Positions 1 through 64,000 of a stretch of DNA of 64,000 nt are shown here, one piece after another (within the stretch, counting starts at the first letter, position 1; each line of letters opens with the position of its first letter). The stretch lies in IMG/VR virus record IMGVR_UViG_3300042922_001182, positions 62,001-126,000 of that record. The stretch is one strand, 5' to 3'. Below the pieces are notes generated by a model that did not search any database, had not been told where the DNA came from, and saw only the letters and a program-made list of their open reading frames with translations. The position numbers and the translations under genes are program-made.

Positions 1-296
1 CCCAGGACGGCCGCTCCAAGCGCACGCCCATCACGGAGTACCCCGTGCAGGAGCGCGGCGGCTTCGGCCGCATCGCCACCCAGCTCCAGGAGAACGACCT
101 CCTGATCAAGGCGCTCATCGTCAAGGAGGAGGACATCATGTTCATTAGCTCCGAGAAGATGGCCCGCGTCCCCGCAGAAGAGATCAAGATCTACCTGCGT
201 CCCACCTACGGCATCAAGGCGGTCAGCCTGGACGAGGGCGCGTACCTCGTCGACGTGGTCCGCATCGACGCCGATGAGACCTCGGAAGAGGTCTAG
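1..296 (+). CDS. gyrA: DNA gyrase/topoisomerase II subunit A, C-terminal beta-pinwheel (5' partial)
   Basis: The frame is open from the window edge and reads DGRSKRTPITEYPVQERGGFG and RPTYGIKAVSL, matching GyrA CTD blade repeats (GKRT..EYP.Q.RGGKG; R.T.GV..I.L). Confidence 0.8.
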   Translation, partial: QDGRSKRTPITEYPVQERGGFGRIATQLQENDLLIKALIVKEEDIMFISSEKMARVPAEEIKIYLRPTYGIKAVSLDEGAYLVDVVRIDADETSEEV

Positions 297-381
297 CGAG
301 ACAACTGAACAGACGCCGGGAGACCGGCTGTACGGAGCCGGGGGTGCGAGCCCCCGGCCTACCAAGAAAGGAACAACGACA

Positions 382-1020
382 ATGCCGTCTGAGCACAGGA
401 GGCTCTCTGCCAGGGAGATCGGAGAGGGGATCGAGGTCCAGCGTTTGCGGGTCTACGGCCTCTACAACCACCAGGGCGCGATCCCTCCTGAAACGTCGAA
501 GAAGATCCACGAGGACCTGAAGGGGCTCTTCCCGACCACCAAGGTCAAGAGCTTCTCCACCCTCGGTTCCGCTGACAAGATGAAGTACCTGGAGTGGCTG
601 AAGGAACAGCCCTCGTCCGGGGAAGAAGACAAGGGAAAGGAAGCGCAAGAGATGACCCAGAACAAGGGGCAGGAGTCCGGAGAGGTCACGGTGGTCCCCA
701 ACGACCGCTCCAAGGTGATCGTCATCCTGGGCACGGAGCTGGCCGAGCGACGGGAAGAGGTGAACTCCCTCCGTCTCATGCTCAAGGAGCGTGACTCGGA
801 GATCGGCTACATGTCGACCCAGATCGTCCAGAAGCTCAAGGAGGACAACGAGTACAAGGACCTCCTCATCGAGGAGCAGAAGGCCGAGATCGAGGCCCTC
901 AAGGAGAAGCTGAAGGAGTTCGAGCAGGTTCCCTCCCCCAAGTTGGACAAGGAGGAGAAGGAAGTGCTTGAAAAATTGCAGTTCAGGGTTGAAGGGGGTG
1001 GTACCGCATCGGCCGCTTGA
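382..1020 (+). CDS. Coiled-coil protein, paralog of the N-terminal part of 1543..2379
   Basis: RBS AAAGGAA before ATG382; shares RLRVYG...K(V/L)KS(F/Y)..L...Y..WL..QP with 1543..2379; E/K-rich heptads. Confidence 0.75.
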   Translation: MPSEHRRLSAREIGEGIEVQRLRVYGLYNHQGAIPPETSKKIHEDLKGLFPTTKVKSFSTLGSADKMKYLEWLKEQPSSGEEDKGKEAQEMTQNKGQESGEVTVVPNDRSKVIVILGTELAERREEVNSLRLMLKERDSEIGYMSTQIVQKLKEDNEYKDLLIEEQKAEIEALKEKLKEFEQVPSPKLDKEEKEVLEKLQFRVEGGGTASAA

Positions 1021-1453
1021 CCCGGCGGCACTATCACTGTCCACGACCTGCGGAATCAGCGACGGAGCCCGCAAGACGAACCGCAAGATCGAGACCTTCT
1101 CCGTCTCGAAGAAGGCCCTGACGGCTATGGACGATGCCGAGAAGCGGCTTGCGGCCGTGTTCGGCCAGGACGCCGCCGATGAGATGATGGACGAGATCCT
1201 GCGTTGCATGAAGGACACCAACATGAAGGACCACAACGCGGTCAGGAAGGCGTTCCGCCTCTGCGCGGACGTGTTCATCAACCCCCGTGTCGGCGTGGCG
1301 CTCCGACGGGAGTCCTCCCTGTACCACACCCTGGGCGGTACCCACTACTACAAGAAGGACCCGATCCGGATCGTCTACCGTGCCAACGGCCCGGTGGTGA
1401 CCCTGGTCAAGGTGGGCATGCGGAACGACGTCTACGAAGACGTGGCTATGTAG
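968..1453 (+). CDS. RelE/ParE-like domain protein (true start uncertain; possibly a frameshifted continuation of 382..1020)
   Basis: C-terminus IRIVYRANGPVVTLVKVGMRNDVY fits the RelE pattern RI.Y....V..+.+G.R.DVY and aligns with the C-terminal half of 1543..2379. Confidence 0.6.
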   Translation: MKNCSSGLKGVVPHRPLDPAALSLSTTCGISDGARKTNRKIETFSVSKKALTAMDDAEKRLAAVFGQDAADEMMDEILRCMKDTNMKDHNAVRKAFRLCADVFINPRVGVALRRESSLYHTLGGTHYYKKDPIRIVYRANGPVVTLVKVGMRNDVYEDVAM

Positions 1454-1462
1454 TAATCAGCT

Positions 1463-1471
1463 ACATATTAT
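1463..1471 (+). promoter_or_regulatory. Early-type phage promoter motif ACATATTAT
   Basis: AT-rich intergenic motif repeated at 11564, 16793 and 35905; followed by a hairpin at 1478-1507. Confidence 0.55.
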
Positions 1472-1542
1472 TCACTTGTCGGAAGGGGGCTCACGCCCTC
1501 TTCCGGCGTCAGCTAAAGACTTACCGGAACACGAGGTCCCCG

Positions 1543-2379
1543 ATGAACATCGAAAACGAGAGGCTCAGGGTCTACGGGCCCGACTTCCAGCGTGACAAGG
1601 GCGTCCGACGCCAGATGATGCTGGACATGCAGCAGAACGTCGAAGGCGCCAAGGCACTGAAGAGCTACGGCAACCTCACATTCAAGCGGTTGAACGACTA
1701 CTACCGCTGGCTCCAGGCGCAGCCCGACTTCGGGACGCCCAAGGAGCCGCCCGCTCCGCCCCTTCGGCTCTCCGCCATCCGGAGGGCAAGCCGGGCCCGT
1801 CGGGGGGCCGCCCTGACCGCCACTCTCCGCGAGGAGGTGGCCCAGCTCAAGGGGGAGATCAACACCCTGCTCGACGACGTGGAGATCCGCGACATGGAGA
1901 TCGAGGAGCTGAAGGACAACTTGGTCGCAATCCAGGCCGAGCTGGTCCAGCACCAGATGACCACCAACGGGAACACCCACCAGGTCAGCCACCGCCTGGC
2001 CGTCTCCATCTCCAAGGCCCCGCGCCTCCTGGTCGGGCAAGCCGAGATGCTGGCCGCCGACCTAGTGGCCGCCTTCCAAGGGGACGAGGAGCGGGCTGCC
2101 GACGTCCTGGACAACATCATCGAGCGCTCCACCGAGAAGCTCAGGGATCACCAGTGGCAGCAGGAGGCTATGAGCCTCTGCATGGAGGTCTTCATGAACC
2201 CCTACACGGCCGGGAAGAAGCTAGGGCTCCCCTGCGAGCTGCACGACGTCACCGGCGCAACCCACACTGCGGACAGGCGCAAGATACGGGCCCTCTACAG
2301 CATCCACGAGGGCGTTCCCAACTTCCGCCGGATAGGCTTCCGCAAGGACGTCTACCGTGGAACGCAACACACCAACTGA
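1543..2379 (+). CDS. N-terminal RLRVYG domain + coiled coil + C-terminal RelE/ParE-like domain
   Basis: RBS GAGGT before ATG1543; C-terminus KIRALYSIHEGVPNFRRIGFRKDVY. Confidence 0.65.
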   Translation: MNIENERLRVYGPDFQRDKGVRRQMMLDMQQNVEGAKALKSYGNLTFKRLNDYYRWLQAQPDFGTPKEPPAPPLRLSAIRRASRARRGAALTATLREEVAQLKGEINTLLDDVEIRDMEIEELKDNLVAIQAELVQHQMTTNGNTHQVSHRLAVSISKAPRLLVGQAEMLAADLVAAFQGDEERAADVLDNIIERSTEKLRDHQWQQEAMSLCMEVFMNPYTAGKKLGLPCELHDVTGATHTADRRKIRALYSIHEGVPNFRRIGFRKDVYRGTQHTN

Positions 2380-2389
2380 GGAGTTTCAA

Positions 2390-2986
2390 ATGGACAAGAG
2401 GTTCTTCATCAGCTCTATCTATCACGACAGCCTACGCAACATCGAGGTCGGGACCGAGGTCATGTGCCCCGTCGGCATGAACCGCGCCACCGTCGCCGGG
2501 CGCATCCAGGTCGAGAACGCCGTCCAGTGGGGCAACATGGCCGAGTTCCTCGCCACCGCCCCCCAACACATCGCGGTCGATGGGACGGACAGCGACTTCC
2601 ACGAGGTCACCATGGTCGGCAGCATATGGTATGCCCTGCGGGTCGGCAACCAGTGGATGGGGAGCGACCTGCTCGTCCATGCCAGCGCCGTCCGCCTGCT
2701 CGTGGACCCAGTTCTTGGGCTCGGGGACAAGGTTTCCTGGAACTCCGAGGACCTGGGCCTCAGCGTGGACGACCTGGGGATGGTGTCGGCCATCATGGAC
2801 CTGCTGAGGGCCCCGGACTACCACAGGGTCCGCCTGGCCCTGGCCAAGTACCTCGGACCGGCCTTCAGCGCCGAGTCCATCCGCCAGATGATGTTCAAGG
2901 ACCGCTACTGGTACCTCGTTGAGCACCAACAGGGCAAGCACTTCTACGCCGAGAGCACGCTCTCCCGCGAACCGATGTTCTACTAG
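2390..2986 (+). CDS. Hypothetical protein
   Basis: GAGGAG RBS, GC3-biased codons. Confidence 0.75.
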   Translation: MDKRFFISSIYHDSLRNIEVGTEVMCPVGMNRATVAGRIQVENAVQWGNMAEFLATAPQHIAVDGTDSDFHEVTMVGSIWYALRVGNQWMGSDLLVHASAVRLLVDPVLGLGDKVSWNSEDLGLSVDDLGMVSAIMDLLRAPDYHRVRLALAKYLGPAFSAESIRQMMFKDRYWYLVEHQQGKHFYAESTLSREPMFY

Positions 2987-2998
2987 GAGAATACGAAC

Positions 2999-3328
2999 TT
3001 GGAAGAGAAAGACTTTCGCTACTCCCCCGATTCCGACTTCAAGCGGCTTAAGGGAAGCCTGGAGCTGCACGTACTCGGAAAATCCAAGGAGATCCACATC
3101 GTCACGGTCTCTGACCAGGACGGCTTCCAGTTCCTCGTCACCTGCGAGGCCGGACAGGTCCGACCTGGCGCCCTCGTGGAGATGGAGGGGACCTTCGGCG
3201 TCTGCGCCGACCTCTACATCGTCGAGTCCACCCCCACCGGAATCACCCTGCCCAACGGCATCACCGTCCACACCACCGAGGCCCAGAACAGGTCCGGCGC
3301 GTGGGACGAGATGCTCACCGGCGACTAG
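2999..3328 (+). CDS. Hypothetical protein
   Basis: AGGAG RBS with TTG start; codon bias. Confidence 0.7.
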   Translation: MEEKDFRYSPDSDFKRLKGSLELHVLGKSKEIHIVTVSDQDGFQFLVTCEAGQVRPGALVEMEGTFGVCADLYIVESTPTGITLPNGITVHTTEAQNRSGAWDEMLTGD

Positions 3329-3357
3329 CCACTACTAAGAGAAAGGAAACACGAACA

Positions 3358-4017
3358 ATGTCGCGCAAAACCTACATCGGCTTCTTCATCGCCCTCTTCA
3401 TCACCCTCTTCTGCGATGCCTCCTTCGCCTGGACCGGTGCGCCCCCGCAGAAGGCCAAGCCCGACTATGAGTCCGTCACGTCCAACCCCATCCAGTCGCA
3501 GGTGGGTGGCCTGGTCATGCAGGCCTCCGACACCGACATGATCTACACGGCCGCCGACTACGCCTTCTCCAAGGTGGGCAAGCAGGGCACCCCCGAGCAG
3601 TTCGCCAAGGAGTACGCCAAGGCCAAGGCCCACCTGACGGCGGTCGCCTTCAGCGCGGCCTTCGTCGTCGCGATGGCCGAGGAGGAGAAGCCCACGGACC
3701 CCACGTCCACCGTCTACGCCCAGGCCATGCGGAACGGGATCTCGTCGGTCGCCGACGCCATGTCCGACATGTACGACGACTCCAGCGAGATCCTGGCCCT
3801 GAAGCGCCAGAAGCCGTCCGACAAGTTCGTCGAGCGCTACAACAAGGCGCGTATCGCCAAGAACCGCGCCTGGGAGACCACGGGCGTCCAGCCCCAGGCG
3901 ATGGCCGGTAGCCACATGTACGCCCGCGTCTACGCCGCCATCCTGGAGGACTACACGAAGGCGTACTACGACGGCGGCCTCCGGGTAGCGAAGATCATGC
4001 TCAAGCGCGGGTACTAG
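3358..4017 (+). CDS. Putative secreted protein with signal peptide
   Basis: MSRKTYIGFFIALFITLFCDASFA-W has a basic N-region, hydrophobic core and small-residue cleavage site; AAAGGAA RBS. Confidence 0.7.
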   Translation: MSRKTYIGFFIALFITLFCDASFAWTGAPPQKAKPDYESVTSNPIQSQVGGLVMQASDTDMIYTAADYAFSKVGKQGTPEQFAKEYAKAKAHLTAVAFSAAFVVAMAEEEKPTDPTSTVYAQAMRNGISSVADAMSDMYDDSSEILALKRQKPSDKFVERYNKARIAKNRAWETTGVQPQAMAGSHMYARVYAAILEDYTKAYYDGGLRVAKIMLKRGY

Positions 4018-4018
4018 G

Positions 4019-4834
4019 TTGAGGACGCTTGAGAGCGTATTCGCCGGGCACAAGGGCCACGGGGGTCTGTACGACGCCGGTAAGCTCACAGAGGAGGAGA
4101 TGGAGTCGTCGGAGCTCTGCGAGGCCCTCTGGCGCATGGCCGAGATCTCCAAGGCCGCCGTGCGCCTCTACTCCTCGGACGCCGGTCAGAAGGACCTGAT
4201 CGATGCCTTCCAGGTGTTCGCCTCGGACTCCTGGGAGGTATCCATGGCCATGAAGCGCAACCTCCTACGCTCGTACTTCCACCGCATCAGGGCCGAGAAG
4301 ACGCCGGACCCGGCGAGGGTCCTCTTCGACAGGGTGCCGTTGGAGTTCGACGACGGGTACGCGGTCTACCCGGCGGTCAACATCGACGACCTCCAGCTGC
4401 TCGGCAGCAAGTACGTCAAGCGTCCCAGGATGTTCACCAGGTTCTCGTCGGAGCTAGAGGCCATCCCCGACACCCACCTCGTCCTGGCCGAGCCCCTCGA
4501 CGAGGAGGAGCAGGAGATCCTGACGGAGGCCGAGCGGATCGCCGAGTCAGGAACGTCCATGGCGCTCGTGGCCTTCGGCCCCCCTGGGAAGGGGCGGGAG
4601 GAAGTGATCACGATATCGGTATCCAACCTGATGGACTCCAGACAGAGGCTGGAAGAGTCGTACGACCGTTGCAAGCAGATCCTATCATGGGAGATCGCCT
4701 CCCGGCTCCACCTCGGACGGGACCCCGTAGGGGTCGGCGACCTTGAGGACGGAAGGCACGCGCTGGTGTGCCGGTGCACCGTCGAATCAAAGGGACTGAC
4801 CTTCACTGCAAAGAGGAAGGTTATCGACTTCTAA
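4019..4834 (+). CDS. Hypothetical protein
   Basis: Long ORF abutting the upstream gene; start uncertain. Confidence 0.65.
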   Translation: MRTLESVFAGHKGHGGLYDAGKLTEEEMESSELCEALWRMAEISKAAVRLYSSDAGQKDLIDAFQVFASDSWEVSMAMKRNLLRSYFHRIRAEKTPDPARVLFDRVPLEFDDGYAVYPAVNIDDLQLLGSKYVKRPRMFTRFSSELEAIPDTHLVLAEPLDEEEQEILTEAERIAESGTSMALVAFGPPGKGREEVITISVSNLMDSRQRLEESYDRCKQILSWEIASRLHLGRDPVGVGDLEDGRHALVCRCTVESKGLTFTAKRKVIDF

Positions 4835-4835
4835 G

Positions 4836-4891
4836 GGACCAGCCACGCCGAGAGGCGAGGCTGGTCCGCTTGGTTCGCCCTTGATTTTTTT
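4836..4891 (+). terminator. Probable intrinsic terminator
   Basis: GGACCAGCC...GGCTGGTCC hairpin with a T-run at 4885-4891. Confidence 0.45.
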
Positions 4892-4914
4892 CTGCGTTCC
4901 CTGACAGCCTGGCA

Positions 4915-4926
4915 AACAATCCGATA
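4915..4926 (+). promoter_or_regulatory. AR9-type late promoter AACA-atccga-TA
   Basis: Exact AACA-N6-TA about 30 nt upstream of ATG4957. Confidence 0.65.
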
Positions 4927-4956
4927 TATTCGGAGAGAAATGGAGGCCCGAAGGGA

Positions 4957-6132
4957 ATGGCTTCAAAGGAAGGGGCGAACGCCCTAAAGGAAATAGGGGG
5001 GCCGCTGTCGGCCTCCCTCGCCAACAAGGACAACAGCGCCAGACTGAAGCAGGCGGTTAGGTCGTACGTGGACGCGCACTCCAAGGTGCTCTTGGCGTCC
5101 CACCCGGGTAACCGCCTCTACTTCAGGGAGGCCGACGAGGACGCGCTCTTCAAGGCTGCGGGAGTCAGCCGCGAGGACGTGGACCTGGTCATCAAGAGGT
5201 ACAAGCTGGCCGACAGCACCTGGAGGATCCTCAACAGGGCCTTCTACTGGGCTGGGGCGCTGGCCGTCAGGCACTACCTGGTGTCCAAGGACGAGGAGGG
5301 GGCGCAGCACGCGCTCATCTACCTCGTCCTTCCCATGTACGCGTCTCTCCAGTTCAAGTACTGGAAGCACGAGCCCTCGGGCCACCTGGAGGCCGTGATG
5401 GAGTACACGGTCAACAACCTGAGCAACAAGTTCAAGCTCAAGGAGATGCGGACGATCATCGCCACCCTCCAGTACACCGCCAACTCGACGCTGGAGAAGT
5501 ACAAGGACGGCATCATCAAGGGCGACGACGAGGAGCTCCGCTACTTCCTGTCGCAGCTCTGGATCCGCATCAACGGGTTCCTCCAGAGCGTCGCCAACGA
5601 GTTCTACTCTAACGTGGAGAAGGGCAACCACCTCTACATCGAGAAGGAGCCCGGCGAGGACAGCTTCCGCGAGGTCGACAACGTGTCGATGCTCGTGGCC
5701 AGGCTCTCCGAGTCCAGCTTCAACAGGGCGGTGACCGGCGGCGTGGACACCAGGACGGCCACCGCCGCTTCCACCATCTCCGGGGTCAGCACCTCGGCGA
5801 TCAGGTCGGCGCTGGAGAAGATCAACAGCGAGAAGTCGGCGGAGGTCAAGGAACTGATCACGCTGACCCTCCAGATGTACTTCTCCGACGGCAAGCGGCA
5901 ACCGGACACCGTGGGGACCAACCAGTTCTTGGTGGAGTCCATCAAGAACCTGACCAAGAGCAACACGAAGGAGGAGGCCGTCCTTAGGACAAAGGACATC
6001 CTCGACGACATGCTGCTCACGACGAGCGAGAAGTACAACTCCTCCGAGAGACCGGCCACCAGGGCCAACTTCCGGAAGGCCATCTACATCTACTACGTCA
6101 TTCTGATCCAGCAGACCTACATGGGGAACTAG
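4957..6132 (+). CDS. Jumbo-phage late protein of unknown function (helical)
   Basis: 391-aa ORF with strong codon bias; first gene after a late-type promoter. Confidence 0.75.
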   Translation: MASKEGANALKEIGGPLSASLANKDNSARLKQAVRSYVDAHSKVLLASHPGNRLYFREADEDALFKAAGVSREDVDLVIKRYKLADSTWRILNRAFYWAGALAVRHYLVSKDEEGAQHALIYLVLPMYASLQFKYWKHEPSGHLEAVMEYTVNNLSNKFKLKEMRTIIATLQYTANSTLEKYKDGIIKGDDEELRYFLSQLWIRINGFLQSVANEFYSNVEKGNHLYIEKEPGEDSFREVDNVSMLVARLSESSFNRAVTGGVDTRTATAASTISGVSTSAIRSALEKINSEKSAEVKELITLTLQMYFSDGKRQPDTVGTNQFLVESIKNLTKSNTKEEAVLRTKDILDDMLLTTSEKYNSSERPATRANFRKAIYIYYVILIQQTYMGN

Positions 6133-6146
6133 AAGGAGGTGAGCCC

Positions 6147-6695
6147 GTGGAGCAACAGAGGAAAGTCGGGACGACCCGCTTGGATCGCCTCGAAGAGCTG
6201 ATGGAACTCGACAGGAAGGGCGCTCTGCCGCCCGTCCAGCGGCTCCCTCCCGTCCCCAAGGCCCCCGAGCTGCCGCCCAGCAAGAGGGACCAGGCGAAGG
6301 CGGTGGCCCGCAAGCGGACCGCCCCCGACCCCGTCGCGGGGGTCAAGCGGGCCCCCGTGGCCTCGACCGCGAGGCTCCACGAGCCCCCGAAGGCGCCGAA
6401 GCCGGTCGAGGTACTCAAGGAAGAGATCAAGCAGACACCGGAGCCCCCTCCGCTTGAGGTCAAGCTGAGCAAGCAGCCCCAAGCTGGGGACGAGATCGAG
6501 TTCGTCGCGTCGCCGATGTCCCCCGGGATGCCGTTCCGCATCTACCAGGGAATCATCACCAAGGTGGGCGACGGCGGTCTGGCCAACGTCACGCTGGAGC
6601 ACCCCAGCGGCCCGTGCAGCCTGACAGCGGTGAAGCACCTGGGAGAGGAAACATGGCCCACCTTGCACAGGTGGCGTTTGAAAGAAGGAGACTGA
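6147..6695 (+). CDS. Hypothetical protein (Pro/Lys-rich N-terminus, small beta-rich C-terminal domain)
   Basis: AAGGAGGT RBS, GTG start. Confidence 0.75.
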   Translation: MEQQRKVGTTRLDRLEELMELDRKGALPPVQRLPPVPKAPELPPSKRDQAKAVARKRTAPDPVAGVKRAPVASTARLHEPPKAPKPVEVLKEEIKQTPEPPPLEVKLSKQPQAGDEIEFVASPMSPGMPFRIYQGIITKVGDGGLANVTLEHPSGPCSLTAVKHLGEETWPTLHRWRLKEGD

Positions 6696-6697
6696 TC

Positions 6698-7243
6698 ATG
6701 TTCTTGGAGAACGCACGCCGCATCGACCCTACGGCCTACAAGTACCCGCTCATCATGGAGGCCAGGCCGCTCATCGACCGCCTCCTGGAGAGCGCCGACC
6801 CCACCGCCCAGCTCGTCCTCACCGAGGCCGAGCAGGACAAGGTCGTCGAAGAGGGCAAGAATTGGCTCGAAGAGAGCAAGCGCATGCTGGAGCTGAAGAA
6901 GGCGCAACACGCCACGGCGTCGGACCTGGCCAAGGTGCACGCCCAGTGGACCGCCGGGATCTACATCGTCAGCCTGCTCGTCGGCTTCCTGGGCTTCCCC
7001 CTGGTGCTCGTTACCGGCTACGTCGGCATCCTCCTCTTCGCCGTCATCAGCACCCTGCTGTCGATCGCCTTCTGGATCAACGCTGTCCTTGCGGTCGGAA
7101 ACTTCGCCGCCAGCGTATCGATCAAGAAGCAGATGGAGCAGGAGCTGGACAAGCTGGAGGGCATCCGCAGCCGCTCCTCCGACCGAAAGGTCAAAGAGAA
7201 GATCGATGACCTCATCACCCGCGTCCGTCGAGACATGGACTAG
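6698..7243 (+). CDS. Membrane protein, paralog of 7258..7818
   Basis: AAGGAG RBS; long hydrophobic segment; shares MFL...VLTE.E...W..E...G+YI...K+K..IDD with its neighbour. Confidence 0.75.
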   Translation: MFLENARRIDPTAYKYPLIMEARPLIDRLLESADPTAQLVLTEAEQDKVVEEGKNWLEESKRMLELKKAQHATASDLAKVHAQWTAGIYIVSLLVGFLGFPLVLVTGYVGILLFAVISTLLSIAFWINAVLAVGNFAASVSIKKQMEQELDKLEGIRSRSSDRKVKEKIDDLITRVRRDMD

Positions 7244-7257
7244 GAAAGGAAGAGAAG

Positions 7258-7818
7258 ATGTTCCTCAGCGAGTACCAGAACAGACCCCAAGGTCCCGTCA
7301 GGAGGTCCCTGGCGGACTACCCCACCCTGAGGGAGGCGACCGGTCTGGTAGAGAGGGCCCTACAGGGTGACTTCGACGCCGCCGAGATCGTCCTCACCGA
7401 GGAGGAAAAGGCGAACAGCCTGGCGGAGGCCAAGCGATGGGTCGACGAAGTCCAGGAGTTCGTACGCCAGAAGGACCGCAAGATCCGCAGCGAGTCGGAG
7501 GCCTCCAAGGCCATCGCCTGGATCGGCTCCGGCGTCTACATCTTCGGCCTTCTCATGATGATCGCCGCTCCCCTCAGCCTGGCGATCGGGCTCCTCGGCC
7601 TGCTCGCATCCCTGGTGGGCGTGGTCGTGATGTTCATCAGCGCCGGTAAGGCCGACAACGCCCGCAGGATGTCGATCCAGCTCCGGGAGGAGGGCCGCAA
7701 GCTCCGCCGCATGCGCGACAAGGCCAAGGACCAGAAGCTCAAGGACCAGATCGACGACGTCCTCGACAAGATCGACCAGAACAACGACGAGATCCTGGAC
7801 GCCACCAGGGGAGGTTAA
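7258..7818 (+). CDS. Membrane protein, paralog of 6698..7243
   Basis: Two TM-length hydrophobic helices; shared motifs as above. Confidence 0.75.
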   Translation: MFLSEYQNRPQGPVRRSLADYPTLREATGLVERALQGDFDAAEIVLTEEEKANSLAEAKRWVDEVQEFVRQKDRKIRSESEASKAIAWIGSGVYIFGLLMMIAAPLSLAIGLLGLLASLVGVVVMFISAGKADNARRMSIQLREEGRKLRRMRDKAKDQKLKDQIDDVLDKIDQNNDEILDATRGG

Positions 7819-7820
7819 AC

Positions 7821-8084
7821 GTGAACAGCAAGAGATTCCTCGAACTGGCCGAGGCCGTCGCGCCCGAGAGGGACCGGCAGGTCCTCCTCGAAAGCCGCAC
7901 CCCCTTCGGCACCGGGAGCAAGAGGGAGCTGATGTCCGCCATCGCGACGTTCTCCTCGCTCCCCCTGGAGCACCGGTCCTCCCGCCTCCGGGAGATCGAG
8001 GAGTCCGCCTCGGCCCTCGGCGTGGACCTGGAGAGGTACCACAGCCACCTGTCCATGGAGGTGAACATTGAACGCCAAGCGTAA
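7821..8084 (+). CDS. Hypothetical protein
   Basis: GGAGGT RBS, GTG start, codon bias. Confidence 0.65.
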   Translation: MNSKRFLELAEAVAPERDRQVLLESRTPFGTGSKRELMSAIATFSSLPLEHRSSRLREIEESASALGVDLERYHSHLSMEVNIERQA

Positions 8085-8799
8085 GAAGTACCAGGACCTC
8101 GTCGTCGAGACGATGAAGAGGCTGGACAAGAGCGGCGCCAACGCCAAGAAGTACGCGGAGATGTTCGCCAAGATGGACGACAAGCAGTTCGACTCCTACG
8201 TCAAGGCGTTCGCCAGGGACGAGGACGCGAACTTCTTCATCGAGGTCATCCCGTTCGAGACGGAGCCGACCCTGAAGATGATCGCGGCGACCGCCGAGTG
8301 GCTGGGCGTGCCCCTTGAGGAGTACGTCTTCTTCCGCCACGAGGACCCGGACGGCGACCCCGTGCGGACCTCCGTGAGGGTGCCCGTGGGCTACCTCAAC
8401 CTCAAGCGCCTCCAGCAGATCCTCAGCAAGAAGAACACCATGTCGCTCGACATCGACAAGCGCGACATGCTCGTCAACCAGGTGACCGGCGACGACAAGA
8501 TCGCCCGCATCTCTAACGTCGAGAACTACGCGCTGAGCGTCATGGGGGCCGACGAGGGCCTCAAGGAATTCCTCGGGCCCAGGTCGGACGACGGCCAGAT
8601 GAAGAGGCAGATGTACAGCGACATCTCCACCAAGGGGTACTCGCAGCTCCAGAACCTCTCCAGCAACCCGGAGGACTCGCAGGCCCTCTCCACCGTGGAC
8701 GTCTTCTTCGCGGGAGCGGGGCTCAAGACGGACCTCATCACCAAGGGCATGGCCTTCCCCAGGACCATGCGCAACATGAGCAAGAGAAAGGACGTGTAA
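8068..8799 (+). CDS. RNA polymerase beta subunit C-terminal fragment (probably virion RNAP)
   Basis: VPVGYLNLKRLQQ...ARISNVENYALSVMGA...LKEFLGPRSDD...MY aligns with RpoB VTVGYMYMLKL...RFGEMEVWALEAYGA...LQEMLTVKSDD...MY. The small size and late-operon position fit the virion enzyme. Confidence 0.75.
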   Translation: MNAKRKKYQDLVVETMKRLDKSGANAKKYAEMFAKMDDKQFDSYVKAFARDEDANFFIEVIPFETEPTLKMIAATAEWLGVPLEEYVFFRHEDPDGDPVRTSVRVPVGYLNLKRLQQILSKKNTMSLDIDKRDMLVNQVTGDDKIARISNVENYALSVMGADEGLKEFLGPRSDDGQMKRQMYSDISTKGYSQLQNLSSNPEDSQALSTVDVFFAGAGLKTDLITKGMAFPRTMRNMSKRKDV

Positions 8800-8800
8800 C

Positions 8801-8935
8801 ATGGAAAGCAACGACAAGAAGAAGGACGAGCCCAAGAAGGCCCCCAAGGCCGCCGACGGCCGGGTCCTCATCACCGAGGACGCCACCCTCACGGCGTTCG
8901 GCCTCCAGGACGCCACCACGGCCGCCGTGCAGTAG
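8801..8935 (+). CDS. Small protein, 44 aa (MESNDKKKDEPKK...VLITED...)
   Basis: AAAGGA RBS, GC3 codons; below the ORF-track cutoff. Confidence 0.6.
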   Translation: MESNDKKKDEPKKAPKAADGRVLITEDATLTAFGLQDATTAAVQ

Positions 8936-8948
8936 AGCCGAAGCGAAC

Positions 8949-9001
8949 AAAAAAGACGATCAGCAGCCCCTTACTCCGCCGTTGGAGTAAGGGGCTGCTG
9001 A
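8949..9001. terminator. Perfect 18-bp hairpin with A-run; terminator oriented for the minus strand
   Basis: TCAGCAGCCCCTTACTCC / GGAGTAAGGGGCTGCTGA; A6 at 8949-8954. Confidence 0.65.
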
Positions 9002-9058
9002 CCGGTTAAGACGGAAAGAGAGAAAGAAAGAACGCTCCGAGTGGCTCTCGCAGCATAC

Positions 9059-9070
9059 CATTGTAGTGTT
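9059..9070 (-). promoter_or_regulatory. Late-type promoter AACA-ctacaa-TG facing the 8960-9001 hairpin
   Basis: Reverse-complement match to AACA-N6-TG. Confidence 0.45.
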
Positions 9071-9187
9071 CCTTGACAATTCTCCAGGAAACGTAGAGAA
9101 TGAATCAGATAAGGTCTTGAATGTTGATTGAGATATTCAGCTAAATGTCAAGGAAAATCTTAAAGATTTAGCCATAAAACTGAAAGT

Positions 9188-9199
9188 AACATTGGATTG
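9188..9199 (+). promoter_or_regulatory. Late-type promoter AACA-ttggat-TG
   Basis: Motif match, but in an AT-rich island where chance matches are more likely. Confidence 0.35.
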
Positions 9200-9306
9200 A
9201 ACTTCGTTGAGAAACCTAGAGAGAATGTAATAAGAACCTAAAAAGACCTGGAAACGCGCACGCGAGAGCGCCAACGGGCGCACCGAGAGCAACACGGGAG
9301 GACGAG

Positions 9307-10254
9307 TTGCCTGAGATCACCACCATGTACAACACCTACGCCGCGAGCATCATCAAGTTCCGGCGGAAGCTGGAGCAGATATCGACGAGGCTCGACCAGG
9401 CCATGGATGTCGAGATCAACAAGAGCGTCTTCGAAACCCCGCTGACCGATAGGGCGAAGGAGGTATGTCTAGCCTTTGGCGAAGAAATCAAGGAGACCCT
9501 ATCTCACTACTTCGCCGCCTACCTGGCCCAGGGGGCCAGCCCTTACGTCTACATTTCCTACAACACCTCTACATGCGGGACAAGGATCGTCCTCCCCGAG
9601 TGGTTCCACTCCTTCGAGAACCTGGTGTTCAACAAGGACAAGGGCCTCTGGATGGTGGACGTGAACTGCTTCCCGAAGCCCTTCTTCCTGTCTTCCACCC
9701 GTAAGGACATCCTGGGAATGGGCATCAAGGAGCTGCACGCGCCCCACGCCTTCCAGGAGAATCACAGGGTCTTCACTACCTACGAGGAAGCCTTGAGCTT
9801 CAGTCGGAAGCTAACCGAACAGGCCCTGAAGGATACGGGGAAGGTCATCTGCGACCTCCGGCAGCACGCCTACGTGCTGAGCCTGCTCAGCCCCCTCCGG
9901 ACCTTCAACGAGGCCGAGGTCCTGGTCGATAGGCAGCGGAAACTAAACGAGAAAATCCGGGGCAAACAAGGTCATGTGTGGTTCGTCGACGACAACGGCG
10001 CAGTGTGCGCTGCGTCCTGCAGCCACGTCTCCGTCAACAGGCGCAAGGGCCTGGGTAAGCTCTACTCCTACCGGGTGAATGGCCTGGGCTGGGTGGACGC
10101 CTCCAAGCTCTACTGCGAACAGCACGAGGCTATGCAGGACTTGGTCGGAAGGAAGGCCAAGGAGCTCGAACACCTGGAGATGCAGATCGCTCTCCGGAAG
10201 AGGGAGCTCGACAGCACCAACCCCCCGGACAACGGGTCCCCCGCCGGATCCTAG
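9307..10254 (+). CDS. Hypothetical protein
   Basis: GGGAGG RBS, TTG start, 315-aa ORF. Confidence 0.7.
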   Translation: MPEITTMYNTYAASIIKFRRKLEQISTRLDQAMDVEINKSVFETPLTDRAKEVCLAFGEEIKETLSHYFAAYLAQGASPYVYISYNTSTCGTRIVLPEWFHSFENLVFNKDKGLWMVDVNCFPKPFFLSSTRKDILGMGIKELHAPHAFQENHRVFTTYEEALSFSRKLTEQALKDTGKVICDLRQHAYVLSLLSPLRTFNEAEVLVDRQRKLNEKIRGKQGHVWFVDDNGAVCAASCSHVSVNRRKGLGKLYSYRVNGLGWVDASKLYCEQHEAMQDLVGRKAKELEHLEMQIALRKRELDSTNPPDNGSPAGS

Positions 10255-10278
10255 TCAACAGAAAGGAAAACCTACACC

Positions 10279-11484
10279 ATGCTCATGGGACTTTTCCGCA
10301 AGGAAGCCGCGAAGGAAGCCCTCGGTCGCGAGACGCGTCACCCGACGTACGCCACCGGCTTCCACGGCATGGACTACCGCAACGGCTACATCGACGACCA
10401 GGGCTACGTCCAGGCCGGTCTCGACGGTGGTCGCATCCTGACCCTGGTCGGCAACTCCGGCACGGGTAAGTCGACCTTCGGCATGCAGATCGCCGCCAAC
10501 ATGGTCAAGCCGTTCGAGAACGGCATCATCCTCCACTACGACTTCGAGCGAGCCACCAACAAGGAGCGCTTCCGCAAGATCTCCGGCTGGAGCAAGGCCG
10601 AGGTCGAGGCCAAGTACCAGCACCTCAACACCGAGATCTACGCCGAGACCGTCTTCTCCGCGATCCGCAAGACCGCCGACCTGAAGCTGGCCAACTTCGA
10701 CAAGCTGAAGGTCGCCATCAAGTGGGACGAGAGCGGCAAGGAGATCGAGTGGGGCCTGCCTCCGACCGTCATCTTCGTCGACTCGCTGGCGCTGATGATG
10801 CCCAAGAAGATCACCGAGGAGGAGGAGCTGTCCGGCTCGATGTCGGCCTCGGCCGTCGCCAAGGTGAACACCGCCGTCCTGAAGCGCTGCATGAGCCCCC
10901 TGCAGGACGGCAACATCTTCCTGATCATCATCAACCACATCAACAAGAAGATCGAGATCAACCCGATGATCAAGACGCAGGCCGACGTCAACTACCTGAA
11001 GCAGGACGAGAGCCTGCCGGGCGGCAAGGCGGCGGTCTACCTCGCCAACTACCTCATCAAGCTCGTGGCCTCCAAGAAGCTGAAGAAGGAGGAGGAGCTG
11101 GGCGTGGACGGCTTCCTGGTGACCGGCGAGCTCATCAAGAGCCGCTCGAACGCCGCCGGTAAGACATTCGTGCTGGTCTTCGATCAGGCCAACGGCATGA
11201 ACGCTGACCTGTCGGCCTACGTGGCCCTCAAGGACGCCAAGAAGATCGGCGGCGCCGGTCGCAGCTGGTACCTGGAGAACATGCCCGAGGTCAAGTTCGC
11301 GCAGAAGGACTTCCTGGAGAAGCTGAACAGCGTCCCCGGGATGCGCGACAAGTTCGACGAGCTCTGCTTCAACCACTTCTCGGACATGATCCCCGCCGAG
11401 GACGACTACGAGGACCAGCCCGACCTGTCCTCGTTGCAGGAGCACTTCGAAGAGGGCGACGACGGCGAGATCCCGGACGCCTAG
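10279..11484 (+). CDS. RecA/UvsX-like recombinase
   Basis: Walker A GNSGTGKST, HYDFE, Walker B VIFVDSLA, IIINHI, LPGGKA..Y, IKSR. Confidence 0.85.
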   Translation: MLMGLFRKEAAKEALGRETRHPTYATGFHGMDYRNGYIDDQGYVQAGLDGGRILTLVGNSGTGKSTFGMQIAANMVKPFENGIILHYDFERATNKERFRKISGWSKAEVEAKYQHLNTEIYAETVFSAIRKTADLKLANFDKLKVAIKWDESGKEIEWGLPPTVIFVDSLALMMPKKITEEEELSGSMSASAVAKVNTAVLKRCMSPLQDGNIFLIIINHINKKIEINPMIKTQADVNYLKQDESLPGGKAAVYLANYLIKLVASKKLKKEEELGVDGFLVTGELIKSRSNAAGKTFVLVFDQANGMNADLSAYVALKDAKKIGGAGRSWYLENMPEVKFAQKDFLEKLNSVPGMRDKFDELCFNHFSDMIPAEDDYEDQPDLSSLQEHFEEGDDGEIPDA

Positions 11485-11513
11485 GTAGGGCTCCCGGCGC
11501 AAGCAACCAAGGG

Positions 11514-11542
11514 GTTTGCGCCGGGCCCTTCCGGGGTATGAT
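11514..11542 (+). promoter_or_regulatory. GTTTG-N15-GGGTATGAT element (SigB/SigF-like; overlaps a -10 TATGAT)
   Basis: Same geometry as 21710-21738. Confidence 0.5.
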
Positions 11543-11563
11543 AAGGGGCGGGCCCGCGTCAAG

Positions 11564-11573
11564 CACATATTAT
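11564..11573 (+). promoter_or_regulatory. Early-type motif CACATATTAT
   Basis: Exact copy of 16793 and 35905. Confidence 0.55.
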
Positions 11574-11652
11574 GAATCGGGACTACAACCGCCGGGAAAC
11601 CCTGGCAAGACCCGGCAGACAGCTAAACGTTTACAGAAAGGAAGGCTTAGCC

Positions 11653-13590
11653 TTGCACGACAGGATCGACATCGAGGCCTACCGCAACACCGACCGCTTC
11701 CTTGGGGAGGAGGTCCTCTTCCCCTTCGTGAGGAGCACCGACGGCTCGCGAGAGCTGATGGCCTCGTCCCAGGTCCACCAGGCGCTCGTCCTGACCAACG
11801 GTGAGTTCCCCCGCGTCTTCACCGGGTACGAGAACCAGGTGGGGAAGTACAGCTCCGCCTACCTCCGCGCCGAGCAGGAGCTCAAGATTCTCGAAGTCAT
11901 CGGGAAGAACCCGTACAACGCGCTCATCGTCTACGAGGACGAGGAGGGGACCATCGGCGTCATCTGGCGGAAGGAGTGCGAGAGCCTCTCCGAGCACTTC
12001 GGCTACCAGTACGACAACACCTACTTGGACGGGAAGTGGGAGGGCGACACGATCGCCAAGGGGGACGTCATCCGGCGGGGGACCGCCTACGACGAGGAGA
12101 TGAACTTCTCCTTCGGAACCAACCTCAGGGCGGTCTACATCCCCTGGGACGGAATGACCTTCGAGGACGCTATCGTCATCAGCGAGAGCACGTCCAAGAA
12201 GCTTGAGACCTCCTTGGTGGAGGTCGTCACGATCAACATGAACACCAACGACCTGGCCCTCAACCTCTACGGGGACGAGGATCCCAGCGGCTACAAGTCG
12301 TTCCCCGACATCGGCGAGGAGGTCAAGAACGGCATCCTCATGGCCCGTCGCCGCATCAACTACGAGTCCGCCCTTGTGGACCTGAGCACCAACCTCCTGA
12401 CCCAGGTCAACCCCAGTCGGGACACGGTGTTCTACTGCAACGGCACCGTGGTGGACATCGAGATCTTCAACAACGACGACGTCAACCGCCTGGAGAAGTA
12501 CGACTACAACGCCCAGATGCTCAAGTACCTGGCCGTGAACATGGAGTTCTACCGCGACGTGGACAGGGTCCTCGGCGCGTACATCAACGGCGGTCGCTCC
12601 TACACGGAGGACGCCGCCGCCGCCTACCGCCGCGCCCGGGACATCTGCAAGGATGGCGAGGAGCGCATCCGCTGGCGGCAGAACAAGAACGACTTCGAGT
12701 CCTACGTCATCCGGTTCACCCTGCTGCACAAGACCACGGCCAAGCCCGGGTCGAAGCTGGCGAACCGCTACGGCGGCAAGGGCGTCATCTCGCTCATCCT
12801 CCCCGACGACCAGATGCCGGTCAACGAGCACGGCGAGCGGGCCGAGATCATCCTCAGCCCTCTTGGCGTCACCAACCGCCTCAACCCGTCCCAGCTGATC
12901 GAGCAGGAGCTCAACTTCGTGGCGGACCACATCATGCGGGAGGCCAGGAAGGCGCCCGACACCATGACGGCGTGGGGTCTAATCCAGGACCTGCTCATCC
13001 AGGTCAGCCCCACCCAGGCGTCGGCCATGGCCAGCCACCTGTACAAGGAGGACATGGAGAGCTTCGTCAAGTCCATCCTGGACGACAAGCTCTACATCCA
13101 CCAGGCGCCGTTCTGGGGGAACCTGGACCTCGGCGGCCTGATCGAGCTGTACACCAAATACCCGTGGATCAAGCCCTACAAGATGAGCTGCTCCGAGAAG
13201 CCGCTGATCATGGGCGACATCTACTTCATGCTCCTGAAGCACGAGCCGATGACGAAGTTCTCGGTTCGCTCCACCAGCACCGTGAGCAACCGTGGCACCC
13301 CCTCCAAGAGCAGCCGCTACAAGGAGCACCAGCAGCCGTTCAGCCACACGCCGATCAAGATCGGCGAGATGGAGACCTTCAACATGTTCGCCACCGGCAA
13401 CTTCGAGGAGGTCCTCCGCATGCTCAACCTCTACTCCTCCAACCCGGGGGACAGAGAGCACCTCGCAAATGTTCTCCTCAAGACGAACATCTTCGACAGC
13501 AAGCAGGTAGATTCGCTCGGCGGCGAATCCAGCGTCAAGTCTATCATGGACGTACTGCTCACCAGCGCCGGTCTCCGGCTTACCGATTAG
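11653..13590 (+). CDS. RNA polymerase beta subunit, C-terminal half (probably non-virion RNAP)
   Basis: DGSRELMASSQVHQA, GMTFEDAIVISE, GSKLANRYGGKGVIS, IILSPLGVTNRLNPSQL, IKIGEME. The TTG11653 start is preferred (AAGGAAGG RBS) because ATG11572 lies inside the promoter motif. Confidence 0.9.
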   Translation: MHDRIDIEAYRNTDRFLGEEVLFPFVRSTDGSRELMASSQVHQALVLTNGEFPRVFTGYENQVGKYSSAYLRAEQELKILEVIGKNPYNALIVYEDEEGTIGVIWRKECESLSEHFGYQYDNTYLDGKWEGDTIAKGDVIRRGTAYDEEMNFSFGTNLRAVYIPWDGMTFEDAIVISESTSKKLETSLVEVVTINMNTNDLALNLYGDEDPSGYKSFPDIGEEVKNGILMARRRINYESALVDLSTNLLTQVNPSRDTVFYCNGTVVDIEIFNNDDVNRLEKYDYNAQMLKYLAVNMEFYRDVDRVLGAYINGGRSYTEDAAAAYRRARDICKDGEERIRWRQNKNDFESYVIRFTLLHKTTAKPGSKLANRYGGKGVISLILPDDQMPVNEHGERAEIILSPLGVTNRLNPSQLIEQELNFVADHIMREARKAPDTMTAWGLIQDLLIQVSPTQASAMASHLYKEDMESFVKSILDDKLYIHQAPFWGNLDLGGLIELYTKYPWIKPYKMSCSEKPLIMGDIYFMLLKHEPMTKFSVRSTSTVSNRGTPSKSSRYKEHQQPFSHTPIKIGEMETFNMFATGNFEEVLRMLNLYSSNPGDREHLANVLLKTNIFDSKQVDSLGGESSVKSIMDVLLTSAGLRLTD

Positions 13591-13603
13591 GAAAGAGAGA
13601 AAA

Positions 13604-14614
13604 ATGACCAAGAAGGCCTTCACCACCGTATTCCTCCCCGTCCGTCCCACGCTGGACGCGGCGGTCGCCTCGTACATCCTTTCCACCGAGCTGGCCGCCA
13701 CCGTCTGCAAGATGGTCGTCGTGCCCATCGGCAGCCCGCCGTTCGACCTGACGGACGGCCAGGCCTCTTTCCAGATCGTCAGCAGCAACCGTCGCGGCGA
13801 CTCGATGAAGTTCGTCCACCCCAAGGAGGGCGGCTCCGGCACCATGACCGAGAACGTCCTGGAGCTCCTGGACAAGGAGTCCCGGGCCAAGTACGCCCGG
13901 GTGACCAAGCTCGTCACCGAGGCGGCCCGAAAGCAGCGCGGCGGCGAGAGCCTGGCGACCATCGCGGCCCTCTATGACGCGATGACCGTCTACGGCTCGC
14001 CCGGGGAGGACACCTACGAGGTCATCACCCGCTTCTGGTCCATCCTGGGCTCCTTCGTCCAGGGCGAGGTGCGCCGCATGAAGGCCGAGAAGGACCTGAT
14101 CTCGAAGGTCGTCGATCGCCGGGAGACCGTCAAGTACAAGGGCGCGAACATCCGCATCGCCCGCATCTCCAAGCAGATCAACAACCGCGAGCTCGGCGCC
14201 ATCCTGTCGAAGTTCGACATGGTGGTCTACCAGGTTCGCAACGTCGCCCACGCCCTCAACAGCTACAACAAGGCCCCGGTGAAGGTGTCCATGAAGGACA
14301 TCGCCTCCAAGAAGCCGAACAGCGGTTGGTTCGTGAACGACCACGACACGATGATCAAGACCGAGGGCACCAAGACCAGCGTCTCCGAGCTCTTCGACCA
14401 CGTCATCCTGTCGCTCGGCGGCACCGTGAAGCGCAAGGAGAGGCAGGCCCCGGAGCCGAAGGTCATCGCCGTCGAGGAGATCACCCTCAGCCTCGAACCG
14501 ACCGACGACGTTTCCTTCAAGGCGTCCTCGGTCGTCGTGGAGGGTGAGCTCGTGGTGAAGGGCGACGTGACCGTCACCGCCCCGACCATCGACCTCCAGC
14601 CCACCGAGGCCTAG
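13604..14614 (+). CDS. Hypothetical protein
   Basis: Purine-rich RBS, strong codon bias. Confidence 0.75.
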   Translation: MTKKAFTTVFLPVRPTLDAAVASYILSTELAATVCKMVVVPIGSPPFDLTDGQASFQIVSSNRRGDSMKFVHPKEGGSGTMTENVLELLDKESRAKYARVTKLVTEAARKQRGGESLATIAALYDAMTVYGSPGEDTYEVITRFWSILGSFVQGEVRRMKAEKDLISKVVDRRETVKYKGANIRIARISKQINNRELGAILSKFDMVVYQVRNVAHALNSYNKAPVKVSMKDIASKKPNSGWFVNDHDTMIKTEGTKTSVSELFDHVILSLGGTVKRKERQAPEPKVIAVEEITLSLEPTDDVSFKASSVVVEGELVVKGDVTVTAPTIDLQPTEA

Positions 14615-14624
14615 TCCAACACAC

Positions 14625-14652
14625 GACCGGAAGCGCAACCGCGCTTCCGGTC
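14625..14652. terminator. Intergenic hairpin
   Basis: GACCGGAAGCGC / GCGCTTCCGGTC. Confidence 0.45.
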
Positions 14653-14677
14653 TCAGCCTTCTAAGAGAGGATTCCAA

Positions 14678-16786
14678 GTGTCCGATATCAGAATCGACAT
14701 CCGCCATGCCGCCATGGAGGCCATCGAGAACGGCACCCTGAAGGACAAGCCGACCCTGGCCAAGAGGCTCGGCGAGTTCTTGGAGCACTGCTCCGACGTC
14801 TACTACAACACCGGGGCCAAGGTCGTGTCCGACTGCGAGTACGACACCCTCCGGGACGGCCTCCGGGAGGCCACCAGGTCCAGCCTCCCCGTCGGGGCCA
14901 CCCCCCGCTCCGGCATGCTGACGGAGGAGCACGACTTCCCCGAGCTGGTCGGGACCCTGGACAAGCGAAACGTCGTATTCGGTGAGAAGAGCTTCCACGA
15001 GTGGCTGTTCAAGGCCATGACACGCGCCGGTGTGTCCAGGGCCCGTATGGCGGGTAGCCTCAAGCGGGACGGGAACAGCGCCGTGGTCACCTACCTCCGT
15101 GGCACCCCGGTCTCGGCGGTGACTCGCGGCAAGGACGGGAAGGGCGTGGACGTGCTCCACCTCCTCCCCAAGCACCGGATCTCCAACCCCTTCGCGGGGG
15201 ACTCCAAGCTCGGCATCAAGTACGAGATCATCATGCGGTACACCAAGCTCGACGCCCTCAACGAGGAGACCGGGCGCGGGTACGTCAGCCCCCGCAGCGT
15301 CGTCAGCGGGCTCCTGGGGAGCAAGGAGGCCTCCGAGGCGGCCCCCTACCTCTCCCTGGCCCCCCTGGACTACAAGCTGGAGGAGGGCGCGTATACGGAC
15401 GACAGGGGCGACCGGCTCGAAGTCCTGCACACCAACTCCATCGGCATCGAGGGCTGCGACGTCCTGCCCCTGGAGATGCTGGTCTTCGAGGGCGACGCCC
15501 AGGAGATCAGCGAGCAGCTCCAGTTCTGGTACGACGAGTGCATCAAGACCCGCCAGGACCTCGACTTCATGGTCGACGGCCTGGTGCTGGAGTTCCTTGA
15601 CGAGGACGTGCGGGAGGAGCTTGGCTGGACCGAGGACGGCTCCGAGCCACGCTGGGCCATGGCGCTCAAGTTCCCCTACATGGAGCAGACCACCAGGGCC
15701 CGTCGCTTCTTCCTGGAGATCGGGAACCTGGGCCGGGCCACCCCCATGGTGGAGTTCGACCCGGTGTACTTCAACGGCGCCAAGCAGACCAAGTGCTCGT
15801 TGGCCAACTGGAACCGCTGGGACAAGCTCGCCCCCATCGGGATCGGCACGGAGGGCCTGATCGAGTACCGCAACGACACGCTGTCGTACTTCGTCAAGCT
15901 CGACCTGGCGAGCAACGACCTCGTCGAGCCCTTCAAGTTCGAGGAGCGGTGCCCCTCGTGCGACACCCTGTTCTACTTCACGCACAACAAGGAAGGCGAG
16001 AGGGTGTTCGCCTACTGCACCAACTCCCACTGCCCCTCCGTCGTCGTCGGCAAGACGGTCAACTTCCTTGAGAAGATGGACGTCAAGCTGGTGAAGGAGT
16101 CGACGCTCAGGAAGCTGTACGACCACCACATGCTTCCGGCTGGCATCGAGAGCCTGTTCTCCCTCGACTACGAGGAGGTGGCGGTGCTCAACGGCCTCGG
16201 CAAGAAGTCGGCCGACGTCATCCGGCAGGCCGTGGAATCCATGAAGGGCTGCTGGGACTGGCAGCTCCTGGGGTCCCTCGGCATCGACAGCATCGGCAGG
16301 ACGCTGGCCAAGCGCCTGATGAAGGTCTACGACCTCTACGACCTGCTGGAGCTGATGAACGCCGAGGACAGCGCCGACGGCACCGAGAGGGCGTTCGTCC
16401 GCACCATCACCGCGACGGTCGAGGGCTTCGCCGAGAGCAAGAGCCAGAAGCTCTACGACGGCATCAACATCAACTGGGACCTGATCGTCTTCCTGTACGA
16501 GGCCCTGGAGCCGAAGACCTACCGGGACGAGCTGTCCAAGGCCAAGACCTCCGGTCCCAGCCTCAACCTGGTGGTGACCGGCTCGCTGAAGAACTGGTCC
16601 AGCCGCGACGAGCTGAAGGACAAGCTGGACCTCCTGGGCCACAAGATGTCCGACACGGTCAGCGCCAAGACCTCCTACCTCGTCACCAACACCCCCCACT
16701 CCGGGACCGGCAAGAACAAGAAGGCCCAGGAGCTCAAGGTCCCCATCATCACCGAGGACGAGCTGATGGCGATGCTCAACCTCTAG
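14678..16786 (+). CDS. ligA: NAD-dependent DNA ligase
   Basis: YY..G..V.SD.EYD, adenylation motif K.DG (LKRDG), TRGKDG.G.DV, DGLVLE, RWAMALKF, Zn finger CPSC...CTNSHC, HhH, C-terminal BRCT (VVTG..VSAKTSYLV). Confidence 0.93.
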   Translation: MSDIRIDIRHAAMEAIENGTLKDKPTLAKRLGEFLEHCSDVYYNTGAKVVSDCEYDTLRDGLREATRSSLPVGATPRSGMLTEEHDFPELVGTLDKRNVVFGEKSFHEWLFKAMTRAGVSRARMAGSLKRDGNSAVVTYLRGTPVSAVTRGKDGKGVDVLHLLPKHRISNPFAGDSKLGIKYEIIMRYTKLDALNEETGRGYVSPRSVVSGLLGSKEASEAAPYLSLAPLDYKLEEGAYTDDRGDRLEVLHTNSIGIEGCDVLPLEMLVFEGDAQEISEQLQFWYDECIKTRQDLDFMVDGLVLEFLDEDVREELGWTEDGSEPRWAMALKFPYMEQTTRARRFFLEIGNLGRATPMVEFDPVYFNGAKQTKCSLANWNRWDKLAPIGIGTEGLIEYRNDTLSYFVKLDLASNDLVEPFKFEERCPSCDTLFYFTHNKEGERVFAYCTNSHCPSVVVGKTVNFLEKMDVKLVKESTLRKLYDHHMLPAGIESLFSLDYEEVAVLNGLGKKSADVIRQAVESMKGCWDWQLLGSLGIDSIGRTLAKRLMKVYDLYDLLELMNAEDSADGTERAFVRTITATVEGFAESKSQKLYDGININWDLIVFLYEALEPKTYRDELSKAKTSGPSLNLVVTGSLKNWSSRDELKDKLDLLGHKMSDTVSAKTSYLVTNTPHSGTGKNKKAQELKVPIITEDELMAMLNL

Positions 16787-16792
16787 CACGAT

Positions 16793-16802
16793 CACATATT
16801 AT
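16793..16802 (+). promoter_or_regulatory. Early-type motif CACATATTAT overlapping hairpin 16799-16832
   Basis: Exact motif; TTATCCGAAAGACGC / GCGTCTTTCGGATAA inverted repeat. Confidence 0.55.
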
Positions 16803-16864
16803 CCGAAAGACGCGTGTGCGTCTTTCGGATAACTAACTTTTCTCTCTCGAAAGGAGATACGCGG

Positions 16865-17119
16865 ATGAAGAAGAACGACATCACCATGGCCTTCAAGCAT
16901 GTCAAGAGCGTGGTCGACCCCACCATCACCTACGAGGTCTCCCATTCCAAGAGCTCCCACGCCCCCGGGGCCAAGACCTTCATCAGCATCGACCCCGTCG
17001 AGCACATCGGCACCGACAAGGCAGCGCAGGCCCACATCGGCTCCGAGGTGGGGACCGGCGTCTACCTGGAGGACCTCCCGGCCGTGCTGGAGGCCGTCAA
17101 GTACGTCAGCGACGTCTAG
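16865..17119 (+). CDS. Hypothetical protein
   Basis: AAGGAG RBS. Confidence 0.7.
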   Translation: MKKNDITMAFKHVKSVVDPTITYEVSHSKSSHAPGAKTFISIDPVEHIGTDKAAQAHIGSEVGTGVYLEDLPAVLEAVKYVSDV

Positions 17120-17129
17120 GCGGTCGGGG

Positions 17130-17657
17130 ATGCACGGCCGATACGAGAACCTCCACTACTTCGAAGACTACCACGTCACCAAGGGGTTCTTCGACAGAGA
17201 GCCCATTTCCAAGAGCAGGAGCAAGAGATTGAAGACCAAGAAGAACAACGAGAAGAAGGCCAAGCGGGGGCAGCAACGGATCCGCCTCCCCGAGGGGGTC
17301 AGCGAGGAGAAGATGCGCGAGAAGCTCAGTGATTTCGTCTTCCATGCCCTGGGCCTGGAGCCGGGCGTCTACAACGTCGGCTCAGCGACGGCCCACGTCA
17401 AGGGTACCCCCGCCACCTGCTACGTCCGCGTGAAGCCCACCTGGTCCAGCGAGAGCAGCAAGATGTCGACCATCATCGTGACCCCCGAGTTCGCCGTCCT
17501 CTGCGAGACCGACAACTGGATCGACCTCGGTTGGCATGAGATCGGCAGCCGGTTCTACTACAAGAGCCTCAGCGAGCTGGAGGCCTGGCTCAGGGACCAG
17601 GTCCGCATGCCCGTGTCCCCCGCCTGGAAGGACAAGCTCCTTCCCATCGAGTCCTAA
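17130..17657 (+). CDS. Hypothetical protein (basic N-terminus)
   Basis: Codon bias from ATG17130. Confidence 0.65.
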   Translation: MHGRYENLHYFEDYHVTKGFFDREPISKSRSKRLKTKKNNEKKAKRGQQRIRLPEGVSEEKMREKLSDFVFHALGLEPGVYNVGSATAHVKGTPATCYVRVKPTWSSESSKMSTIIVTPEFAVLCETDNWIDLGWHEIGSRFYYKSLSELEAWLRDQVRMPVSPAWKDKLLPIES

Positions 17658-17666
17658 GGAGGGACC

Positions 17667-18236
17667 ATGCAAGAGAGAAACATCTACAGGGACCGAGACC
17701 TGGTCAAGTGCTGGCTCGACGCCGACGCCATCCTGTCGGGGGCTTCCAACCCGACGGCGGTGGCCCTGACCCTCCACCTGATGCTGTCGGCGCTCACCCA
17801 GCGTATCGGGGGCACCAAGAAGGCGGGGAAGTACGCCCCCGCCCTGGCCGTCCTGGCCCACCTCGACTACCTGATGACCGGCGAGTTCGCCTCCGGGGCG
17901 AAGGAGAGGGCCATCAACGAGGTCTGCCAGCTGATGACCTTCAGGAGCCAGCTGCTCACGCAGGGCAAGGACACCGACGACTACAACATCGAGTTCGGGG
18001 CGGACGGGAGCTACTGGCTCCTCTGGGACGGTGAGGTCGTCACCCTGGGGCAGGAGATGGCCGTCTACAACAGCCGACAAGAGCAAACCGGGACGGGCCT
18101 CGTCACCGGTTTCTCCTACGGGTACGCGACCGACTGGGACATCCCGTCGGAGCTCCGCTTCTGCGTCCTGGTCGGCCAGGTCCCCGTCGACATCACCCGC
18201 GTCAAGCCCATCAACCTCATCACGGAGAAGCGATGA
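17667..18236 (+). CDS. Hypothetical protein
   Basis: AAGGAGG RBS. Confidence 0.75.
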   Translation: MQERNIYRDRDLVKCWLDADAILSGASNPTAVALTLHLMLSALTQRIGGTKKAGKYAPALAVLAHLDYLMTGEFASGAKERAINEVCQLMTFRSQLLTQGKDTDDYNIEFGADGSYWLLWDGEVVTLGQEMAVYNSRQEQTGTGLVTGFSYGYATDWDIPSELRFCVLVGQVPVDITRVKPINLITEKR

Positions 18237-18418
18237 CCACCAACAACAGCGCAGATCGGGCCCGGGAGGCCGTATCCAAGACCGGCCACGCCACGTACCA
18301 AGGCCAGCCCATCCGGGAGTCCGTCGACGGGGGCTACCACGCTGGCCACAACCAGCGTTGGGTCCCCTGCCTGGACTCCGCCCTCTCTCACATCGAAGGG
18401 AGCAACAATGACCGATAA
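18233..18418 (+). CDS. Small hypothetical protein
   Basis: ATGA overlap with the upstream gene. Confidence 0.55.
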   Translation: MTTNNSADRAREAVSKTGHATYQGQPIRESVDGGYHAGHNQRWVPCLDSALSHIEGSNNDR

Positions 18419-19958
18419 GCAAGTTCTCTACCGCCTCGGTAGCACGCACGTCTCCACGTTCGGGTACCGCGTCGACGGCATCGGCCAGATCCTGGCGTTC
18501 TACGCCAAGGGACTGGACTCCAGCGGCGCGGTGGGCAACCAGCCCCTCGGTTACCTGTACGAGAAGCTGGACCCCGAGGTCAAGCTCTCCTCTATCCTGT
18601 TCGGCCGCTGCGACCCCTCCTTCACCGAGGAGAACGTCTACGAGGACGTGGTCAACGAGGGGCGAAAGCTGGCCTTCCTCCTGAACCCGTCGACCCGCCT
18701 CGCGGAGGCCCTGGCCTCGCTAGGGATCATCTACCTCAGCGAGGCCGACATGAGGTGGAAGTTCCCCAGGGGGAACTGGACCGACTGGTTCGTGGCGGAC
18801 ATCGCCCTGTGGAGCCCCATCCTCGACAAGCTGGAGGCGGACGAAGAGAAAACCATCTGCTTCAACTTCTCCTACGAGGGGGTCAATCACCGGGGGGAGG
18901 ACGGCTGGAGGTCCGCGATCCTCCACAGGGAGGCCCTCATCGAGCTCGCCACCAAGCACATCCGCTCCACCCTCCTCCAGGCAGCTGTGTGGGCCATGAG
19001 CGAAGGCACGTTCTCCGTCGCTGAGGAAGAGACGGCGGAACCCGCCAAGGAAGAGGAGGTCGAGGTGACGCTCTCACACGTCACTATCAGCCGAGCCATC
19101 GGGCTGCGGTACGCTGGTCGCTACCCCTCTGCATCGGACGCCCCCGCCCTTGTGATGCTACCGGGTGCCAACCGGCAGATCGTGTTCTCGCTGAGCTCCG
19201 TCCGGGAGGCCTTCTCCGACCCGCGAGGTCTCTGCAACGAGAGGATCTTCCGTCAGGTCCTCCGAGCAGGGATCATCGTCGACTTCCTCAGCAATGCCTT
19301 GTACGACGTTGAGGAGCTCGTCAAGGCAGAGGGGGCCGTGGTCGACGACCCCGAGGCGGGTGTGAAGGACGTCTTCGTCCTGGACTGCGCGTCCAGCGAG
19401 GACGAGCTCCACAACAACATGGTGGGCGTCATCACCGAGCTCGCCAGGGTGCGTCCCCGTGGCGCCACCCTGGACGATCCACCGGACGGCATCATCCGCT
19501 CCGACGACCCCGTGCCGGAGGACTTCTACGAGGAGTGGACCAGTGGGAGCACCCCCAGGAAGGCGCTCGCCGACTTCACCAGCCTTCTCCGGGATGACTG
19601 GGCCGAGAAGGAGCAGCCCTGCGGGTACGTCGATAGCTCCCTCGTGGAGGCGGCCCTGTCCAGGCAGGCTCTGTGGTACAGCGACGAGCCCATCACGAGG
19701 GAGATGTGCGAGGACCCTCGTGACTGGGACGAGATGCTCCGCCGGAACGAAACGAGGAAATCGGGAGACTACATCTCCTTCTGGTTCTCCATCGAGTTCA
19801 AGATGGTCTACCTCACCGCCGAGGCCTACCGGGCTTGGAGGCTGGGCGAGGTCGTGTTCGGCAACTTCCCCACGTTCACCGTCGAGGAGGCCGAGTCGAT
19901 CTACGAGCAGCGCTCCGGGGAGGCCGAGCTGGCCGACCGGGCAGAGGGCGAGGAGTAG
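18408..19958 (+). CDS. Acidic hypothetical protein, 516 aa
   Basis: AAGGGAG RBS, long ORF. Confidence 0.75.
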   Translation: MTDKQVLYRLGSTHVSTFGYRVDGIGQILAFYAKGLDSSGAVGNQPLGYLYEKLDPEVKLSSILFGRCDPSFTEENVYEDVVNEGRKLAFLLNPSTRLAEALASLGIIYLSEADMRWKFPRGNWTDWFVADIALWSPILDKLEADEEKTICFNFSYEGVNHRGEDGWRSAILHREALIELATKHIRSTLLQAAVWAMSEGTFSVAEEETAEPAKEEEVEVTLSHVTISRAIGLRYAGRYPSASDAPALVMLPGANRQIVFSLSSVREAFSDPRGLCNERIFRQVLRAGIIVDFLSNALYDVEELVKAEGAVVDDPEAGVKDVFVLDCASSEDELHNNMVGVITELARVRPRGATLDDPPDGIIRSDDPVPEDFYEEWTSGSTPRKALADFTSLLRDDWAEKEQPCGYVDSSLVEAALSRQALWYSDEPITREMCEDPRDWDEMLRRNETRKSGDYISFWFSIEFKMVYLTAEAYRAWRLGEVVFGNFPTFTVEEAESIYEQRSGEAELADRAEGEE

Positions 19959-19961
19959 GCC

Positions 19962-20651
19962 GTGGGCAGGGCCTTCTTCGCCTCCGAGGAGGACTGGGAC
20001 AGGATCCGCATAGCCCTCAAGGTGAAGAAGGTCGCCCACGGCATCCTGGCATGGCACCGGGAGCAAGGCAGGCATCACCTGCCTTGGCGGACGGAGAGGA
20101 CCCCCTACAGGGTCCTCACCTCCGAGTTCTTCCTGGGGAGGACGAGGGCCGAGCAGGTGGCCCCCGTCTTCCTCGCCATCCAGGAGAGATGGGCGGACCT
20201 TTCTTCTTTGGCCGCAGCCGACGCGGACGAGCTGAGGGAGGTGATACGACCGCTGGGGCTCATCGGAAGGGCCGACAGGCTGATCGCCACCGCCAACATG
20301 CTCCTGGAGCACCACGGCGGGATACCCGAGACCTGGCAGGAGCTCATCCAGTTCCCGGGTATGGGGCCCTACATCTCGGCGGCCACGGCCTGCTTCGCCT
20401 TCGGGCAGGAGGTCACCATCATCGACGCCAACGTCCTCAGGGTGTACCAGAGGATCTACGCGTCGGACCTGGAGGACGGGACGGTCACCCTGGGCTACCT
20501 GATCGAGGCCCACCCCCTCTACGCCCCGAGCTACGACGAGTGGAACTACGCCATCATCGACTTCGGCGGCCTGGTGTGCAAGGCCCGGGGTGCCAAGCAC
20601 GACCTGTGCCCCCTCACCGATGTCTGCGACCACTTCCAGATTAACCAGTGA
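19962..20651 (+). CDS. HhH-GPD DNA glycosylase (MIG T:G/U:G-mismatch-like rather than full MutY)
   Basis: LPWR...PYRVLTSE..L.RT, HhH LIQFPGMGPY, DANVLRV, Fe-S loop C-X6-H-X2-C-X5-C; no C-terminal 8-oxoG domain. Confidence 0.85.
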   Translation: MGRAFFASEEDWDRIRIALKVKKVAHGILAWHREQGRHHLPWRTERTPYRVLTSEFFLGRTRAEQVAPVFLAIQERWADLSSLAAADADELREVIRPLGLIGRADRLIATANMLLEHHGGIPETWQELIQFPGMGPYISAATACFAFGQEVTIIDANVLRVYQRIYASDLEDGTVTLGYLIEAHPLYAPSYDEWNYAIIDFGGLVCKARGAKHDLCPLTDVCDHFQINQ

Positions 20652-20662
20652 GGGGGCCTGCG

Positions 20663-20674
20663 AACAAACCCCTA
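20663..20674 (+). promoter_or_regulatory. Late-type promoter AACA-aacccc-TA
   Basis: Exact motif about 30 nt before ATG20706. Confidence 0.55.
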
Positions 20675-20705
20675 AGCAACGCAACTCGAACACAAGGAGA
20701 CCCGT

Positions 20706-21125
20706 ATGGAACTCAAGCGTGATAAGATCATCCTCCTGGAGCTCGACGAGAACGAGCTGACGGAGGTCGACAAGAAGAACGGCGTGCAGAAGGGCAAGGG
20801 CTATCGGGTCCACGCCGTGTACGACGGCAGCAGCAACCCGATCGCCACCTACGACGGCAAGCTGAACCGGACCGACCTGGACGCCCTGGAGAAGCTCCCC
20901 GAGGACACCGTCGTCGTCCTGGTGAGCGGTGTCCGGAACCCCGACCCCGACCCGTTCGTCTGGAGGCGCTACTCGCTCTCCGGCAGCTTCATCAAGAACG
21001 ACGGCGGTCAGATCCAGTTCGCCGGTCTGGTCAACGGTCGCGAGTGCGACGAGGCCGAGACCGCGTACCTGGACTTCGTCTTCCCCCGTTACCGCGCTCG
21101 GGCCTTCGCCCCCGCCAAGAGCTAG
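20706..21125 (+). CDS. Hypothetical protein
   Basis: AAGGAG RBS. Confidence 0.75.
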   Translation: MELKRDKIILLELDENELTEVDKKNGVQKGKGYRVHAVYDGSSNPIATYDGKLNRTDLDALEKLPEDTVVVLVSGVRNPDPDPFVWRRYSLSGSFIKNDGGQIQFAGLVNGRECDEAETAYLDFVFPRYRARAFAPAKS

Positions 21126-21131
21126 CCAAGT

Positions 21132-21200
21132 GCCCCATCCCTCGCCTGAGGGATGGGGCAAATGAAGAGAGCGATGGGCCGCTCGGGTCCATCGCTCTCT
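21132..21200. terminator. Two hairpins between convergent genes
   Basis: GCCCCATCCCTC/GAGGGATGGGGC and AGAGAGCGATGG/CCATCGCTCTCT. Confidence 0.55.
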
Positions 21201-21214
21201 GGTCTTGTTGTAGC

Positions 21215-21517
21215 TTACGCCTTCGCGGCGGGCTCGGCCTTGCGGCCGTTGACTTCGTCCTTCAGGCCCTTACCGGCCGAGAAGTACACCTGCTTGTGGG
21301 CGGCGATGTCGATCGCCTCGCCGGTGCGGGGGTTGTGGCCCTTCTTGGCTTCCACGTCGCGGGTCTTCAGGGTGCCGAAGTTGGTCAGCACGACGGTGCC
21401 GTCCTTCTGGAGGCCCGTGGTCAGACCCTTCAGGAGGCTGTCGACCACCAGGCCGGCGTCCTTCTTGGTCATGCTCAGGTCATCGGCGACGAAATCCACG
21501 AGATCGGTCTTGGTCAT
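21215..21517 (-). CDS. hup: HU family DNA-binding protein
   Basis: MTKTDLVDFVA...FGT...GHNPRTGEAIDI...FSAGKGLKD. Confidence 0.93.
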   Translation of the reverse strand: MTKTDLVDFVADDLSMTKKDAGLVVDSLLKGLTTGLQKDGTVVLTNFGTLKTRDVEAKKGHNPRTGEAIDIAAHKQVYFSAGKGLKDEVNGRKAEPAAKA

Positions 21518-21557
21518 TGTCTTTCTTCCTTTCGTTTGGCCCATAAGGGCACAGCTC

Positions 21558-21571
21558 AACATCGAATTGTT
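21558..21571. promoter_or_regulatory. Quasi-palindrome matching AACA-N6-TG on both strands
   Basis: CAACATCGAATTGTTG; the minus copy points to HU and the plus copy towards RNAP beta-N. Confidence 0.5.
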
Positions 21572-21709
21572 GTGTGGCGGGGGGTGGAAAACCCCCACCG
21601 CAGCGAGGGGCCGGGGATTAAGTCCTTACTACTGCGCCGTGATGGAAGCAAATATGATGGAGATGTCATTCGGCGCTCCGGCTTTTTGCCTGGCTCTGGG
21701 TCCCAAAGC

Positions 21710-21738
21710 GTTTGGGCCCGTTCAACTTCGGGTATAAT
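21710..21738 (+). promoter_or_regulatory. GTTTG-N15-GGGTATAAT element (SigB/SigF-like; overlaps a perfect TATAAT)
   Basis: Same geometry as 11514-11542. Confidence 0.5.
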
Positions 21739-21806
21739 GGAAATGCGGGGGCGCCCCCGCGAGAGGCCCAATCGGGCCGGAGGAACATGAAAGAGGTACC
21801 AAACGG

Positions 21807-23225
21807 ATGAAGAAATTCCTGAGCGAATTCTCTCCCGGTGAGCCCTTCAACGAGGAGTTCATCTTCGCCAAGGACAACGACGACGTGCTTGCCTACGTGG
21901 ACGACGTGGCGGCCACCCTCAACGTGATCGAGGGCGTCGAATACCTGGGGAGCGAGCTGATCGCCGACGAGACGGAGCTACGGCCCCGTCAGGAGGACGG
22001 CAAGCAGTGGATGAGCCTCGACGAGAGCCGCCTCGACATCATTAGGATGCAGTGGCGTATCACGAAGGGGGAGGAAACCGAGGTGATCACCCAGGAGGTG
22101 CTCTACCCCAAGCTCATCGACCACCACTACTACCTGATCAACGGGGTGAAGTGCTACCCCATCTACCAGATCGTGGACTCGGAGTGCTTCAAGACCTCCA
22201 GGTCGGTGACGCTCAAGACGATGGTCATGCCCATCATCCTGCGCCACGAGCCGGAGGAGTTCGAGGACATGGAGGGGAACGTCTACAACGCCCACTCCTA
22301 CAAGCTCCACCTGTTCCACTACAAGATCAACTACCTGCTCTACTACCTCTCCAAGAAGGGGTTCGAGCAGACCATCGAGTACATGGGCTGGGACGCCTAC
22401 CACCTGGGGCTGCTGGACGCCGAAGAGGCGAGCGGCATCGACCAGGAGGTCTACCGCCTGTTCAAGGTCTCCGGGACCAGCGTGCTGTACGCCTCCAAGG
22501 AGATGCTGCAGGACCGCAACGGGCTCGACATGGTGGCGTCGCTGCTGGACGTGCTGGAGGGCAAGACCCGCCCCGAGAAGGCGGCGGAGATCGAGTACTG
22601 GAAGCGCAAGCTCGGCTCGGTGTTCACCAAGAACACCGTCAACTACGTCGAGAAGGCCGAGAGCATCAGCATCTCCTTCGAGCGCATCATCGGAAGCCGC
22701 GAGCACAAGGTGCTCCGGATCGACGACGAGGACAAGAAGGACACCTACAGCGTCGTGCGCTGGATGGTGAGGAACTACGAGGAGCTGCACCGCCAGGACA
22801 ACATGGACCTGCGCCACAAGCGCATCCGCCTGCACGAGTACCAGCTCTACCCGCTCCTGACTAAGCTGTCGACCGGCCTGTACCGGGCCCTCAACACCAA
22901 GGACCCCAAGTTCAACGACCTGAAGCAGATCCTGCGCGTCGGCCCCGGCCACGTCATCAAGCGCCTGCTCAACAACGACCTGCTGCGGTACAGCAGCGCC
23001 GTCAACGGCATGGACCTCTTCAACAGCGCGTTGAAGTTCTCCTTCCGTGGCCCGCAATCGCTGGCCGACGGCGGTAAGACGATCTCGACCAAGTACCGGG
23101 GCATCCACCCCAGCTACATCGGTCGGATCGCGCTCAACACCAGCTCGAACGGCGACCCCGGCATGGGTGGCACGTTCTGCCCGTTCATCCAGCCCCACGG
23201 CCAGTACTTCACCAAGGAGAGATAA
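21807..23225 (+). CDS. RNA polymerase beta subunit, N-terminal half (probably non-virion RNAP)
   Basis: YPKL....YYLINGVK..PIYQI, DNMDLRHKRIR..E, and KFSFRGP...YRGIHPSYIGRI....SSNGDPG match RpoB (R.VHPTHYGR.CP..TPEG...G). Confidence 0.88.
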   Translation: MKKFLSEFSPGEPFNEEFIFAKDNDDVLAYVDDVAATLNVIEGVEYLGSELIADETELRPRQEDGKQWMSLDESRLDIIRMQWRITKGEETEVITQEVLYPKLIDHHYYLINGVKCYPIYQIVDSECFKTSRSVTLKTMVMPIILRHEPEEFEDMEGNVYNAHSYKLHLFHYKINYLLYYLSKKGFEQTIEYMGWDAYHLGLLDAEEASGIDQEVYRLFKVSGTSVLYASKEMLQDRNGLDMVASLLDVLEGKTRPEKAAEIEYWKRKLGSVFTKNTVNYVEKAESISISFERIIGSREHKVLRIDDEDKKDTYSVVRWMVRNYEELHRQDNMDLRHKRIRLHEYQLYPLLTKLSTGLYRALNTKDPKFNDLKQILRVGPGHVIKRLLNNDLLRYSSAVNGMDLFNSALKFSFRGPQSLADGGKTISTKYRGIHPSYIGRIALNTSSNGDPGMGGTFCPFIQPHGQYFTKER

Positions 23226-23227
23226 GG

Positions 23228-23620
23228 GTGCCCGCTTCCACTTTGACTTCCCCCGCCAAGAAGACCCGCGTCAAGGGTCCCCGACCCACGCCGGGTCAGA
23301 ACAAGCGTCGCGGCGAGTTCCTCACCTCGGTCCAGAAGGACTGCGTCGAGCGCATGGGCCAGTGCAACGGCTGCCCCAACAACATCATGTCCTCCACCCC
23401 CTGCATGGTCAGGTTCTCCGCTGCGGTGAGGGACACCGTCGGCGCCACCGCCGAGCAGGAGAGGGCGGCCAAGAGCACCCAGAAGTACATGGAGAACAAC
23501 CCTGCCAGGCGGAATGTTACCTGCCCGAAGTGCAGCAGGTCGTGGACCACGACCCGTGCGCTTGCGGAGGTCTGCCCCGACTGCGTCAAGGATATCCGTC
23601 TGTTGAGCGGGAGGAAATAG
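23228..23620 (+). CDS. Cys-rich putative Zn-binding protein
   Basis: C..C pairs (CNGC, CPKC, CPDC). Confidence 0.65.
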   Translation: MPASTLTSPAKKTRVKGPRPTPGQNKRRGEFLTSVQKDCVERMGQCNGCPNNIMSSTPCMVRFSAAVRDTVGATAEQERAAKSTQKYMENNPARRNVTCPKCSRSWTTTRALAEVCPDCVKDIRLLSGRK

Positions 23621-23621
23621 A

Positions 23622-23927
23622 ATGTCAACGCAACTAGTCGCTGCCTTCTCGCAGCTGCCCACCGTCACCCAGGTCTCCCTCGTCCTCACGACGGGGGCGG
23701 TCGTCCTGCTCGCCCTGCTGATCGTCCTGGCCCTGGTCCTGAAGTCGATCGCCAAGGACGCCACCCTGCGCGAGCAGGCCAGCGCCGGGATCGACATCGC
23801 CCAGTCCGTCCTCATGGTCGCCAACGGGGCTGCGGCCGAGGAGCTGGAGGCCCGCAGCAGGGTCCCCGCTAGGAGGAAGATCGCGGTCTTCCCCGGGAAG
23901 GAAGGGAACGATGAAGAGACGACCTGA
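23622..23927 (+). CDS. Small membrane protein
   Basis: N-terminal TM helix; GGAGG RBS. Confidence 0.65.
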   Translation: MSTQLVAAFSQLPTVTQVSLVLTTGAVVLLALLIVLALVLKSIAKDATLREQASAGIDIAQSVLMVANGAAAEELEARSRVPARRKIAVFPGKEGNDEETT

Positions 23928-24252
23928 GACGCTTCTCATGCGGTTCACCCTCCGCCTCGGCCGGTGGAAGGGGGTCCGCGTCTACAAGCTCCTCTACATC
24001 GTGGACGCCGACAGGGTGATCTACCGGCGGGAGGAGCCGTCCTTCCTCCCCTTCCTCACCCGGGTCGAGGAGGAGCAGTTCAAGACCAACCGGGACTCCT
24101 CCGTCCGCATCTTCCGGCAGATAAGGGACCGCCTGGAGGAGTGCGGCTTCGACGTCTCGATGATCGAGGACCTACGACCCGAGTTCTTCGACGAGCCGGT
24201 CGAGGAGGCCAGCGTCGTTAGCAAGAAGCCCAAGGGGTTCCTCCTCCCGTAG
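23911..24252 (+). CDS. Hypothetical protein
   Basis: Overlapping ORF with codon bias. Confidence 0.65.
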   Translation: MKRRPETLLMRFTLRLGRWKGVRVYKLLYIVDADRVIYRREEPSFLPFLTRVEEEQFKTNRDSSVRIFRQIRDRLEECGFDVSMIEDLRPEFFDEPVEEASVVSKKPKGFLLP

Positions 24253-24259
24253 CAACGAG

Positions 24260-24297
24260 AAGAACGGAAACGGCACGCGCCGTTTCCGTTCTTTTTT
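24260..24297. terminator. Bidirectional intrinsic terminator
   Basis: 14-bp stem AGAACGGAAACGGC/GCCGTTTCCGTTCT plus T-run between convergent genes. Confidence 0.75.
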
Positions 24298-24994
24298 ATC
24301 CGATGTAGAGCTTCCTGACCTTGGGGGTCCTGAGGACGTTCCCCCGCCACCGCTCCAAGAGCTCGTCCCTCTTGCTCTCGGCGTCCGAGTAGGAGTCGAG
24401 GTTGAGGTCGATGCTCCCGAAGGGGGAGTTGATGCTGGCGAACTTGGACCTGACCTGGTAGATGGCGTCCTTCACGTCGAGGACGCAAAGCTTCAGGAAC
24501 TCCTCTCGCATGTTCTCGGGGATGGTCGCCATGTGGCTGGGGTGGTGGACCTTCACCTCGAACAGGATGGTCCCGGGCGCCAGGACCTTCGGATGGATTT
24601 CCACCTGGTTGGGGGCGTGCCACTCGAACGTCAGCGGGTGCTCGTTGAACGACCCCAGGTCCGCCATCATCTGGCGGGTGAAGGGGTCCTCCGTAGCGTA
24701 GGCCGGGTTCGGGGTGAGGCCGCCCATGCCGCTGGTGTAGTCGGTCAGCATCTTGGCCACGCCGACCACGCGGAGATCCGTCTTCAGGTAGTAGAGGCCC
24801 TGCCGACCCGGCACGGCATCGGCCACCGTGTCCACCGTCAGGCGGATCCGGTGGGGGAAGTAGGTGCTGAAGGTCGGGATGCTGACCTGCTTCACGATGT
24901 CCAGCAGGGAGCCAGTGGCGAGCTCGATCAGGTTGCTGGACGCGCCGATCTTGAGCTCGATGTACCTCAGGACGTCGGTGGGACTCAGGGACAT
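24296..24994 (-). CDS. Neck/head-completion protein (T4 gp13-like)
   Basis: N-terminal LRYIELKIGA...IEL and C-terminal KFASINSPFGSIDLN...AESKRDELLE resemble gp13 termini; adjacent to the protease. Confidence 0.55.
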   Translation of the reverse strand: MSLSPTDVLRYIELKIGASSNLIELATGSLLDIVKQVSIPTFSTYFPHRIRLTVDTVADAVPGRQGLYYLKTDLRVVGVAKMLTDYTSGMGGLTPNPAYATEDPFTRQMMADLGSFNEHPLTFEWHAPNQVEIHPKVLAPGTILFEVKVHHPSHMATIPENMREEFLKLCVLDVKDAIYQVRSKFASINSPFGSIDLNLDSYSDAESKRDELLERWRGNVLRTPKVRKLYIG

Positions 24995-24997
24995 AGA

Positions 24998-25819
24998 CTA
25001 CCTCCCACCGAGCAAGAAGCCGCGCAGCTCCTTCTGGATGTGCTCCTCGACGCGCACGTTGGCCGTGACGTTCTGGCCGTCCGTGATGGTGACGAAGCGG
25101 CAGTCCTCCGACAGCTTCGCGCCGAAGGTGGGGATCTCGAACTGGTCCGAGATGTCCCGGAGGTTCTGGCTGCTGCTCTTGATGAAGTCCATGACGGCGC
25201 TCTCCATCACGGGGATGATGAGGCCCTCGGTCATGATCTTCTTGTCGAAGGCGTCGTACAGGCTGGAGCCCTCGTTGAGGGTCTTCTGCATGTAGGCGTT
25301 GTCGTGCGAGGGGTGGATCACCCAGTCGTACGCCAGGATGTTCAAGGGGGACTTGATCTCCAGGTAGTCCTTCTTCTGCTCGGTGATGGGGCCGATGCCG
25401 CGCATCGAGAACGCCACCTTGGAGCCCTGGCGGATCAGGCCGCCGAAGTCCTTGCCGACGGCGGTCATGGCGGACTCCACGATGCCCTTGATGACGGTGC
25501 CCTCCATCCAGGCCCTCGTCACGATGTGCGAGATCCTGGTGTGGTCGATGGAGAGCTGGCGCTGCATGTCGGAGCTGATCGGGTGACCGGCCTCGCCGTA
25601 CCAGGTCTTCGTCTTGACGCGCTCGATGACGTAGGGGGCCTTCAGCGCCTCGTTCAGGGTCTTCGAACCGTACAAGCGCTTGTTGCGATTGGCACGGTCG
25701 GCGTCCTGGAGGAACGTCTCGATGGCGACGAACTCCTTCTGCTCGCTGATGATGGTGGGCTTGTACTCCTGCTCCGCCGCCTCGGAGATGATCAGGTAGC
25801 CCTTGTTGCTGGTATCCAT
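24998..25819 (-). CDS. Prohead core protease (T4 gp21-like)
   Basis: LQDADRANRNKRLY, YGEAGHP, ISH, FSMRGIG, YDWVIHPS. Confidence 0.88.
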   Translation of the reverse strand: MDTSNKGYLIISEAAEQEYKPTIISEQKEFVAIETFLQDADRANRNKRLYGSKTLNEALKAPYVIERVKTKTWYGEAGHPISSDMQRQLSIDHTRISHIVTRAWMEGTVIKGIVESAMTAVGKDFGGLIRQGSKVAFSMRGIGPITEQKKDYLEIKSPLNILAYDWVIHPSHDNAYMQKTLNEGSSLYDAFDKKIMTEGLIIPVMESAVMDFIKSSSQNLRDISDQFEIPTFGAKLSEDCRFVTITDGQNVTANVRVEEHIQKELRGFLLGGR

Positions 25820-25854
25820 ATGCTGCCTCTCCCTTAGTCTCGCTAGATCTTCCT

Positions 25855-25866
25855 TATACTATTGTT
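25855..25866 (-). promoter_or_regulatory. Late promoter AACA-atagta-TA
   Basis: Exact motif about 35 nt upstream of the protease. Confidence 0.65.
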
Positions 25867-25899
25867 GGAGGATGAAAGCGAATCTACCGTAAACCCGTA

Positions 25900-25909
25900 C
25901 ACACATTAT
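25900..25909 (+). promoter_or_regulatory. Early-type motif variant CACACATTAT
   Basis: One mismatch to CACATATTAT; divergent from the late promoter. Confidence 0.4.
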
Positions 25910-25913
25910 CTTC

Positions 25914-26258
25914 ATGACCAAACCACTTGTTAGCAAGGAAGGAAGGAACCTTTTGCTGAAAGCTGTTGAACCCATGATCACCAAGATGATCGACATCGCG
26001 ATGGCCAACCTCGACGTCAACAACGGGTTGAGCGTCTTCAACCAGGCCTATAACCTGGTGCAGGACCTCATCCGGTTCCTCGACAGCGACCCCAGGTGGG
26101 CCGCCACCATCATCATGACGATTCGCTCCTTGACGTACAAGGGCTACGACATGAACAAGAGCCAGGCCTTCGAGGACCTCAAGACGGAGGCCTACCTCAT
26201 CCAGCAGGTACTGCACAACACCATGAGCGCCGGTCTGGCGCTGTCCCCCACCCGCTAG
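25914..26258 (+). CDS. Hypothetical protein (start may be TTG25953)
   Basis: Codon bias; AAGGAAGG RBS upstream of TTG25953. Confidence 0.65.
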   Translation: MTKPLVSKEGRNLLLKAVEPMITKMIDIAMANLDVNNGLSVFNQAYNLVQDLIRFLDSDPRWAATIIMTIRSLTYKGYDMNKSQAFEDLKTEAYLIQQVLHNTMSAGLALSPTR

Positions 26259-26276
26259 AGCAGAAGGAAGAGTCCC

Positions 26277-26348
26277 ATGATTCGCATCCAACCCCACTAC
26301 GTCATCCGTCGCAAGGGCGGCCTCATCATCCGCACCGGCGGCAAGTAG
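26277..26348 (+). CDS. 23-aa basic micropeptide MIRINPHYVIRRKGGLIIRTGGK
   Basis: GAAGGAAG RBS, mostly C/G-ending codons, followed by a terminator. Confidence 0.5.
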   Translation: MIRIQPHYVIRRKGGLIIRTGGK

Positions 26349-26355
26349 GAAGAGG

Positions 26356-26381
26356 AGAGGGGCACGCGCCCCTCTTTTTTT
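26356..26381 (+). terminator. Intrinsic terminator
   Basis: AGAGGGGC/GCCCCTCT plus T-run. Confidence 0.75.
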
Positions 26382-26442
26382 ATTAGGGGGACGCGGGCCC
26401 TCAACACCCACTTGTACGACACCCACACGCTAGGAGAGGACA

Positions 26443-26934
26443 ATGGAGAAAATCGACACCGTCAGCATCACCGCTGACCTGACCGCAATCGGCTTGGAGG
26501 AATTCGAGCGCATGGTGAAGTGGGTGAGGGAGAAGCACCCGGACGCCAGGCTCGTCCACTCTTTCCCCGAGCAGGTGAAGGGCCTCCTCTCCAAGCGGGA
26601 GAACGCCCGCAAGACCAAGACCAAGGTGAAGATCGACTTCAGCAAGGAGTCCGATAGCCCCGACGACCCCACCAGGGTGGGCCAGGTGCTTGAGCGCCAC
26701 TTCCCCATGGGTCGGCAGTTCCCCGGCGAGCTCAAGGGCCGCCAGCCCTACTTCTCCAACACCTACGGCGTGGCCTTCCGCGCCACCATGACGAACTACA
26801 TGAGGCAGACCGGTGGCACCGCCTACTTCGTCAGCCCCTTCGACAGCTCCCCCGACTGCCTGGACGAGTTCTCCCGACTTGAAGCCGCTGGCGTCAAGGT
26901 CCAGGTGATCGTGCCGGGGCTCATCCCCCAATAG
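26443..26934 (+). CDS. Hypothetical protein
   Basis: GAGGA RBS. Confidence 0.7.
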   Translation: MEKIDTVSITADLTAIGLEEFERMVKWVREKHPDARLVHSFPEQVKGLLSKRENARKTKTKVKIDFSKESDSPDDPTRVGQVLERHFPMGRQFPGELKGRQPYFSNTYGVAFRATMTNYMRQTGGTAYFVSPFDSSPDCLDEFSRLEAAGVKVQVIVPGLIPQ

Positions 26935-26944
26935 GAGACAGACA

Positions 26945-29662
26945 TTGAGGATCGACTACCTTAAGCTGGAGAACTACGCCGGTATCGCGCACGGCACGGG
27001 CTTGACCGAGATCGAGCTGGACTTCTCCGCTGGCAACCGCTTCATCATGCTGGTGGGCAAGAACGGCAGCGGCAAGACGACGATCCTGTCGGCCTTCCAC
27101 CCCTTCGCCGGTACCTACGACAGCCGCCCGACGCCCATCACCCCCGGCAAGGAGGGCCGCAAGGTCGTCCGTATCAGCCACGACGGCTCCACCTACGAGG
27201 TCCAGCACTTTTACGGCAAGCGTGCCGTCAAGTCCTTCATCTCCAAGGACGGCGTCGAGCTGAACGAGAACGGCGGCGTGACGACCTTCAAGGATCTCGT
27301 GCTGACCGAGCTGGGCCTGGACGAGGACTACTTCAAGATCGGCCGCATCGGCTCCAACGTCTCCAGCTTCACCGACCTCACCACCGCGAAGCGCAAGGAG
27401 TTCATCTCGAACTTCCTGCCGGAGATCGACGACTACCTCACCTGTCACAAGAACGCCAACGCCCGCTTCAACCTGGTGAAGAAGGAGGTCGCTACCATCA
27501 GCGACCAGCTCAAGCGCATCGACACTCTGGAAGCCCTCCAGTCGCTGCTTGAGGCAGATACCGGTCGTCTGACCGCCTTCGAGACCGACATCCAAGCGGC
27601 GTCGGAGGAGAAGGCCAGGAACCACGGCAGGTCCCAGCAGATCTCGGCGGACATGGTGCCTCTTCGTGCTGCGTCAGCCGACTTCGTCGCCTACGCCAAG
27701 GTCCACGCCAAGGCCAGCGCCACCGTGAGCGCCCTGGGCGCCAAGCACCCCAAGCTGGCCGCTCTGTCGGTCGCCGAGGTGCGCTCCATGCTGGCCGCGA
27801 CCAACGAGGCCCAAGCCGCTACCGTGGCGACCTTGGACAGCGTGAAGGTCAGGCTGCAGGACGCGCTGGTCGAGTCGGCCCGCAGGGTCAACGCCAAGAA
27901 GTCGAAGAAGGACCAGCTAGCCAAGCTAGGTCGGACCGACGAGACGGCGGAGGAGATCGATCAGCTCGTCGCCTCCCTTAGCGAGCGCGTCGCCTACGCC
28001 GCTTCCGAGCTTGCCGCCCTGAAGGCCAAGGGCTTCCCCGATCTGTCGGGGATTCCCTCCAAAGACGTGCTCACAGCGAAGGGCCTTCTCAAGGAGCTCA
28101 GCGACTACCTGCTCCTCACCCTGAGGGGCGACGGAGGTCAGGATGTCCGTAGCTTCTTCGTGGTGGAGCTGGAATCGGGAACGCTCAGCGCGGCCTCCAT
28201 CGCCTCGATGGTCCACGAGTCCCGGGAGGCTTCCAAGGCCGCGATCGCTAAGTGCGTTGCCATCAGGGAGGAGATCGCTGGTCTGAAGGGAAACCTCGGA
28301 CAGCTCGAAATCCTCAAGAAGCGCCCCGCCGAGTGCCGGATGGACCACTGCGCCTTCATAAGCAACGCCCTCCAGTACAAGGACCTCCCCCTGACCATCA
28401 AGGGCAAGGAGATCGAGCTCCAGAGGGCCGAGGAAGCGGCGGCCTCCTTAGGGGATGACCTTGAGAGCTGTCTGGGCATGCAGAAGATCTACGAGGCCTT
28501 CAAGCAGTACGCCCTTCGCGCCTCCAAGTACGACATGCTTCAGCGCATCCCCGGTCTCTACGAGAGCCTGTCGACCGCCAAGGCGATCGCCGGTCTCCTC
28601 TGGAAGCCGGAGGCCGAGATCGAGGACTACCTCGACCTGGGCCGGGCCCACCGTGCGGCCGTCCTGGCCGAGGCCCTCGCCGAGTCGGAGGAGAAGGTCA
28701 AGATCGCCAAGGAGAGGCTGGAGATGGTCCGCTCCCAGCAGGACACCATCGACAGCATCCGGAACGAGCTGAAGGACCTGGAAACCTCCTGCACGGAGGC
28801 CGACCAGCTAGCGGACCAGCTTGCCGAGGAGGAGAAGGCCCTCGTCGACAAGCACGCCAAGGCTACCCTCCGCATCGAGGTCCTAGGCACCTTCCTGAGC
28901 GCCATGGAGGAGATGCAGACGACCACCAGCACCTTGGCCGCGCTGGAATCCGACAACAACCGCTTCAGCGACCTCTCGGCGCAGCTGAAGCTCGCCACGT
29001 CGGAGGCCGAAAAGGCCGAGAAGAGGGCCGCCGATCTGACCAGGGAAAAGGCCCCGCTGGTGAAGCGCATCGACGACGTGAAGCTTCGGATCGCCAAGAG
29101 GGAGGAGCTGGAGCAGCGCATCGCTTCCCTTGAGGACTCCTACAAGACCCTTGACCTGATCCGGCGATCCCTGGACCCCGCCAAGGGCATCCCGCTGTTC
29201 TTCATCGACGGATACCTGAAGCGCACCAAGCGCATCTGCAACGAGCTGCTGTCGCTGGCCTACGGCGACCGCTTCCGGGTCAGCGACTTCGTCATCAGCG
29301 ACAAGGAGTTCAAGATCCAGGTCCGCAAGCAGGACGCTGGGATCCTAGACGACGTCCTCCACGCCTCCCAGGGCGAAAGGGCGCTGGTCACGATCAGCCT
29401 CTCCCTGGCGCTCATCGAGCAGGCCATCTCCAAGTACAACATCCTGTGCCTGGACGAGATGGACGGCCCGCTGGACGCCGACAACCGCTCGGCCTTCGTC
29501 GAGATGCTGGACACCCAGGCCCGCAAGCTGGGCATCGAGCAGGTCCTGCTCATCTCCCACAACGAGAACTTCTTCGGACAGCCCATCGACCTGGTGCTGC
29601 TGGACGGAGCCAACGTAGACGCCACTTCGGTCCCGGACGCCCGGGTCGTATTCGGAGGATAG
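26945..29662 (+). CDS. SbcC/Rad50-like SMC ATPase (T4 gp46-like)
   Basis: Walker A GKNGSGKTT, long coiled coil with central C....C hook-like motif, signature ASQGE, Walker B/D-loop LCLDEMDGPLD, LISH. Confidence 0.9.
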   Translation: MRIDYLKLENYAGIAHGTGLTEIELDFSAGNRFIMLVGKNGSGKTTILSAFHPFAGTYDSRPTPITPGKEGRKVVRISHDGSTYEVQHFYGKRAVKSFISKDGVELNENGGVTTFKDLVLTELGLDEDYFKIGRIGSNVSSFTDLTTAKRKEFISNFLPEIDDYLTCHKNANARFNLVKKEVATISDQLKRIDTLEALQSLLEADTGRLTAFETDIQAASEEKARNHGRSQQISADMVPLRAASADFVAYAKVHAKASATVSALGAKHPKLAALSVAEVRSMLAATNEAQAATVATLDSVKVRLQDALVESARRVNAKKSKKDQLAKLGRTDETAEEIDQLVASLSERVAYAASELAALKAKGFPDLSGIPSKDVLTAKGLLKELSDYLLLTLRGDGGQDVRSFFVVELESGTLSAASIASMVHESREASKAAIAKCVAIREEIAGLKGNLGQLEILKKRPAECRMDHCAFISNALQYKDLPLTIKGKEIELQRAEEAAASLGDDLESCLGMQKIYEAFKQYALRASKYDMLQRIPGLYESLSTAKAIAGLLWKPEAEIEDYLDLGRAHRAAVLAEALAESEEKVKIAKERLEMVRSQQDTIDSIRNELKDLETSCTEADQLADQLAEEEKALVDKHAKATLRIEVLGTFLSAMEEMQTTTSTLAALESDNNRFSDLSAQLKLATSEAEKAEKRAADLTREKAPLVKRIDDVKLRIAKREELEQRIASLEDSYKTLDLIRRSLDPAKGIPLFFIDGYLKRTKRICNELLSLAYGDRFRVSDFVISDKEFKIQVRKQDAGILDDVLHASQGERALVTISLSLALIEQAISKYNILCLDEMDGPLDADNRSAFVEMLDTQARKLGIEQVLLISHNENFFGQPIDLVLLDGANVDATSVPDARVVFGG

Positions 29663-29669
29663 ACTTCAA

Positions 29670-30257
29670 ATGGAACAGAGCAACGTCGGATTCTACTGCC
29701 GCCAGTGCGGCACCCGCTGGGAGACCAAGGAGCAGGCCGAGGCCTGCTCTACGACCCCCGTCATCCCCTTCGGCACAAAGTACGTGACTACCCGCCAGGC
29801 CCAGGTCAAGCACGTCCTCCTGAGGGTGAAGGGCATCCGTGGCACCGGCTGCTGCCAGACGCTCGTCCTGAGCATGCCCACCACGTTCGTCGAGGAGATG
29901 CGCGGCCTCACCAAGTTCCGCCACGGCTCCTGGAAGCAGAACTGCGAGGAGTACAGCGTCAGCCGCACGACGAAGACCCACCCGGACGACATCATCCCGG
30001 TGACCGAGTCCATGCTCCTCGCACGGGCGTCCCACATCAACTCCGCCATCGCCAGGCTTGAGAACGTTATCAAGACCCTCCGCCGCATCCAGGCCTTCTA
30101 CAAGACCGTCTTCGAGAACGGCGAGTACGCCGCCCCGAGCGAGGACAAGAAGCTGGCGAACTCGTACAGCAAGGAGCTGGATAAGCTGGGATGGAAGCGC
30201 AAGCAGCAGCCCGACGCGGCGACCCAGGTCTCCGGGGAGACGGGGCCTAACGCGTAA
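29670..30257 (+). CDS. Hypothetical protein with N-terminal Zn ribbon
   Basis: FYCRQCG....KEQAEAC. Confidence 0.7.
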   Translation: MEQSNVGFYCRQCGTRWETKEQAEACSTTPVIPFGTKYVTTRQAQVKHVLLRVKGIRGTGCCQTLVLSMPTTFVEEMRGLTKFRHGSWKQNCEEYSVSRTTKTHPDDIIPVTESMLLARASHINSAIARLENVIKTLRRIQAFYKTVFENGEYAAPSEDKKLANSYSKELDKLGWKRKQQPDAATQVSGETGPNA

Positions 30258-30268
30258 AAGGGCCCGCC

Positions 30269-30280
30269 AACACCATGATA
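30269..30280 (+). promoter_or_regulatory. Late-type promoter AACA-ccatga-TA upstream of the tRNA
   Basis: Exact motif. Confidence 0.55.
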
Positions 30281-30321
30281 CGCCGGGGCTGGTGATGCCA
30301 ATCCACCCGCCCCGGTTCCAA

Positions 30322-30395
30322 GCCTTCGTAGCTCAGCTGGACAGAGCGGGTCCGTCCTAAGGACAAGGTCGGGGGTTCGAATCCCTCCGGGGGCG
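30322..30395 (+). tRNA. tRNA-Arg (anticodon CCT), CCA not encoded
   Basis: Acceptor GCCTTCG/CGGGGGC, D-arm GCTC/GAGC, anticodon loop GT-CCT-AA, T-loop GGTTCGAATCC. Confidence 0.88.
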
Positions 30396-30438
30396 CTCGC
30401 CGAAAGGCGCTAACGGCAAAGAGAAGGAGAGAAGCAAC

Positions 30439-30789
30439 ATGGATCGTCAGGAACGCGTTGCCCAAGTGGCCGCGCAGGTCGCCGCCGAGAAGAAGCAGGG
30501 CCTCACGGAGCGGGCCGTTCTCGCCACGCTAGGCGCCATTGTCGTCAGGACGAGCATCGCCAAGCTGCCGGATCAGGAAACCCGCGTGGTTTGGCAGGCA
30601 GCATACCCCGGGGTCAAGATCCTCTGCAACGAGGCGAACCGCCACATGGACGACCTGCTCGGCCACGGCGAGACGCCGGACGCAGCGGTGGCGGACCTGC
30701 TTGACGAGGCCACCCGCTTCGAGGGCAAGCTCTACTACATGACCTCCCCCGTCAGCCTGGCTGGCAAGGTCGCCGAGATCAGGGGCTAG
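30439..30789 (+). CDS. Hypothetical protein
   Basis: AAGGAG RBS. Confidence 0.7.
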   Translation: MDRQERVAQVAAQVAAEKKQGLTERAVLATLGAIVVRTSIAKLPDQETRVVWQAAYPGVKILCNEANRHMDDLLGHGETPDAAVADLLDEATRFEGKLYYMTSPVSLAGKVAEIRG

Positions 30790-30792
30790 GCC

Positions 30793-30930
30793 GTGGGCAG
30801 GGAGAAGATCGTCATCGTGGGGAAGTCCCTGCTGCTGGGTGCCGCCGTGGCCTTCGCCATCGGCGTCCCCGCCATGATCATCGCCTCGGCGAAGCCGCCA
30901 TCGGACGGCCCGGCGTTCGACAGGCGCTAG
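30793..30930 (+). CDS. Small membrane peptide, 45 aa
   Basis: GTG start, hydrophobic helix, GC3 codons. Confidence 0.45.
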   Translation: MGREKIVIVGKSLLLGAAVAFAIGVPAMIIASAKPPSDGPAFDRR

Positions 30931-30954
30931 ACAACTTTCTACGAGCGGGGGAAT

Positions 30955-30999
30955 AACGCAGAAGCGGCTAAGGCGTAGTGCCTTAGCCGCTTCTGCGTT
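30955..30999. terminator. Perfect 20-bp hairpin between convergent genes
   Basis: AACGCAGAAGCGGCTAAGGC/GCCTTAGCCGCTTCTGCGTT. Confidence 0.7.
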
Positions 31000-31007
31000 T
31001 CTTCCCT

Positions 31008-31733
31008 TTAGTCCCGAACGGGGAGGACGTCGCCGTCCTGGTCGACCCAGCCGACCGCCGTCCTGGTCACGACCACCCCACCCAGGTCGTAGCCAGCCAG
31101 CGTCTCGCCGGTCAGAGAGTCGACGACCCTCGGGACCCCTGTGCTGCTGCACACGAGCAACGGTTCGCCAGGAGCCTCCGGGGCCCGGTCGTCGCCGGTG
31201 CCACTCTCGCTGGTACTTCCGCTGCTCTTTCCTACCTCGCCCTCTTCCGGCTCCTCCTCCGTGGGGATCTCCGAGAAGCGCGCCAACAGGGCGTCCTCCG
31301 GGTCCACGTCGGCGGAGACGGTCGCAGCCCTGGACGTCGGGGCGGCGATGGACGTGTTGCTCGTCTTCGCCGCCTCCATGATCTTGTCGAAGAGCTGGAG
31401 GGCCGTTGCGCCCGCGTCCTCGCTCTCCTTGACCTTGAGGTCCTTGATCTTCATGTCCTGCTGGGTCTTCTTTAGGGCCACCAGCTCCTTGACCATGGAC
31501 AGCTTGGCGTTCTTGGTGGAGGTCATGACCTCCAGCATCCTGGCGATGCTGCCGGGCGTCGCGCCACGGCGATCCGCGAGGAGGCGGTCCAGGACCGTCT
31601 TTCCACTGTCGAACATACCGTCCAGGTCGTCGAGCTCTTTGATGAGCAGGTCCCGCTCGTAGCGGAACGGATCCGCCTCATCGTACGGGTAGCCGTTGTC
31701 GGGCGGGGAGCCCGCGTTCGCGTCCTGCGTCAT
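31008..31733 (-). CDS. Late coiled-coil protein of unknown function
   Basis: AGGGAGG RBS before ATG31733; preceded by a late promoter. Confidence 0.75.
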   Translation of the reverse strand: MTQDANAGSPPDNGYPYDEADPFRYERDLLIKELDDLDGMFDSGKTVLDRLLADRRGATPGSIARMLEVMTSTKNAKLSMVKELVALKKTQQDMKIKDLKVKESEDAGATALQLFDKIMEAAKTSNTSIAAPTSRAATVSADVDPEDALLARFSEIPTEEEPEEGEVGKSSGSTSESGTGDDRAPEAPGEPLLVCSSTGVPRVVDSLTGETLAGYDLGGVVVTRTAVGWVDQDGDVLPVRD

Positions 31734-31773
31734 GGCGTCTCCCTCCCTTTCTCGGATCGCCTGCTGATCCACT

Positions 31774-31785
31774 TATGATAGTGTT
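31774..31785 (-). promoter_or_regulatory. Late promoter AACA-ctatca-TA
   Basis: Exact motif. Confidence 0.6.
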
Positions 31786-31797
31786 AACGGTTTTGTC

Positions 31798-31807
31798 CAC
31801 ATATCAT
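31798..31807 (+). promoter_or_regulatory. Early-type motif variant CACATATCAT
   Basis: One mismatch; back-to-back with the late promoter. Confidence 0.45.
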
Positions 31808-31846
31808 CCTATCGCACCAGGAAAAGGTCGCGTAAAGGAGAAAGAC

Positions 31847-32410
31847 GTGCATCAACAGATCCATGACATCAGCGGCCTTGAGACCGCCATCAGACTTCAG
31901 CGCGGGACGGAGTACCAACTCGCACCCGGCCAGGAGTTCCAGGGGATGGGCGCAGAGCTCAGGGTCTCCCACATCCCCCTCGGGAGGGCGTGCGGCGCCT
32001 CCTTCGAGGCGACCCCGAGGCAGTTGATCGAGACGAGCTTCCGCTGCCCGGGTTGCGACCCCATGAACGAGGAGTACGGCACCGACATCATCCGTGGGGT
32101 GCTCGACGAGGCGGGGGTGGGTTACACCGAGGGGGCCTTCTTCGAGGGCCTGGTGGGAGAGGACGGGGGAGACCTCGGGTTCGACTTCGAGGTGGAGATC
32201 CCCGGCAGGGAGGACCCCCTCTACATCGCCTTCGCGCCCTCCTACTGCTTCATCAACCACGACCGCATGACCCAGGACTACCAGACACTCAGGGGGTTCG
32301 CCTTCGAGTACGAGATGGACTTCCTGGAGTTCACCTACCAGCAGGAGCCCGCAGGGATCCGCAAGGAGCTCCAGGAGGAGCTAGCCAAGAGATTGACGCC
32401 CGCTCAGTAG
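31847..32410 (+). CDS. Degenerate Vsr/DUF559-like endonuclease-fold protein with Zn motif, acidic
   Basis: H....CG..F...P..L.....CP.C, then I...L...G..Y.....F......L.FDF.V; AAGGAG RBS with GTG start. Confidence 0.5.
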   Translation: MHQQIHDISGLETAIRLQRGTEYQLAPGQEFQGMGAELRVSHIPLGRACGASFEATPRQLIETSFRCPGCDPMNEEYGTDIIRGVLDEAGVGYTEGAFFEGLVGEDGGDLGFDFEVEIPGREDPLYIAFAPSYCFINHDRMTQDYQTLRGFAFEYEMDFLEFTYQQEPAGIRKELQEELAKRLTPAQ

Positions 32411-32416
32411 AGCGAG

Positions 32417-32444
32417 AGGGGGGACGAGTTCCCCCCATTTTTTT
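32417..32444 (+). terminator. Intrinsic terminator
   Basis: GGGGGGA.../TCCCCCC plus T-run. Confidence 0.55.
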
Positions 32445-32454
32445 GGAGGAACCA

Positions 32455-33627
32455 ATGAACGCCAAGGAATCCCCCACCGTCCCCCTGCACCTGGTGCTCG
32501 CCATGGTCGGCGGCAACCACGACGACCGAGCGCGGATCCTCTCCTCGGCCCCTATCTTCCTGGACTACGGCACAGTCTCGGGTCTGGAGGAGCTGGCCAA
32601 GGCCCTCGACTTCATGGGCCAGAAGTCCGACCGCTGGAGGAAGGCCCAGTACTTCGCCAAGATGGAGTTCCTGCGCCTCGGCGGCTGGCGCTTCCTGGAC
32701 CGATACGGCGACCCGTCGTCGTACGGCGCGATGGCAAAGATGGTCTTCCTCGACGACTGCCCTGAGTACGAGCTATTCGAGAAGCTGGTCTCCAACCCCT
32801 ACGCCCCCATGATCTCGGAGCAGGCCTACCGGCAGCTGCTGGAGGAGCTGGACCGGCCCCAGCAGCGGATCGCCTACCCCGAGATCCCCCTCCCCGAGGG
32901 CTACGTCGTCGTCAAGGCCCCCGCCTTCGAGGAGGACCCCCGAGACATGATCAGCCCCGGGGGCTACGAGGAGGCACTGACGAAGGCCGGTATGGAGACG
33001 GTCGTTCTGGAGGAGACCGTGGCCCAGGTGGAGCCCACCCCTCTGGCCGTCGTCTTCCCGCCCAGGAACCCCGAGCTGGACCGGAACCCCCCTCCGTCAC
33101 CCTACCACACGGCGTCCCCGGAGCCCGTCGTCTCCACCGCCACCACCATCTTCCGCTCCAGCCAGAAGATCGTGCTCGACGGCGAGTGGTGGGTGGAGGC
33201 CAACCCCAACATCACCGCAGGCGAGTTCCTCAAGAAGACGCATCCCGATAACACCCGCGTCCTGGTCGAGGTGCTCCGCGACGGAAGCCAGGTCGCCGTC
33301 CACAGGGACGACCGGATCTTCTTCCACAGCAACGTGTTCCGGGTCTTCCGGCTCTACGAGCAGGAGAACGGTGAGCCCAAGAAGATCGCACCCGCCGTGT
33401 TCATGTACGGTCTGGATGGCGAGATGGTCGTTGCCTCAAAGCGGATCATGACTGCCGAAGAGATCCTGAAGGACAACGGCTGGGATCCGGAGCTGTTCTA
33501 CCTCGTCGAGCTACTGGGCAGCAGCCAGCAGGAGAGCTACGAGAACAAGAACGGCACCGAGTTCGACTTCGCCCTGCCGGACCACAGGCGCCTCGTCGCC
33601 GTCTACTGTGGTTCTACCGCCAACTAG
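32455..33627 (+). CDS. Protein with C-terminal tandem multi-ubiquitin-like (beta-grasp) domains
   Basis: Two repeats, IVLDGE...ITAGEFLK...LVEV and YGLDGE...MTAEEILKDNGWDPELFYLVEL.G...ESY...RLVAVYCG; GGAGG RBS. Confidence 0.6.
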   Translation: MNAKESPTVPLHLVLAMVGGNHDDRARILSSAPIFLDYGTVSGLEELAKALDFMGQKSDRWRKAQYFAKMEFLRLGGWRFLDRYGDPSSYGAMAKMVFLDDCPEYELFEKLVSNPYAPMISEQAYRQLLEELDRPQQRIAYPEIPLPEGYVVVKAPAFEEDPRDMISPGGYEEALTKAGMETVVLEETVAQVEPTPLAVVFPPRNPELDRNPPPSPYHTASPEPVVSTATTIFRSSQKIVLDGEWWVEANPNITAGEFLKKTHPDNTRVLVEVLRDGSQVAVHRDDRIFFHSNVFRVFRLYEQENGEPKKIAPAVFMYGLDGEMVVASKRIMTAEEILKDNGWDPELFYLVELLGSSQQESYENKNGTEFDFALPDHRRLVAVYCGSTAN

Positions 33628-33637
33628 GAAGGACACC

Positions 33638-34168
33638 ATGAAAGCTTACGTCACCATAGGTCTCCCCGGATCGGGGAAGACCACGTTCGTCAACGAGTTC
33701 CTGCCCAACGCGGTGAACCTGAACCTGGATGACTACCGGGCGATGGTGGGCACCGGGCCCCACGACATGCAGGCCTCCAGGGAGGCCGCCGCACGGCGGG
33801 ACCTGGACCTCCGGGTCGCCGCCTCGGAGGGCCGGGACGTCGCCATCAGCGACACCAACATGAGCAAGAAGTACAGGCTCCCGCTGATCCACATGCTCCG
33901 GGGTCTGGGCTACGAGGTGATCTTCGTGCTGTTCGACGTCGGGTGCGCAGTCTGCTGCACCCGGCAGTCCGATAGGCCGGTTGAACAGCAAGTGCCGTAC
34001 GAGGCCATCAGGAGCATGGACAAGCGCTTCTTCGAAGACGGCGCTTTCAGCACCGACGAGTACGACCGAATCATCAACATCGTCCCTTCCTACTCAGGGA
34101 GGCTGTTCGACAGCAAGCCTCCTACCATAACGATGAGGAGCGGCGGCTTCCCGTGGTGCGTCACATGA
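33638..34168 (+). CDS. P-loop polynucleotide-kinase-like protein (AAA_33)
   Basis: IGLPGSGKTT, LDDYR, ISDTN, R...R....VP.EAI..M. Confidence 0.8.
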   Translation: MKAYVTIGLPGSGKTTFVNEFLPNAVNLNLDDYRAMVGTGPHDMQASREAAARRDLDLRVAASEGRDVAISDTNMSKKYRLPLIHMLRGLGYEVIFVLFDVGCAVCCTRQSDRPVEQQVPYEAIRSMDKRFFEDGAFSTDEYDRIINIVPSYSGRLFDSKPPTITMRSGGFPWCVT

Positions 34169-34848
34169 CGGACGACAAAGGGCTGGACTTCCAGCAGGCG
34201 CAGAAGCGCCGGGTTGCCGACACGGTGATGAAGGAGCTGGGGCTCAACGCGGAGGACCTCGCCGCCGTGGCCGAGACGGCGCCGAAGGAGATCCGCGACG
34301 CCTTCTACGACTGCCTCCAGCGCAACGCGATGTACAAGAGCATCGGCAGGCAGCGGGCGGCGGAGGAGGAGGCGAGCGGGACCCCTGGCGACAGGTGCTG
34401 CAACGTGGTGTGCCCCAGCTTCAAGCAGAGCGAGTTCGAGGTGGAGACCCCCACCGAGGGCGGCTGCATCCGCATCTCTTGCACCGGGAAGCAGAACTAC
34501 TGCACGGGAGGCGTCGACAGGGCGCAGGGCTGCACCCACAGGATGAAGGAGATGCCCCCGAGCGACCCGTTCCGCTCCGACATCCCCTCCCACCAGGAGG
34601 CGGTCAACATGCTCATGCGGGCGGGTCTCCTGGAGCCGGACGAGTTCGGCCACTTCAACGGCACCGACCTCGCCCACAGGGCGGCGACGCGCTCCCTGTG
34701 GTGGGCCTATGTCGATCTCCTTGCAGAGACGGGTAAGATCCCCATCATCAACTGGACGGATGAAGACGGCGTGCAGCTCCCCGACAGGGGGGCCGTGGCC
34801 CAAGCCGCCAAGCACCACCTTTTCGGGGGCGAGACCCCCGCCAGCTAG
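34165..34848 (+). CDS. Cys-rich hypothetical protein
   Basis: ATGA overlap; cluster of Cys/His. Confidence 0.7.
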   Translation: MTDDKGLDFQQAQKRRVADTVMKELGLNAEDLAAVAETAPKEIRDAFYDCLQRNAMYKSIGRQRAAEEEASGTPGDRCCNVVCPSFKQSEFEVETPTEGGCIRISCTGKQNYCTGGVDRAQGCTHRMKEMPPSDPFRSDIPSHQEAVNMLMRAGLLEPDEFGHFNGTDLAHRAATRSLWWAYVDLLAETGKIPIINWTDEDGVQLPDRGAVAQAAKHHLFGGETPAS

Positions 34849-34852
34849 AAAC

Positions 34853-34885
34853 GCCGGAAACCGTCCCACCCGGACGGTTTCCGGC
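34853..34885. terminator. 14-bp hairpin
   Basis: GCCGGAAACCGTCC/GGACGGTTTCCGGC. Confidence 0.55.
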
Positions 34886-35056
34886 ACAAACCCCCGCTTG
34901 CCCACTTGCGTTTCGCCACGTTCGCGGCCCCAAAACCTCCGTTTCGGCCGGTGCGGGCCCCCTCCGGCCCCGCCATACTTGGGGCCGTGGACCTGAGGAA
35001 ACGCCCCGGCGGGGTCCACCGGGAGAGAGACCGGGGCAGGAGAAAGGAGGCCACGA

Positions 35057-35830
35057 ATGGCCACTCGACGCAAGAGCATGAACACCTGGCAGGGCACCGG
35101 CTGGGAGCAGGAAGCCGGTCAAGACCCGACTCGACGGGGCGCCCCGGCGGCAAGGGCCCGAGGCGGCATGGACGAGTTCCTGTCGCACGAGGCCCCGCAG
35201 GAGGAGCTGGACAAGCTCGCCCAGGCGGGCGTCTCCCGCGAGGACGTGGACAGCCGCGTCTTCGCCCAGGAGCAGGGCGGTGGCGGCGGCGGCGGCTACA
35301 TGGCCGAGGCCGTCCAGACCGGCCCGCGCCCGCTCCCCGGCCGCACCGGCCAGGTCCAGCAGCGGCGCCAGGCCGTCCCCGGCCCCGTGACCTGGGTGCC
35401 CGAGGAGCAGGCGGCTCAGTACGAGGAGGAGTACGAGGAGCAGGAGCGCCCGCGCCTCGCCGGTCGAGTCCGCGCCACCGGCCCGGTGGCGATCGGCCCG
35501 CACGGCGAGGAGGTCCACGTCCCGGTGATGCGCGGCCTGCCCATGCGCACCTACAGCGAGCAGCCCCGAGTGGCCGTCCAGCTGTTCGAGGACGAGGAGC
35601 TCCAGTTCGACTACGAGCACGGCAAGCGCGTCTCGATCCCCATCACCGGCCGGTTCTACAACATGATCGGCAAGATGGGCGGCGAGATCCGCAAGCAGCA
35701 GCTCGGCCCCGAGGGCTACAGCCGCATGGGCAAGATGGGCGGCGACAAGGTGGCCCGGATGTACCGGGCGGCTCAGCAGGCCGAGCGCCAGCGCATCGAG
35801 GCGGCCCGCAGCGGCCGGAGGACGAGGTAG
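35057..35830 (+). CDS. Hydrophilic protein with C-terminal GsiB/Em (LEA_5, KGG-repeat) motif
   Basis: FYNMIGKMGGEIRKQQLGPEGYSRMGKMGG resembles the Em/GsiB 20-mer GGETRKEQLG.EGY.EMGRKGG; AAAGGAGG RBS. Confidence 0.7.
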   Translation: MATRRKSMNTWQGTGWEQEAGQDPTRRGAPAARARGGMDEFLSHEAPQEELDKLAQAGVSREDVDSRVFAQEQGGGGGGGYMAEAVQTGPRPLPGRTGQVQQRRQAVPGPVTWVPEEQAAQYEEEYEEQERPRLAGRVRATGPVAIGPHGEEVHVPVMRGLPMRTYSEQPRVAVQLFEDEELQFDYEHGKRVSIPITGRFYNMIGKMGGEIRKQQLGPEGYSRMGKMGGDKVARMYRAAQQAERQRIEAARSGRRTR

Positions 35831-35869
35831 AGGAAGGGGGCGAGACACCAACCTAACCCGCTGCGCAGT

Positions 35870-35900
35870 GGGGGGACGGCAGGGATGCCGTCCCCCTTTT
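35870..35900 (+). terminator. Intrinsic terminator
   Basis: GGGGGACGGCA/TGCCGTCCCCC plus TTTT. Confidence 0.7.
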
Positions 35901-35904
35901 CACG

Positions 35905-35914
35905 CACATATTAT
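35905..35914 (+). promoter_or_regulatory. Early-type motif CACATATTAT heading the accessory gene array
   Basis: Exact motif immediately after a terminator. Confidence 0.6.
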
Positions 35915-35959
35915 GCCCTTGACAACGGTTTGCTGACTACGGAAAGAGGTATTTCCAAC

Positions 35960-36205
35960 ATGGTGATCATCAACGGAAACAAGAGCGTCTACGACAAGGA
36001 CGCCCTCCTGGCGCTCTACTTCGCGATCGCCCGTGGCGACTACATCCTCGTGGATACCACCAAGATGCTGTACGCCAACGGCCAAGGGTTCTCCACCGTC
36101 GACGAAGGGGTTTCTACGATCCTGCTCGATGCCAAGGCGACCGCCCGCCGTGTCGCCAACATCGTCGAGGAGCGGGCCAAGGATCTCATCAAGGAGAAGG
36201 ACTAG
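35960..36205 (+). CDS. Hypothetical protein
   Basis: AGAGGT RBS. Confidence 0.7.
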   Translation: MVIINGNKSVYDKDALLALYFAIARGDYILVDTTKMLYANGQGFSTVDEGVSTILLDAKATARRVANIVEERAKDLIKEKD

Positions 36206-36206
36206 C

Positions 36207-36563
36207 ATGGATAAAGAGAAGCGTCTCTCTGAGCTCGTGTCCCGCTGGAAGTTCATCGCCGCACTCCAGAAGGAGATGCGGGACACCATCACCGCCCGTA
36301 TCGCGACGGAGGATGATGCGCGAATCAAGGTGCTGCAGCTGCCGCCGGGGAGCTACCGCGTCTACAAGGACATCATGCTCCACAAGCTGGGTCTGAACAT
36401 CACCACCGGCTCCGCCGAGGCCATGCTCCGGATCGGCGACATCGCCGTGAACGGCATCCCCATCGTCGAGCGCCAGGACTGGGTCGATGTCCACGCCGGT
36501 GGCATCGTGGTGATCACGGTGCAGAATACGGACTTCATCATCCAAGGCGTAAAAGCCACGTAA
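36207..36563 (+). CDS. Putative S4-like RNA-binding domain protein
   Basis: LHKLGL..T...A..ML..G.IAVNG......D.V...G.VVIT resembles S4. Confidence 0.4.
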   Translation: MDKEKRLSELVSRWKFIAALQKEMRDTITARIATEDDARIKVLQLPPGSYRVYKDIMLHKLGLNITTGSAEAMLRIGDIAVNGIPIVERQDWVDVHAGGIVVITVQNTDFIIQGVKAT

Positions 36564-36582
36564 AGGAAAGGAAACAGAACAC

Positions 36583-37014
36583 ATGGGAATCACACTGCTC
36601 CGGGAGGCCATCGAGCCCCACATCAAGGAGGTGGAGGAGTCGCACGCCGCAGTCATCAAGGAGAACGACGTCGACGGCCCCGGCGAGATGGAGCCGGACG
36701 CCTTCGACCACGTCAACCTGGTGATGGCGATGTTCGAGTTCGTGCCCCAGGACGTCCGCGACGAGCTGGACAAGCTCCCCGGTCGGGCCTTCGAGGACGA
36801 CAAGCCGCGAATCGGCCAATGGGGGACCATCGATCTCAGTGAGAACACCGTCGAGGCCGTCTTCGCCAAGTACTTCGGCGTCCCCCTGGACCTCATGCTC
36901 GGGCTGGAGCTCATCTCCCGGGTGGCGGAGCTCACCCCGGACCCCGTCTCCGAGATCGAGCACGTACGGCAGTACCTCGACCTCTACGAGCGGCTCCACC
37001 CTCAGTACAAATAG
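36583..37014 (+). CDS. Acidic hypothetical protein
   Basis: AAGGAAAGG RBS. Confidence 0.7.
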   Translation: MGITLLREAIEPHIKEVEESHAAVIKENDVDGPGEMEPDAFDHVNLVMAMFEFVPQDVRDELDKLPGRAFEDDKPRIGQWGTIDLSENTVEAVFAKYFGVPLDLMLGLELISRVAELTPDPVSEIEHVRQYLDLYERLHPQYK

Positions 37015-37026
37015 GAGGAATGAACC

Positions 37027-37404
37027 TTGATCATCAACCCCACCTACAGGCAGAAGAAGCCCGCGAACGCCGTCGTTGCGATCATGCGGGTCGAGAAGAA
37101 GGCGACCAAGAACGTCATCGTCTTCTTCCCCGAGTTACCCTTCGGCACGGATGAGAACGGGTACGTCCTGTGCAAGGCGTTCAACGCCACGACCGGGACC
37201 TGGTTCGGCGCCCACTACAAGCAGTGGCTCAGCCGCACCGAGACCGCCGACGAGGAACAGCGCAACCAGGCCGACGCAGCTCTGCTCCTCAGCGGGTTCA
37301 CCTCCCCTATGTGGTGGGTCATCGCCACCAACCACATGCACCCCCGAAACCTGATCGCCAACTGGAACGAGGAGCAGAGGCGCTCCCAGGCCAAGGGGGA
37401 GTAG
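37027..37404 (+). CDS. Hypothetical protein
   Basis: AGGAGG RBS with TTG start. Confidence 0.7.
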   Translation: MIINPTYRQKKPANAVVAIMRVEKKATKNVIVFFPELPFGTDENGYVLCKAFNATTGTWFGAHYKQWLSRTETADEEQRNQADAALLLSGFTSPMWWVIATNHMHPRNLIANWNEEQRRSQAKGE

Positions 37405-37408
37405 GCCC

Positions 37409-37636
37409 GTGGACATGCCGATGAGGGTCGAGGCCACCTTCGACCCCGCAGACCCCGCCGACCTGAGCCCCCACGCCCCGGCCGTGGGCGAGCGCCACAC
37501 CTTCGCCCGCTACCGGGTCGCGGAGGAGGGCCCTTACGCTGGGCAGTGGACCTGGACGCACGTCCGCAGCGACGGCACCGGGGGCACCTGGGTGCCTGAG
37601 TGCGACCTGAAGGACATCAAGGAGGTGTCGAAGTGA
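37409..37636 (+). CDS. Small SH3-like hypothetical protein
   Basis: Codon bias; WVPECDLK end. Confidence 0.55.
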   Translation: MDMPMRVEATFDPADPADLSPHAPAVGERHTFARYRVAEEGPYAGQWTWTHVRSDGTGGTWVPECDLKDIKEVSK

Positions 37637-38232
37637 AGAACGGACCAGTGACGAGGGAGGACCCCAAGGAGAAGGACCCCCTCATCAGATCAAGGGCCCC
37701 TATCATCAGCGTCGTGACGGTCGATTCTGGTCGAGAGGCCACTGAGATCCTCGACAAGGGCGATATCATCCAGTCCATCGGCGTCCCCGAGGCGAAGATG
37801 CTCAAATTCGTCAAGAGGGGCGATTGGATAGTCCTGAACGTCCGGGGCCACGGCGTGGTCATGGCCGGGAAGGTCACCCACGACGGGGACCCGGAGAGCG
37901 CCTCCTGGTGCTACGCCGGGACGGTGTCGCTGGACATCCAGGACGACCTGATGACCCCGGAGGAGCTGGGGCCGATCCTGGAGGGGAACGCCGCCAAGGG
38001 GCTCTTCGACATCGCCGCCAGGGGGCGGTACGGCCGCTTCTCGCTGCCGGACGACGCCCCGAGGTTCGTCGAGCTAATCGGACACACATCATTCATGCGG
38101 GAGGACATCGTCCGCGCCCTCATGAAGCGCTTGGACGCCGCTATCCGGGTCAAGGAGACCCCGGAGGAGAAGAAGCAGCGGATCCAGTCCCAGTTCTCCC
38201 ACCTGAAGAAGAAAGAAAGGAACGACCAATGA
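37633..38232 (+). CDS. Hypothetical protein
   Basis: GGAGGT RBS, GTGA overlap. Confidence 0.7.
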   Translation: MKNGPVTREDPKEKDPLIRSRAPIISVVTVDSGREATEILDKGDIIQSIGVPEAKMLKFVKRGDWIVLNVRGHGVVMAGKVTHDGDPESASWCYAGTVSLDIQDDLMTPEELGPILEGNAAKGLFDIAARGRYGRFSLPDDAPRFVELIGHTSFMREDIVRALMKRLDAAIRVKETPEEKKQRIQSQFSHLKKKERNDQ

Positions 38233-38867
38233 TTCGAGTCACGACTCCCGAGGCGGCCATCGCCATCGCGGAGCAGAACGCCCCCGGTAGCCGGTACGAC
38301 GTCATCCTCAGGGCCGTCGCCGCCCGCCTGGAGGAGCTGAAGGACGCCTTCGCCTCCGAGGGGGTCGAGTACGACCCCGAGGAGCACGGGGCCGTCAAGG
38401 TCATGGACCACCCCGACGACTTCGACAAGGAAGAGGAGGGCGGCGCTGCCCCCGTCTCGCAGCGCATCTTCGAATCCATCACCTGGCATCCCGATCCCAT
38501 CGGGGTCGGCGGTTACTGGCAGCTGATTCAGCTCGGTGACGGCGACGCCTCCGAGACCTACATCGTCCCCAAGGGGCACCTCTACGCGGACGACGAGAAG
38601 TGGCTGGAGGAGCAGGTCCCCTCCGTCGAGCTGGCCTTAACGAACGGAGGCCCCTTGGTCGACAAGCTCTGCGACAAGTTCCGCGATAGTTCCTTCGAGA
38701 CCTTCAGCCAGGGGTTCGCCGAGGAGTACAACCACCTCGCCGAGTACAACCGGGACATGGAGCTCCCCCGCGACGAAGCGTCTTACATGGCGCTCGCAAC
38801 CCCCATCTACGAGAGCCTGAAGAAGGAGCTCTACCCCAACTTGGAGGCCGACACCGATGGCGACTAA
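38229..38867 (+). CDS. Acidic hypothetical protein
   Basis: ATGA overlap, AAAGG RBS. Confidence 0.7.
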   Translation: MIRVTTPEAAIAIAEQNAPGSRYDVILRAVAARLEELKDAFASEGVEYDPEEHGAVKVMDHPDDFDKEEEGGAAPVSQRIFESITWHPDPIGVGGYWQLIQLGDGDASETYIVPKGHLYADDEKWLEEQVPSVELALTNGGPLVDKLCDKFRDSSFETFSQGFAEEYNHLAEYNRDMELPRDEASYMALATPIYESLKKELYPNLEADTDGD

Positions 38868-39261
38868 CGAGCCCCGCATCCAGCTCCAGTGGGGCTACAA
38901 CGGCGCCACCCCCGAGGGCGTCACCGCCGCCTGGGGCGTCCGGGCTGTCGTCGAGGACCGCTGGGTCTCGATGGGCGGTTGCCGCCAGAGCAACGTCGGC
39001 CCCAAGGAGGAGGTCGACGCCATCATCAAGCTGCTGAACTCCGGCGTGAACGCCGAGTGGCTGGCCCGCGCCAACGGCCTCCTCCAGGACAACGAGATCC
39101 ACCCCGCCCGGGAGCGTCAGGTCGTCCTGTACGCCAACGACGTCTCCCGCCTGGTGGTGGTGGGCAACACCAACGCCAGCCACGGCTACCTGTACGTGTC
39201 GGCCTTCTTCGACCACGACAACAAGACCGGGTGGCTTGACCGCGAGCACCCGATCGCCTAG
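38857..39261 (+). CDS. Hypothetical protein
   Basis: GGAGG RBS. Confidence 0.7.
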   Translation: MATNEPRIQLQWGYNGATPEGVTAAWGVRAVVEDRWVSMGGCRQSNVGPKEEVDAIIKLLNSGVNAEWLARANGLLQDNEIHPARERQVVLYANDVSRLVVVGNTNASHGYLYVSAFFDHDNKTGWLDREHPIA

Positions 39262-39277
39262 CTAGAGGAGAGACACC

Positions 39278-39640
39278 TTGGACAACAACGGCATCCCCTG
39301 CACCGTCGGCCAGCCCCAGATCGAGGGCAGCGTCGACCATCTCTCGGAGGGCATCACTAAGGAGCAGGTCGACCTCGTCTTCCAGACGGTCGAGCGGGCC
39401 CTCATCGAGGAGGTCGGCGACGACATCGTCAACTCCAAGATGAGCGCCATCGTCGACGTTGCCGGGAGCGAGGTCACGGTGACCCTCACCCTCAACCAGG
39501 TCGGCAACTGGGGGATCCCCAACACCGACGACGGCCTGGCCCAGATCTTCCGCGACGTCAAGGGCATGGCCCGTAGCCTCAAGGAGGGCGAGAGCCACAA
39601 CGACAACCTCAAGCGACTCCGTCCCGGCGAGTTCGCCTAG
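39278..39640 (+). CDS. Hypothetical protein
   Basis: GAGGAG RBS with TTG start. Confidence 0.7.
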   Translation: MDNNGIPCTVGQPQIEGSVDHLSEGITKEQVDLVFQTVERALIEEVGDDIVNSKMSAIVDVAGSEVTVTLTLNQVGNWGIPNTDDGLAQIFRDVKGMARSLKEGESHNDNLKRLRPGEFA

Positions 39641-39651
39641 GCAAACCCAGC

Positions 39652-39688
39652 AAAGGCCCTGTGAGAGATCGCAGGGCCTTTTATTTTG
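39652..39688 (+). terminator. Intrinsic terminator
   Basis: AAAGGCCCTG/CAGGGCCTTT plus T-rich tail. Confidence 0.7.
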
Positions 39689-39701
39689 TAAGGAGACCAG
39701 C

Positions 39702-40172
39702 GTGTCCAAAGAAAAACTCGCCGACCTCATCAAGAAGAATGAAGAGCTTGGTAGCGTACACTGCGTCGCCCTCAATGAGGATAAGAATGTCCTTCAGAGC
39801 GTTCTAATTGGAGAGGAATACCACTCCAGGGACGTCACGGGGATCCTGCATGACGGCCCCCTTCCCGACCTGCAGGACGCCTTCTTCGTTAGCGACGGGG
39901 GGAAGCTCTACGAGCTGCAGTACGTCATCGTCGGGAAGCTGGTGGAGGTCGCCCACCCCACCTCCACCACCTGCCCCTACCACGGCGTGGTCTGCCGCGA
40001 GTGCGGGGAGCACGTCAGCGTCTTCCACGCCGGAAACGAGTGGAAGGAGCTGCTCAACGAGCGCATCCAAGAGCACGTCGACGGAGACCACCCAGACCTC
40101 AAGCGGGACTACCCCGACCTGGTGGTCGAGTCCCTGCTCACCCCCCTCCCCACCTACAAGCCGTTCGGCTAG
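39702..40172 (+). CDS. Hypothetical protein with Cys/His metal-binding motif
   Basis: CPYH...CRECG. Confidence 0.7.
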   Translation: MSKEKLADLIKKNEELGSVHCVALNEDKNVLQSVLIGEEYHSRDVTGILHDGPLPDLQDAFFVSDGGKLYELQYVIVGKLVEVAHPTSTTCPYHGVVCRECGEHVSVFHAGNEWKELLNERIQEHVDGDHPDLKRDYPDLVVESLLTPLPTYKPFG

Positions 40173-40184
40173 GAGAAGGAAGTC

Positions 40185-40985
40185 ATGAGCAAAGAGATCC
40201 ACAGCGACAAGCTGGCCACCAAGGAGAAGATCGTCAACTGCGTCCTCCTCGGCGGCGGCTGTATCACCAACCTCCCCCAGGTCGACCCCGAGACCGGGCT
40301 CTACCGCGTGGCGGCCTGGGACGGGAAGCTCGATTGGTACGCCGACCTCACGGCTGAGGAGTGGCGCGAGACCGACTCGATCATCACCGGCTACCTGCTC
40401 CTGGAGCGGGTCAAGCGGGAGCACCCCGGCTTCATCTTCGAGATCGAGCAGGACATCGACGAGCACTTCGTCTGGGAGGGAGAGGCTAACGATCCCCGGC
40501 TAGATGGGGACGGCCAGTTCTACGACATCCTGGTCTACGCCAAGGCCATCGTCGACGGCGAGTTCGTGACCGGCGAGGCGGTCCTGGGGAGCACCTACAT
40601 GGACTACGGCCAGCCCCTCGGGGACGTCAACGGCTACCTGGAGCAGCTTCTCAAGGACGCGGTCGAGGACCTGATGGCGAATCTGGAGAGGAAGGGGGTT
40701 CAGGTCTTTCTCGGCCACACGGTATACGCCGAGTGGCCGAGCTACGACCAGTTCCGGGCCGCCCGGGATCGGTTCTACGAGAGCCCCATCGAGCCGTATA
40801 CCGGCCTCCTTTGGGCCCCTCCCGGGAAGAGCTCCCTCTCCATGAGGTCCACCACGCCGATGGCGTGGGAGCAGGCGGAGGCCCTGGCGCGGACCATCAA
40901 GTCGGCTCACCCGCCGAGCCACCTCCAGATCAGCACCCACGCCACCACCGTTTCCAAGGAGATCATCATCAATGGGAAAGGCTAA
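40185..40985 (+). CDS. Acidic hypothetical protein
   Basis: AGGAGAAGG RBS. Confidence 0.7.
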   Translation: MSKEIHSDKLATKEKIVNCVLLGGGCITNLPQVDPETGLYRVAAWDGKLDWYADLTAEEWRETDSIITGYLLLERVKREHPGFIFEIEQDIDEHFVWEGEANDPRLDGDGQFYDILVYAKAIVDGEFVTGEAVLGSTYMDYGQPLGDVNGYLEQLLKDAVEDLMANLERKGVQVFLGHTVYAEWPSYDQFRAARDRFYESPIEPYTGLLWAPPGKSSLSMRSTTPMAWEQAEALARTIKSAHPPSHLQISTHATTVSKEIIINGKG

Positions 40986-42231
40986 CCGGGACAAGATCCG
41001 CAAGCTCCCCTTCGAGTCGAAGGAGAAGATCCCCCTCCTTGTGGAGGAGGCCGAGTCCGTCCTCAAGGTCGTCGAGTCCGTCTTCGGGCCCTTCGCCCGC
41101 AGCGCGGCCTCCTACGAGGGGATGGACGACACCGAGGCCATCACCATCCCCATCAGCGATGGCCCCCTCCAGGGCAACATGCGCCTATGGTTCTGCAGCC
41201 GGGCGGGTCGGTTCGGCGACGAGAAGCACCCCGACCTGTTCGAGGTCTTCATCGACGACGGGTACCCCTACCGGGAGGCGTCGGAGACCATGGGCTTCGC
41301 CGACACCAAGGGGCCCATCGACGACGACGCCCCGTTCTACGATCGTGGCGTGACGCTTCGGGTGCCTCTCAAGAACCCGAAGCATGCCGCCAAGGTCTTG
41401 GAGCGCCTCATGGAGGTCATCAAGGCGTCGGGGGTCCACCCGGAGCTGCTCGACAACTCCCCGGAGAGGGCCCTGGAGTTCTACCGGAGGGACCCCGTGT
41501 CCTACGAGGTCCGGGCGCTCATGCCGCTGGTGGACCACTCCAAGCAGAGCTACGGATGGGGCCTGGACATCGAGGCCATCGCCTCGGTCCTGTTGGAGGC
41601 GGGCCTCCCCACCCACTACGAGCACAAGTATCCCAAGGCATTCTCCATCCCTCCCGGATTGGAGAATCGCAAGAAGCTGGTCAAGCGCAGCTGGATCACC
41701 GTCCGCATCGACAATGACATCAGGGCCAGGGATCTGGCGAAGGGCCTGGTGGAGATCGGGGCCGTCCAGGTCCACCTCACCATCAAGAGGGTCACCGTCT
41801 CCAACGACCGCCTCTACCCGGAGGACATGAAGGGGGACCACTACGCCTTCACTTCGGAGGAGGTCCCGGTTGAGGTCAAGGTCATCGAGTTCGGCATCCA
41901 CCGCCAGATGGCGTTCGCCGCCGACGGTGAGGGCATCAGCGCCTACGGCAACATGTACCGCAGCGAGGCGGACCACGAGGACGGGAAGGACTTCGAGCCA
42001 TCGGGCTGGGACGGCTTCGGCTTCCTGGCGGAATGGTGGGACCCCTGGCGGGACCGCGAGATTTCCGGCAGAGACATCATCGCCATGTTCGACGCCGGGC
42101 TGAAGGAGCGAATCCGATCCGGGGATCTGCGCGTCTACTGGCGTGAGGATTACGAAGAGGACAGCGCGACGCTGGTGGATCCGAACGACCCGGAGCGCAT
42201 GTACAGCATCGCCGACGACAACGACACCTAG
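40972..42231 (+). CDS. Hypothetical protein, 419 aa
   Basis: AAGGAG RBS, codon bias. Confidence 0.75.
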   Translation: MGKANRDKIRKLPFESKEKIPLLVEEAESVLKVVESVFGPFARSAASYEGMDDTEAITIPISDGPLQGNMRLWFCSRAGRFGDEKHPDLFEVFIDDGYPYREASETMGFADTKGPIDDDAPFYDRGVTLRVPLKNPKHAAKVLERLMEVIKASGVHPELLDNSPERALEFYRRDPVSYEVRALMPLVDHSKQSYGWGLDIEAIASVLLEAGLPTHYEHKYPKAFSIPPGLENRKKLVKRSWITVRIDNDIRARDLAKGLVEIGAVQVHLTIKRVTVSNDRLYPEDMKGDHYAFTSEEVPVEVKVIEFGIHRQMAFAADGEGISAYGNMYRSEADHEDGKDFEPSGWDGFGFLAEWWDPWRDREISGRDIIAMFDAGLKERIRSGDLRVYWREDYEEDSATLVDPNDPERMYSIADDNDT

Positions 42232-42266
42232 GCGGCTCGTCCGCATATCCGGTAAGGGGTGGGGGG

Positions 42267-42278
42267 AACACGACCGTA
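42267..42278 (+). promoter_or_regulatory. Late-type promoter AACA-cgaccg-TA
   Basis: Exact motif inside a G/C-rich inverted repeat. Confidence 0.45.
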
Positions 42279-42321
42279 TGTGAGCCCCCCTACCCCCAAT
42301 CTCAGAAGGGACATCAGCGAA

Positions 42322-42846
42322 ATGCGCTACACCGATCAGCCCAAGACCGTCGTCACCGACATCAACGCGGGCAAGGCCTACATCATCTCCGGTCGCACCT
42401 TCTTCGTGCTCGCCTCCAACTTCCGCAAGGAGTCCGAGGGCGAGGACGGCCCCATCTACAGCGTCCTCGCCGACCTGAAGGGCGCGGTTACCGTCGTCTC
42501 CGCAGCCGACCTCTACGCCCTGGAGCGGGCCCCCGAGCAGGACAAGAACGAGGGCGGCTTCATCGTGGTCCACGGCCCGGACTCCGGCTGGCGCTACAAG
42601 CACTTCAAGGGCGGTCAGTACCGCGTCGTCAGCTCCAAGGTGGAGGCCCTGGTGGACGGCGAGGTCGTCACCTACGTCGCCTACGAGGCCCACATCAACC
42701 CCTCCCAGCACACCCGCTGGCTGCGCCCCTACGAGTCCTTCTTCGGCGACGTCCGCATCGACAGGAAGACCCTCCAGAGCGTCCCGGACGACGCGCCCCA
42801 GGATGGCACCGTCATCGTCCACCGCTTCGACCTGGTGAGCCGCTGA
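42322..42846 (+). CDS. DUF1653-like domain protein
   Basis: YKHFKGGQYRVV...V.Y.A......W.RPY.SF. Confidence 0.65.
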   Translation: MRYTDQPKTVVTDINAGKAYIISGRTFFVLASNFRKESEGEDGPIYSVLADLKGAVTVVSAADLYALERAPEQDKNEGGFIVVHGPDSGWRYKHFKGGQYRVVSSKVEALVDGEVVTYVAYEAHINPSQHTRWLRPYESFFGDVRIDRKTLQSVPDDAPQDGTVIVHRFDLVSR

Positions 42847-43289
42847 TGGGGTACCAACCTCGCGGGGAATGGCATCCGCGCATCGACCCTCAGCTTCTCG
42901 CCATCGCCGTCGTCCTGAGCGTCATCCTCGGCATCGCGGCCTACTTCATCACCAACCACCTGACGTCGAAGGTCGTCATGGAGGTGGTGGCCGTCGTCGA
43001 CTGGAGGAACTACAAGCCCGAGTGGTACGAGAGCACCACCCGGGCGGTCACCTCCACCACCTACGTCCCCGACGGCAAGGGAGGGACCAAGGCGGTCAGC
43101 ACGACCACCTACGTCCCCGACACGATCTACCACCAGCCGGAGTACCAGGTCCACTTCGCGTGGAGGAGCTTCGGCTACCTGGAGACCTACTACGACCCGT
43201 CCTACGGCGGGTGGCAGGAGGACCAGGAGCGAGACATGGTGATCAGGGAGGGCGGGCTGCGGCGCGACCACTACCTGGCACCCGAATAG
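42846..43289 (+). CDS. Membrane-anchored protein
   Basis: N-terminal TM; internal TTYVPD duplication. Confidence 0.65.
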   Translation: MGYQPRGEWHPRIDPQLLAIAVVLSVILGIAAYFITNHLTSKVVMEVVAVVDWRNYKPEWYESTTRAVTSTTYVPDGKGGTKAVSTTTYVPDTIYHQPEYQVHFAWRSFGYLETYYDPSYGGWQEDQERDMVIREGGLRRDHYLAPE

Positions 43290-43305
43290 AGAAAGGAAAG
43301 AGACC

Positions 43306-44322
43306 TTGAGCAACTTCAACGAGGACCAGTACGTCCGCGTCCAGAGCACCGGCAAGTTCGGGATCGTTCAGCGCGTTGACCCCAAGGACAAGACCCCCGA
43401 CGGCAGGAACGTCCTTCTGGCGTCCCCCAATCGCGGGGAGTCCATGTTCTACGCCCCCGAGGAGGACCTGGCGATCGTGGACCGCGTCATGCTGGTCAAC
43501 CTCATCGAGCAGCTGACCAACACCGTCGAGCGCCTCCCCTTCACCATCCTGGGCGACATGGCGGGCGTCCTCACCTACGACATGCCCCTCAAGGGCGTGG
43601 AGAAGGGCAAGGTCGTCATCGTGGCGTCCTCCGGCGACGCCGTGGAGGTCCTGGACCTGAACTGGACCCCCGGCGCCCCGGTCAAGAACAACGTCAAGGT
43701 CGGCCTCGGCGAGGACGAGTACTGGATCGACGCGGACCAGCTGGTCCCCTCCACGGAGGAGAACATCCGGGAGGCCATCCGGATCAAGCAGAAGTCCCTC
43801 TGGACCCTGCGCTCCCTCGCCGCCAACCTGGGGCAGGAGCCCGCGCTGGCCGAGGAGGAGGGCCTGCGGCACGTCGGCCTGCACGTCAGCGGGACCGGCG
43901 AGATCATGGACATCCTCATGTACGAGTCGTACGAGGAGGCCCGGGACAACCTGCTGGACACCGTCGAGAGCGCCACCGGCTTCCACCCCAAGCGGGGCGA
44001 GACCCTGTCCATGTGGCGCCTGGACGACAGCGGCTCTGCCACCCAGATGCCCCTGCCCCTCGACGAGGAGTTCCTGACCCACGCGGCCAGGTACCACAAC
44101 ACCCAGGTCCCCACCGTCAACCGCATGGTCCACTACCACGCCTACGGCACCCCCGGCGGCGAGTACAAGAGCGTCCCCCGGGCGGCCGTCATCACCGACG
44201 TCATCGACCCGGACCTCGTGGGCCTCGCCATCCTCAACCCCACCGGCCAGTTCTTCAACCCCCGCGTCCCCTACAGCGCGGAGCCGAAGCCCGGCCACTG
44301 GTCCTGGCCCCCTCGGGCCTAG
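43306..44322 (+). CDS. Multi-domain hypothetical protein with SH3-like modules
   Basis: C-terminal PTVNRMVHY...RAAVITDV...VGLAILNPTG.FFN...W.WPPR is a module common in phage small proteins. Confidence 0.65.
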   Translation: MSNFNEDQYVRVQSTGKFGIVQRVDPKDKTPDGRNVLLASPNRGESMFYAPEEDLAIVDRVMLVNLIEQLTNTVERLPFTILGDMAGVLTYDMPLKGVEKGKVVIVASSGDAVEVLDLNWTPGAPVKNNVKVGLGEDEYWIDADQLVPSTEENIREAIRIKQKSLWTLRSLAANLGQEPALAEEEGLRHVGLHVSGTGEIMDILMYESYEEARDNLLDTVESATGFHPKRGETLSMWRLDDSGSATQMPLPLDEEFLTHAARYHNTQVPTVNRMVHYHAYGTPGGEYKSVPRAAVITDVIDPDLVGLAILNPTGQFFNPRVPYSAEPKPGHWSWPPRA

Positions 44323-44329
44323 CCCCTCT

Positions 44330-44361
44330 GGGGTCCCTCCGGGGGCCCCTTTCTTTTTTTT
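44330..44361 (+). terminator. Intrinsic terminator
   Basis: GGGGTCCC/GGGGCCCC plus T-run. Confidence 0.65.
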
Positions 44362-44373
44362 CGGAGGTAGTTC

Positions 44374-44652
44374 ATGAGAGACAAGGAGAGGCTGGCGCAC
44401 GTCGAGGCCAGGATGGCGGAGATCCGAGACCTGGGGGACTCCAAGAGCTTCGAGGTCTGGACCAAGGAGTTCCGCCGACAGCTGGAGGAGGAGATGTCCG
44501 AGCTGCTCAAGAGCATCTGGCTTTCCGCCTTCCCCGAGGACGCCGACAGGTTCTTCTCGGTGACCGTCCACACCACGAGCCTGCTCTACCGGGAGTACAA
44601 GGTCGAGCTGCCGGGCTGGGTGTCGGCGGCCCTGAGGGGGGTGGAGCTGTGA
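44374..44652 (+). CDS. Hypothetical protein
   Basis: GGAGGT RBS. Confidence 0.7.
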   Translation: MRDKERLAHVEARMAEIRDLGDSKSFEVWTKEFRRQLEEEMSELLKSIWLSAFPEDADRFFSVTVHTTSLLYREYKVELPGWVSAALRGVEL

Positions 44653-45077
44653 TGGAGCCCTGGTTCGTCACGGGCCTCTGGAACGTCTTCAAGGACAAGG
44701 AGGACCCCAAGAGGGGCGTCATCACGGGCGCCATCGAGAGCGTCGTGATGAAGGAGATGACCAGACGGCACTTCCGCTACTCGGAGGAGAAGCCGGGGGG
44801 CATCACCGTCACCGAGGGCACCGTCCCCGACGACGTGGCGGAGGAGGTCTACGAGGCCTGCCTGGTCCGCATGGGCGAGCTCCGGACGGAGGACGAGCCC
44901 TACCGGGAGATCCCGGAGAACGAGGACGACGACGAGGCCACCGCAGAGGTGCGCCTGCTGCTGAGCGACATCATCAACGACATGATGAACGCCAGCGACA
45001 TCCAGACCGTATCCTGCTTCGTCCGTGCGGACGCGAAGAGGATCGAGCTGGTCAACCTGGAGGTGAAGGTCAAGTGA
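44652..45077 (+). CDS. Acidic hypothetical protein
   Basis: TGATG overlap. Confidence 0.7.
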   Translation: MEPWFVTGLWNVFKDKEDPKRGVITGAIESVVMKEMTRRHFRYSEEKPGGITVTEGTVPDDVAEEVYEACLVRMGELRTEDEPYREIPENEDDDEATAEVRLLLSDIINDMMNASDIQTVSCFVRADAKRIELVNLEVKVK

Positions 45078-45949
45078 TCAAGCGAATCAACGTCATGCGG
45101 GCCATCGAGGACCGCGTCAACGAGCCCCTGAAGGGCTTCGGGGTGCGCATCCTGTTCAAGGAGGCCACCGCCACTGGCTGGTACTCCGGCGCCATCGTCG
45201 ACGGCGAGGGCCGGTTGCTCTCTACGTGGTACTCCGGCTCCTCCTCCGGCCAGGACAGCCTCATCTCGGGGCACGCCAACCTCTCCAGCGCCAAGTTCGT
45301 CCTCGCCGAGTTCCTGCTGGACGACGCGTGGGCCCAGGAGCTCATCCGGGAGCACAGCTACGAGGTCCCCGAGCCCGTGGAGGAGGGCGAGGAACCCGTC
45401 TGGTGGTTCCGCCACGACTCCTGCGACGTCTTCGTGACCTCCAAGCAGCCCCACTCCGGTTCGGTCAGGGGCGTCATCAGGAGCATCAAGGACCCCGACC
45501 AGGACCCCCCGATCGCCACCTTCAGCGTGGACAACTGGGACCCGGGCAGGGACCTCTTCGCCTGGGCCTTCTCCTTCGAGCGGTCCAGCTCCATGCACGG
45601 CCGCCTCAAGGACTCCATCCAGAACAGGTGGAGGAACGAGCTCGTCAGCTACAAGCACCACCACAGCGCCCACAGCTGCACCGTGCGCTTCGCCGAGGCG
45701 GTCAACAAGCTCCCAGGGATCATGGCCGTCTACGCCGCCCGCTACCTCGTCGGCTGGGACTCCCCCAAGGAGAGCGTCCGCGTCGGCGTCCTGATCGGGG
45801 AGGGCCACGAGACCCACCAGGACGTCATCAGGCTCTACCACAAGGCACGGAGCGAGTCCCCGGGGTACGACCTCCACGTCAACCTGGACGTCTACAGCGA
45901 GGACGCCGAGGCGACCCTGGCCAAGATGCCGGGCATGATGAAGCTCTAG
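45074..45949 (+). CDS. Hypothetical protein
   Basis: GTGA overlap, codon bias. Confidence 0.7.
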   Translation: MIKRINVMRAIEDRVNEPLKGFGVRILFKEATATGWYSGAIVDGEGRLLSTWYSGSSSGQDSLISGHANLSSAKFVLAEFLLDDAWAQELIREHSYEVPEPVEEGEEPVWWFRHDSCDVFVTSKQPHSGSVRGVIRSIKDPDQDPPIATFSVDNWDPGRDLFAWAFSFERSSSMHGRLKDSIQNRWRNELVSYKHHHSAHSCTVRFAEAVNKLPGIMAVYAARYLVGWDSPKESVRVGVLIGEGHETHQDVIRLYHKARSESPGYDLHVNLDVYSEDAEATLAKMPGMMKL

Positions 45950-46029
45950 GCGGTTCCCCCTCCCCCCTCGCCCCTCCCCTTAGGGGGCGGGGGAACACCC
46001 CAACGCAGAACCAGGAGGTAAACGAACGC

Positions 46030-47823
46030 ATGCTAGACAAGATGCCCGCTGGGGGCAACTACCAGCTCCTCAACGTCATGTACGCCAAGCCCGGCCCCGA
46101 GATCGGGTGGGACAAGGACCACGTCGTCCTGGTCTACCGGGACGAGGACACCAACGAGAAGAGGGTCCAGGTCATCGACGACCCGAAGTTCACCTGGCAC
46201 ATCAACAGGGAGGACACCTGGCTGAAGACCCCCGTGCGGGCGGTCCAGCCCCAGGACGTGGACGCCATCACCAGCCTCTACAGGGACCGCTTCCGCGACA
46301 TGGCGGAGGAGCTGGACTTGATGGCCTTCTACAACGAGAAGCGCAAGTCGGGCAACCGCTACCTGTGGAACCAGCTCCACCTCAACTACAACGTCCACGG
46401 CACCGACACGGACATCCGGGACTACTTCATCGCCCAGTTCCTCGACAGGTACCCCTACGAGGGCAAGCTCAACAAGCTGACCAAGGGCTACTACGACATC
46501 GAGGTCAACCAGAACGACTTCGACGGCACCTTCCCGGATGAGCACTACGCCCCCTGCCCGATCGACCTCATCACTGTCTTCTTCGACCAGGACATGACGT
46601 GCCACACGTTCGCCCTGGTGTTCGAGGACAACCCCCAGATGATGGCCCTGGACGAGGACGCGTTCAACGCCAAGACCGTGGAGCGCATCAGGGCCGAGAC
46701 CGGGGACACCATCACGAGCGAGATCCACTGGCACTACGACGAACTGGAGATGATCAAGGCGTTCTTCGACCTCGTGGACGAGAAGGCCCCCGACTACATG
46801 CTCGCCTGGAACGCCAAGTTCGACCTGCTGACGCTGATCAACCGCATCAACCAGCTGGGCGCCCGCATGAGCACGGACGACATCGTCAGGGTCCTGGGCA
46901 TCACCGAGAGGCAGGCCTCCGGCAAGGACCGCATCACCCCGGCCGACATCATGTGCTCCAAGAGGATCCCCATCCAGATCCCCCCGTACTTCAAGGAGGA
47001 CACGCGCACCCAGGAGCACGCCGACAAGAACGAGATGTTCGACTGCTCCTCCATGGCCATCTGGATCGACCAGCTCATCGCATACGCCCAGCTCCGCAAG
47101 GTGTCGGGCAAGAAGGACAGCTACGCCCTGAACGCCATCGCCGAGGACGAGCTGAAGGCCAAGAAGGACGTGATGCCCCCCGGGGCCAACATCCGCAACA
47201 TCAACCTGGTGGACTACGAGGCGTTCGTGTCGTACAACATCAACGACGTGATCCTCCTCTACCGCCTGGAGAAGAAGAACAAGGACATGGAGCAGCTGCA
47301 CAACCTCGGCCTGATGACGCAGACCCGCGTCCAGAGGGCTATGGCGAAGACCGTCTGCCTCAAGAACTTCTTCTCCAAGTTCTGCAAGATCCAGGGCTGG
47401 ATCATGTCGAACAACCGCAACCAGACGTACGGCAAGGAGGGCCCGCCCTCCGACAAGTTCCTGGGCGCGTTCGTGGCCGACCCCAACATGAACATGCCCG
47501 CAGGGGCGGACATGGGGAACGGCAGGCGCTCCCGCTACCTGTTCGAGAACGTCATCGACATGGACCTCTCGTCCCTGTACCCGTCCATCATCCTGGCGTG
47601 CAACATCGACGTCGGCACCCAGATGGGCAAGCTGCTCTTCGACACCTACGACCACGTCGCGGCGGACGGGACCCGCTTCACGATGGAGACGGAGGAGTCC
47701 AAGGAGAGGGCGGCGTCGTTCTGCGACAGCATGGCCTCCAGGGACATGGCGGCCATCGGCAACAAGTACTTCGGCCTCCCGAGCGTGGAGGACATGGTCA
47801 AGGAGGTGGCTCTGTGTCTGTGA
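46030..47823 (+). CDS. Family B DNA polymerase, N-terminal subunit (3'-5' exonuclease + motif A) of a split polymerase
   Basis: ExoI YYDIEV, ExoII AWNAKFDL, SYALNAIA, ExoIII YNINDV, GAFVADP, motif A DMDLSSLYPSII; ends before motifs B/C; AGGAGGT RBS. Confidence 0.9.
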   Translation: MLDKMPAGGNYQLLNVMYAKPGPEIGWDKDHVVLVYRDEDTNEKRVQVIDDPKFTWHINREDTWLKTPVRAVQPQDVDAITSLYRDRFRDMAEELDLMAFYNEKRKSGNRYLWNQLHLNYNVHGTDTDIRDYFIAQFLDRYPYEGKLNKLTKGYYDIEVNQNDFDGTFPDEHYAPCPIDLITVFFDQDMTCHTFALVFEDNPQMMALDEDAFNAKTVERIRAETGDTITSEIHWHYDELEMIKAFFDLVDEKAPDYMLAWNAKFDLLTLINRINQLGARMSTDDIVRVLGITERQASGKDRITPADIMCSKRIPIQIPPYFKEDTRTQEHADKNEMFDCSSMAIWIDQLIAYAQLRKVSGKKDSYALNAIAEDELKAKKDVMPPGANIRNINLVDYEAFVSYNINDVILLYRLEKKNKDMEQLHNLGLMTQTRVQRAMAKTVCLKNFFSKFCKIQGWIMSNNRNQTYGKEGPPSDKFLGAFVADPNMNMPAGADMGNGRRSRYLFENVIDMDLSSLYPSIILACNIDVGTQMGKLLFDTYDHVAADGTRFTMETEESKERAASFCDSMASRDMAAIGNKYFGLPSVEDMVKEVALCL

Positions 47824-48260
47824 TTCACAAGAAGGGTCTGCACAAGGTGGGGCTAGAAAGGCCCCCCTTGGACATCCCGAAGGCGATCGCCCTGCTGGAC
47901 GAGCTCAGGACGACGCTGATCAAGCTCGGCTACAACGTCGAGCACAAGGCGAGCGACACCTACCTGTGGCTGGTCCTGTACGAGAAGGACGACAAGGCCC
48001 CCGTCTCCAGGGTCTATGCCCACAGCAGGGCCCTCCAGGTCGAGCGCTGCACCGGGGAGGGCGACCCGGGCCCGTTCATCGACCGGGCGGGCGAGGTCAT
48101 CTTCGATCAGATCGACGACCCGGAGGCCGTGGACGACTACGGCTGGATCCCGGTGGCCCAGGTCGAGAACGGCCGCCTCCCCTTCGAGGAGTGCCTGGAC
48201 ATCCTGGTGGACCTCCTGACCCGTGGTGCGCAGAAGCGCGCCTCCTGGAGGGCCAGGTGA
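47814..48260 (+). CDS. Hypothetical protein
   Basis: AAGGAGGT RBS with GTG start. Confidence 0.65.
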   Translation: MSVIHKKGLHKVGLERPPLDIPKAIALLDELRTTLIKLGYNVEHKASDTYLWLVLYEKDDKAPVSRVYAHSRALQVERCTGEGDPGPFIDRAGEVIFDQIDDPEAVDDYGWIPVAQVENGRLPFEECLDILVDLLTRGAQKRASWRAR

Positions 48261-48640
48261 TGGTGAGGCACAACGGCTCCGAAGGCGGTAGGAGGTTCGC
48301 GGAGAGCTTCATGGAGGCCTCCCAGAACATCCACGCCCGCATGTCCCAGGAGGCGGTCTGGCTGGCGGGCTTCCGCCGCCTGGCCGCCGTCCACGACAAC
48401 AACGGCTGGGTGGACCGCGAGCGCAAGACCATCAAGGTCCTGGCCGACCCCCGGCTCAACCGGGGCGTCAGGGTGGGCTCCCTGGTGGCCCTCATGGACC
48501 CCTACCTCAACGGCGAGTTCCAGCTGGTGGAGATCACGGCCATCGACCACCCCGGCCAGAGGCACAACGACTCCGCCTACGGCCTGCACTACCGGCACGT
48601 CGGACCGAAGATGAAGGTCCCCCAGGAGGCGTACCAGTGA
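48260..48640 (+). CDS. Hypothetical protein
   Basis: TGATG overlap. Confidence 0.65.
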   Translation: MVRHNGSEGGRRFAESFMEASQNIHARMSQEAVWLAGFRRLAAVHDNNGWVDRERKTIKVLADPRLNRGVRVGSLVALMDPYLNGEFQLVEITAIDHPGQRHNDSAYGLHYRHVGPKMKVPQEAYQ

Positions 48641-48834
48641 AGAGCCTCTTCGCAAAGAACCTCAACTACACCAGGCAGGGCCTGAAGTTCAGGTCGGAGG
48701 TCCAGGAGGTCGCCGAGATGCTGGCCCAAAAGATCGAGGAGAGGGGCTACGACCCCCACCACGCGGCGGAGGTCCTCTCCCTGGAAGTACTGACGGCTTA
48801 CAAGGCCATCGCGGATAGCAAGAAAGGTAGCTAG
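48637..48834 (+). CDS. Small hypothetical protein
   Basis: AGGAGG RBS, GTGA overlap. Confidence 0.6.
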   Translation: MKSLFAKNLNYTRQGLKFRSEVQEVAEMLAQKIEERGYDPHHAAEVLSLEVLTAYKAIADSKKGS

Positions 48835-48840
48835 AGCACT

Positions 48841-49263
48841 ATGAACTTCGACCCCAAGGCCCAGCAGGAGGCCGTCGCCCTCGTCAAGGCCCTCTCCGAC
48901 AAGCTCGGCGTGGCCGCAGACCAGGCCTACAAGCACGTCTACGGCCAGATCATCGCGGAGGGCGTCAGCGCCCTGATGCTCAGCCTCGCCGTCATCGCCA
49001 TAGCCTTCGCCCTCTCCCACGACGCCGCCCGCAAGGCCACCTGGGCCTACGGCGAGTGGCGCGAGGCCAAGAGCAAGGACACCAGCTACGGCGAGGGCGA
49101 CGGTATGTTCATGATCTGCCTGCTCTGGAGTGGCGTGGCGATCGCCTGCGGCATCACCCTCGTCTGCCAGCTCTACGAGTTCGCCGCTGCGCTCAGGACG
49201 CTCTCCAACGCCGAGTATCACACCCTGCAGCGCATCCTGTGGCTCGTGGGGCAGCTGCGATGA
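48841..49263 (+). CDS. Membrane protein (2 TM)
   Basis: Two hydrophobic segments; N.EY..L..I end. Confidence 0.7.
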   Translation: MNFDPKAQQEAVALVKALSDKLGVAADQAYKHVYGQIIAEGVSALMLSLAVIAIAFALSHDAARKATWAYGEWREAKSKDTSYGEGDGMFMICLLWSGVAIACGITLVCQLYEFAAALRTLSNAEYHTLQRILWLVGQLR

Positions 49264-49823
49264 GCGAGCAGTACTGGCCGCCCAAGGAGGCGCGGAACAC
49301 GGAGACGGCCCCCATCCGGGTCTTCGTCAACCCCGGTAGCACCCGCATCGGCTACGAGATCTACCCGGACGAGGTGGCCGCCCTCCCCTCCGACGCCAGG
49401 GAGGACCTGGCCAAGCTCCTGGAGACCATGGCGCAGCACGTCCGGGGCGTCGACACCGGGCTGATCGACAGCGTCCGCGAGCCCGAGAGCCTGGAGGACT
49501 GCCGCAAGGCCCTCCACGATGCCCTGGCCGGTCACCCGGCCAACATCACCGTCCAGCAGCGCTCCGACCTCGTCGAGGGGACGCTCAAGCGCGTCGAGCG
49601 GCTCGACAAGCCCTCCCTGCCCCCCGGCACGAGGGTCCTGGCCGGGATGCGCAGGTACACCGCCATCATCGCGCCCGGGGACCCCATCGACTGGCTTCCG
49701 GGCAAGGTTCTCAGGAAGACCTACTTCGACAAGTTCGCCAACAGCAACCACTACGAGGTGGAGCTGGACACCGGCGACATCGTGAGGGTCGACGACAACA
49801 TGATCAAGAAAGAAAAGGTGTAG
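49260..49823 (+). CDS. Hypothetical protein with C-terminal SH3/Tudor-like module
   Basis: ATGA overlap; W.PGKV...YEVELDTG. Confidence 0.65.
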   Translation: MSEQYWPPKEARNTETAPIRVFVNPGSTRIGYEIYPDEVAALPSDAREDLAKLLETMAQHVRGVDTGLIDSVREPESLEDCRKALHDALAGHPANITVQQRSDLVEGTLKRVERLDKPSLPPGTRVLAGMRRYTAIIAPGDPIDWLPGKVLRKTYFDKFANSNHYEVELDTGDIVRVDDNMIKKEKV

Positions 49824-49826
49824 CCC

Positions 49827-50342
49827 ATGCTACGAGACCGCATCAGGGCCTTCTTCGACAGGCTCTTCGGGTACGAGATCATCCTCGGCGACGTCGACCC
49901 CAAGGAGATCGAGCAGAGCAACGGGGAGCTGCACGCCAACGCCCACCTGGCGATCGCCATCGAGGAGGTCTCCAAGGCCTACTCGGACCTCCCCACCGAC
50001 CACCCCGGCGAGCGCCCCCTCCGCAGGGCCCTGGAGCACCTGGGCGGCGTCGCGGGGCGGCCCCTTATGGGCCCCCACCGGGAGTACGTGCCACAGGGCA
50101 ACCTGGGGTGCCCCGAGCTGGTGGAGGCCGGGTCCCGGTTCACCTACGTCAAGGCCGTCAGGGACGCCGCCCGCCTCGCGCACATGGAGAAGTACGCGGC
50201 GGAGCAGGGCATTTGCCCCTCCTGCCATCGGATCGCCATGTGGTGCCCGTGCAAGAAGTTCCACACCCCCGGTAATACCCCGGAGTGCTTCCTCGACGGC
50301 GTCGACTGCATGGTCTGCAACCAGGGTAAGCACTTCAAATAG
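49827..50342 (+). CDS. Hypothetical protein with Cys-rich C-terminus
   Basis: CPSC..WCPC...C...C..C. Confidence 0.65.
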   Translation: MLRDRIRAFFDRLFGYEIILGDVDPKEIEQSNGELHANAHLAIAIEEVSKAYSDLPTDHPGERPLRRALEHLGGVAGRPLMGPHREYVPQGNLGCPELVEAGSRFTYVKAVRDAARLAHMEKYAAEQGICPSCHRIAMWCPCKKFHTPGNTPECFLDGVDCMVCNQGKHFK

Positions 50343-50355
50343 GAGGTTTCAAACG

Positions 50356-50649
50356 ATGCCGAACTGGACCGACGAGTCCTACGCCACCCTGGGCAAGGTG
50401 ATCGTCCTCGCCATCGCCTGCATCCTGGCGTCGGGCCTCTGGATGGTGGCGGTCAACAGGCTGGCCCAGGCCCTGGGCTGGACCTTCGCGCTGGCGTCCT
50501 ACGCCCTCAAGAGCAACCTCGTCGGCGGCGAGCGCGGGGCCGGGGACGAGTACTACTGCGCCATCTGCGACGAGTGGCGGAAGAAGCCCGAGAGGGTACC
50601 GAGGAACGCCGACGGCGACTACGCCGACCTGAACAACGAGGAGGAGTAG
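50356..50649 (+). CDS. Small membrane protein
   Basis: AGGAGGT RBS, TM helix. Confidence 0.65.
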   Translation: MPNWTDESYATLGKVIVLAIACILASGLWMVAVNRLAQALGWTFALASYALKSNLVGGERGAGDEYYCAICDEWRKKPERVPRNADGDYADLNNEEE

Positions 50650-50847
50650 GTGACCAACCACGACATCAACACCTGCCCCCTCTGCTCCGAGACCTTCGTG
50701 CGGCCCCACGACCCCGAGACCTGCGGTGGGTGCCTGGACCCGAGGGCCCAGTGCGTCACCATCGTCCTGGAGTGCGGTACCGTCTACCCGTTCGACCAGG
50801 GTCTCCTGGATCGGCTCAAGAGGAGGGTCGAGAATGCAGGTCTTTAG
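50650..50847 (+). CDS. Small Zn-ribbon protein
   Basis: CPLC...CGGC. Confidence 0.6.
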   Translation: MTNHDINTCPLCSETFVRPHDPETCGGCLDPRAQCVTIVLECGTVYPFDQGLLDRLKRRVENAGL

Positions 50848-51031
50848 CGGGGAGCAGGAAGCCAAGAACTTCAGCACCGCCGTCCGCATCGCGTCCCGCC
50901 TCCGGGAGGTCCGCGAGTCCAAGGCCCGCAGCATGGAGCACCACGACGCCAAGACGGCCAAGCACCTTCTGGACACCGGGATGCCCGAGGCCCAGGTGGA
51001 CGCTATCCTCATGGCCATCGTCATCGGCTAG
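50834..51031 (+). CDS. Small hypothetical protein
   Basis: AGGAGG RBS. Confidence 0.6.
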   Translation: MQVFSGEQEAKNFSTAVRIASRLREVRESKARSMEHHDAKTAKHLLDTGMPEAQVDAILMAIVIG

Positions 51032-51096
51032 CAGATCTCAAGGCCCTTCTCGGAGACCCCGGGAAGGGCCCTCCCTAACCCCCCAAACCCCCCGGC

Positions 51097-51108
51097 AACA
51101 CCCCGCTA
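51097..51108 (+). promoter_or_regulatory. Late-type promoter AACA-ccccgc-TA
   Basis: Exact motif after hairpin 51042-51070. Confidence 0.5.
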
Positions 51109-51128
51109 GGCACGAGGAGGGCCACGAG

Positions 51129-51305
51129 ATGAAAAAGGACGACGTCCGCTTTGTCCTGACGGGCCAAGGCGGTTCATACGGCCACGCGGCCGACCTGCAC
51201 TCGAACCAGACCTGCGAGGTGTGCTCCGGCCCCGCCCCGCACGGCTCGACCGTGTGCGGTCCCAAGTGCGCCGAGGAGCAGTACGAGAGGGAGAACCAGA
51301 GGTGA
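51129..51305 (+). CDS. Small Zn-finger protein
   Basis: GAGGAGG RBS; CEVC...CGPKC. Confidence 0.6.
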   Translation: MKKDDVRFVLTGQGGSYGHAADLHSNQTCEVCSGPAPHGSTVCGPKCAEEQYERENQR

Positions 51306-52075
51306 GGTACGACGCGGACATCGCCAAGGAGGTCCTCAAGGCCCTCCACGACATCAACCAGGGGCTCAAGAACGCCCCGGACGGCTGGAAGTCCTGGTAC
51401 CTCCAGCAGGGCCAGGGCATCACGGCCATGAAGACGGAGAGCGGCGGGCTGTTCGGGGTCTCCCGGGCCACCCTGTACCAGGAGGCCGAGGGGCCGCTGG
51501 CCGCCAAGAAGCCGAAGGAGAGCAGGGCGATCTCCATGCTCACGTCGGAGGACTTCCAGTTCGGCCAGGACGGCGAGCTGTTCCTGGAGGTCCACTGCAA
51601 GGAGTTCTACGCCTTCTGGGACAACCACCGCAACGACCTGGAGGGCCTGGAGCTCACCCTGGAGGGGGCGGTCTTCCACACCACCGTCCCGGGGGTGACC
51701 CTGGGGCTCGCGGCCTCCGAGGGACCGGCCGACCTGGGGCGGGTGATCGACCTGCTGGCGGACCTCTACGAGCTTCCCGAGACTAGGTTCTCAGTAGGGG
51801 CCGAGGTCTACGAGGCCGTCAAGGGATCCGATGGCGCGGTCGACCTGTACCTGGACTCCGCCCGTGGGACAGTGACCCTCGAAAACGATCCGGACCACGT
51901 AGACGCGGTTCGGGTAAGCAGCAAGTTCCTGGTCGGCTGGGGCGCCAAGGGCGTCAAGAGCGTCCTGCTCACCGACCTCCCCGCGCCGGTTGCCGGGGCC
52001 CGCATAGCCACCCTTGAGTGCCTGGGGAAGACCGCGTCCTTCGCGACGTCGTTCCCCGTGGTGCCGATGAGGTAG
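51302..52075 (+). CDS. Hypothetical protein
   Basis: GTGA overlap, codon bias. Confidence 0.7.
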   Translation: MRYDADIAKEVLKALHDINQGLKNAPDGWKSWYLQQGQGITAMKTESGGLFGVSRATLYQEAEGPLAAKKPKESRAISMLTSEDFQFGQDGELFLEVHCKEFYAFWDNHRNDLEGLELTLEGAVFHTTVPGVTLGLAASEGPADLGRVIDLLADLYELPETRFSVGAEVYEAVKGSDGAVDLYLDSARGTVTLENDPDHVDAVRVSSKFLVGWGAKGVKSVLLTDLPAPVAGARIATLECLGKTASFATSFPVVPMR

Positions 52076-52084
52076 GGGGACGAC

Positions 52085-52195
52085 GTGACCGCCTACGACT
52101 GGACCCTGGTCGGCGCCCTGGCCGCCGTGGTGCTCCCCCTCCCCCTGGGCCTGCTGGCCCTCGGGCTCACCCCCACAGAGAGGAAGACGAAGTGA
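52085..52195 (+). CDS. Small membrane peptide, 36 aa
   Basis: AGGGGG RBS, GTG start, TM helix. Confidence 0.45.
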   Translation: MTAYDWTLVGALAAVVLPLPLGLLALGLTPTERKTK

Positions 52196-52683
52196 CCGAC
52201 GACAACGAGACCAACAGGGCCCCGCGCCCCGGGTTCACCCCGCCCACGGGGCCCGCCGACCCGTTCCGGAACCTGCCCGAGAGGCTGAGGCCGCCCGGCG
52301 ACGACCACCTGCGGCACACGCCCAGGCTGTTCCAGGACCCCGAGCTGTTCCCGGCGGCGCAGAGGTCGCCCTCCCTCGGCGACCACGACGGCGACCTGGA
52401 GGAGACCTACGAGGTCTGCGACGACGACCCGGCGCTGGTGCTGAGCATCGTCAAGGGCGGCCGGCCCCAGACGGCGCTCATCGTCGAGCAGGACGGCACG
52501 TTCCGGTTCTGCCCGAACGGCTACAGCGAGGCCGTTAGGGTCTCCCCCGACGGCACCTTCCTGGTGAACGGCGAGGAGGTCACCTGCGACAGCGACCTGT
52601 ACGCGGGGTTCGCCAGGATGTTCAAGGGGCTGTACGACGGCGGCACGCCCGTCAGGCTGATCACGGAAGAGGAGGCAGAGTAG
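52192..52683 (+). CDS. Hypothetical protein
   Basis: GTGA overlap. Confidence 0.65.
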   Translation: MTDDNETNRAPRPGFTPPTGPADPFRNLPERLRPPGDDHLRHTPRLFQDPELFPAAQRSPSLGDHDGDLEETYEVCDDDPALVLSIVKGGRPQTALIVEQDGTFRFCPNGYSEAVRVSPDGTFLVNGEEVTCDSDLYAGFARMFKGLYDGGTPVRLITEEEAE

Positions 52684-53073
52684 ATGTTCGTCGACAAGAA
52701 GAGGCTGAACTACCCCGGGGACGCGCTGGCGGAGGCCTCGCAGGACCTGAACCGCAACCTGGAGAGGATGGCCGAGGTCATGGCGTCCGTGCGGCAGCAC
52801 GAGGAGGAGCTGAGGCGCCTGCAGGGGATCAAGGAGATGGTGGAGCGCGACATCGCGTCCTCCCGGGCGGCCCTCCTGGAGGTGGCCGGTGCCGAGCTGG
52901 CCCTCGCCGCGAGGCAGAGGGAAGAGGAGGCCCGCGAGCCCCTGGGGGACTTCCTGACCGAGGTAAAGTCCGAGAGGGCCGACCCCTCCCTGGAGGAGCT
53001 GAGCTCCCGGCTGCGCGGCGACCAGCCCGAAGACTACAACGTGACGCTCCGCAGCGGCGTACACTTCCAATAG
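52684..53073 (+). CDS. Coiled-coil hypothetical protein
   Basis: GAGGAGG RBS. Confidence 0.7.
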   Translation: MFVDKKRLNYPGDALAEASQDLNRNLERMAEVMASVRQHEEELRRLQGIKEMVERDIASSRAALLEVAGAELALAARQREEEAREPLGDFLTEVKSERADPSLEELSSRLRGDQPEDYNVTLRSGVHFQ

Positions 53074-53084
53074 AGAGAAGAGAC

Positions 53085-53873
53085 ATGACCGAAACGCACA
53101 ACCCCATCACCCCCATCGCCTCCTGCTACGTCCACCGCGACGGCAGGTTCCTGATGCAGCTCCACGCCAAGGAGGGCGTGTGGTTCCCGCCGGGGGGCAA
53201 GATCGACACCAAGGCCAACGAGCTGCCCTACGAGGCCGCCGCCCGCGAGACCCTGGAGGAGACCGGCATCAGCGTCTTCCTCCCCGACCCCACCGTCATG
53301 GACGGCAACACGGTCGACCTGCCCCTCCCCGTCGCCATGCAGACGGAGACCTACATGGGCAAGGACGGCGTGGAGCGGGTGTACCTGAACCACGTCTTCG
53401 TGGCCGAGTGCCCCGAGGGCGCGGAGTACAGCGGCAACCAGGAGAGCCTGGACCACGGCTGGTTCACCCCCGCCGAGATGATGCTCCTGCCCAAGTTCCC
53501 CCTCGCCATCCAGAAGCGGGCCGCGTCCATGCTGGTCTTCGTCGAGACGATGAAGTCGGCGGGCATGTGGCCCTACAACAGGCCCAAGACGCTCCTGGAG
53601 GTCTTCGCGGAGCAGACGGTCCCGTACCAGCCGCTCCCCGAGGGCGGCCTGGGCCGGATCGCCAGCAACATCCTGAAGAGCGTGGGCGAGGAGTCGGACG
53701 AGTTCGAGATCCCCAGGGCCTGGACCGAGGGAGGCGAGCACCGCTTGGACATCGACCGCATTTCACAGACCTTCCACGTACCCTCGGAGATGATCCGATC
53801 CGACGAGGAAACCAAGAACTTCATCGGCGCGACCGAGCACGTCGTCCCGATGACCTTCAAGGACCGTGCTTAG
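53085..53873 (+). CDS. Nudix hydrolase
   Basis: WFPPGGK.......E...EAAARETLEETGI Nudix box. Confidence 0.85.
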   Translation: MTETHNPITPIASCYVHRDGRFLMQLHAKEGVWFPPGGKIDTKANELPYEAAARETLEETGISVFLPDPTVMDGNTVDLPLPVAMQTETYMGKDGVERVYLNHVFVAECPEGAEYSGNQESLDHGWFTPAEMMLLPKFPLAIQKRAASMLVFVETMKSAGMWPYNRPKTLLEVFAEQTVPYQPLPEGGLGRIASNILKSVGEESDEFEIPRAWTEGGEHRLDIDRISQTFHVPSEMIRSDEETKNFIGATEHVVPMTFKDRA

Positions 53874-54243
53874 GATCTACACCGGGGAGGTGGGCAAGTA
53901 CCGGGGGCCCCACGGGCTCGACGTCACCGCCAGGAGCGGAGACCCGGTGTTCGCCCCCTCCTGGGAGATCGTCATGGGCAGCAAGTCCAGGAGGATCACC
54001 AGGGAGCGGTACATAGCGGAGTACGAACGCCTCCTGAGGGGGCAGTTCAAGGCCAACCTGGGGCGGGTGGAGGAGGTCCTCTCCCAGCCCTCGGTCGTCC
54101 TCCTCTGCTACTGCGACTGGAGGAAGGAGTTCTGCCACAGGCGCCATCTGGCGACGGTGCTCAAGCGCTTGGCGGACAGGGTCGGCATCGGAGCCGAGAT
54201 CATGGGGGAGGTCTCAAGGACCAACAGGCCCCCGGAGGAATGA
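53866..54243 (+). CDS. DUF488-like protein
   Basis: FAPSW...Y...Y...VVLLCYC....FCHRRHLA. Confidence 0.6.
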   Translation: MLRIYTGEVGKYRGPHGLDVTARSGDPVFAPSWEIVMGSKSRRITRERYIAEYERLLRGQFKANLGRVEEVLSQPSVVLLCYCDWRKEFCHRRHLATVLKRLADRVGIGAEIMGEVSRTNRPPEE

Positions 54244-54461
54244 CGATTGCACCACGCTATGGTGAGGCTCCCCAACCGGGAGGAGATGCGGCTCCTGGAG
54301 GAGTACACCGGCCTCAAGAGCATCCTGATCAGGGTGGGGGACTTCGCGTCCTGCGGGGTCGTGATGGCCCTATGGGAGCTGGCCCGCATGTGGCTGGGCT
54401 AGAGCCGATTCGGTGGGAAGGGGCCTCGCGGCTCCTTCCCGCCTCCCTCTTACCACGGTAG

Positions 54462-54473
54462 AACAACCACATA
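54462..54473 (+). promoter_or_regulatory. Late promoter AACA-accaca-TA
   Basis: Exact motif about 45 nt upstream of the portal gene. Confidence 0.65.
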
Positions 54474-54517
54474 TCCTAAAGACAGCAACGCGGCGAGGCC
54501 GCTAGGAGGCGAAGCAG

Positions 54518-56887
54518 ATGGCAGAGAAAGACGAGGGCAAGGGTCTCCTTGCCCAGCTCAGGAGCATCGGGGCGTACACCACTGGCCTGATGTTCGGCAG
54601 CAGCGAGGAGCGACGCGCCGAGGACAGGGCCAAGAGGGCCGACGTCAAGGACCTGGTGGCCCGGGTCAGCTCCAGGTACCAGAGCACCACCGGCCCGGAC
54701 GTGGTGGAGTTCCTCGCCCAGGCCGAGCTCCAGGCCGACGACGACAAGGGGAAGGGCGGCAAGAAGAAGAGCGGCAAGAAGCTCCTTGAGATCAACAGCA
54801 TCGTCGAGGGGGCCGACCAGAAGATCCTGAGCAACATGATGTTCATGGAGATGGACCGCATCACCGGCTACGACACGTACGCCATGATCCACAAGTACAT
54901 CCCGCAGCTCTCGGACGCCATCAAGAACTACCGGGACAGCATCCTCTCCCCGGACGACTTCACCAAGGACACCTTCACCGTCCACTACGAGGCGTCGGAG
55001 GTCGAGGCCGTGAAGCTCGCCGTCGAGAGGCTGGACCAGATCACCGAGCGCTACGGCCTGGAGGAGAAGAGCAAGAAGATCATCGACGACACCCTGATCC
55101 TCGGCGACCAGTTCGTGGCGACCCTCTCCCTGGATCGGGAGCTGCAGAGGCTGCTGCTCGAAGGCGCTGACCCCAAGAACCTGATGATCCTCTCCAACGA
55201 GCAGATCGGCAGGGACCTCGGCGGCTTCCTGACGGAGTCCGAGTCCGCCCTGACGGAGGAGGAGATCACCGACCTCGGCATCCTGATCGAGGAGGAGGGC
55301 AAGGAGGACCCAGCTCTGAACGAGCTGAACCGTAGCCTCATGCTCATGATCAACGAGAACCTCAGCTTCGGCGACTCGAAGACCATCCTCCGGGAGAAGG
55401 CCGAGACCGAGATGATCATGAACAACGCCACCGGCGGTAGCGCCCTGGAGGCGGCCAAGGAGCGCGAGGCGGCCGAGAAGCAGAAGGCCATCGACGGCTG
55501 GAAGATGGTGAACGGCTCCGTCGTCAAGGTGCTGGACCCCCGGCGGGTCGTCAAGCTCCAGGTGGACGACGTCTGCTACGGCTACTACTACGTGGAGAAG
55601 GCCAGCAACACCGACTTCGGCAAGAAGCCCGCCGGTCGGCACGGGTCCGACGCCTTCACCAGCGCCTTCACCGGGGCCGGGAACGACGAGGCCGCCAAGA
55701 AGACCAAGTCCGACATGGTGGCCGACATCTTCATCAAGCGCATCGGCAAGAGGGTCAACAACGAGCTGTTGGCCAAGAACCCCGAGTTCAAGACGATCAT
55801 GTACAACCTCCTGAAGCAGGGCGCCCTGATGAAGGAGCAGATGAAGATCACCTACCTCCGTCCGGACGAGGTCGAGCACTTCATGATCAACGAGGAGGAC
55901 GGCTACGGCGTCTCCATCTACCGGGACATCCTCTTCACGGCCAAGCTGTACCTGGCGGTGCTGACCACCACGCTCATGAACAAGCTGGTGCGCGGCCCCG
56001 ACAAGCGCGTCTTCTACGTGGAGGTCGGCCTGGACAACGACACCGAGGGCGTCATCCAGCAGTTCATCCGCGACGTCAAGAGCCGCGACATCAAGATGAA
56101 CGACCTGAAGGACATCAACACCATCCTCAACAACGTCGGCATCCACAACGACTACTTCATCCCCATGATCAACAACGAGCGGCCCGTGGACATCGAGACC
56201 ATGTCCGGCTCGGAGGCGACCCTGGACAACGAGTTCCTTGAGTACCTGCGCAAGACCATGATCTCCGGGATCGGCGTCCCCTCCGCGTTCCTCAACTACT
56301 CGGAGGACGTGGAGTTCGCCCGCTCGCTGGCGATGCAGAACGGCCGATTCGTCCGCTCGATCGTCGTCCTCCAGAAGTGCTTCGGCAAGGGCTTCACCCG
56401 GCTCTACCGCACGCTCTACCGCAACGAGTACCCCAGCGAGGCCGAGAAGCGCGAAAGCAAGCCCACTGCGACCCCCAAGACCAAGGGGGAGGGCGAGGGC
56501 AAGCCCGCCCCCTTGCTGCTGGGAGAGGCCGCGCCTAAGCCCAAGGGCAAGGCCGAGGACCGCGCCCAGACCTACGAGATCGAGGCGCGGCTCATCGAGG
56601 TCCGCTTCCCCTCCCCGGCCTCGCTCAACACCACCAACATGACCGAGCAGGTCAACAACAGCCAGACCGTCGTCGACTTCATCGTGGCTACCCTCGCGGG
56701 GGACGACACGCCGGAGGATGCCAAGCGGGAGCTCAAGCTCCAGGTGACCAAGGACCTGGTGACCACGGTCGACTGGGCCAGGTACGAGAACATGGCGAAG
56801 GACGCCAGGATCAAGGCCAAGAGGGACGCCCTCCTCAGCAACGAGGAGGACCCGGCGTCCAAGGGCGGAGGCCTGGCCGACGTCTAA
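54518..56887 (+). CDS. Portal protein (T4 gp20-like, jumbo-phage type)
   Basis: RGPDKRVFYVEVG, DYFIP....PVDIET, EYLRK.MISGIGVP resemble gp20 (RAPERRVFYIDVG, DYWLP, Y..KLY.AL.VP). Confidence 0.8.
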   Translation: MAEKDEGKGLLAQLRSIGAYTTGLMFGSSEERRAEDRAKRADVKDLVARVSSRYQSTTGPDVVEFLAQAELQADDDKGKGGKKKSGKKLLEINSIVEGADQKILSNMMFMEMDRITGYDTYAMIHKYIPQLSDAIKNYRDSILSPDDFTKDTFTVHYEASEVEAVKLAVERLDQITERYGLEEKSKKIIDDTLILGDQFVATLSLDRELQRLLLEGADPKNLMILSNEQIGRDLGGFLTESESALTEEEITDLGILIEEEGKEDPALNELNRSLMLMINENLSFGDSKTILREKAETEMIMNNATGGSALEAAKEREAAEKQKAIDGWKMVNGSVVKVLDPRRVVKLQVDDVCYGYYYVEKASNTDFGKKPAGRHGSDAFTSAFTGAGNDEAAKKTKSDMVADIFIKRIGKRVNNELLAKNPEFKTIMYNLLKQGALMKEQMKITYLRPDEVEHFMINEEDGYGVSIYRDILFTAKLYLAVLTTTLMNKLVRGPDKRVFYVEVGLDNDTEGVIQQFIRDVKSRDIKMNDLKDINTILNNVGIHNDYFIPMINNERPVDIETMSGSEATLDNEFLEYLRKTMISGIGVPSAFLNYSEDVEFARSLAMQNGRFVRSIVVLQKCFGKGFTRLYRTLYRNEYPSEAEKRESKPTATPKTKGEGEGKPAPLLLGEAAPKPKGKAEDRAQTYEIEARLIEVRFPSPASLNTTNMTEQVNNSQTVVDFIVATLAGDDTPEDAKRELKLQVTKDLVTTVDWARYENMAKDARIKAKRDALLSNEEDPASKGGGLADV

Positions 56888-56902
56888 CGAGAAGAGAACG
56901 CA

Positions 56903-56941
56903 AAGACCCGAACCCCATGTGGGGTTCGGGTCTTCTCGTTT
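56903..56941. terminator. Bidirectional terminator between portal and tube genes
   Basis: AAGACCCGAACCCC/GGGGTTCGGGTCTT. Confidence 0.7.
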
Positions 56942-56948
56942 GCTAGCT

Positions 56949-57677
56949 CTAGCGGGTGCTCTTCGAGTTCGGGGTGTAGTCGCCCATGGCGCGGAAGCCG
57001 AACATGGTCGACTTCAGGACCTTCTTGGCGAGGTCTTCCACGGCCTGCGAGGTGTGGAAGTTGCCCTTGAACGGGATGTCGATCTCGACCTGACCGTGGT
57101 CGCCCTTGGAGTAGTTGTGCTGCGCCAGGGCGATCTTGGTCGGGAACACGGACGTGTAGATCGCCGCGAACTCGATGTTGTCGTTGTCGACGTTGTGGGC
57201 GTCGGGACGGGTCTGGATGTAGAGCAGCTCGCCGGTGTGGTGGCGGGCGCCGTACTGGCCGTCGTTGACGTTCACGTAGGTCGCCAGGCCGGTCTCGGGG
57301 TCACGGATGCCGCTGGCCCAGTACTGGAACAGCGAGCGCACCGGCGAGCCGGAGAACTCCTGGAACTTGATCTGGAACTCGGTGTTACCCTTGGTCACAC
57401 CGGCCGCCACCTGGTACTCCTGGGCCGCGAAGCCCGAGGTGACCGCCTCGGTGGTCAGGTCGATGTCCGAGATACCGTCGAAGCCCTGCATGTTGGCCTC
57501 GGTGAACTCCATGGCCTTGGGGAACTTCTTCAGCACCCAGCTAGGCAGCTTGAGCCAGCGGAAGTACGCATAGCCCTTGATCATGGGGTCGTTCGTCATG
57601 TCCTTCCCGGCGAGGTCGAGTGCGCCGAGGAAGGAAGACGGACTCTCGTACTCATTGAAGTTGAATCCGGTCGTCAT
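56949..57677 (-). CDS. Tail tube protein
   Basis: Directly downstream of the sheath; 242 aa; beta-rich E.SGSP....YW..GI.DP and FPT motifs. Confidence 0.7.
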   Translation of the reverse strand: MTTGFNFNEYESPSSFLGALDLAGKDMTNDPMIKGYAYFRWLKLPSWVLKKFPKAMEFTEANMQGFDGISDIDLTTEAVTSGFAAQEYQVAAGVTKGNTEFQIKFQEFSGSPVRSLFQYWASGIRDPETGLATYVNVNDGQYGARHHTGELLYIQTRPDAHNVDNDNIEFAAIYTSVFPTKIALAQHNYSKGDHGQVEIDIPFKGNFHTSQAVEDLAKKVLKSTMFGFRAMGDYTPNSKSTR

Positions 57678-57771
57678 TACTCTCCTCTTTTCTTTTACAG
57701 AAGTGAAGGTGCTCTATTAGGCTCGGTTGAGGCGCCCGACCCCGAGGGGCCGGGCTCCATGGTTTGTTCGC

Positions 57772-60483
57772 TTACTTGACGATGATGTCGTTGACGACAC
57801 GCTCGATCACGTTGTTGAAGACCAGCTCGGTCTTAACACGCGTCACCTTGCGCTTCTTCTCGTAGTCGGAAGCGTACACCGTGCCATTGGCAACCTTGCA
57901 GGCGCGGTTGTCGACCCACTGGGAGAGCTCGCCGTTCACATCCGCCTGGAAGGCGTTGTAGGTCGAGGCGTCGCTGAACTCGAACTGGTAGTTCTCGCCC
58001 ATGCGCTCGATACGGCGGAGGATCCTCAGGAGGACGCGGACGTTGTTCTGGTCCGACAGGGCGGAGACCACCTTCTGCATGGTCAGCTGGGAGCCGATCT
58101 TGGTGGTGGTGTTGTCCTGCTCGGCGTAGTTGATCTGGAGCTTGTACAGCTCCTCCTTCCACGTCTCGGTCGGGTTGAACGACATGCGCTTGAAGCCGTC
58201 GAGGACGCCGCGACGCAGGCCAGCCAGCGGGAACTGGATGCCGTTGGCGGTGTCGTTGGCGGGGATCATGCGCGACAGGAAGTAGGTCATGGTGACCTTG
58301 ATGTCGCCGCCGGTGAACTCCGCGTCCTCGACCACGAAGTCCTGGGTGTAGAGCGAGCCGAAGAAGCTCGACGCCTGCGCCTGGTTCTTGCGGAAGTCGA
58401 CGGCCTTCGCCGCGTTGGGCGTAAAGCCGGTGTCCAGGATCGCCATGTGGTCGCCACGGATGTTCCGGGCCAGCTCCAGCATGGCGGTCTTGACGGGCGT
58501 GGGGTAGTTGGCGTCGATCGTCAGGTCGATCGGGACCAGCTTCTTGTTGGTGACGTTCTGGTCGAGCGTGCCGCTGTACGCGGACACCAGCAGCGAGGTC
58601 GCCGTGGTGGTGCGCAGAGTGGGGTTCGACTCGTCCAGGTCGCCGTCGGTACCGCTACCGAGAGGCGCGAGGTTGTCGATGTTGTAGATGTCGACGCCGT
58701 AGGTGTTGCCGAGCTTGACCGTGGCCTCCGAGCGCGCCTCGGTGAGGACGCCAGCGGCGGCGGTCAGGACGGCGACCTTGTCGGCATCGGACGCCTTCGC
58801 GACGCCGACGGCGGCGGTCAGGACGGTGTCCAGGTGACCGTAGGCCGTCTCCATCGAGGTGATGACGTCGTTGGCAGCATCGACCTTGGCCTCGGTGAGG
58901 TTGGTGTTGATGGCGGCCTGGGCGGCGGTCAGGGCAGCAGCGGCGGCGGAGGTCGCCGTGTTGAGCTTGTTCGCAGCGGACGAGGTCGTCGCGATGGCGT
59001 ACGCAGCCAGGGCCGCATCGGCCGCCGTGATGGCGGTGTCCAGGGTGGTCTCGGTCGCGTCCGCCTCGGTCGAGATAGCCAGCACGGTGGTGCGGACTTC
59101 CTTGGCCAGGGCGACCGCGTCCTTGGCGGCCTGGTGACGGGTCACCGGGTCGGCGCCGACGTTGGCGGCGGTGATGGCAGCCTGGGACGCGGTGACCCGC
59201 GAGGTCAGGCCCAGGGTGGCCATCTCCACGACGTTGGCGGTGCGCGAGGCGGTGGTGTAGCCCTCGATCGCCACCAGAGCCGCGAGGACGGCGACGGTGG
59301 CACCCTGGACGGCGCGGCCCAGGTTGTAGGCCTGAAGCTGCTCGGTGCGCTTGGCGCCCGAAGCGTAGGCCAGGAGGGCCTCGGCAGCGAGCTTCTCGGC
59401 AGCTTCGCCGACGGCGGCGACCATGTCGGCCTTCAGCTTGAGGAAGGTGCCAGCGGTGGTGGGATCGCCCTTCGACGTGGTCAGGGCGGTCTTCAGCGCG
59501 GTGGCCTCGGTGTTGTAGGTACCGGCCTCGACCTTGTCCATCGCGTCTTCGATCGTCGCGATGGCGGTCAGGGCAGCGGCGTGGTCGGACACGCGCACGG
59601 CCTCGTCGGCGTTCACGATCGCGGCGACGGTGGAGCTGGAGACGTCGGCGAGCTTGGTGCCAGCGTGGATGGGATCCTCGCCGTCGACGTCGCGCTCGGT
59701 GACGGTCAGCAGGTCCAGCAGGGCCGGGTCGACGTCCGGGTTGATCGCAGCGCCGAGAGCGTTGTAGGCGTCCTCGTTGTAGAGGAACTCCATCTGCTCG
59801 GAGAAGTTCTCGAACACGTAGTCGATCGTCATCTTCTCGTTCGACTTCGACTTGGCGTCGGGCGAGAACGAGACGAGGAAGGGGCCCTCGACCGGGGTGA
59901 CGGTGCCGGTCTTGGAGACGCGGACAACGCTGGCCTCGTAGACGCGGAAGTCGTTGGTGTTGTCCAGGTCCGTGGTCAGACGGAGCTGCACACCCAGGTC
60001 GTTGTAGCCCTTGCCGCGACCCTTCGGGCGGAACGCGCCCAGCAGGTGGTGCTTGTAGCCGTCCACGGTGTCCGAGTGGACGCGCTTCAGCTCGGCTTCG
60101 AGCGCCTCGTGCGAGGTGTGGTTCACCGGGCTGTACATCAGCACCGGGCGGACCTGCAGCTTGCCGCTCTCCATCTTCGTCTGGACGTCCAGGATGACGT
60201 GAGCGAAACCGGCGTTCTCGGGCATGACGCGGAGGCCGAAGACCTCGCCGCCGGACTGCAGGAAGTTGCGAATGTTGTACATGGCCTGTCCGTGGCGGCG
60301 CATGTTGGGCTTGCCGTAGTGAAACTCGGCCTCGCTGGGGGTGGTAAGCCTGACCAGCGTGTTGTCGGGACCGATGTCCGACGTGAACGCGGTAAGCATC
60401 ACGGTCGACCCCGCCGCAGTCACGAAGATCACCGAGTCGTCGATGATCCGCGAGCTGATACTCGGGTGAAGATACTCTTCCAT
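57772..60483 (-). CDS. Contractile tail sheath protein with Ala/Thr-rich insertion
   Basis: YLHPSISSRIID, GP.N, YG.PN, LRVMPENA; C-terminal DANYP..VK, R.D..AILD, P.AG..RG, LYKLQINY, SALS..NNVRVL; GGAGG RBS before ATG60483. Confidence 0.85.
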   Translation of the reverse strand: MEEYLHPSISSRIIDDSVIFVTAAGSTVMLTAFTSDIGPDNTLVRLTTPSEAEFHYGKPNMRRHGQAMYNIRNFLQSGGEVFGLRVMPENAGFAHVILDVQTKMESGKLQVRPVLMYSPVNHTSHEALEAELKRVHSDTVDGYKHHLLGAFRPKGRGKGYNDLGVQLRLTTDLDNTNDFRVYEASVVRVSKTGTVTPVEGPFLVSFSPDAKSKSNEKMTIDYVFENFSEQMEFLYNEDAYNALGAAINPDVDPALLDLLTVTERDVDGEDPIHAGTKLADVSSSTVAAIVNADEAVRVSDHAAALTAIATIEDAMDKVEAGTYNTEATALKTALTTSKGDPTTAGTFLKLKADMVAAVGEAAEKLAAEALLAYASGAKRTEQLQAYNLGRAVQGATVAVLAALVAIEGYTTASRTANVVEMATLGLTSRVTASQAAITAANVGADPVTRHQAAKDAVALAKEVRTTVLAISTEADATETTLDTAITAADAALAAYAIATTSSAANKLNTATSAAAAALTAAQAAINTNLTEAKVDAANDVITSMETAYGHLDTVLTAAVGVAKASDADKVAVLTAAAGVLTEARSEATVKLGNTYGVDIYNIDNLAPLGSGTDGDLDESNPTLRTTTATSLLVSAYSGTLDQNVTNKKLVPIDLTIDANYPTPVKTAMLELARNIRGDHMAILDTGFTPNAAKAVDFRKNQAQASSFFGSLYTQDFVVEDAEFTGGDIKVTMTYFLSRMIPANDTANGIQFPLAGLRRGVLDGFKRMSFNPTETWKEELYKLQINYAEQDNTTTKIGSQLTMQKVVSALSDQNNVRVLLRILRRIERMGENYQFEFSDASTYNAFQADVNGELSQWVDNRACKVANGTVYASDYEKKRKVTRVKTELVFNNVIERVVNDIIVK

Positions 60484-60566
60484 CCTTTTTTCCTCCACTT
60501 CTGTTAGACGGGTCGCCTAAGGATTCAATCGAGCCATCTCATTGTGAGACCCATGGGAGCACTCTT

Positions 60567-60578
60567 TAATTGAATGTT
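60567..60578 (-). promoter_or_regulatory. Late promoter AACA-ttcaat-TA
   Basis: Exact motif upstream of the sheath gene. Confidence 0.65.
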
Positions 60579-60606
60579 TCAAGGTGATAGGAGGAAAGAG
60601 TACCTT

Positions 60607-61311
60607 TTAGTAGTGGAGCGTTCTCTCGATGGGCGAGGCAACCTCCTTGGCTCCGCTCTTCGTCCTTGCGACAGACGCGATGACGGACTGGTTCATGTCC
60701 TCGAAGCTCAGAGCCGCGAAGTTGGAGCTGAGAGCAGGAAGGCGCTTGAGGTTGACAGCCTTGTACGCCTTGCCATTCGAGCGGCGGTACGGAACGTTCA
60801 GGTTGCTAGCATCCCTGTAAAGCTCTGCGACGATGCTCTCCAAGACGGAGTTGGGGACCTCAAGATTGATCCCGTTGATCTCCATGCAGTCGTTGTAGAG
60901 CTTCATCACCCTCTCGTAGGGGATGGAGGCGGGGAGGTTGCCGCCGTGGAGGAGCTGGATGAACTTCTTGCCCGCATCGACGGACTTGGTGACGTTCAGG
61001 TTCTCCAGGAAGACGTCGCCGCGCTCCATCTGGAAGACGTGGACGGCGGTCTCGCCGGAGCCGGTGGTGTACTTGTCCTGGAAGCTGAGCATCGACTCGA
61101 TGGGCATGGCGAGGAGCTTGCGGGTGCCCTTACCGGCCGACTCCCTGGACGGGAAAACGGTGAACTCGAAGATGAAGAGAGTCCTGATCCTGTCGCCCAC
61201 CCACTCGGCGATGCCGTCCTGGAAGTAGCTCTCGGGGATCATGACCTCGATGTAGGGGGCGGCCACGATGAGGGAATCCTTCTGTTCGGTAAAGATCTTC
61301 TTGAAATCCAT
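60607..61311 (-). CDS. RNA polymerase beta' C-terminal fragment (probably virion RNAP small subunit)
   Basis: LESIVAELYRD...SSNFAALSFEDMNQSVIAS...SPIE aligns with RpoC HIEVIVRQM...ESFISAASFQETTRVLTEA. Confidence 0.6.
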   Translation of the reverse strand: MDFKKIFTEQKDSLIVAAPYIEVMIPESYFQDGIAEWVGDRIRTLFIFEFTVFPSRESAGKGTRKLLAMPIESMLSFQDKYTTGSGETAVHVFQMERGDVFLENLNVTKSVDAGKKFIQLLHGGNLPASIPYERVMKLYNDCMEINGINLEVPNSVLESIVAELYRDASNLNVPYRRSNGKAYKAVNLKRLPALSSNFAALSFEDMNQSVIASVARTKSGAKEVASPIERTLHY

Positions 61312-61368
61312 GCTATTGCCTCCTCGGCTTATGAAACGGGGGAACGCTGTGTGCGTTCCCCCTAATGC

Positions 61369-62043
61369 CTAGAACTTCTTCTCCTCCAGGTAGCCGACCA
61401 GCCCCCGGATGCCCGCCGCCAGCGGCTCGTCCTGCTTGCCCTCGGCGGCCCGGTAGATCCGCTCGATCAGCTCGGAGACGAACAGGGCGTGGTCCTTGAG
61501 CGACTTCGCAACGACGAAGCTGTAGAGGTGCAGGCAGAAGACCGTGGCCTCCACCTGGGCTCTGGCGTGGTCGGCGCCGGGTTGGCTGGAGAGGATCTTC
61601 CTGACCATACCGGCGACCGGACGGAGGTTGCGGAACTGGAACTTGCTACCCCGCATCTTCTCGTACGCCTCGCTGTACATCTTGTTGTTGTGCGCCTTGT
61701 CCTTGTACTTGGCGGTGGAGGCCAGCTGCCCGCCGATCCTGGTGCGCAGGCGCTCCAGCTTGTAGGCGTCCTGGATCTGGGTGAAGACGGCGTTGGTGAC
61801 CTTGCCCTCGGGGGTGGCGACCTCGGCGTTCTCGGCGAGGGACTCGGTCATCATGTCGTAGTTCGCGGAGCCAGGAGCCAGGCTCATGTGCTCCACGTTC
61901 TCTCCGACGATGTCCTCCTTGAACTCCTTGTTGGCCTTCTGGAGGATCTCCTCGAAATCGGCGTTGAAGTTGTCGATCTCCTTGATGAGCTTGGCGTCCT
62001 CCTCATCAGCGGTGAGGAACGCCATCGACGTGTTGTCTTGCAT
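61369..62043 (-). CDS. Hypothetical protein
   Basis: Purine-rich RBS, codon bias. Confidence 0.7.
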   Translation of the reverse strand: MQDNTSMAFLTADEEDAKLIKEIDNFNADFEEILQKANKEFKEDIVGENVEHMSLAPGSANYDMMTESLAENAEVATPEGKVTNAVFTQIQDAYKLERLRTRIGGQLASTAKYKDKAHNNKMYSEAYEKMRGSKFQFRNLRPVAGMVRKILSSQPGADHARAQVEATVFCLHLYSFVVAKSLKDHALFVSELIERIYRAAEGKQDEPLAAGIRGLVGYLEEKKF

Positions 62044-62064
62044 TTTCTCTCTTTCCTTCCTGTG

Positions 62065-62838
62065 TTAGCGGGAGACCAGGGCGATGAAGTCCGCCCGGAC
62101 CTTGACCTGGAGCGACGGGCCGGAGACGTCCGAGATCGAGGGGGAGATGAACTTCTCGCAGAAATCATCACCGGCCAGGAATCCAGACTCGCCCTCCTCG
62201 TCGAAGAGGATGCCCTTCACCATCTGGTAGTTGTCGTTCTCCTCGTCCTGGGCTAGCAGGACCTGGAGGACGTACACCGGGTCGTCGATGGTCCCCGGGA
62301 GATCCCGGAGCACCTCAGCCAGGTGGTAGACGACGATGGCATCCTCCTGGGTCCGGACGGTCTTGCGGACGGTGGACATCATCAGGTCCTTCTTGCTCTC
62401 CTCCGACTTGTAGGCCCCTGCCAGGGCCTTGCGGTTCTCGAAGCAGTAGGACACGAGGAAGCGGGTGAGGTTGTTCCTGTACGAGAGCACGAAGAACTCG
62501 TACAGCTGCCTCGTGACCAATGCCATCGCGGACTCCAGGAGGTAGGTCTCCGGGAGGACGATGTTGAAGGACAGCGAGATCGCATCCAGGACCTTCTTGT
62601 AGCCCTGCTTTCGGGCGGTCCTGAGGTCGTTGAGCATCTCCGAGTCGCCCTCGTTGAGGGCCTTGAGCATGCTGTGGCGCTCCTCGAACTCCCTGAGGAG
62701 GTCGATCGGGCCGCCGGGCCCTCCCAGCTGGCCCACCTGCTCCGTGATGTTGCCCAGGAGGACGTCGTCGGACAGGTAGGCGATGATGTCCTCCCTGTTC
62801 ATGATGCCTGCGGGGCGGTACTCCTCTTTGTCGATCAT
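62065..62838 (-). CDS. Hypothetical protein
   Basis: AAGGAAAGAG RBS, codon bias. Confidence 0.7.
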   Translation of the reverse strand: MIDKEEYRPAGIMNREDIIAYLSDDVLLGNITEQVGQLGGPGGPIDLLREFEERHSMLKALNEGDSEMLNDLRTARKQGYKKVLDAISLSFNIVLPETYLLESAMALVTRQLYEFFVLSYRNNLTRFLVSYCFENRKALAGAYKSEESKKDLMMSTVRKTVRTQEDAIVVYHLAEVLRDLPGTIDDPVYVLQVLLAQDEENDNYQMVKGILFDEEGESGFLAGDDFCEKFISPSISDVSGPSLQVKVRADFIALVSR

Positions 62839-62855
62839 TCTTGTCTCTTTCCTTC

Positions 62856-64000
62856 TTACTCGTTGAGTCCGAATACCTTGCCGAACTTCCTGGCGAGGGC
62901 GCTGCCGTAGCCGTTCCTGGAACGGCGGGCTATCTCCTCCCTCACTATGGAGTCGCCCAGCGATTCCTGGCCGTGTGTCGATGCTCTCTTGTTGGCCTTG
63001 CCGAGCTGGGCGATCTGGCTGAGCGCCTTGCCGTGACCTTCTGTGGTGAGCGACCCGTCTGCGTTCTTCGTGTACTTCACGAACTTGGGAATGTTCTTAC
63101 CGTAGGCCATGCCGTAGCGGACCATCAGGTACGCGAAGAGCACGTCGTCGTGCTCGCCGCTGCGGTGCTCGATCTTGCCGTTCTTCTTGCGTTCCAGGTT
63201 CTTGATCTCGTTGAAGATGTCCTGGACGCGGACGATCTCGGGTTGGTCGTTGACGATGCCGTACAGCACCTCGTTGATCATCTTCTGGCGCGAGGACTGA
63301 TCCGTGTTGATGCCGTAGGTCCTGTCCTGGACGGGACGGGTGGTCTTGGCCGTCGGGGGCTTGACCTTCTTCTCGGCCTCCTTGGTCTTGAGCTCGTAGT
63401 AGACGTTGCGCTCGAAGTGCGTCTTGAGCAGGTTGTCGATGACGCCCTTGCCGTACGAGTTCCGCTCGATGAACATCACGCAGTTGGGCATGAGCGTCGC
63501 CAGCTCGCACAGAAGCTCTGTCAGCTCGGCGGTGTCGATGGCGCTGCTCTTGAAGTGCCCCATCGGTCGCAGGTCCTCCGGGTCGCAGATGACGATGGAG
63601 CTGGGATCTCGCATCAGGCCACCGGCGACGTCCACGCCGATCAGCCACGGCCTCCTCCAGTCGGTGATCTGCTCCACGAAGTTGAAGACGTAGTTGTCCA
63701 GGAGGTAGAGCTTACCGGCCGTGGTGCGGATAACGCCGTCTGCAATGGCGCTGAGCTGTTCCTCCTGGAAGGGGGAGGTGTTCGAGGCGTAGGTCCACTC
63801 CAGCAGGATCTCGCGCTTGACCATAAACATGTCGTTGTTCAGGTTTCGGCACTGCGTCCTGTACCAGCGCTCGCTGCGCCCGAGCTCCTGGTAGCTGAAC
63901 TTGATGTAGACGAAGTCGTTGGTGGAGATCTTGTCGATGTAGGCCTTGACCCTCTCGTGATCCCACTCGTAGAAGATCTCGTCGAAGGGCACCGCCGCCT
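62856..64000 (-). CDS. Terminase large subunit, C-terminal nuclease part (5' partial)
   Basis: REILLEW, LIGVDVAGG...D.S, FIERNSYG, EH..G.HDD...AY; the frame is open to the window edge. Confidence 0.85.
   Translation of the reverse strand, partial: AAVPFDEIFYEWDHERVKAYIDKISTNDFVYIKFSYQELGRSERWYRTQCRNLNNDMFMVKREILLEWTYASNTSPFQEEQLSAIADGVIRTTAGKLYLLDNYVFNFVEQITDWRRPWLIGVDVAGGLMRDPSSIVICDPEDLRPMGHFKSSAIDTAELTELLCELATLMPNCVMFIERNSYGKGVIDNLLKTHFERNVYYELKTKEAEKKVKPPTAKTTRPVQDRTYGINTDQSSRQKMINEVLYGIVNDQPEIVRVQDIFNEIKNLERKKNGKIEHRSGEHDDVLFAYLMVRYGMAYGKNIPKFVKYTKNADGSLTTEGHGKALSQIAQLGKANKRASTHGQESLGDSIVREEIARRSRNGYGSALARKFGKVFGLNE

Follow-up and report, generated by a model that had tools for sequence, protein, structure and literature searches.

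Three open reading frames, A, B and C, follow the phage's own gyrA gene on the same strand of a 64,000-nucleotide stretch of virus DNA (IMG/VR record IMGVR_UViG_3300042922_001182, positions 62,001 to 126,000), to which we refer as the window. The source genome (239 kb, 62% GC) is that of an uncultivated virus from a soil metagenome. Its complete gyrA occupies genome positions 59816-62296, and gyrB, in which GyrB domains are found, lies about 4 kb upstream. The features of the locus are collected in Table 1.

Table 1. Features at the 3' side of gyrA, in window positions
Feature	Position	Strand	Remarks
gyrA 3' end (phage's own)	1..296	+	Pfam DNA_topoisoIV, E 1.6e-126; DNA_gyraseA_C
GC-rich 9-bp hairpin	337..358	+	gyrA-A spacer; without U tract
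ORF A	382..1020	+	212 aa; N-terminal domain, acidic linker, coiled coil; without RelE-like part
Stretch open in both the A and the B frame	914..1017	+	sequence reading, GC3 frame plot
ORF B	989..1453	+	TTG 989 start as called; 154 aa; basic linker, RelE/ParE-like domain ~1088-1441
Early-promoter-like motif CATATTAT-(6N)-G	1464..1478	+	predicted transcription start G1478
GC-rich 13-14-bp hairpin	1477..1508	+	predicted 5' end of gene C transcript
ORF C	1543..2379	+	278 aa; N-terminal domain, linker/coiled coil, RelE/ParE-like domain
ORF C, N-terminal domain	1543-1734	+	residues 1-64
ORF C, linker and coiled coil	1771-2073	+	residues ~77-177, heptad core 93-135
ORF C, RelE/ParE-like domain	1993-2358	+	residues ~151-272

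The three reading frames are two tandem copies of one arrangement. A (382-1017) and C match with E 9e-5 along their first ~65 residues, a span that contains RLRVYG and Y..WL..QP, and B matches the C-terminus of C with 31% identity over 99 residues (E 1e-11), the motifs DH, LC..VF.NP, G.TH, IR..Y and G.R.DVY being invariant between the two. At the DNA level, too, the paralogy can be seen: 1248-1285 is 76% identical to 2165-2202 and 1415-1435 is 81% identical to 2335-2355. The three parts, an N-terminal domain, a coiled coil and a RelE/ParE-like domain, come in the same order in A plus B as in C, with the heptad coiled coil central in both; the first-pass annotation had described the paralogs, their coordinates and this architecture correctly. 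A third copy was not found in the 239-kb genome. Standing side by side, C is the fused version and A/B the split version.

The coiled coil is well marked, its heptad periodicity exceeding that of 300/300 shuffles for C residues 93-135 and of 294/300 for A residues 110-150, and AlphaFold2 gives C a single long helix from residue 77 to 177. A coiled coil of ~100 residues probably makes a dimer. The charge is unevenly distributed: the N-terminal domain of A (residues 1-80) is basic with a pI of 9.35, the acidic linker and coiled coil that follow (residues 81-212) have a pI of 4.7, and the overall values are 5.3 for A (acidic) and 9.3 for B (basic). Acidic and basic partners are the charge pattern of antitoxin/toxin pairs.

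For the N-terminal domain, a profile search found homologues nowhere, curated antitoxin families were unmatched, and the PDB matches of the profile come down to a chance likeness to the antibody framework W..Q.PG. A ribbon-helix-helix (RHH) reading modelled on the ParD, RelB or CopG antitoxins, with RLRVYG as the ribbon strand and a G-x-S/T helix cap after it, is not claimed here, since it is a pattern seen by eye and the PF01402 RHH_1 and PF03693 ParD_antitoxin models have no match in the whole phage genome. An antitoxin of RelB, ParD or YefM type was not recognised either.

Among 5.8 billion proteins searched by words, C was matched by itself only, and an exhaustive search of 1.84 billion representatives with a profile of the B and C domains returned only their own two proteins as true matches. 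The lone extra match there, a eukaryotic-looking protein of 1990 aa with 16 assembly-like repeats, was set aside as a chance match to LC.EV..N. Neither tblastn against 50,697 phage records (E 0.01 or better) nor pattern scans of IMG/VR, run with GyrA as well as the domain profile, gave a match, and fragments 97% identical occur in one other metagenome.

In the split copy, the frame break between A and B is real in the data. Over 1-3000, a Logan contig from the source run shows full identity and 0 indels at a word depth of ~620; it comes from the same sample and so is not independent biology. An assembly error is very unlikely to account for the break. According to GC3, the coding signal shifts from the A frame (0.8-1.0 up to ~975) to the B frame (0.83-0.97 from ~1025 to the stop) between ~975 and 1030. 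The terminus of A reads GCU-UGA-C, and B could start at TTG 968 or GTG 998 as alternatives to the called TTG 989. Antitoxin and toxin genes usually overlap and are translated in a coupled way, and that A and B are two translationally coupled genes is a reading to which we give a little less than an even chance.

A rather unlikely alternative sees in A/B the broken and decaying duplicate of a C-like gene, which would leave only C, and perhaps a truncated A, functional. This would suit the domain order of A plus B, which is that of C, as well as the overlap of the two frames in the open stretch 914-1017, which contains A5 and G5 runs, and the finding that neither TTG 989 nor GTG 998 is preceded by a good Shine-Dalgarno sequence at normal spacing. 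The first and sole ATG of B, at 1127, lies inside the domain, where a start would remove the first strand; the alignment of the family profile begins at TFSVS, before this codon. The high GC3 of the B frame, however, argues against decay, as do the persistence of the break in the contig at that depth and the presence in B of every motif residue common to B and C. A programmed +1 frameshift is quite improbable: the stretch 914-1017 has no special RNA structure (z -0.27) and no frameshift stimulator, and an RF2-type stimulator was rejected because 16 nt separate the end of the AGGGGG run from the last sense codon and no structure was found downstream. A 16-nt gap is too far for RF2-type stimulation.

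Gene C has a promoter candidate of its own. The predicted early motif lies 79 nt upstream of the gene and is similar to the AR9 early-promoter consensus, AAATATATATTAT-(6N)-G+1. CATATTAT sites number 14 in the genome; a G follows after 6 nt in 14/14, and 12/14 are located 33-87 nt upstream of a Shine-Dalgarno sequence and start. The 9-mer ACATATTAT has 12 occurrences in the genome, against 0.19 expected. These counts support a predicted early expression of gene C from its own promoter. The RNA of both intergenic regions folds unusually well, with a z of -4.3 for 297-381 and of -4.0 for 1454-1542, and equally good folds are seen in 0/200 shuffles in each case.

The comparison with the related phage AR9 bears on the place of these genes beside gyrA. 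The two genomes share a backbone consisting of gyrA and the homologue of window 4957-6129, and AR9 g045-g051, which lie between those backbone genes, are unrelated to A, B and C. Directly after AR9 gyrA are two genes of ~160 aa, g045 and g046, with 0 Pfam matches; considered as counterparts of A/B/C, they were rejected as unrelated to them and to each other. As the AR9 slot is filled by unrelated genes, A/B/C sit in a variable slot beside gyrA, not in a gyrase module. The first-pass annotation had taken the position after gyrA as fitting a gyrase poison, for which adjacency is weak evidence; the phage origin that it assumed is supported.

We next ask what the C-terminal domain of ~100-120 aa is. 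It probably belongs to the RelE/ParE superfamily, for whose BECR fold we use the criterion of an N-terminal helical hairpin on a 3-4-stranded antiparallel sheet of ~90 residues. The likeness is weak but convergent, a remote homology that the statistics detect, with curated thresholds all missed. In the ESM Atlas, the model for C residues 177-276 has, among the family sets listed, ParE/RelE clusters as its only neighbours, with TM (target-normalised) of 0.57-0.75 over 78-86 aligned residues. By language model, B has ParE/RelE/YoeB clusters as neighbours, with scores of 0.91-0.92; language-model scores are in a range that 4-10% of shuffled proteins also reach. In the PDB, the best match of the B+C profile is the RelE-like Rv2866 (3g5o_B, E 0.077), with an alignment colinear over the beta-sheet and endings of R-A-D-I-Y in Rv2866 against R-x-D-V-Y in B and C. 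Against a home-made PF05016 (ParE_toxin) profile of 21 members from five genomes, B scores 15.0 bits, more than all 3000 shuffles (maximum 10.7), and C alone scores 2 bits, which is not significant. In the reciprocal test, true family members beat their own shuffles with a combined p of 1.6e-5, the top two being RelE-type, and hhalign against the family profile gives P 0.007 and a probability of 5%. No match came from hhalign with a target profile built of 56 close RelE sequences of E. coli type, from Pfam on the isolated domains (E up to 10), from a PF05016 scan of the whole phage genome (E up to 10) or from single-sequence PDB searches, and NCBIfam, PHROGs and PADLOC gave nothing relevant for the domain.

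The AlphaFold2 models of full-length C (pLDDT 55) and of the isolated domain (pLDDT 49) are both unusable. Their helix and strand order fits the RelE/ParE fold, and Foldseek of these poor models gave no RelE/ParE match, the hits of full-length C in the PDB being noise. The structural support therefore amounts to one predictor compared with other predicted models. The RelE/ParE-like C-terminus that the first-pass annotation had proposed is supported as a probable one.

Could the likeness be due to chance or convergence, A/B/C being orphan coiled-coil proteins with an unrelated small alpha/beta fold? Each line is indeed weak when taken singly, be it the E-value of Rv2866, the hhalign probability or the language-model scores that shuffles reach, the score of C alone is not significant, and the fold is unconfirmed by AlphaFold2. 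Tests of different kinds nevertheless lead to the same superfamily, with colinear alignments over the whole domain, and the shuffle controls were passed, so that we regard chance or convergence as improbable.

Within the superfamily, the mark looked for as that of the RelE type is a set of equivalents of E. coli RelE R61, R81 and Y87, with lesser weight on K52 and K54; mutagenesis has identified R61, R81 and Y87 as critical residues (PMC2807027). Aligning B to RelE via the family profile and C via the B/C alignment, we find putative counterparts of all three in both copies, although the underlying alignment is weak: the R61 counterpart is the Arg in IR..Y, and those of R81 and Y87 are the Arg and Tyr in G-x-R-x-D-V-Y, an ending found in 0/14 ParE-type members of the comparison set. 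Given these residues in both copies and the RelE type of the nearest family members, an mRNase is favoured over a gyrase poison of the ParE type. Counted against the RNase reading are the K52 and K54 counterparts, which are not evident in B or C, and the charge of the RelE-like domain, which by itself is near neutral (pI 7.2-7.8). Ribosome-dependent RelE toxins are more basic than that. The N-terminal extension of 150-180 residues might also hinder entry into the ribosomal A site.

The lack of obvious K52 and K54 counterparts and the neutral charge would equally suit a domain without catalytic activity, used for binding or as a scaffold at the end of a coiled-coil stalk; its role could then be to sequester a host factor or to be a decoy in anti-defence. 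The extreme divergence, with no family threshold reached, points the same way, and non-catalytic toxin folds do occur in multidomain proteins, e.g. the PIN-like domain of PtuZ (PMC11980606). But His, Arg, Arg, Asp and Tyr are invariant at the RelE active-site positions between copies only 30% identical, a pattern expected from selection on catalysis, and we consider a dead domain to be a clearly unlikely explanation.

Less probable still is a ParE-type poison, as the first-pass annotation had suggested, that would trap or inhibit the host gyrase and leave the phage GyrA/GyrB insensitive. The fold neighbours are annotated as ParE or plasmid stabilisation proteins, B scores 12.5 bits with the ParE-type sub-profile against 8.2 bits with the RelE-type one, the charge is near neutral, and the phage's own gyrase gene is immediately upstream. 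The annotation of the neighbours, however, does not decide the type, since Pfam ParE_toxin includes both RNases and gyrase poisons (PMC11980606). ParE toxins are without the RNase residues (PMC11980606), whereas both phage copies have the G-x-R-x-D-V-Y ending and the R61 counterpart, the top reciprocal matches are RelE-type, no ParD or RHH partner was detected in the genome, and the AR9 slot leaves the adjacency to gyrA little weight.

Among the known mRNA interferases of RelE type, E. coli RelE and M. tuberculosis RelG (Rv2866, PDB 3g5o) are similar to the phage domain in the predicted two-helix hairpin and three-stranded sheet; to these are added the weak colinear match to RelE-type sequences with its three putative counterpart residues and, for Rv2866, an equal spacing of the C-terminal R-x-D-[IV]-Y. 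Unlike RelE and RelG, the phage domain remains below the threshold of the curated models, has an extra helix and strand before the hairpin, comes after 150-180 residues of N-terminal domain and coiled coil in the same chain, and is located in a jumbo-phage early region instead of a chromosomal, plasmid or prophage addiction module. With ParE (RK2 ParE, Caulobacter ParE1, Pf4 prophage PfiT) it would have the superfamily fold in common, and its Atlas neighbours are ParE-annotated; unlike the gyrase poisons, it keeps Arg/Arg/Tyr and has no ParD partner that we could find. Fused antitoxin-toxin mono-gene modules, e.g. ParD-ParE and YefM-YoeB, are known (Gerdes 2025, PMC11980606) and, like the phage protein, combine an N-terminal non-toxin part with a C-terminal BECR domain in one polypeptide. 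In the phage, by contrast, the N-terminal part matches no known antitoxin, a long coiled coil lies between the parts, and the context is not a defence island. T4 RegB, an early RelE-fold RNase that inactivates early mRNAs and was recognised only by structure (PMC2807027), is likewise the product of an early phage gene with the RelE-superfamily fold, here predicted. In sequence, the present proteins match no phage record at E ≤ 0.01. RegB, for its part, consists of a single domain and has no coiled coil. Other examples of an unknown domain joined to a long coiled coil and a toxin domain were not found.

Our best explanation, which we hold tentatively and as a whole, is that the source is an AR9/PBS1-like jumbo phage, A, B and C being early genes particular to its lineage, and that they encode twice a protein made of a small basic N-terminal domain, a coiled coil and a highly diverged RelE-type RNase domain. 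Copy C would be one polypeptide under its own early promoter, and the other copy would consist of the acidic N-domain/coiled-coil protein A and the basic linker/RelE-like protein B, from overlapping reading frames; the acidic A and basic B, resembling antitoxin and toxin in charge, are counted in favour. The likeliest activity would be that of an endonuclease which cuts mRNA in the early phase of infection, at the ribosome or close to it, and which might serve host mRNA shut-off or the turnover of early transcripts; total host mRNA drops during AR9 infection (PMC5312081). The N-terminal half may tether the nuclease or restrain it like an antitoxin, in cis in C and in trans by A acting on B. 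That the weak stop GCU-UGA-C is passed by +1 frameshifting, which would tune the ratio of inhibitor-only A to full-length A-B enzyme, for a timed shut-off of host translation by self-regulated RelE-type nucleases with inhibitor and enzyme linked through a dimerising coiled coil, is highly improbable. The sequences show the paralogy, the architecture, the early-promoter motif and the weak RelE/ParE likeness; the RNase activity, target, regulation and biological role of A/B/C are what we infer, and the same is true of the roles that the first-pass annotation had given them, namely regulation by a built-in domain, shut-off of the host and exclusion of superinfection.

The weight of the case is limited, as the family comprises two copies in one uncultivated genome and fragments in one other metagenome, and its function is deduced from sequence. 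The case illustrates how far a toxin domain can drift below detection by family models, and the fused version beside the split one offers a natural experiment in the restraint of toxin domains. If the RNase reading is true, a RelE-superfamily nuclease would be an early effector of a jumbo phage, and it would join T4 RegB as evidence that phages have recruited the RelE fold to the control of mRNA.

Following the phage gyrA are three plus-strand ORFs (see the table), of which A and B together repeat, in split form, the architecture that is fused in C: an N-terminal domain, a coiled coil and a RelE/ParE-like domain. Treating A and B as separate pieces in every search, we find A similar to the N-terminal ~65 residues of C (27% identity, E 9e-5), RLRVYG and Y..WL..QP included, and B to the C-terminal ~100 (31% identity, E 1e-11); the motif recorded in the first-pass annotation is invariant between B and C. 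The paralogy is traceable in the DNA, where the two best-conserved stretches are 76% and 81% identical, and the phage genome holds no extra copy of the N-terminal or C-terminal domain elsewhere. The middle parts of A and C cannot be aligned to each other, yet both are heptad coiled coils, with a periodicity above that of 300 of 300 shuffles in C (residues 93-135) and 294 of 300 in A (residues 110-150). The AlphaFold2 model of C has one helix across residues 77-177, where its confidence is highest, and the Pfam matches here are all sub-threshold, for the most part to coiled-coil families. This confirms the tandem paralogs proposed earlier: A plus B, on the one hand, and C, on the other, are tandem copies of a single three-part architecture, split in the first and fused in the second.

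Coordinates of the features discussed (window positions unless marked; L003 is a segment of the phage genome)
Feature	Position	Strand	Remarks
ORF A	382..1020	+	212 aa
ORF B	968..1453	+	public gene call P0002 from TTG 989, 154 aa
ORF C	1543..2379	+	278 aa, P0001
Promoter-like motif copies	1464-1478, 11566-11580, 16795-16809, 35907-35921	+	
tRNA-Arg (CCT) gene	30322-30396		
gyrB	genome 53455-55842 (L003 5455-7842)		
gyrA	genome 59816-62296 (L003 11816-14296)		

A and B of the split copy occupy frames 1 and 2, respectively, with a stretch (914-1017) where both are open, and A terminates at GCU-UGA-C. The GC3 signal of the A frame is lost at ~975, and that of the B frame is strong from ~1025 to the stop. 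Both the family profile and the B/C alignment put the domain's first strand, TFSVS in B and AVSIS in C, upstream of the sole ATG of B, at 1127; B therefore starts at TTG 989 or GTG 998, both with weak ribosome-binding sites, or is reached from A. An assembly slip is unlikely, because the source-run contig from an independent assembler is identical, with no indels, at a depth of ~620. A and B may be two translationally coupled genes, the likeliest single reading; a broken duplicate is a less likely alternative, and a programmed +1 frameshift is improbable. The RNA fold at the junction has nothing unusual. With isoelectric points of 5.3 for A (4.7 for its coiled-coil part) and 9.3 for B, the acidic and basic pair has the same charge pattern as an antitoxin and its toxin.

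The RelE/ParE-like C-terminus read by the first-pass annotation finds no support in standard searches: Pfam (isolated domains, even at E 10), NCBIfam, PHROGs and PADLOC yield no relevant match for this domain, the PF05016 model has no match in the whole phage genome, and single-sequence PDB searches find nothing. Two AlphaFold2 runs without usable alignments reach pLDDT 55 and 49, and Foldseek with the pLDDT-55 model returns noise only. Five weaker tests, however, agree with the reading. In the ESM Atlas, which has a model of C (pLDDT 0.71), the listed family sets of the models nearest to C residues 177-276 are all ParE/RelE or 'plasmid stabilisation' clusters (TM 0.57-0.75, target-normalised, with 78-86 residues aligned). 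By language-model features, B (from ATG 1127) is matched to ParE, RelE and YoeB clusters at 0.91-0.92, with one clan common to nine of the ten best family-bearing matches. A profile built from the domains of B and C has, among 177,635 PDB sequences, the RelE-like toxin Rv2866 as its top match (3g5o_B, E 0.077), colinear from the NP..G loop through the terminal R-x-D-[IV]-Y. Against comparison profiles built from PF05016 members (n=22, five unrelated genomes), B scores 11.9-15.0 bits, colinear over nearly the entire model and above all 3000 of its own shuffles (maximum 10.7); the 2 bits reached by C alone are not significant. Reciprocally, the B+C profile places true family members above their own 200 shuffles (combined p 1.6e-5; Mann-Whitney p 0.0014). 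A colinear alignment of 82 columns emerges from profile-profile comparison, but with P 0.007 and a probability of 5%, and a narrow profile of E. coli RelE yields nothing. The homology sits at the detection limit; we consider it fairly likely that the domain belongs to the RelE/ParE superfamily, with structural support from a single predictor.

The names of these neighbours cannot settle between the RelE and ParE types, because the Pfam ParE_toxin family contains ribosome-dependent RNases and gyrase poisons together (PMC11980606). RelE-type members of the PF05016 set end in V-G-x-R-...-V-Y, and ParE-type members in h-h-H/R-..., without the Arg/Tyr pair. Both copies carry the RelE-type ending (VGMRNDVY in B, IGFRKDVY in C), spaced as in Rv2866 (HRADIY), and in both the Arg of IR..Y is present and lines up with R61 of E. 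coli RelE, where mutagenesis finds R61, R81 and Y87 critical and K52 and K54 of little weight (PMC2807027). The top two reciprocal matches (family members L101 and L087) are also RelE-type. Counting against an RNase, and for a ParE-type gyrase poison, are the near-neutral C-terminal domain by itself (pI 7.2-7.8) and the slightly higher score of B on the ParE-type sub-profile, obtained via the helices. On balance, these sequence features make an RNase considerably likelier, and the poison of host gyrase proposed earlier becomes the less likely reading.

That proposal had also leaned on the adjacency to gyrA. The viral record, from a soil metagenome, is complete (238,984 bp, direct terminal repeats, G+C ~62%) and encodes both GyrB and GyrA, the latter ending at window 296; the window itself spans bases 62001-126000 of the record. 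Four small genes lie between gyrB and gyrA, one with a DUF6011 match and one with a weak CENP-B-type HTH match. The multisubunit RNA polymerase beta subunit is nearest to those of the Bacillus jumbo phages PBS1 and AR9 (42% identity), followed by phiR1-37 and Staphylococcus jumbo phages. AR9 shares the backbone of gyrA (g044), ~3.7 kb of small genes and then g052, a homologue of window 4957-6129 (36.7% identity). Between the two phages, the interval from gyrA to the g052 homologue (window 1-6132 compared with AR9) spans 3.7-4.6 kb with wholly different gene content, and is a variable accessory slot. Because AR9 g045-g051 show no relationship to A, B or C, these three sit in the variable slot beside a conserved gene, and their adjacency to gyrA therefore says little about their target. 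After C comes a run of orphan genes (2390-2986, 2999-3328, 3301-4017, 4019-4834); ORF 3301-4017, with no family match, has a hydrophobic, signal-peptide or transmembrane-like start from an internal Met (MSRKTYIGFFIALFITLF...).

We turn our attention to expression. Against an expectation of 0.19, this GC-rich genome contains 12 copies of the 9-mer ACATATTAT, 11 of which are on the plus strand, and (C/A)ACATATTAT-(6N)-G constitutes a promoter-like motif across the whole genome. All 14 CATATTAT sites are followed by six bases and a G, and 12 are positioned 33-87 nt upstream of a Shine-Dalgarno sequence and start codon. Early promoters of AR9 have this layout, AAATATATATTAT-(6N)-G+1, and serve the injected virion RNA polymerase (PMC5312081). 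Gene C has its copy at 1464-1471, with a predicted start at G1478, 65 nt upstream of the ATG; a 13-14-bp hairpin (1477-1508, z -4.0) begins with G1478. No such motif precedes A; going upstream, the first copy stands ahead of a 351-aa ORF located two genes before gyrA, and the gyrA-A spacer holds a 9-bp hairpin (337-358, z -4.3). A and B are probably part of the gyrA transcription unit; gyrA of AR9 is itself early (PMC5312081). Both hairpins are strong, GC-rich, intergenic and without U tracts, as are those at genome positions 58114, 78795 and 210021; several start at a predicted +1, suggesting that early transcripts carry stem-loops at their 5' ends. The ATG given as the opening codon of ORF 11572..13590 (RNA polymerase beta) in the mechanical ORF list falls within a motif copy, and translation probably begins instead at a TTG 87 nt further downstream (645 aa).

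The N-terminal domain (~65-80 residues, basic, pI 9.35-9.5) has no match by sequence, profile, language-model features or Atlas structure. By eye, RLRVYG and the G-x-S/T helix cap after it would fit a ribbon-helix-helix; this visual reading is set aside, as the RHH_1 and ParD models give it no support. Outside the source sample, gene C occurs in one sediment metagenome of another study (run X2), at low depth and ~97% identity; two 151-nt contigs cover window 1634-1925, with L91M, one synonymous change and N107S as the listed differences, and thus a close relative of the phage exists elsewhere. The 5.8 billion clustered proteins, 1.84 billion representative proteins and phage collections searched contain no other relatives.

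In architecture, the nearest parallels are fused antitoxin-toxin genes within the RelE/ParE superfamily; a 2025 catalogue lists 195, and none is described as having a coiled coil or as coming from a lytic phage (PMC11980606). In function, the nearest is T4 RegB, an RNase made early by the phage, whose membership in the RelE superfamily was recognised by structure alone (PMC2807027). Unlike the known analogues, A, B and C combine an N-terminal domain without known match, a long coiled coil, a jumbo-phage early-gene context, and adjoining fused and split copies. We regard this family as a probable member of the superfamily, with an inferred function.

What the first reader, a model, noticed from the sequence alone, without database searches (positions are those of the whole stretch)
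4915..60578. AR9-type late promoter AACA-N6-T(A/G) at 12 intergenic loci in a high-GC genome
Seen: exact matches at 4915(+), 9059(-), 9188(+), 20663(+), 21558(+)/21560(-), 25855(-), 30269(+), 31774(-), 42267(+), 51097(+), 54462(+) and 60567(-). They sit, correctly oriented, before the portal, protease, sheath, HU, tRNA and the virion-RNAP operon. Known: this is the consensus recognised by the Bacillus phage AR9 non-virion RNAP, which requires template-strand deoxyuridines. Inference: the promoter code is conserved in a distant GC-rich relative. It also marks the unknown genes at 4957, 20706, 31733, 42322 and 51129 as late genes.
Basis: partly seen in the sequence, partly recalled or inferred. 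Interest (0 to 1): 0.7.

Follow-up and report, generated by a model that had tools for sequence, protein, structure and literature searches.

The report
AR9-type late promoters in GC-rich phage
A giant soil-metagenome phage with 63.5% G+C marks its structural-gene operons with the same short promoter (AACA, six bases, TA) that the unrelated-looking, AT-rich Bacillus phage AR9 uses for its own second RNA polymerase, so the promoter code is conserved across a whole phage clade and can here be read straight from the sequence.

Summary
All 13 listed matches exist. The signal lies in the intergenic AACA-N6-TA class. Genome-wide (238,984 bp, DTR-bounded IMG/VR virus), 38 of 52 copies lie in the 6.5% of DNA that is non-coding, against 3.9-4.3 expected. 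Other spacers give 2-8 copies, and any substitution in AACA or TA abolishes the excess. All 20 copies between co-directional genes point with those genes, at a median 41 nt before the start codon. The window holds 9 copies against 1.0 expected.

The phage is a distant, syntenic AR9 relative. It encodes all four non-virion RNAP core subunits and a gp226 (promoter-specificity) homologue that keeps the U-selective valine. AR9 orthologues, and orthologues in three metagenomic relatives (48-66% GC), carry the motif at similar distances. The AR9 early promoter core (ATATTAT-N6-G) is conserved too.

Caveats:
- The TG variants are weaker. 21558(+) mirrors 21560(-), and 9059(-) precedes no ORF.
- "Late" may mean "continuously expressed" for 20706 and 51129.
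- No TSS data were available, and dU-DNA is inferred only (a dTMP-phosphatase homologue is present; no ThyA, ThyX or dUTPase).

Verdict: a new member of a known kind.

The parts
4915..4926 (+). Late-type promoter AACAATCCGATA. Predicted TSS is A4926, 31 nt before gene 4957-6132. It heads the tightly packed operon 4957-8935, which includes the virion-RNAP subunit gene 8068-8799.
   Evidence: The AR9 orthologue of 4957-6132 carries AACATTTTATTA 28 nt upstream, and the G001 and G002 orthologues carry the motif at 22 and 38 nt. 8068-8799 matches PHROG 3233 'RNA polymerase beta subunit' (E 7.5e-46) and is 52% identical to the AR9 virion RNAP subunit BI022_gp077.
20663..20674 (+). Late-type promoter AACAAACCCCTA, 32 nt before the unknown gene 20706-21125. 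There is no terminator between it and the upstream early operon, so the gene may be expressed continuously.
21560..21571 (-). TG-variant late-type promoter AACAATTCGATG, 43 nt before the HU-like gene 21215-21517. The plus-strand match at 21558-21569 is its mirror image (AACA-N6-TGTT) and is probably not a separate promoter.
   Evidence: AR9 HU has AACAAATTTATA 84 nt upstream. An early-type motif at 21652 serves the plus-strand gene instead.
25855..25866 (-). Late-type promoter AACAATAGTATA, 36 nt before the head maturation protease gene 24998-25819 and the virion-protein homologue 24296-24994.
26403..26414 (+). TG-variant late-type motif AACACCCACTTG, 29 nt before 26443-26934 and the SbcC-like gene 26945-29662.
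30269..30280 (+). Late-type promoter AACACCATGATA, 42 nt before tRNA-Arg(CCT) at 30322-30396.
   Evidence: AR9's single tRNA is also a late gene (PMC5312081).
31774..31785 (-). Late-type promoter AACACTATCATA, 41 nt before the unknown gene 31008-31733.
42267..42278 (+). Late-type promoter AACACGACCGTA, 44 nt before a three-gene unit 42322-44322 that ends at a hairpin plus T-run at 44330-44349.
51097..51108 (+). Late-type promoter AACACCCCGCTA, 21 nt before 51129-51305 and the run of genes up to 54402. It is internal to a long plus-strand gene series.
54462..54473 (+). Late-type promoter AACAACCACATA, 45 nt before the portal-like virion gene 54518-56887.
   Evidence: The AR9 orthologue has AACATTTAATTA 29 nt upstream. 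A 31%-GC relative (L004-L007) has AACAATTCAATA about 34 nt upstream.
60567..60578 (-). Late-type promoter AACATTCAATTA, 84 nt before the tail sheath gene 57772-60483 and 56949-57677. The unit ends at the hairpin 56902-56935.
   Evidence: The motif sits before the sheath orthologue in AR9 (34 nt), G001 (55 nt) and G002 (66 nt).
9188..9199 (+). TG-variant motif AACATTGGATTG, 108 nt before 9307-10254 and the UvsX-like gene 10279-11484. It is a possible but unconfirmed promoter.
   Evidence: AR9 UvsX has AACAAGTAATTG 35 nt upstream.
9059..9070 (-). TG-variant motif AACACTACAATG with no minus-strand ORF downstream. On the minus strand it is followed by a 20-bp hairpin (9004-8957) and a U-tract, so it is either a chance match or the promoter of a small RNA of about 110 nt.
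11653..13590 (+). Homologue of the non-virion RNAP beta C-terminal subunit (42% identical to AR9 BI022_gp088). It is preceded by an early-type promoter at 11567-11573.
21807..23225 (+). Homologue of the non-virion RNAP beta N-terminal subunit (40% identical to AR9 BI022_gp104). The pocket residue equivalent to AR9 R363 is conserved. It is preceded by an early-type variant motif at 21652-21658.
11567..11573 (+). Early-type (virion RNAP) promoter core ATATTAT, within gCACATATTAT-N6-G. Other exact copies in the window are at 1465, 16796 and 35908. One-mismatch copies are at 21652, 25903 and 31801.
   Evidence: The AR9 early consensus is AAATATATATTAT-N6-G (PMC5312081).

Best explanation
AACA-N6-TA, with a minority of AACA-N6-TG, is the promoter read by this phage's own non-virion multisubunit RNA polymerase. 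That enzyme consists of four split beta/beta' subunits plus a gp226-like specificity subunit.

By homology with AR9, the holoenzyme binds the template-strand complement (3'-TTGT/UUGT-5' at -11 to -8) in pockets formed by the gp226 '2.1bis' helix and the beta-N subunit. Transcription starts at the final A or G. The polymerase subunits are themselves made from early promoters (cACATATTAT-N6-G) read by the virion-packaged polymerase. The AACA promoters then switch on virion, virion-RNAP, tRNA and some other genes later in infection.

Shown here: motif enrichment, exact spacing, orientation, position, the presence of all polymerase parts, and conservation of the motif before orthologous genes in five genomes of 28-66% GC.

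Inferred:
- the TSS position;
- the timing;
- recognition requiring deoxyuridine, which would imply a dU-DNA genome. I put that last step at about 0.6.
For: Statistics:
- 38 intergenic copies against about 4 expected.
- Only the N6 spacer is enriched, and only AACA and T-A/G are tolerated.
- 20 of 20 copies between co-directional genes are on the gene strand, none lie in convergent gaps, and the median distance to the start codon is 41 nt.

Machinery:
- A gp226 homologue (E 3e-50; sole PDB hit 7S01_A, E 5.8e-46) whose helix YSDKVLWAYLKNM aligns with AR9 YSDVVIWTYLKNM. V206 and Y210 are therefore kept.
- The beta-N residue equivalent to AR9 R363 is kept.
- Homologues of all four nvRNAP core subunits and four vRNAP subunits are present, with 71 AR9 homologues in syntenic order.
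- In the cultured-phage collection, gp226 homologues occur only in the AR9/PBS1, phiR1-37, LPJP1 and S6-like group.

Comparative:
- 19 of 24 motif-bearing genes have the motif within 150 nt upstream of their AR9 orthologue, against 18 of 47 for the other genes (P = 0.0013), often at near-identical distances.
- The motif is also found before the sheath, TMP, vRNAP beta'N, baseplate and other orthologues in G001 (65.6% GC) and G002 (48% GC).
- The N6 spacer peak and the strand bias are seen in all four relatives: G001 23 same-strand and 0 opposite, G002 35 and 5.

Gene classes:
- The motif precedes portal-like, sheath, MCP, protease, TMP and vRNAP genes.
- Early-type motifs precede nvRNAP and replication genes.

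dU:
- A homologue (31% identical, E 1e-32, DxDxV motif) of AR9 BI022_gp150, which is the characterised PBS1 dTMP phosphatase Dtm.
- No ThyA, ThyX or dUTPase.
Against: - There are no transcript data. No RNA run holding this sequence was listed, so the TSS and the timing are untested.
- The motif carries only about 12 bits. A few intergenic copies are expected by chance (about 4 TA and about 5 TG), so individual sites, especially TG ones, can be false.
- For the dU step: no dCTP/dCMP deaminase (Dcd) and no Ugi homologue were found.
- AR9 beta-N K375 aligns with Asp in a gapped region.
- gp226 F261 and Y263 are replaced by S and F, although in AR9 these make main-chain contacts.
- Some motif-bearing genes are not structural, for example the DNA polymerase part at genome 141017-142252.
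Confidence: 0.87

Rival explanations
1. The promoter and the polymerase are as described, but the phage has ordinary thymine DNA. Its gp226-like subunit would then read 3'-TTGT-5' rather than 3'-UUGT-5'. The AR9 promoter code would be conserved without the uracil requirement.
For: - No dCTP/dCMP deaminase, no Ugi homologue and no dUTPase-family protein were found.
- AR9 K375 is not conserved in the pairwise alignment.
- The genome was recovered from an ordinary soil metagenome.
- A single V206G change suffices to relax U-specificity in AR9, so specificity is evolutionarily labile (PMC9209446).
Against: - The valine itself is conserved here, and the position is V, I or T in most of the metagenomic family.
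- A homologue of the PBS1/AR9 dTMP phosphatase, an enzyme whose known role is to exclude thymidine, is present here and in G001 and G002.
- There is no thymidylate synthase of either type.
- In the cultured collection, the closest gp226-encoding phages (AR9/PBS1, phiR1-37, S6) are reported dU-DNA phages (PMC9209446, PMC12697855).
- A host dCTP deaminase could supply dUTP.
Confidence: 0.33
2. The motif is a promoter, but for a different enzyme: host RNAP with a host or phage-encoded sigma-like factor, or the virion RNAP.
For: It lies upstream of genes and is oriented with them, which any promoter class would show. One site (4901-4930) also scores as a weak sigma-70-like match.
Against: - An AACA box only 6 nt from the start dinucleotide does not fit -35/-10 geometry.
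- Sigma-70-like matches are at chance level: 4 against 2.1, 3 against 2.0 and 1 against 1.3.
- A separate motif, ATATTAT-N6-G, identical in core and geometry to the AR9 vRNAP promoter, already accounts for the virion enzyme.
- The AR9 nvRNAP holoenzyme has been shown in vitro to use exactly this consensus (PMC5449584 and PMC9209446).
Confidence: 0.04
3. The motif acts at the RNA level, as a processing or 5'-UTR signal, rather than as a DNA promoter.
For: It is strand-specific and lies 20-95 nt before start codons, which a 5'-UTR element would also show.
Against: - It heads units that begin just after terminator hairpins and occurs in divergent gaps, where no upstream transcript would exist.
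- There is no conserved secondary structure around it (mean z = -0.4).
- In AR9 the homologous sites are primary transcript starts and work in vitro.
Confidence: 0.03
4. It is a chance or compositional artefact of AT-richer intergenic DNA.
For: The pattern is short and degenerate. Intergenic DNA is AT-richer (55.7% GC) than the genome as a whole. Most TG matches in the window are codon-driven.
Against: - There is a tenfold excess over shuffles of the intergenic DNA itself.
- The spacer is exactly 6 nt and every fixed base is intolerant to change.
- Strand bias is perfect.
- The motif is conserved before orthologues in five genomes.
Confidence: 0.01

Closest known systems
Bacillus phage AR9 (PBS1 group) late promoters read by the non-virion RNAP holoenzyme with gp226
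   Same: - The consensus AACA-N6-T-A/G is identical, with the same exact spacing.
- The position before virion genes, the tRNA and the vRNAP genes is the same.
- The five-subunit enzyme set is the same, including a gp226 homologue with the conserved 2.1bis helix (V206, Y210).
- The companion early promoter core ATATTAT-N6-G is the same.
- Gene order is syntenic.

   Different: - 63.5% against 27.8% GC.
- Proteins are only 25-50% identical.
- There are far fewer copies (about 40-50 against 118 mapped in AR9), with a stronger preference for +1 A (39 A to 11 G).
- Upstream of ATATTAT, the early motif reads CAC instead of TAT.
- No Dcd and no Ugi homologue were found.
- The host is unknown (soil metagenome).
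- Nothing has been tested experimentally.
phiKZ-type non-virion RNAP late promoters (TATG, with gp68 as fifth subunit)
   Same: It is a split multisubunit nvRNAP with a fifth, sigma-like subunit that is distantly homologous to gp226. The promoter element is very short and overlaps the TSS, with T at -1 and a purine at +1.
   Different: - There is no upstream AACA box in phiKZ.
- TATG is not enriched here: 81 observed against 87.6 expected in intergenic DNA.
- The gp226 homologue finds no phiKZ-like phage in the cultured collection.
- phiKZ has thymine DNA.
Bacterial sigma-70 -10 element recognition
   Same: A short element about 10 nt upstream of the TSS is read in single-stranded form by a sigma2-like domain through base-specific pockets (PMC9209446).
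   Different: In AR9 the template strand is read, not the non-template strand. There is no -35 element and the consensus differs. Sigma-70-like matches are at chance level in this window.
Predicted promoters of Staphylococcus jumbo phages (MarsHill group) and phiR1-37
   Same: They belong to the same gp226-encoding clade, and their AR9-like early motif TATATTAT can be found by motif search.
   Different: In those AT-rich genomes the late motif could not be found de novo. Here the high G+C content makes it stand out without transcript data.

Membership tests
AR9-type nvRNAP late promoter | Consensus 5'-AACA-N6-T-(A/G)-3' with every fixed base required | tested here: met
   38 intergenic TA copies against 3.9 expected, and 12 TG copies against 4.9. 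Every other single substitution gives 1-7 copies, except GA with 11.
AR9-type nvRNAP late promoter | Exact 6-nt spacer between AACA and the start dinucleotide | tested here: met
   N6 gives 38 copies; N0-N5 and N7-N12 give 2-8. The same peak appears in G001, G002, G003 and AR9.
AR9-type nvRNAP late promoter | Upstream of, and co-oriented with, late (virion, lysis, vRNAP, tRNA) genes | tested here: met
   20 of 20 are co-oriented, none lie in convergent gaps, and the median distance is 41 nt. They sit before portal-like, sheath, MCP, protease, TMP, vRNAP subunit and tRNA genes.
AR9-type nvRNAP late promoter | Genome encodes a gp226-type specificity subunit | tested here: met
   Genome 189471-190922; 28% identity over residues 6-445 of 464; E 3e-50. 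The only PDB hit is 7S01_A.
AR9-type nvRNAP late promoter | Genome encodes the four split beta/beta' nvRNAP core subunits | tested here: met
   Homologues of AR9 BI022_gp269, gp088, gp104 and gp153, at 36-42% identity.
AR9-type nvRNAP late promoter | Transcription starts at the final A/G of the motif | not testable with these tools
   No RNA run holding the sequence was listed. Only one DNA soil-metagenome run holds it.
AR9-type nvRNAP late promoter | Recognition of the template strand with obligatory dU at -11 and -10 | not testable with these tools
   Indirect evidence only. The valine that excludes the thymine methyl group (AR9 V206) and Y210 are conserved, and beta-N R363 is conserved. K375 is not aligned with a Lys.
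dU-DNA phage (PBS1/AR9-like) | Thymidine-nucleotide-depleting enzyme (Dtm or Dtt) | tested here: met
   Genome 137991-138689(-) is 31% identical (E 1e-32) to AR9 BI022_gp150. The termini of that AR9 protein match the primers used to clone Dtm_PBS1. The DxDxV motif is kept, and there is a sub-threshold NT5C hit.
dU-DNA phage (PBS1/AR9-like) | Phage dCTP deaminase (Dcd) supplying dUTP | tested here: not met
   No PF00383 or PF22769 match, and no tblastn hit to the AR9 Dcd. Among the relatives, only G002 has one.
dU-DNA phage (PBS1/AR9-like) | Uracil-DNA glycosylase inhibitor | tested here: inconclusive
   There is no tblastn hit to AR9 Ugi. Ugi is small, fast-evolving and host-specific, so its absence says little.
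dU-DNA phage (PBS1/AR9-like) | No thymidylate synthase and no dUTPase | tested here: met
   PF00303, PF02511 and PF00692 are absent from a DTR-bounded genome rated 100% complete.
dU-DNA phage (PBS1/AR9-like) | dU replaces dT in virion DNA | not testable with these tools
   This requires nucleoside analysis of the DNA.
AR9-type vRNAP early promoter | AT-rich box ATATTAT followed by N6 and a G start | tested here: met
   21 of 21 ATATTAT copies are intergenic. 18 of 21 have G at the 13th base after the first A. 12 of 12 co-directional copies are on the gene strand. The AR9 consensus is AAATATATATTAT-N6-G.
phiKZ-type late promoter | TATG at the TSS, enriched before late genes | tested here: not met
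   Intergenic TATG: 81 observed against 87.6 expected.

The most novel reading that the evidence does not exclude
A clade of uncultivated AR9-like jumbo phages spans about 24-66% G+C. All of them keep the template-strand AACA-N6-T-purine promoter code and a Dtm-type dTMP phosphatase.

The GC-rich soil members (this genome and G001) would be the first high-GC dU-DNA phages. They would make dU-DNA without a dCTP deaminase of their own, presumably by using the host's. The preferred start base drifts by lineage: A here and in AR9, G in G002, mixed in G001.

In such genomes the complete late regulon can be read from sequence alone.
Probability: 0.5. Interest if true: 0.7.

Novelty: new member of a known kind. 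Interest (0 to 1): 0.55.

Why it matters
The AR9 late promoter is so far an experimentally defined oddity of one AT-rich Bacillus phage. [quoted passage not shown]

Here the same code is read directly from a 63.5%-GC genome. It is also conserved before orthologous genes in five genomes of very different base composition. Three things follow:
- The gp226 recognition mechanism is ancient and clade-wide.
- A ready-made map of early, late and dual-promoter transcription units becomes available for an uncultivated phage.
- Unknown genes (4957, 31008-31733, 42322-44322, 51129-54402) are flagged as candidates for virion or late functions.

It also makes a testable prediction: dU-DNA phages exist for GC-rich soil hosts. 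This bears on restriction and CRISPR evasion, and on whether such phages are under-sampled by library methods that stall on uracil.

Tried and rejected
- **Whole-window enrichment.** The figure is not a fair test. Synonymous-codon shuffling shows that the coding TG hits are noise and that coding DNA shows no avoidance of the motif.
- **Extra conserved flanks.** None were found beyond weak preferences at -7, -5 and -2.
- **Hairpin or cruciform context.** There is no general structure (mean z = -0.4). Only 42267 sits in a hairpin loop.
- **Transcript evidence.** One DNA soil-metagenome run holds the sequence, and no RNA run was listed. Read laying was therefore not used, because assembled contigs of the source sample cannot show TSSs or uracil.
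- **Near-identical cultured phage.** None found.
- **Rfam families in the window.** Only the tRNA was found.
- **Pfam and PHROG annotation of the unknown motif-marked genes.** Only DUF1653 in 42322-42846 and unnamed PHROGs were found. 20706-21125 and 51302-52075 gave nothing.
- **Search for Dcd, dUTPase, ThyA, ThyX and Ugi.** All negative.
- **Sigma-70-type promoters and phiKZ TATG.** Both are at chance level.
- **Structure or complex prediction.** I did not run these for the gp226 homologue. A full-length match to the solved AR9 chain already fixes the homology, and the tools cannot model dU.

Full report
**What the sequence is.** The window is bases 62,001-126,000 of a single 238,984-bp contig. 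The contig is an IMG/VR virus record with direct terminal repeats, is rated 100% complete, and has 63.5% G+C. Only one public run, a soil metagenome that is probably the source, holds it. No RNA run was listed, and no near-identical cultured phage was found. I called genes with a self-trained codon model, which gave 284 genes and 93.5% coding DNA, leaving 15,424 non-coding bases.

The RNAP beta-like ORF at 11653-13590 is most similar (42%) to Bacillus phages AR9 and PBS1, followed by phiR1-37 and the Staphylococcus S6 group. I fetched the whole annotated AR9 genome. A tblastn search found 71 of the 284 proteins to have AR9 homologues, largely in the same order.

**Check of the observation.** The raw window count (47 against 15.3 +/- 4.2) is inflated. 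After synonymous-codon shuffling, coding-sense AACA-N6-TG is at expectation (77 against 72.1 +/- 5.5), so the coding TG matches are codon noise.

The signal is in non-coding DNA and in the TA class.
- Genome-wide, 38 of 52 AACA-N6-TA copies are intergenic, although only 6.5% of the DNA is.
- Expectation is 3.9 from intergenic composition, or 4.3 +/- 2.0 (maximum 12) in 500 shuffles of the intergenic segments.
- Spacers N0-N12 other than N6 give 2-8 copies.
- AACA is the top tetramer of all 256 placed before N6-TA: 38 copies against 19 for the runner-up.
- Every single-base change gives 1-7 copies, except TG (12 against 4.9 expected) and GA (11).
- All 20 copies between co-directional genes are on the gene strand, 18 lie in divergent gaps and none in convergent gaps.
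- 32 of 38 lie within 150 nt of a start codon, median 41.5 nt.
- In the window, the nine TA copies compare with 1.03 expected (P = 1.5e-6), and the five TG copies with 1.36 expected (P = 0.013).
- There is no further conserved flank beyond mild preferences at -7 (A/C), -5 (not G) and -2 (A), and no common secondary structure.

**What lies downstream.** In the window:

| Motif | Downstream genes |
|---|---|
| 54462(+) | portal-like virion protein |
| 60567(-) | tail sheath |
| 25855(-) | head maturation protease |
| 21560(-) | HU-like protein |
| 30269(+) | tRNA-Arg |

These assignments rest.

The motif at 4915(+) heads a gap-free operon, 4957-8935. Its sixth gene, 8068-8799, is a full-length match to PHROG 3233 'RNA polymerase beta subunit' and is 52% identical to the AR9 virion-RNAP subunit BI022_gp077.

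Outside the window, the motif precedes the major capsid protein, the tape measure protein, baseplate genes and the other three virion-RNAP subunit genes.

**The polymerase that should read it.** AR9 late promoters have the consensus A(-11)ACA-N6-T-A/G(+1). They were mapped by dRNA-seq at 94 of 118 late TSSs. They are used in vitro by the five-subunit nvRNAP holoenzyme, whose gp226 subunit confers specificity and reads the template strand 3'-UUGU-5' (PMC5312081, PMC7598289, PMC9209446).

This genome has homologues of the four nvRNAP core subunits: genome 2363-3736, window 11653-13590, window 21807-23225 and genome 145002-146873. It also has a full-length gp226 homologue at genome 189471-190922, with 28% identity and E 3e-50. 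That protein's only hit among solved structures is the AR9 gp226 chain 7S01_A, at E 5.8e-46.

The '2.1bis' helix is nearly identical: YSDKVLWAYLKNM here against YSDVVIWTYLKNM in AR9. This keeps V206, whose side chain excludes the thymine methyl group and whose V206G mutant accepts T, and it keeps Y210, which stacks on G(-9). The beta-N arginine that stacks on U(-10), R363, is also kept. K375 aligns with Asp in a gapped stretch.

Among cultured phages, gp226 homologues are found only in the AR9/PBS1, phiR1-37, LPJP1 and S6-like group.

**Comparative evidence.** Among the 71 AR9 orthologue pairs, 19 of the 24 genes that carry the motif here also carry AACA-N6-T(A/G) within 150 nt upstream in AR9. 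The figure is 18 of 47 for the remaining genes (Fisher P = 0.0013). The distances are often very similar: 31 and 28 nt, 35 and 22, 48 and 53, 31 and 36, 30 and 24.

A protein search found 26 metagenomic gp226 relatives. An IMG/VR scan found 14 loci ranging from 24% to 66% G+C. I fetched three of the records in full: G001 (259 kb, 65.6% GC), G002 (241 kb, 48.4% GC) and G003 (64 kb, 63.1% GC).

| Genome | Intergenic TA copies (N6) | Intergenic TG copies (N6) | Co-directional: same / opposite strand |
|---|---|---|---|
| G001 | 15 | 23 | 23 / 0 |
| G002 | not clearly enriched | 38 | 35 / 5 |
| G003 | 8 | 9 | 7 / 3 |
| AR9 | 82 | 23 | 53 / 10 |

All of them show the same intergenic peak at exactly N6 and the same strand bias. 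The motif sits before the orthologues of sheath, tape measure, vRNAP beta'N, baseplate gp25-like, the DUF7487 endonuclease and others in these genomes.

The preferred start base differs by lineage. It is A here (39 to 11) and in AR9. It is G, in an AACA-N4-ATTG form, in G002.

**The early code is conserved too.** A de novo k-mer scan of upstream regions found a second motif, cACATATTAT. All 21 ATATTAT copies in the genome are intergenic, and 18 of the 21 have G at the 13th base after the first A. A PWM scan adds 12 one-mismatch copies, which are also all intergenic. The AR9 early consensus is AAATATATATTAT-N6-G, with G as the TSS.

In this genome the early motif precedes the genes for nvRNAP beta-C (11567), beta'-C and the operon that holds the gp226 homologue. 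A variant at 21652 precedes beta-N. The logic is the same as in AR9: the virion enzyme makes the second enzyme, which then reads the AACA promoters. Several gaps carry both motif types, as at AR9's 'continuously expressed' genes.

**Site-by-site caveats.**
- 21558(+) and 21560(-) are a single event, because AACA-N6-TGTT matches on both strands. The minus copy serves HU. The plus-strand gene has its own early-type motif.
- 9059(-) has no minus-strand ORF. It is followed on that strand by a 20-bp hairpin and a U-tract, so it is either a chance match or the promoter of a ~110-nt RNA.
- 9188(+) lies 108 nt from its gene.
- 20706 and 51129 follow plus-strand gene runs with no terminator before the motif, so they may be expressed throughout infection.
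- The unit 42322-44322 is bounded by a terminator at 44330.

**Does it need uracil?** This could not be tested.

In favour:
- The valine is conserved.
- There is a homologue (31% identical, E 1e-32, DxDxV motif) of AR9 BI022_gp150. The N- and C-termini of that AR9 protein match the cloning primers of the characterised PBS1 dTMP phosphatase Dtm. The same homologue is also present in G001 and G002.
- ThyA, ThyX and dUTPase are absent.

Against:
- No Dcd and no Ugi homologue were found.

I put dU-DNA at about 0.6.

**Novelty.** In the literature I could search, the late consensus has been mapped only in AR9. It was reported as not found for phiR1-37 and for the MarsHill group, and reviews state that such late promoters cannot be predicted bioinformatically. 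This is therefore a new, GC-rich member of a known promoter-polymerase system. Two additions go beyond the known case: the code is clade-wide, and in GC-rich genomes it is legible from sequence alone.

Noticed in passing
window 1465-1471, 11567-11573, 16796-16802, 35908-35914 (exact); 21652-21658, 25903-25909, 31801-31807 (one mismatch); all + strand: There is a second promoter class, cACATATTAT-N6-G. All 21 genome copies of ATATTAT and all 12 PWM variants are intergenic. It has the same core and geometry as the AR9 virion-RNAP early promoter AAATATATATTAT-N6-G, and it precedes nvRNAP and replication genes.
   Followed up: yes
window 8947-9059, minus strand: A candidate small RNA of about 110 nt runs from the 9059(-) motif to a 20-bp hairpin (9004-8957) plus a U-tract. 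Its fold is a 5' hairpin, an unpaired CU-rich stretch (UUCUUUCUUUCUCUCUUUCC) and a terminator, with MFE -56.7 kcal/mol and z = -7.4. The CU stretch is complementary to the GAGAAAG-type purine words that are enriched before genes. It lies in a 371-nt AT-richer gap.
   Followed up: partly
window 16796-16832: A 15-bp terminator hairpin (16799-16832) overlaps the early promoter at 16796. The predicted early TSS (about 16809) falls inside the hairpin's 5' arm. Upstream transcripts would therefore stop here, while newly started ones would lack the full hairpin.
   Followed up: no
G001 (L031-L043), G002 (L044-L056), G003 (L057-L060): The motif varies by lineage. G002 (48% GC) uses AACA-N4-ATTG with G at +1, and its gp226-type protein has T and L at the V206 and Y210 positions (as in P0010 and P0011). 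G001 (65.6% GC) mixes TA and TG, also shows an excess of CA and GA, and lacks the ATATTAT early box (3 copies).
   Followed up: partly
genome 137991-138689 (-), i.e. beyond the window (L061); G001 163055-163672; G002 46339-46854: A homologue of the PBS1/AR9 dTMP phosphatase (Dtm) is conserved in the GC-rich relatives. The dCTP deaminase (Dcd) is found only in G002. This suggests that dU-DNA synthesis in the GC-rich members relies on a host deaminase.
   Followed up: partly
window 42256-42296: The 42267 promoter lies in the loop of an 11-bp G/C-rich hairpin (GGGGTGGGGGG...CCCCCCTACCCC; -29.5 kcal/mol, z = -3.3). It is the only one of the 38 sites with such a context.
   Followed up: partly
window 21166-21200, 30955-30999, 56902-56935; 32418-32436, 39652-39681, 44330-44349: Long perfect hairpins sit between convergent genes and probably act as bidirectional terminators. 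Plus-strand hairpins with T-runs subdivide the long plus-strand gene runs. Genes 39702-42231 and 44374-51031 start right after such terminators with no recognisable early or late motif, so a third promoter type or read-through is possible.
   Followed up: no
genome 12648(-), 39323(+), 151243(-) (outside the window): A few AACA-N6-TA copies scored as 'coding' sit in the last codons of one gene, 25-45 nt before the next start codon. They are likely real promoters that overlap gene ends. Coding-sense copies are slightly above expectation (9 against 4.5 +/- 2.3).
   Followed up: partly

What the first reader, a model, noticed from the sequence alone, without database searches (positions are those of the whole stretch)
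8948..9070. Candidate ~110-nt late antisense sRNA carrying an anti-RBS sequence
Seen: a minus-strand late promoter (9059-9070) faces an 18-bp hairpin plus T6 (8949-9001), defining a compact unit with only a 16-codon ORF. The transcript contains UUUCUCUCUUUCC (9013-9025), the exact 13-nt complement of the leader GGAAAGAGAGAAA just before the starts of genes 13604 (13590-13602) and 62043 (62044-62056). There are also 9-nt matches before 43306 and 62838. Inference: a trans-acting sRNA that occludes a class of phage or host ribosome-binding sites late in infection. Caveat: polypurine leaders are low-complexity and common here.
Basis: partly seen in the sequence, partly recalled or inferred. Interest (0 to 1): 0.65.

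Follow-up and report, generated by a model that had tools for sequence, protein, structure and literature searches.

The report
Candidate late small RNA in jumbo phage
A gene-free gap in an uncultured soil jumbo phage holds a phage-type late promoter facing a very strong terminator, which probably makes a ~110-base non-coding RNA with an exposed C/U-rich stretch, but its match to particular ribosome-binding sites is no better than any C/U-rich stretch would give.

Summary
The sequence features are all present at the stated coordinates. The window belongs to a 239-kb, 63.5% GC soil-metagenome jumbo phage with AR9/PBS1-like multisubunit RNA polymerases. It uses the AR9 promoter grammar: early CACATATTAT-N6-G and late AACA-N6-T-A/G.

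The minus-strand site at 9070-9059 fits the late consensus, which puts the start at G9059. About 110 nt downstream lies the longest hairpin among those between co-directional genes. Its U-tail is on the minus strand only. This is the one clean gene-free late-promoter-to-terminator pair in the genome. A correctly placed motif by chance has P of about 0.03.

The predicted RNA has a 5' stem-loop, a 24-nt unpaired C/U tract, a 21-bp terminator and U6.

The anti-RBS specificity is weak. Exact 12-13-mers beat composition-matched shuffles only modestly (P 0.007-0.024). Duplex energies against all 277 start regions do not beat them (P 0.08-0.42). Predicted targets show no temporal or functional coherence.

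No RNA data, close relative or Rfam family exists. I estimate about 0.6 that a discrete late minus-strand RNA is made and about 0.25 that it acts as a trans anti-RBS regulator.

The parts
9059..9070 (-). AR9-type late (non-virion RNA polymerase) promoter motif AACA-N6-TG. The predicted transcription start is G at 9059.
   Evidence: Sequence. Consensus and start rule come from PMC5312081. There are 32 well-placed sites of the same motif in this genome. The core score is above the median of those sites and is exceeded by 2% of coding-region hits. Chance placement has P = 0.027.
9029..9059 (-). Predicted 5' stem-loop of the RNA, beginning at +1. It has 11 pairs, two of them G.U.
   Evidence: Folds. 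The energy is -12.5 kcal/mol on the minus strand against -8.6 for the same interval on the plus strand.
9005..9028 (-). Unpaired 24-nt linker. The 20-nt homopyrimidine run spans 9032-9013, which is the homopurine tract on the plus strand and includes the 13-mer at 9013-9025.
   Evidence: Unpaired probability is above 0.9 at every position. It is the third-longest homopurine run of the genome and lies 274 nt from the next start codon.
8957..9004 (-). Terminator hairpin, 21 bp in the minus-strand RNA with a 6-nt loop.
   Evidence: It is the longest of 73 hairpins in gaps between co-directional genes. The energy is -44.2 kcal/mol on the minus strand against -40.7 on the plus strand.
8946..8956 (-). 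U-rich terminator tail, with U6 at 8955-8950.
   Evidence: It is one of only 2 of 73 such hairpins with a T-tail on the strand opposite the flanking genes, and the only one with 7 of 8 T.
9006..9056 (-). 16-codon ORF (MLREPLGAFFLSLFPS) inside the unit. It is probably not translated.
   Evidence: GC at third codon positions is 0.5, against about 0.95 in real genes. There is no purine-rich leader and only 3 nt precede the ATG.
9052..9079 (-). Sigma-70-like promoter match (TTGTCA, 16 nt, TG-n-TATGCT) overlapping the late motif. It is a possible second, host-type promoter.
   Evidence: 9 of 12 matches. This is a consensus match only.
9073..9101 (+). Sigma-70-like plus-strand promoter match (TTGACA, 17 nt, GAGAAT) at the edge of the AT-rich block. 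It is context and not part of the RNA.
   Evidence: 10 of 12 matches.
9188..9199 (+). Plus-strand late motif AACATTGGATTG. It probably drives gene 9307-10254, which would make this gap a divergent late-promoter region.
   Evidence: It lies 119 nt upstream of the start codon.

Best explanation
The gap 8936-9306 holds a self-contained minus-strand transcription unit. An AR9-type late promoter starts transcription at G9059, and a strong intrinsic terminator stops it at about 8950. The product is a non-coding RNA of about 110 nt with a 5' stem-loop, a 24-nt single-stranded C/U tract and a 21-bp terminator hairpin with a U6 tail.

Its most likely working part is the C/U tract. The tract carries tandem UCUUUC-type repeats like the distal 3' tail of 16S rRNA. 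It can therefore pair with the AGAAAG-type purine leaders that precede many phage genes.

I read this as broad, low-specificity pairing with purine-rich start regions, not as a switch for the genes at 13604 and 62043. The RNA would also pair with the fully complementary plus-strand read-through RNA.

Shown here: the motifs, their placement and the fold statistics. Inferred: transcription, late timing (by analogy with AR9) and any effect on translation.
For: - Polymerase and promoter grammar. The phage encodes AR9/PBS1-like RNA polymerase beta pieces. It uses the AR9 grammar: early CACATATTAT-N6-G at about 28 sites, almost all in gaps and facing genes, and late AACA-N6-T-A/G (PMC5312081).
- Motif enrichment. 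Sense-strand late motifs in co-directional gaps number 26 against 2.8 expected.
- Quality of site 9070(-). Its core score is above the median of true sites and is exceeded by 2% of coding hits.
- Placement. A chance motif within 60-200 nt of the hairpin has P = 0.027.
- Terminator. The hairpin is the longest of 73 in co-directional gaps and the only one with 7 of 8 T on the antisense side. Terminators in this phage and in a relative normally carry T-tails facing the right way.
- Uniqueness. It is the only clean gene-free late-promoter-to-terminator pair genome-wide.
- Fold. The z-score is -6.8 and the C/U tract is unpaired at above 0.9.
- Strand asymmetry. The minus RNA is 6.8 kcal/mol more stable than the plus RNA because three G.U pairs become A.C mismatches.
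- Complementarity. The tract matches leaders at 12-13 nt more often than its own shuffles (P 0.0075 and 0.024).
- Leader consensus. It is AGAAAGGAGG, so a UCUUUC-rich RNA is complementary to its distal half.
- Precedent. Late antisense RNAs and antisense-oriented terminators are documented in AR9, phiKZ and other virulent phages.
Against: - No RNA evidence exists. The only run holding this DNA is a soil DNA metagenome.
- No relative is close enough to test conservation or covariation. RNA polymerase beta reaches at most 47% identity, and the neighbouring gene is an orphan.
- Antisense late motifs in co-directional gaps occur at the chance rate genome-wide, 2 against 1.26 expected.
- 59 of 73 inter-gene hairpins have no T-tail at all, so this hairpin could be one of those with a chance A-run beside it.
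- Pairing energies to the 277 start regions are not better than for shuffled C/U linkers.
- Targets lack any temporal or functional coherence.
- The flanks upstream of AACA are less GC-rich than at typical late promoters. The full-length score falls in the lowest 12.5% of true sites.
Confidence: 0.4

Rival explanations
1. No minus-strand RNA is made. The hairpin is one of the many tail-less hairpins between co-directional genes and acts on the plus-strand mRNA, for example as a 3'-end or processing barrier after the operon that ends at 8935. The purine tract after it is a ribosome-binding-site-like element of the plus RNA. It could be an orphan leader or a hairpin-plus-SD stabiliser for the downstream message. 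The A-run and the AACA motif are chance.
For: - 59 of 73 hairpins in co-directional gaps lack T-tails on both strands.
- Antisense late motifs occur at the chance rate genome-wide.
- The tract is as leader-like as real leaders. It has 2 partners at 13 nt or more, as 3 of 277 leaders do. It has 15 partners at 9 nt or more, near the 90th-95th percentile of leaders.
- No plus-strand terminator follows gene 8801-8935, so plus read-through across the element is likely.
Against: - The joint occurrence of a 7-of-8 T-tail on the minus side and a correctly spaced late motif is unlikely (P about 0.03 for the motif alone).
- Three G.U pairs favour the minus RNA.
- The only start codon at a usable distance after the tract opens an 11-codon frame rich in A/T at third codon positions (my reading).
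- The tract lies 274 nt from gene 9307.
Confidence: 0.25
2. The RNA is made but works only in cis. It is a short late antisense transcript convergent with the early operon. It could pair with plus read-through RNA over 8950-9059, giving double-strand cleavage or interference. Alternatively it is a by-product that the strong terminator insulates from the polymerase-subunit genes upstream. In this view the C/U tract has no trans role.
For: - The RNA is perfectly complementary to any plus read-through transcript.
- The upstream operon has no plus terminator.
- AR9 has seven late promoters that drive antisense RNA, and antisense RNAs are detected for about a dozen of its genes, mostly late in infection.
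- In Pseudomonas phages, 9% of terminators are antisense-oriented, and an antisense promoter has been proposed to block read-through.
- There is no target specificity in trans.
Against: - It does not explain a 20-nt homopyrimidine run kept unpaired between two stems, the third-longest such run in the genome.
- The RNA stops 15 nt short of the upstream coding region, so it overlaps no gene.
Confidence: 0.2
3. The features are chiefly DNA-level signals of a regulatory or replication-related AT-rich region. The purine tract, repeats and palindrome would be protein-binding or structural DNA elements shared with a second such region 110 kb away.
For: - The gap 8936-9306 and the gap at window-equivalent 119402-119817 (genome 181402-181817) are the two long gaps with 46% GC.
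- They share GAAAGAGAGAAAG, ACCTAGAG and ACCTGGAAA.
- They hold the only two CTTAAAG-centred 15-bp palindromes in the genome.
- Shared 8-mers number 19 against 4.6 expected (P = 0.0025).
Against: - The shared motifs other than the purine 13-mer lie outside the 8950-9059 unit.
- Their order differs between the two regions.
- Nothing identifies a binding protein or an origin.
- This does not explain the oriented U-tail.
Confidence: 0.1
4. The unit encodes a 16-residue hydrophobic peptide translated from a nearly leaderless mRNA.
For: An ATG lies 3 nt after the predicted start, and the ORF ends just before the terminator.
Against: - GC at third codon positions is 0.5, against about 0.95 in genes of this phage, including its 36-47-residue ones.
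- There is no ribosome-binding site.
- The 3-nt leader is neither leaderless nor SD-led.
- The ATG lies inside the predicted 5' stem.
Confidence: 0.03

Closest known systems
Late antisense transcripts of Bacillus phage AR9 (Lavysh et al. 2017, PMC5312081)
   Same: Both have the same polymerase lineage and the same late promoter consensus, AACA-N6-T-A/G, with the last base as the start. In AR9, seven late promoters drive antisense transcription, mostly late in infection.
   Different: The AR9 antisense RNAs overlap genes, and no function or discrete small RNA with its own terminator is described. Here the unit is intergenic, 110 nt long, terminator-bounded and carries a C/U tract. This phage has 63.5% GC and only 42% identity to PBS1/AR9 in RNA polymerase beta.
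Antisense and non-coding RNAs of virulent Pseudomonas phages (phiKZ, PAK_P3; PMC10914365)
   Same: They are phage-made small or antisense RNAs with defined starts, some abundant late in infection. Antisense-oriented terminators make up 9% of phage terminators there.
   Different: Those RNAs are experimentally detected, and many derive from UTR processing. Their sequences and promoters are unrelated. None is described as an anti-Shine-Dalgarno RNA.
c4 antisense RNA of phages P1/P7
   Same: It is a phage-encoded RNA that blocks translation by pairing around a ribosome-binding site through exposed complementary segments (review PMC12197685).
   Different: c4 has one specific target (ant) with defined complementary boxes and works in lysogeny and immunity. 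Here no specific target stands out.
Lambda OOP RNA
   Same: It is a short phage RNA with its own promoter and terminator, transcribed against the flow of the neighbouring operon.
   Different: OOP overlaps the 3' end of cII and acts in cis on it. This RNA overlaps no coding region.
C/U-rich seed sRNAs of Gram-positive bacteria (RsaE/RoxS type; from my own knowledge, not tested here)
   Same: They have an unpaired pyrimidine-rich seed between stem-loops that pairs with Shine-Dalgarno regions of many mRNAs.
   Different: Those seeds are short conserved C-rich motifs with validated regulons. There is no sequence similarity, and no Rfam family matches this locus.

Membership tests
AR9-type late (non-virion RNA polymerase) promoter | AACA, six bases, then T followed by A or G, with the last base as the start site | tested here: met
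   Minus strand 9070-9059 reads AACACTACAATG. The rule comes from PMC5312081.
AR9-type late (non-virion RNA polymerase) promoter | The motif is actually used by this phage, shown by enrichment upstream of genes | tested here: met
   32 sites lie 20-85 nt upstream of starts. There are 26 sense hits against 2.8 expected in co-directional gaps.
AR9-type late (non-virion RNA polymerase) promoter | The phage encodes the matching multisubunit polymerase | tested here: met
   Beta-subunit pieces lie at 8068-8799 and 11653-13590. The best database relatives are PBS1/AR9 at 42% identity.
AR9-type late (non-virion RNA polymerase) promoter | A mapped transcription start and late timing | not testable with these tools
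   No RNA run holds this DNA.
Intrinsic (Rho-independent) terminator | GC-rich stem, short loop, then a U-run on the transcribed strand | tested here: met
   On the minus strand there are 21 bp, a 6-nt loop and 7 of 8 T after the stem. On the plus strand the feature is not met, with 2 of 8 T.
Trans-acting base-pairing small RNA (anti-Shine-Dalgarno type) | Own promoter and terminator, with no coding potential | tested here: met
   Searches cover the unit. The 16-codon ORF has non-genic codon usage. This is prediction only.
Trans-acting base-pairing small RNA (anti-Shine-Dalgarno type) | Accessible single-stranded seed | tested here: met
   24 nt have unpaired probability above 0.9.
Trans-acting base-pairing small RNA (anti-Shine-Dalgarno type) | Seed-target complementarity beyond composition-matched chance, and a coherent target set | tested here: inconclusive
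   Exact 12-13-mers give P 0.0075-0.024, while 9-11-mers give P 0.06-0.10. Energies give P 0.08-0.42. There is no class enrichment.
Trans-acting base-pairing small RNA (anti-Shine-Dalgarno type) | Conservation or covariation of seed and stems in relatives | not testable with these tools
   No relative is above 47% identity in a core protein, and there is no DNA match.
Any curated RNA family (Rfam 15) | Match reaching the family's gathering score | tested here: not met
   The best hits score 12-17 bits against thresholds of 65-200.
Small protein gene | Ribosome-binding site and genome-typical codon usage | tested here: not met
   There is no purine leader. GC at third codon positions is 0.5 against about 0.95.

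The most novel reading that the evidence does not exclude
The phage makes, late in infection, a mimic of the 3' tail of 16S rRNA. This would be an abundant RNA whose tandem UCUUUC repeats compete with ribosomes for the distal AGAAAG half of extended Shine-Dalgarno leaders. It would globally re-weight translation of phage and host messages instead of switching single genes. My results do not exclude this, because pairing is broad (111 of 277 start regions at -15 kcal/mol or better) and non-specific.
Probability: 0.1. Interest if true: 0.75.

Novelty: new member of a known kind. Interest (0 to 1): 0.4.

Why it matters
If the RNA is real, it would be a dedicated small-RNA gene with its own promoter and terminator in an AR9-like jumbo phage. 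In that group only gene-overlapping antisense RNAs of unknown role have been reported. It would also give a concrete handle on translation control late in jumbo-phage infection.

A by-product does not depend on the RNA. A 63.5% GC soil phage with only 42% identity to PBS1/AR9 in RNA polymerase beta keeps both AR9 promoter consensus sequences almost letter for letter. That allows temporal classes to be read directly from uncultured relatives.

The practical limit is severe. There is no host, no isolate, no RNA data and no close relative.

Tried and rejected
- RNA evidence. The single search for sequencing runs found one soil DNA run and no RNA. Laying that run only confirmed the sequence (001 letters, within the operators' limit).
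- Conservation. Near and distant DNA searches of phage records found nothing. Three scans of viral contigs with flanking proteins found nothing. The downstream gene is an orphan. The best RNA polymerase beta relative has 47% identity. Its contig L001 keeps partial gene order but lacks the orphan gene and this gap.
- Rfam. No family matched.
- A family of such units in the genome. Only one other gene-free pair exists, 119766(-) to 119559. Its 'promoter' is the reverse complement of an early promoter and its terminator is weak. An apparent orphan late promoter at 132917(-) turned out to drive a 77-residue gene that my caller had missed.
- 5' stem-loops as a hallmark of late transcripts. Only 19% of well-placed late sites have one, so this says nothing about the start site.
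- Temporal or functional coherence of predicted targets. None was found.
- No other genetic code was used.

Full report
**What the window is.** The window is bases 62001-126000 of a single 238,984-bp contig with 63.5% GC. The only public run holding it is a soil DNA metagenome. An independent assembly of that run spans 7500-10500 with no difference. Real genes have about 95% GC at third codon positions. I used this to genes with my own script. The phage encodes split RNA polymerase beta pieces at 8068-8799 and 11653-13590. Their nearest database relatives are Bacillus phages PBS1 and AR9 at 42% identity. It also carries a UvsX-like recombinase, a ligase, and tail sheath and virion proteins on the minus strand at 57772-64835. 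It is therefore an uncultured AR9-like jumbo phage.

**The observation.**
- The finding sits in a 371-nt gene-free gap, 8936-9306, with 46% GC. The gap lies between plus-strand genes 8801-8935 and 9307-10254.
- Minus strand 9070-9059 reads AACACTACAATG.
- The hairpin is 8957-9004, and the minus-strand T6 is 8955-8950.
- The purine 13-mer at 9013-9025 occurs three times in the genome. The other two copies abut the start codons at 13604(+) and 62043(-).
A G.U pair there is an A.C mismatch in the plus RNA.

**Promoter grammar.** Two motifs occur almost only in gaps and face genes.
- The first is nnnTCnnnCACATATTAT-N6-G, at about 28 sites.
- The second is AACA-N6-T-A/G. It has 32 sites 20-85 nt upstream of start codons, most of them at 36-56 nt.
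- These are the published AR9 early (AAATATATATTAT-N6-G) and late (AACA-N6-TA/G, last base the start) consensus sequences (PMC5312081).
- In gaps between co-directional genes the late motif occurs 26 times in sense orientation against 2.8 expected. The phage clearly uses it.
- The site at 9070(-) therefore predicts a start at G9059.
- Its spacer and +1 positions score above the median of the 32 well-placed sites. Only 2% of coding-region hits do as well. Its flanks are atypically AT-rich, which puts the full score in the lowest eighth of true sites.
- A caution applies. Antisense hits in co-directional gaps number 2 against 1.26 expected. The motif alone is therefore not evidence. What counts is its placement, since only 2.7% of shuffles of this gap put a motif 60-200 nt upstream of the hairpin on the minus strand.

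**Terminator orientation.** Terminators in this phage and in its nearest relative are ordinary hairpins with T-tails that follow the gene they terminate. Of 73 strong hairpins between co-directional genes:
- 59 have no T-tail on either strand;
- 12 have one in sense orientation;
- 2 have one in antisense orientation.

Of those two, this hairpin is the longest of all 73 and the only one with 7 of 8 T. A genome-wide scan for late or early motifs followed within 40-300 nt by a terminator, with no gene between, returns this unit. It also returns one weak case elsewhere.

**The RNA.** From 9059 to about 8950 the minus strand folds at -56.7 kcal/mol, with z = -6.8 against shuffles. The fold has a 5' stem-loop (9059-9029), a 24-nt stretch with unpaired probability above 0.9 (9028-9005), the terminator and U6. 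The same interval on the plus strand is 6.8 kcal/mol weaker. The 16-codon ORF has non-genic codon usage and no ribosome-binding site. No Rfam family matches.

**Is it an anti-RBS RNA?** The leader consensus of this phage is AGAAAGGAGG. That is the complement of a 16S 3' tail ending CCUCCUUUCU (the tail sequence is my own knowledge). The tract's complement is as leader-like as the most typical leaders. It shares 9 nt or more with 15 leaders and 13 nt with 2. Among real leaders, 32 of 277 share 13 nt or more with another leader, and 3 share that with two others.
- Against shuffles of the 20-nt tract itself, 12-mers and 13-mers give P = 0.0075 and 0.024. The 9-11-mers give only P = 0.06-0.10.
- Duplex energies of the linker against all 277 start regions are not better than for shuffled linkers (P 0.08-0.42).
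- 111 regions reach -15 kcal/mol or better, and the two named genes rank 5th and 14th.
- The two named genes are unrelated proteins of unknown function. One lies in an early operon behind the polymerase gene and the other in the late structural cluster.
- Predicted pairing shows no enrichment in early-reachable or late-only genes.

The C/U tract is a striking feature, since it is the third-longest homopurine/homopyrimidine run in the genome. Its pairing, however, is generic.

**Context.**
- The gap looks like a divergent late-promoter region. It has 9070(-) and 9188(+), about 118 nt apart, across an AT-rich block.
- That block holds sigma-70-like matches and a 15-bp palindrome.
- A second 46% GC gap, at genome 181402-181817, shares several words with this one. 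It also holds the only other CTTAAAG-centred palindrome in the genome.
- This link is unexplained and lies mostly outside the RNA unit.

**What could not be tested.** Expression could not be tested, because no RNA run holds this DNA. Conservation could not be tested either. There is no DNA match, the neighbouring gene is an orphan, and the best core-protein relative reaches 47% identity.

**Synthesis.**
- A discrete late minus-strand RNA is more likely than not. I put it at about 0.6. This rests on the conjunction of a correctly placed, good-quality late motif, the only strongly antisense-tailed hairpin and the strand asymmetry.
- The C/U tract as its working part, pairing broadly with purine leaders, is the mechanism that best explains the tract. 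I put the trans anti-RBS role at about 0.25-0.3.
- Specific control of the genes at 13604 and 62043 is not supported.
- Rivals are a plus-strand mRNA element with chance minus-strand signals (0.25), a purely cis antisense or insulated by-product (0.2), a DNA-level regulatory region (0.1) and a micropeptide (0.03).

**Comparison with known systems.**
- Late antisense transcription from AACA-type promoters is documented in AR9.
- Antisense RNAs, late non-coding RNAs and antisense-oriented terminators are documented in phiKZ and other virulent phages.
- Phage RNAs that occlude a ribosome-binding site are known, for example P1/P7 c4. Short convergent phage RNAs are also known, for example lambda OOP.
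- This candidate would be a new member of that kind, not a new kind.

Noticed in passing
window 1462, 11564, 16793, 25900, 31798, 35905 and about 20 more sites in the genome: An AR9-like early promoter motif, nnnTCnnnCACATATTAT-N6-G, is conserved almost letter for letter in this 63.5% GC phage. Nearly all copies are on the plus strand, in gaps, and face genes.
   Followed up: partly
window 16793-16832; also genome positions equivalent to window -3888, 148019 and 159941: Early promoters are fused to hairpins. At 16793 the predicted start falls inside the 5' arm of a 15-bp hairpin with a T-tail, so the terminator can form only in read-through RNA from upstream. At -3888 the hairpin begins exactly at +1.
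   Followed up: partly
window 9155-9169 and genome 181679-181693 (window-equivalent 119679-119693): The heptamer CTTAAAG occurs only twice in 239 kb. Each copy is the centre of a perfect 15-bp palindrome, and each lies in one of the two long 46% GC gaps. Those gaps also share GAAAGAGAGAAAG, ACCTAGAG and ACCTGGAAA (19 shared 8-mers against 4.6 expected). These could be sites for a common DNA-binding factor.
   Followed up: partly
window 9073-9101 and about 9197-9226 (+): The AT-rich block holds two similar sigma-70-like promoter matches: TTGACA, 17 nt, GAGAAT and TTGAAC, 18 nt, GAGAAT. This is odd for a phage that carries its own polymerases. Only the first was scored by a tool.
   Followed up: no
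whole genome, gaps between co-directional genes: 59 of 73 strong hairpins between co-directional genes have no T-run on either side. Many sit just upstream of late AACA motifs. Their role is open (processing, stability or promoter context).
   Followed up: no
genome 194623-194856 (window-equivalent about 132623-132856, minus strand): A 77-residue gene behind late promoter 132917(-) was missed by my gene caller. It shows that apparently orphan late motifs can mark small unannotated genes.
   Followed up: partly
window 8068-8799 and 11653-13590: RNA polymerase beta is split into separate genes in different operons, as in AR9 and phiKZ. The second piece has its own early promoter at 11564.
   Followed up: partly
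window 30322-30396: There is a tRNA-Arg gene (anticodon CCT) on the plus strand.
   Followed up: no
L001:8876-9213: In the nearest relative (47% identity in polymerase beta) there is a 338-nt gene-free stretch between the recombinase-like gene and the next gene. I did not examine it for structured RNA.
   Followed up: no
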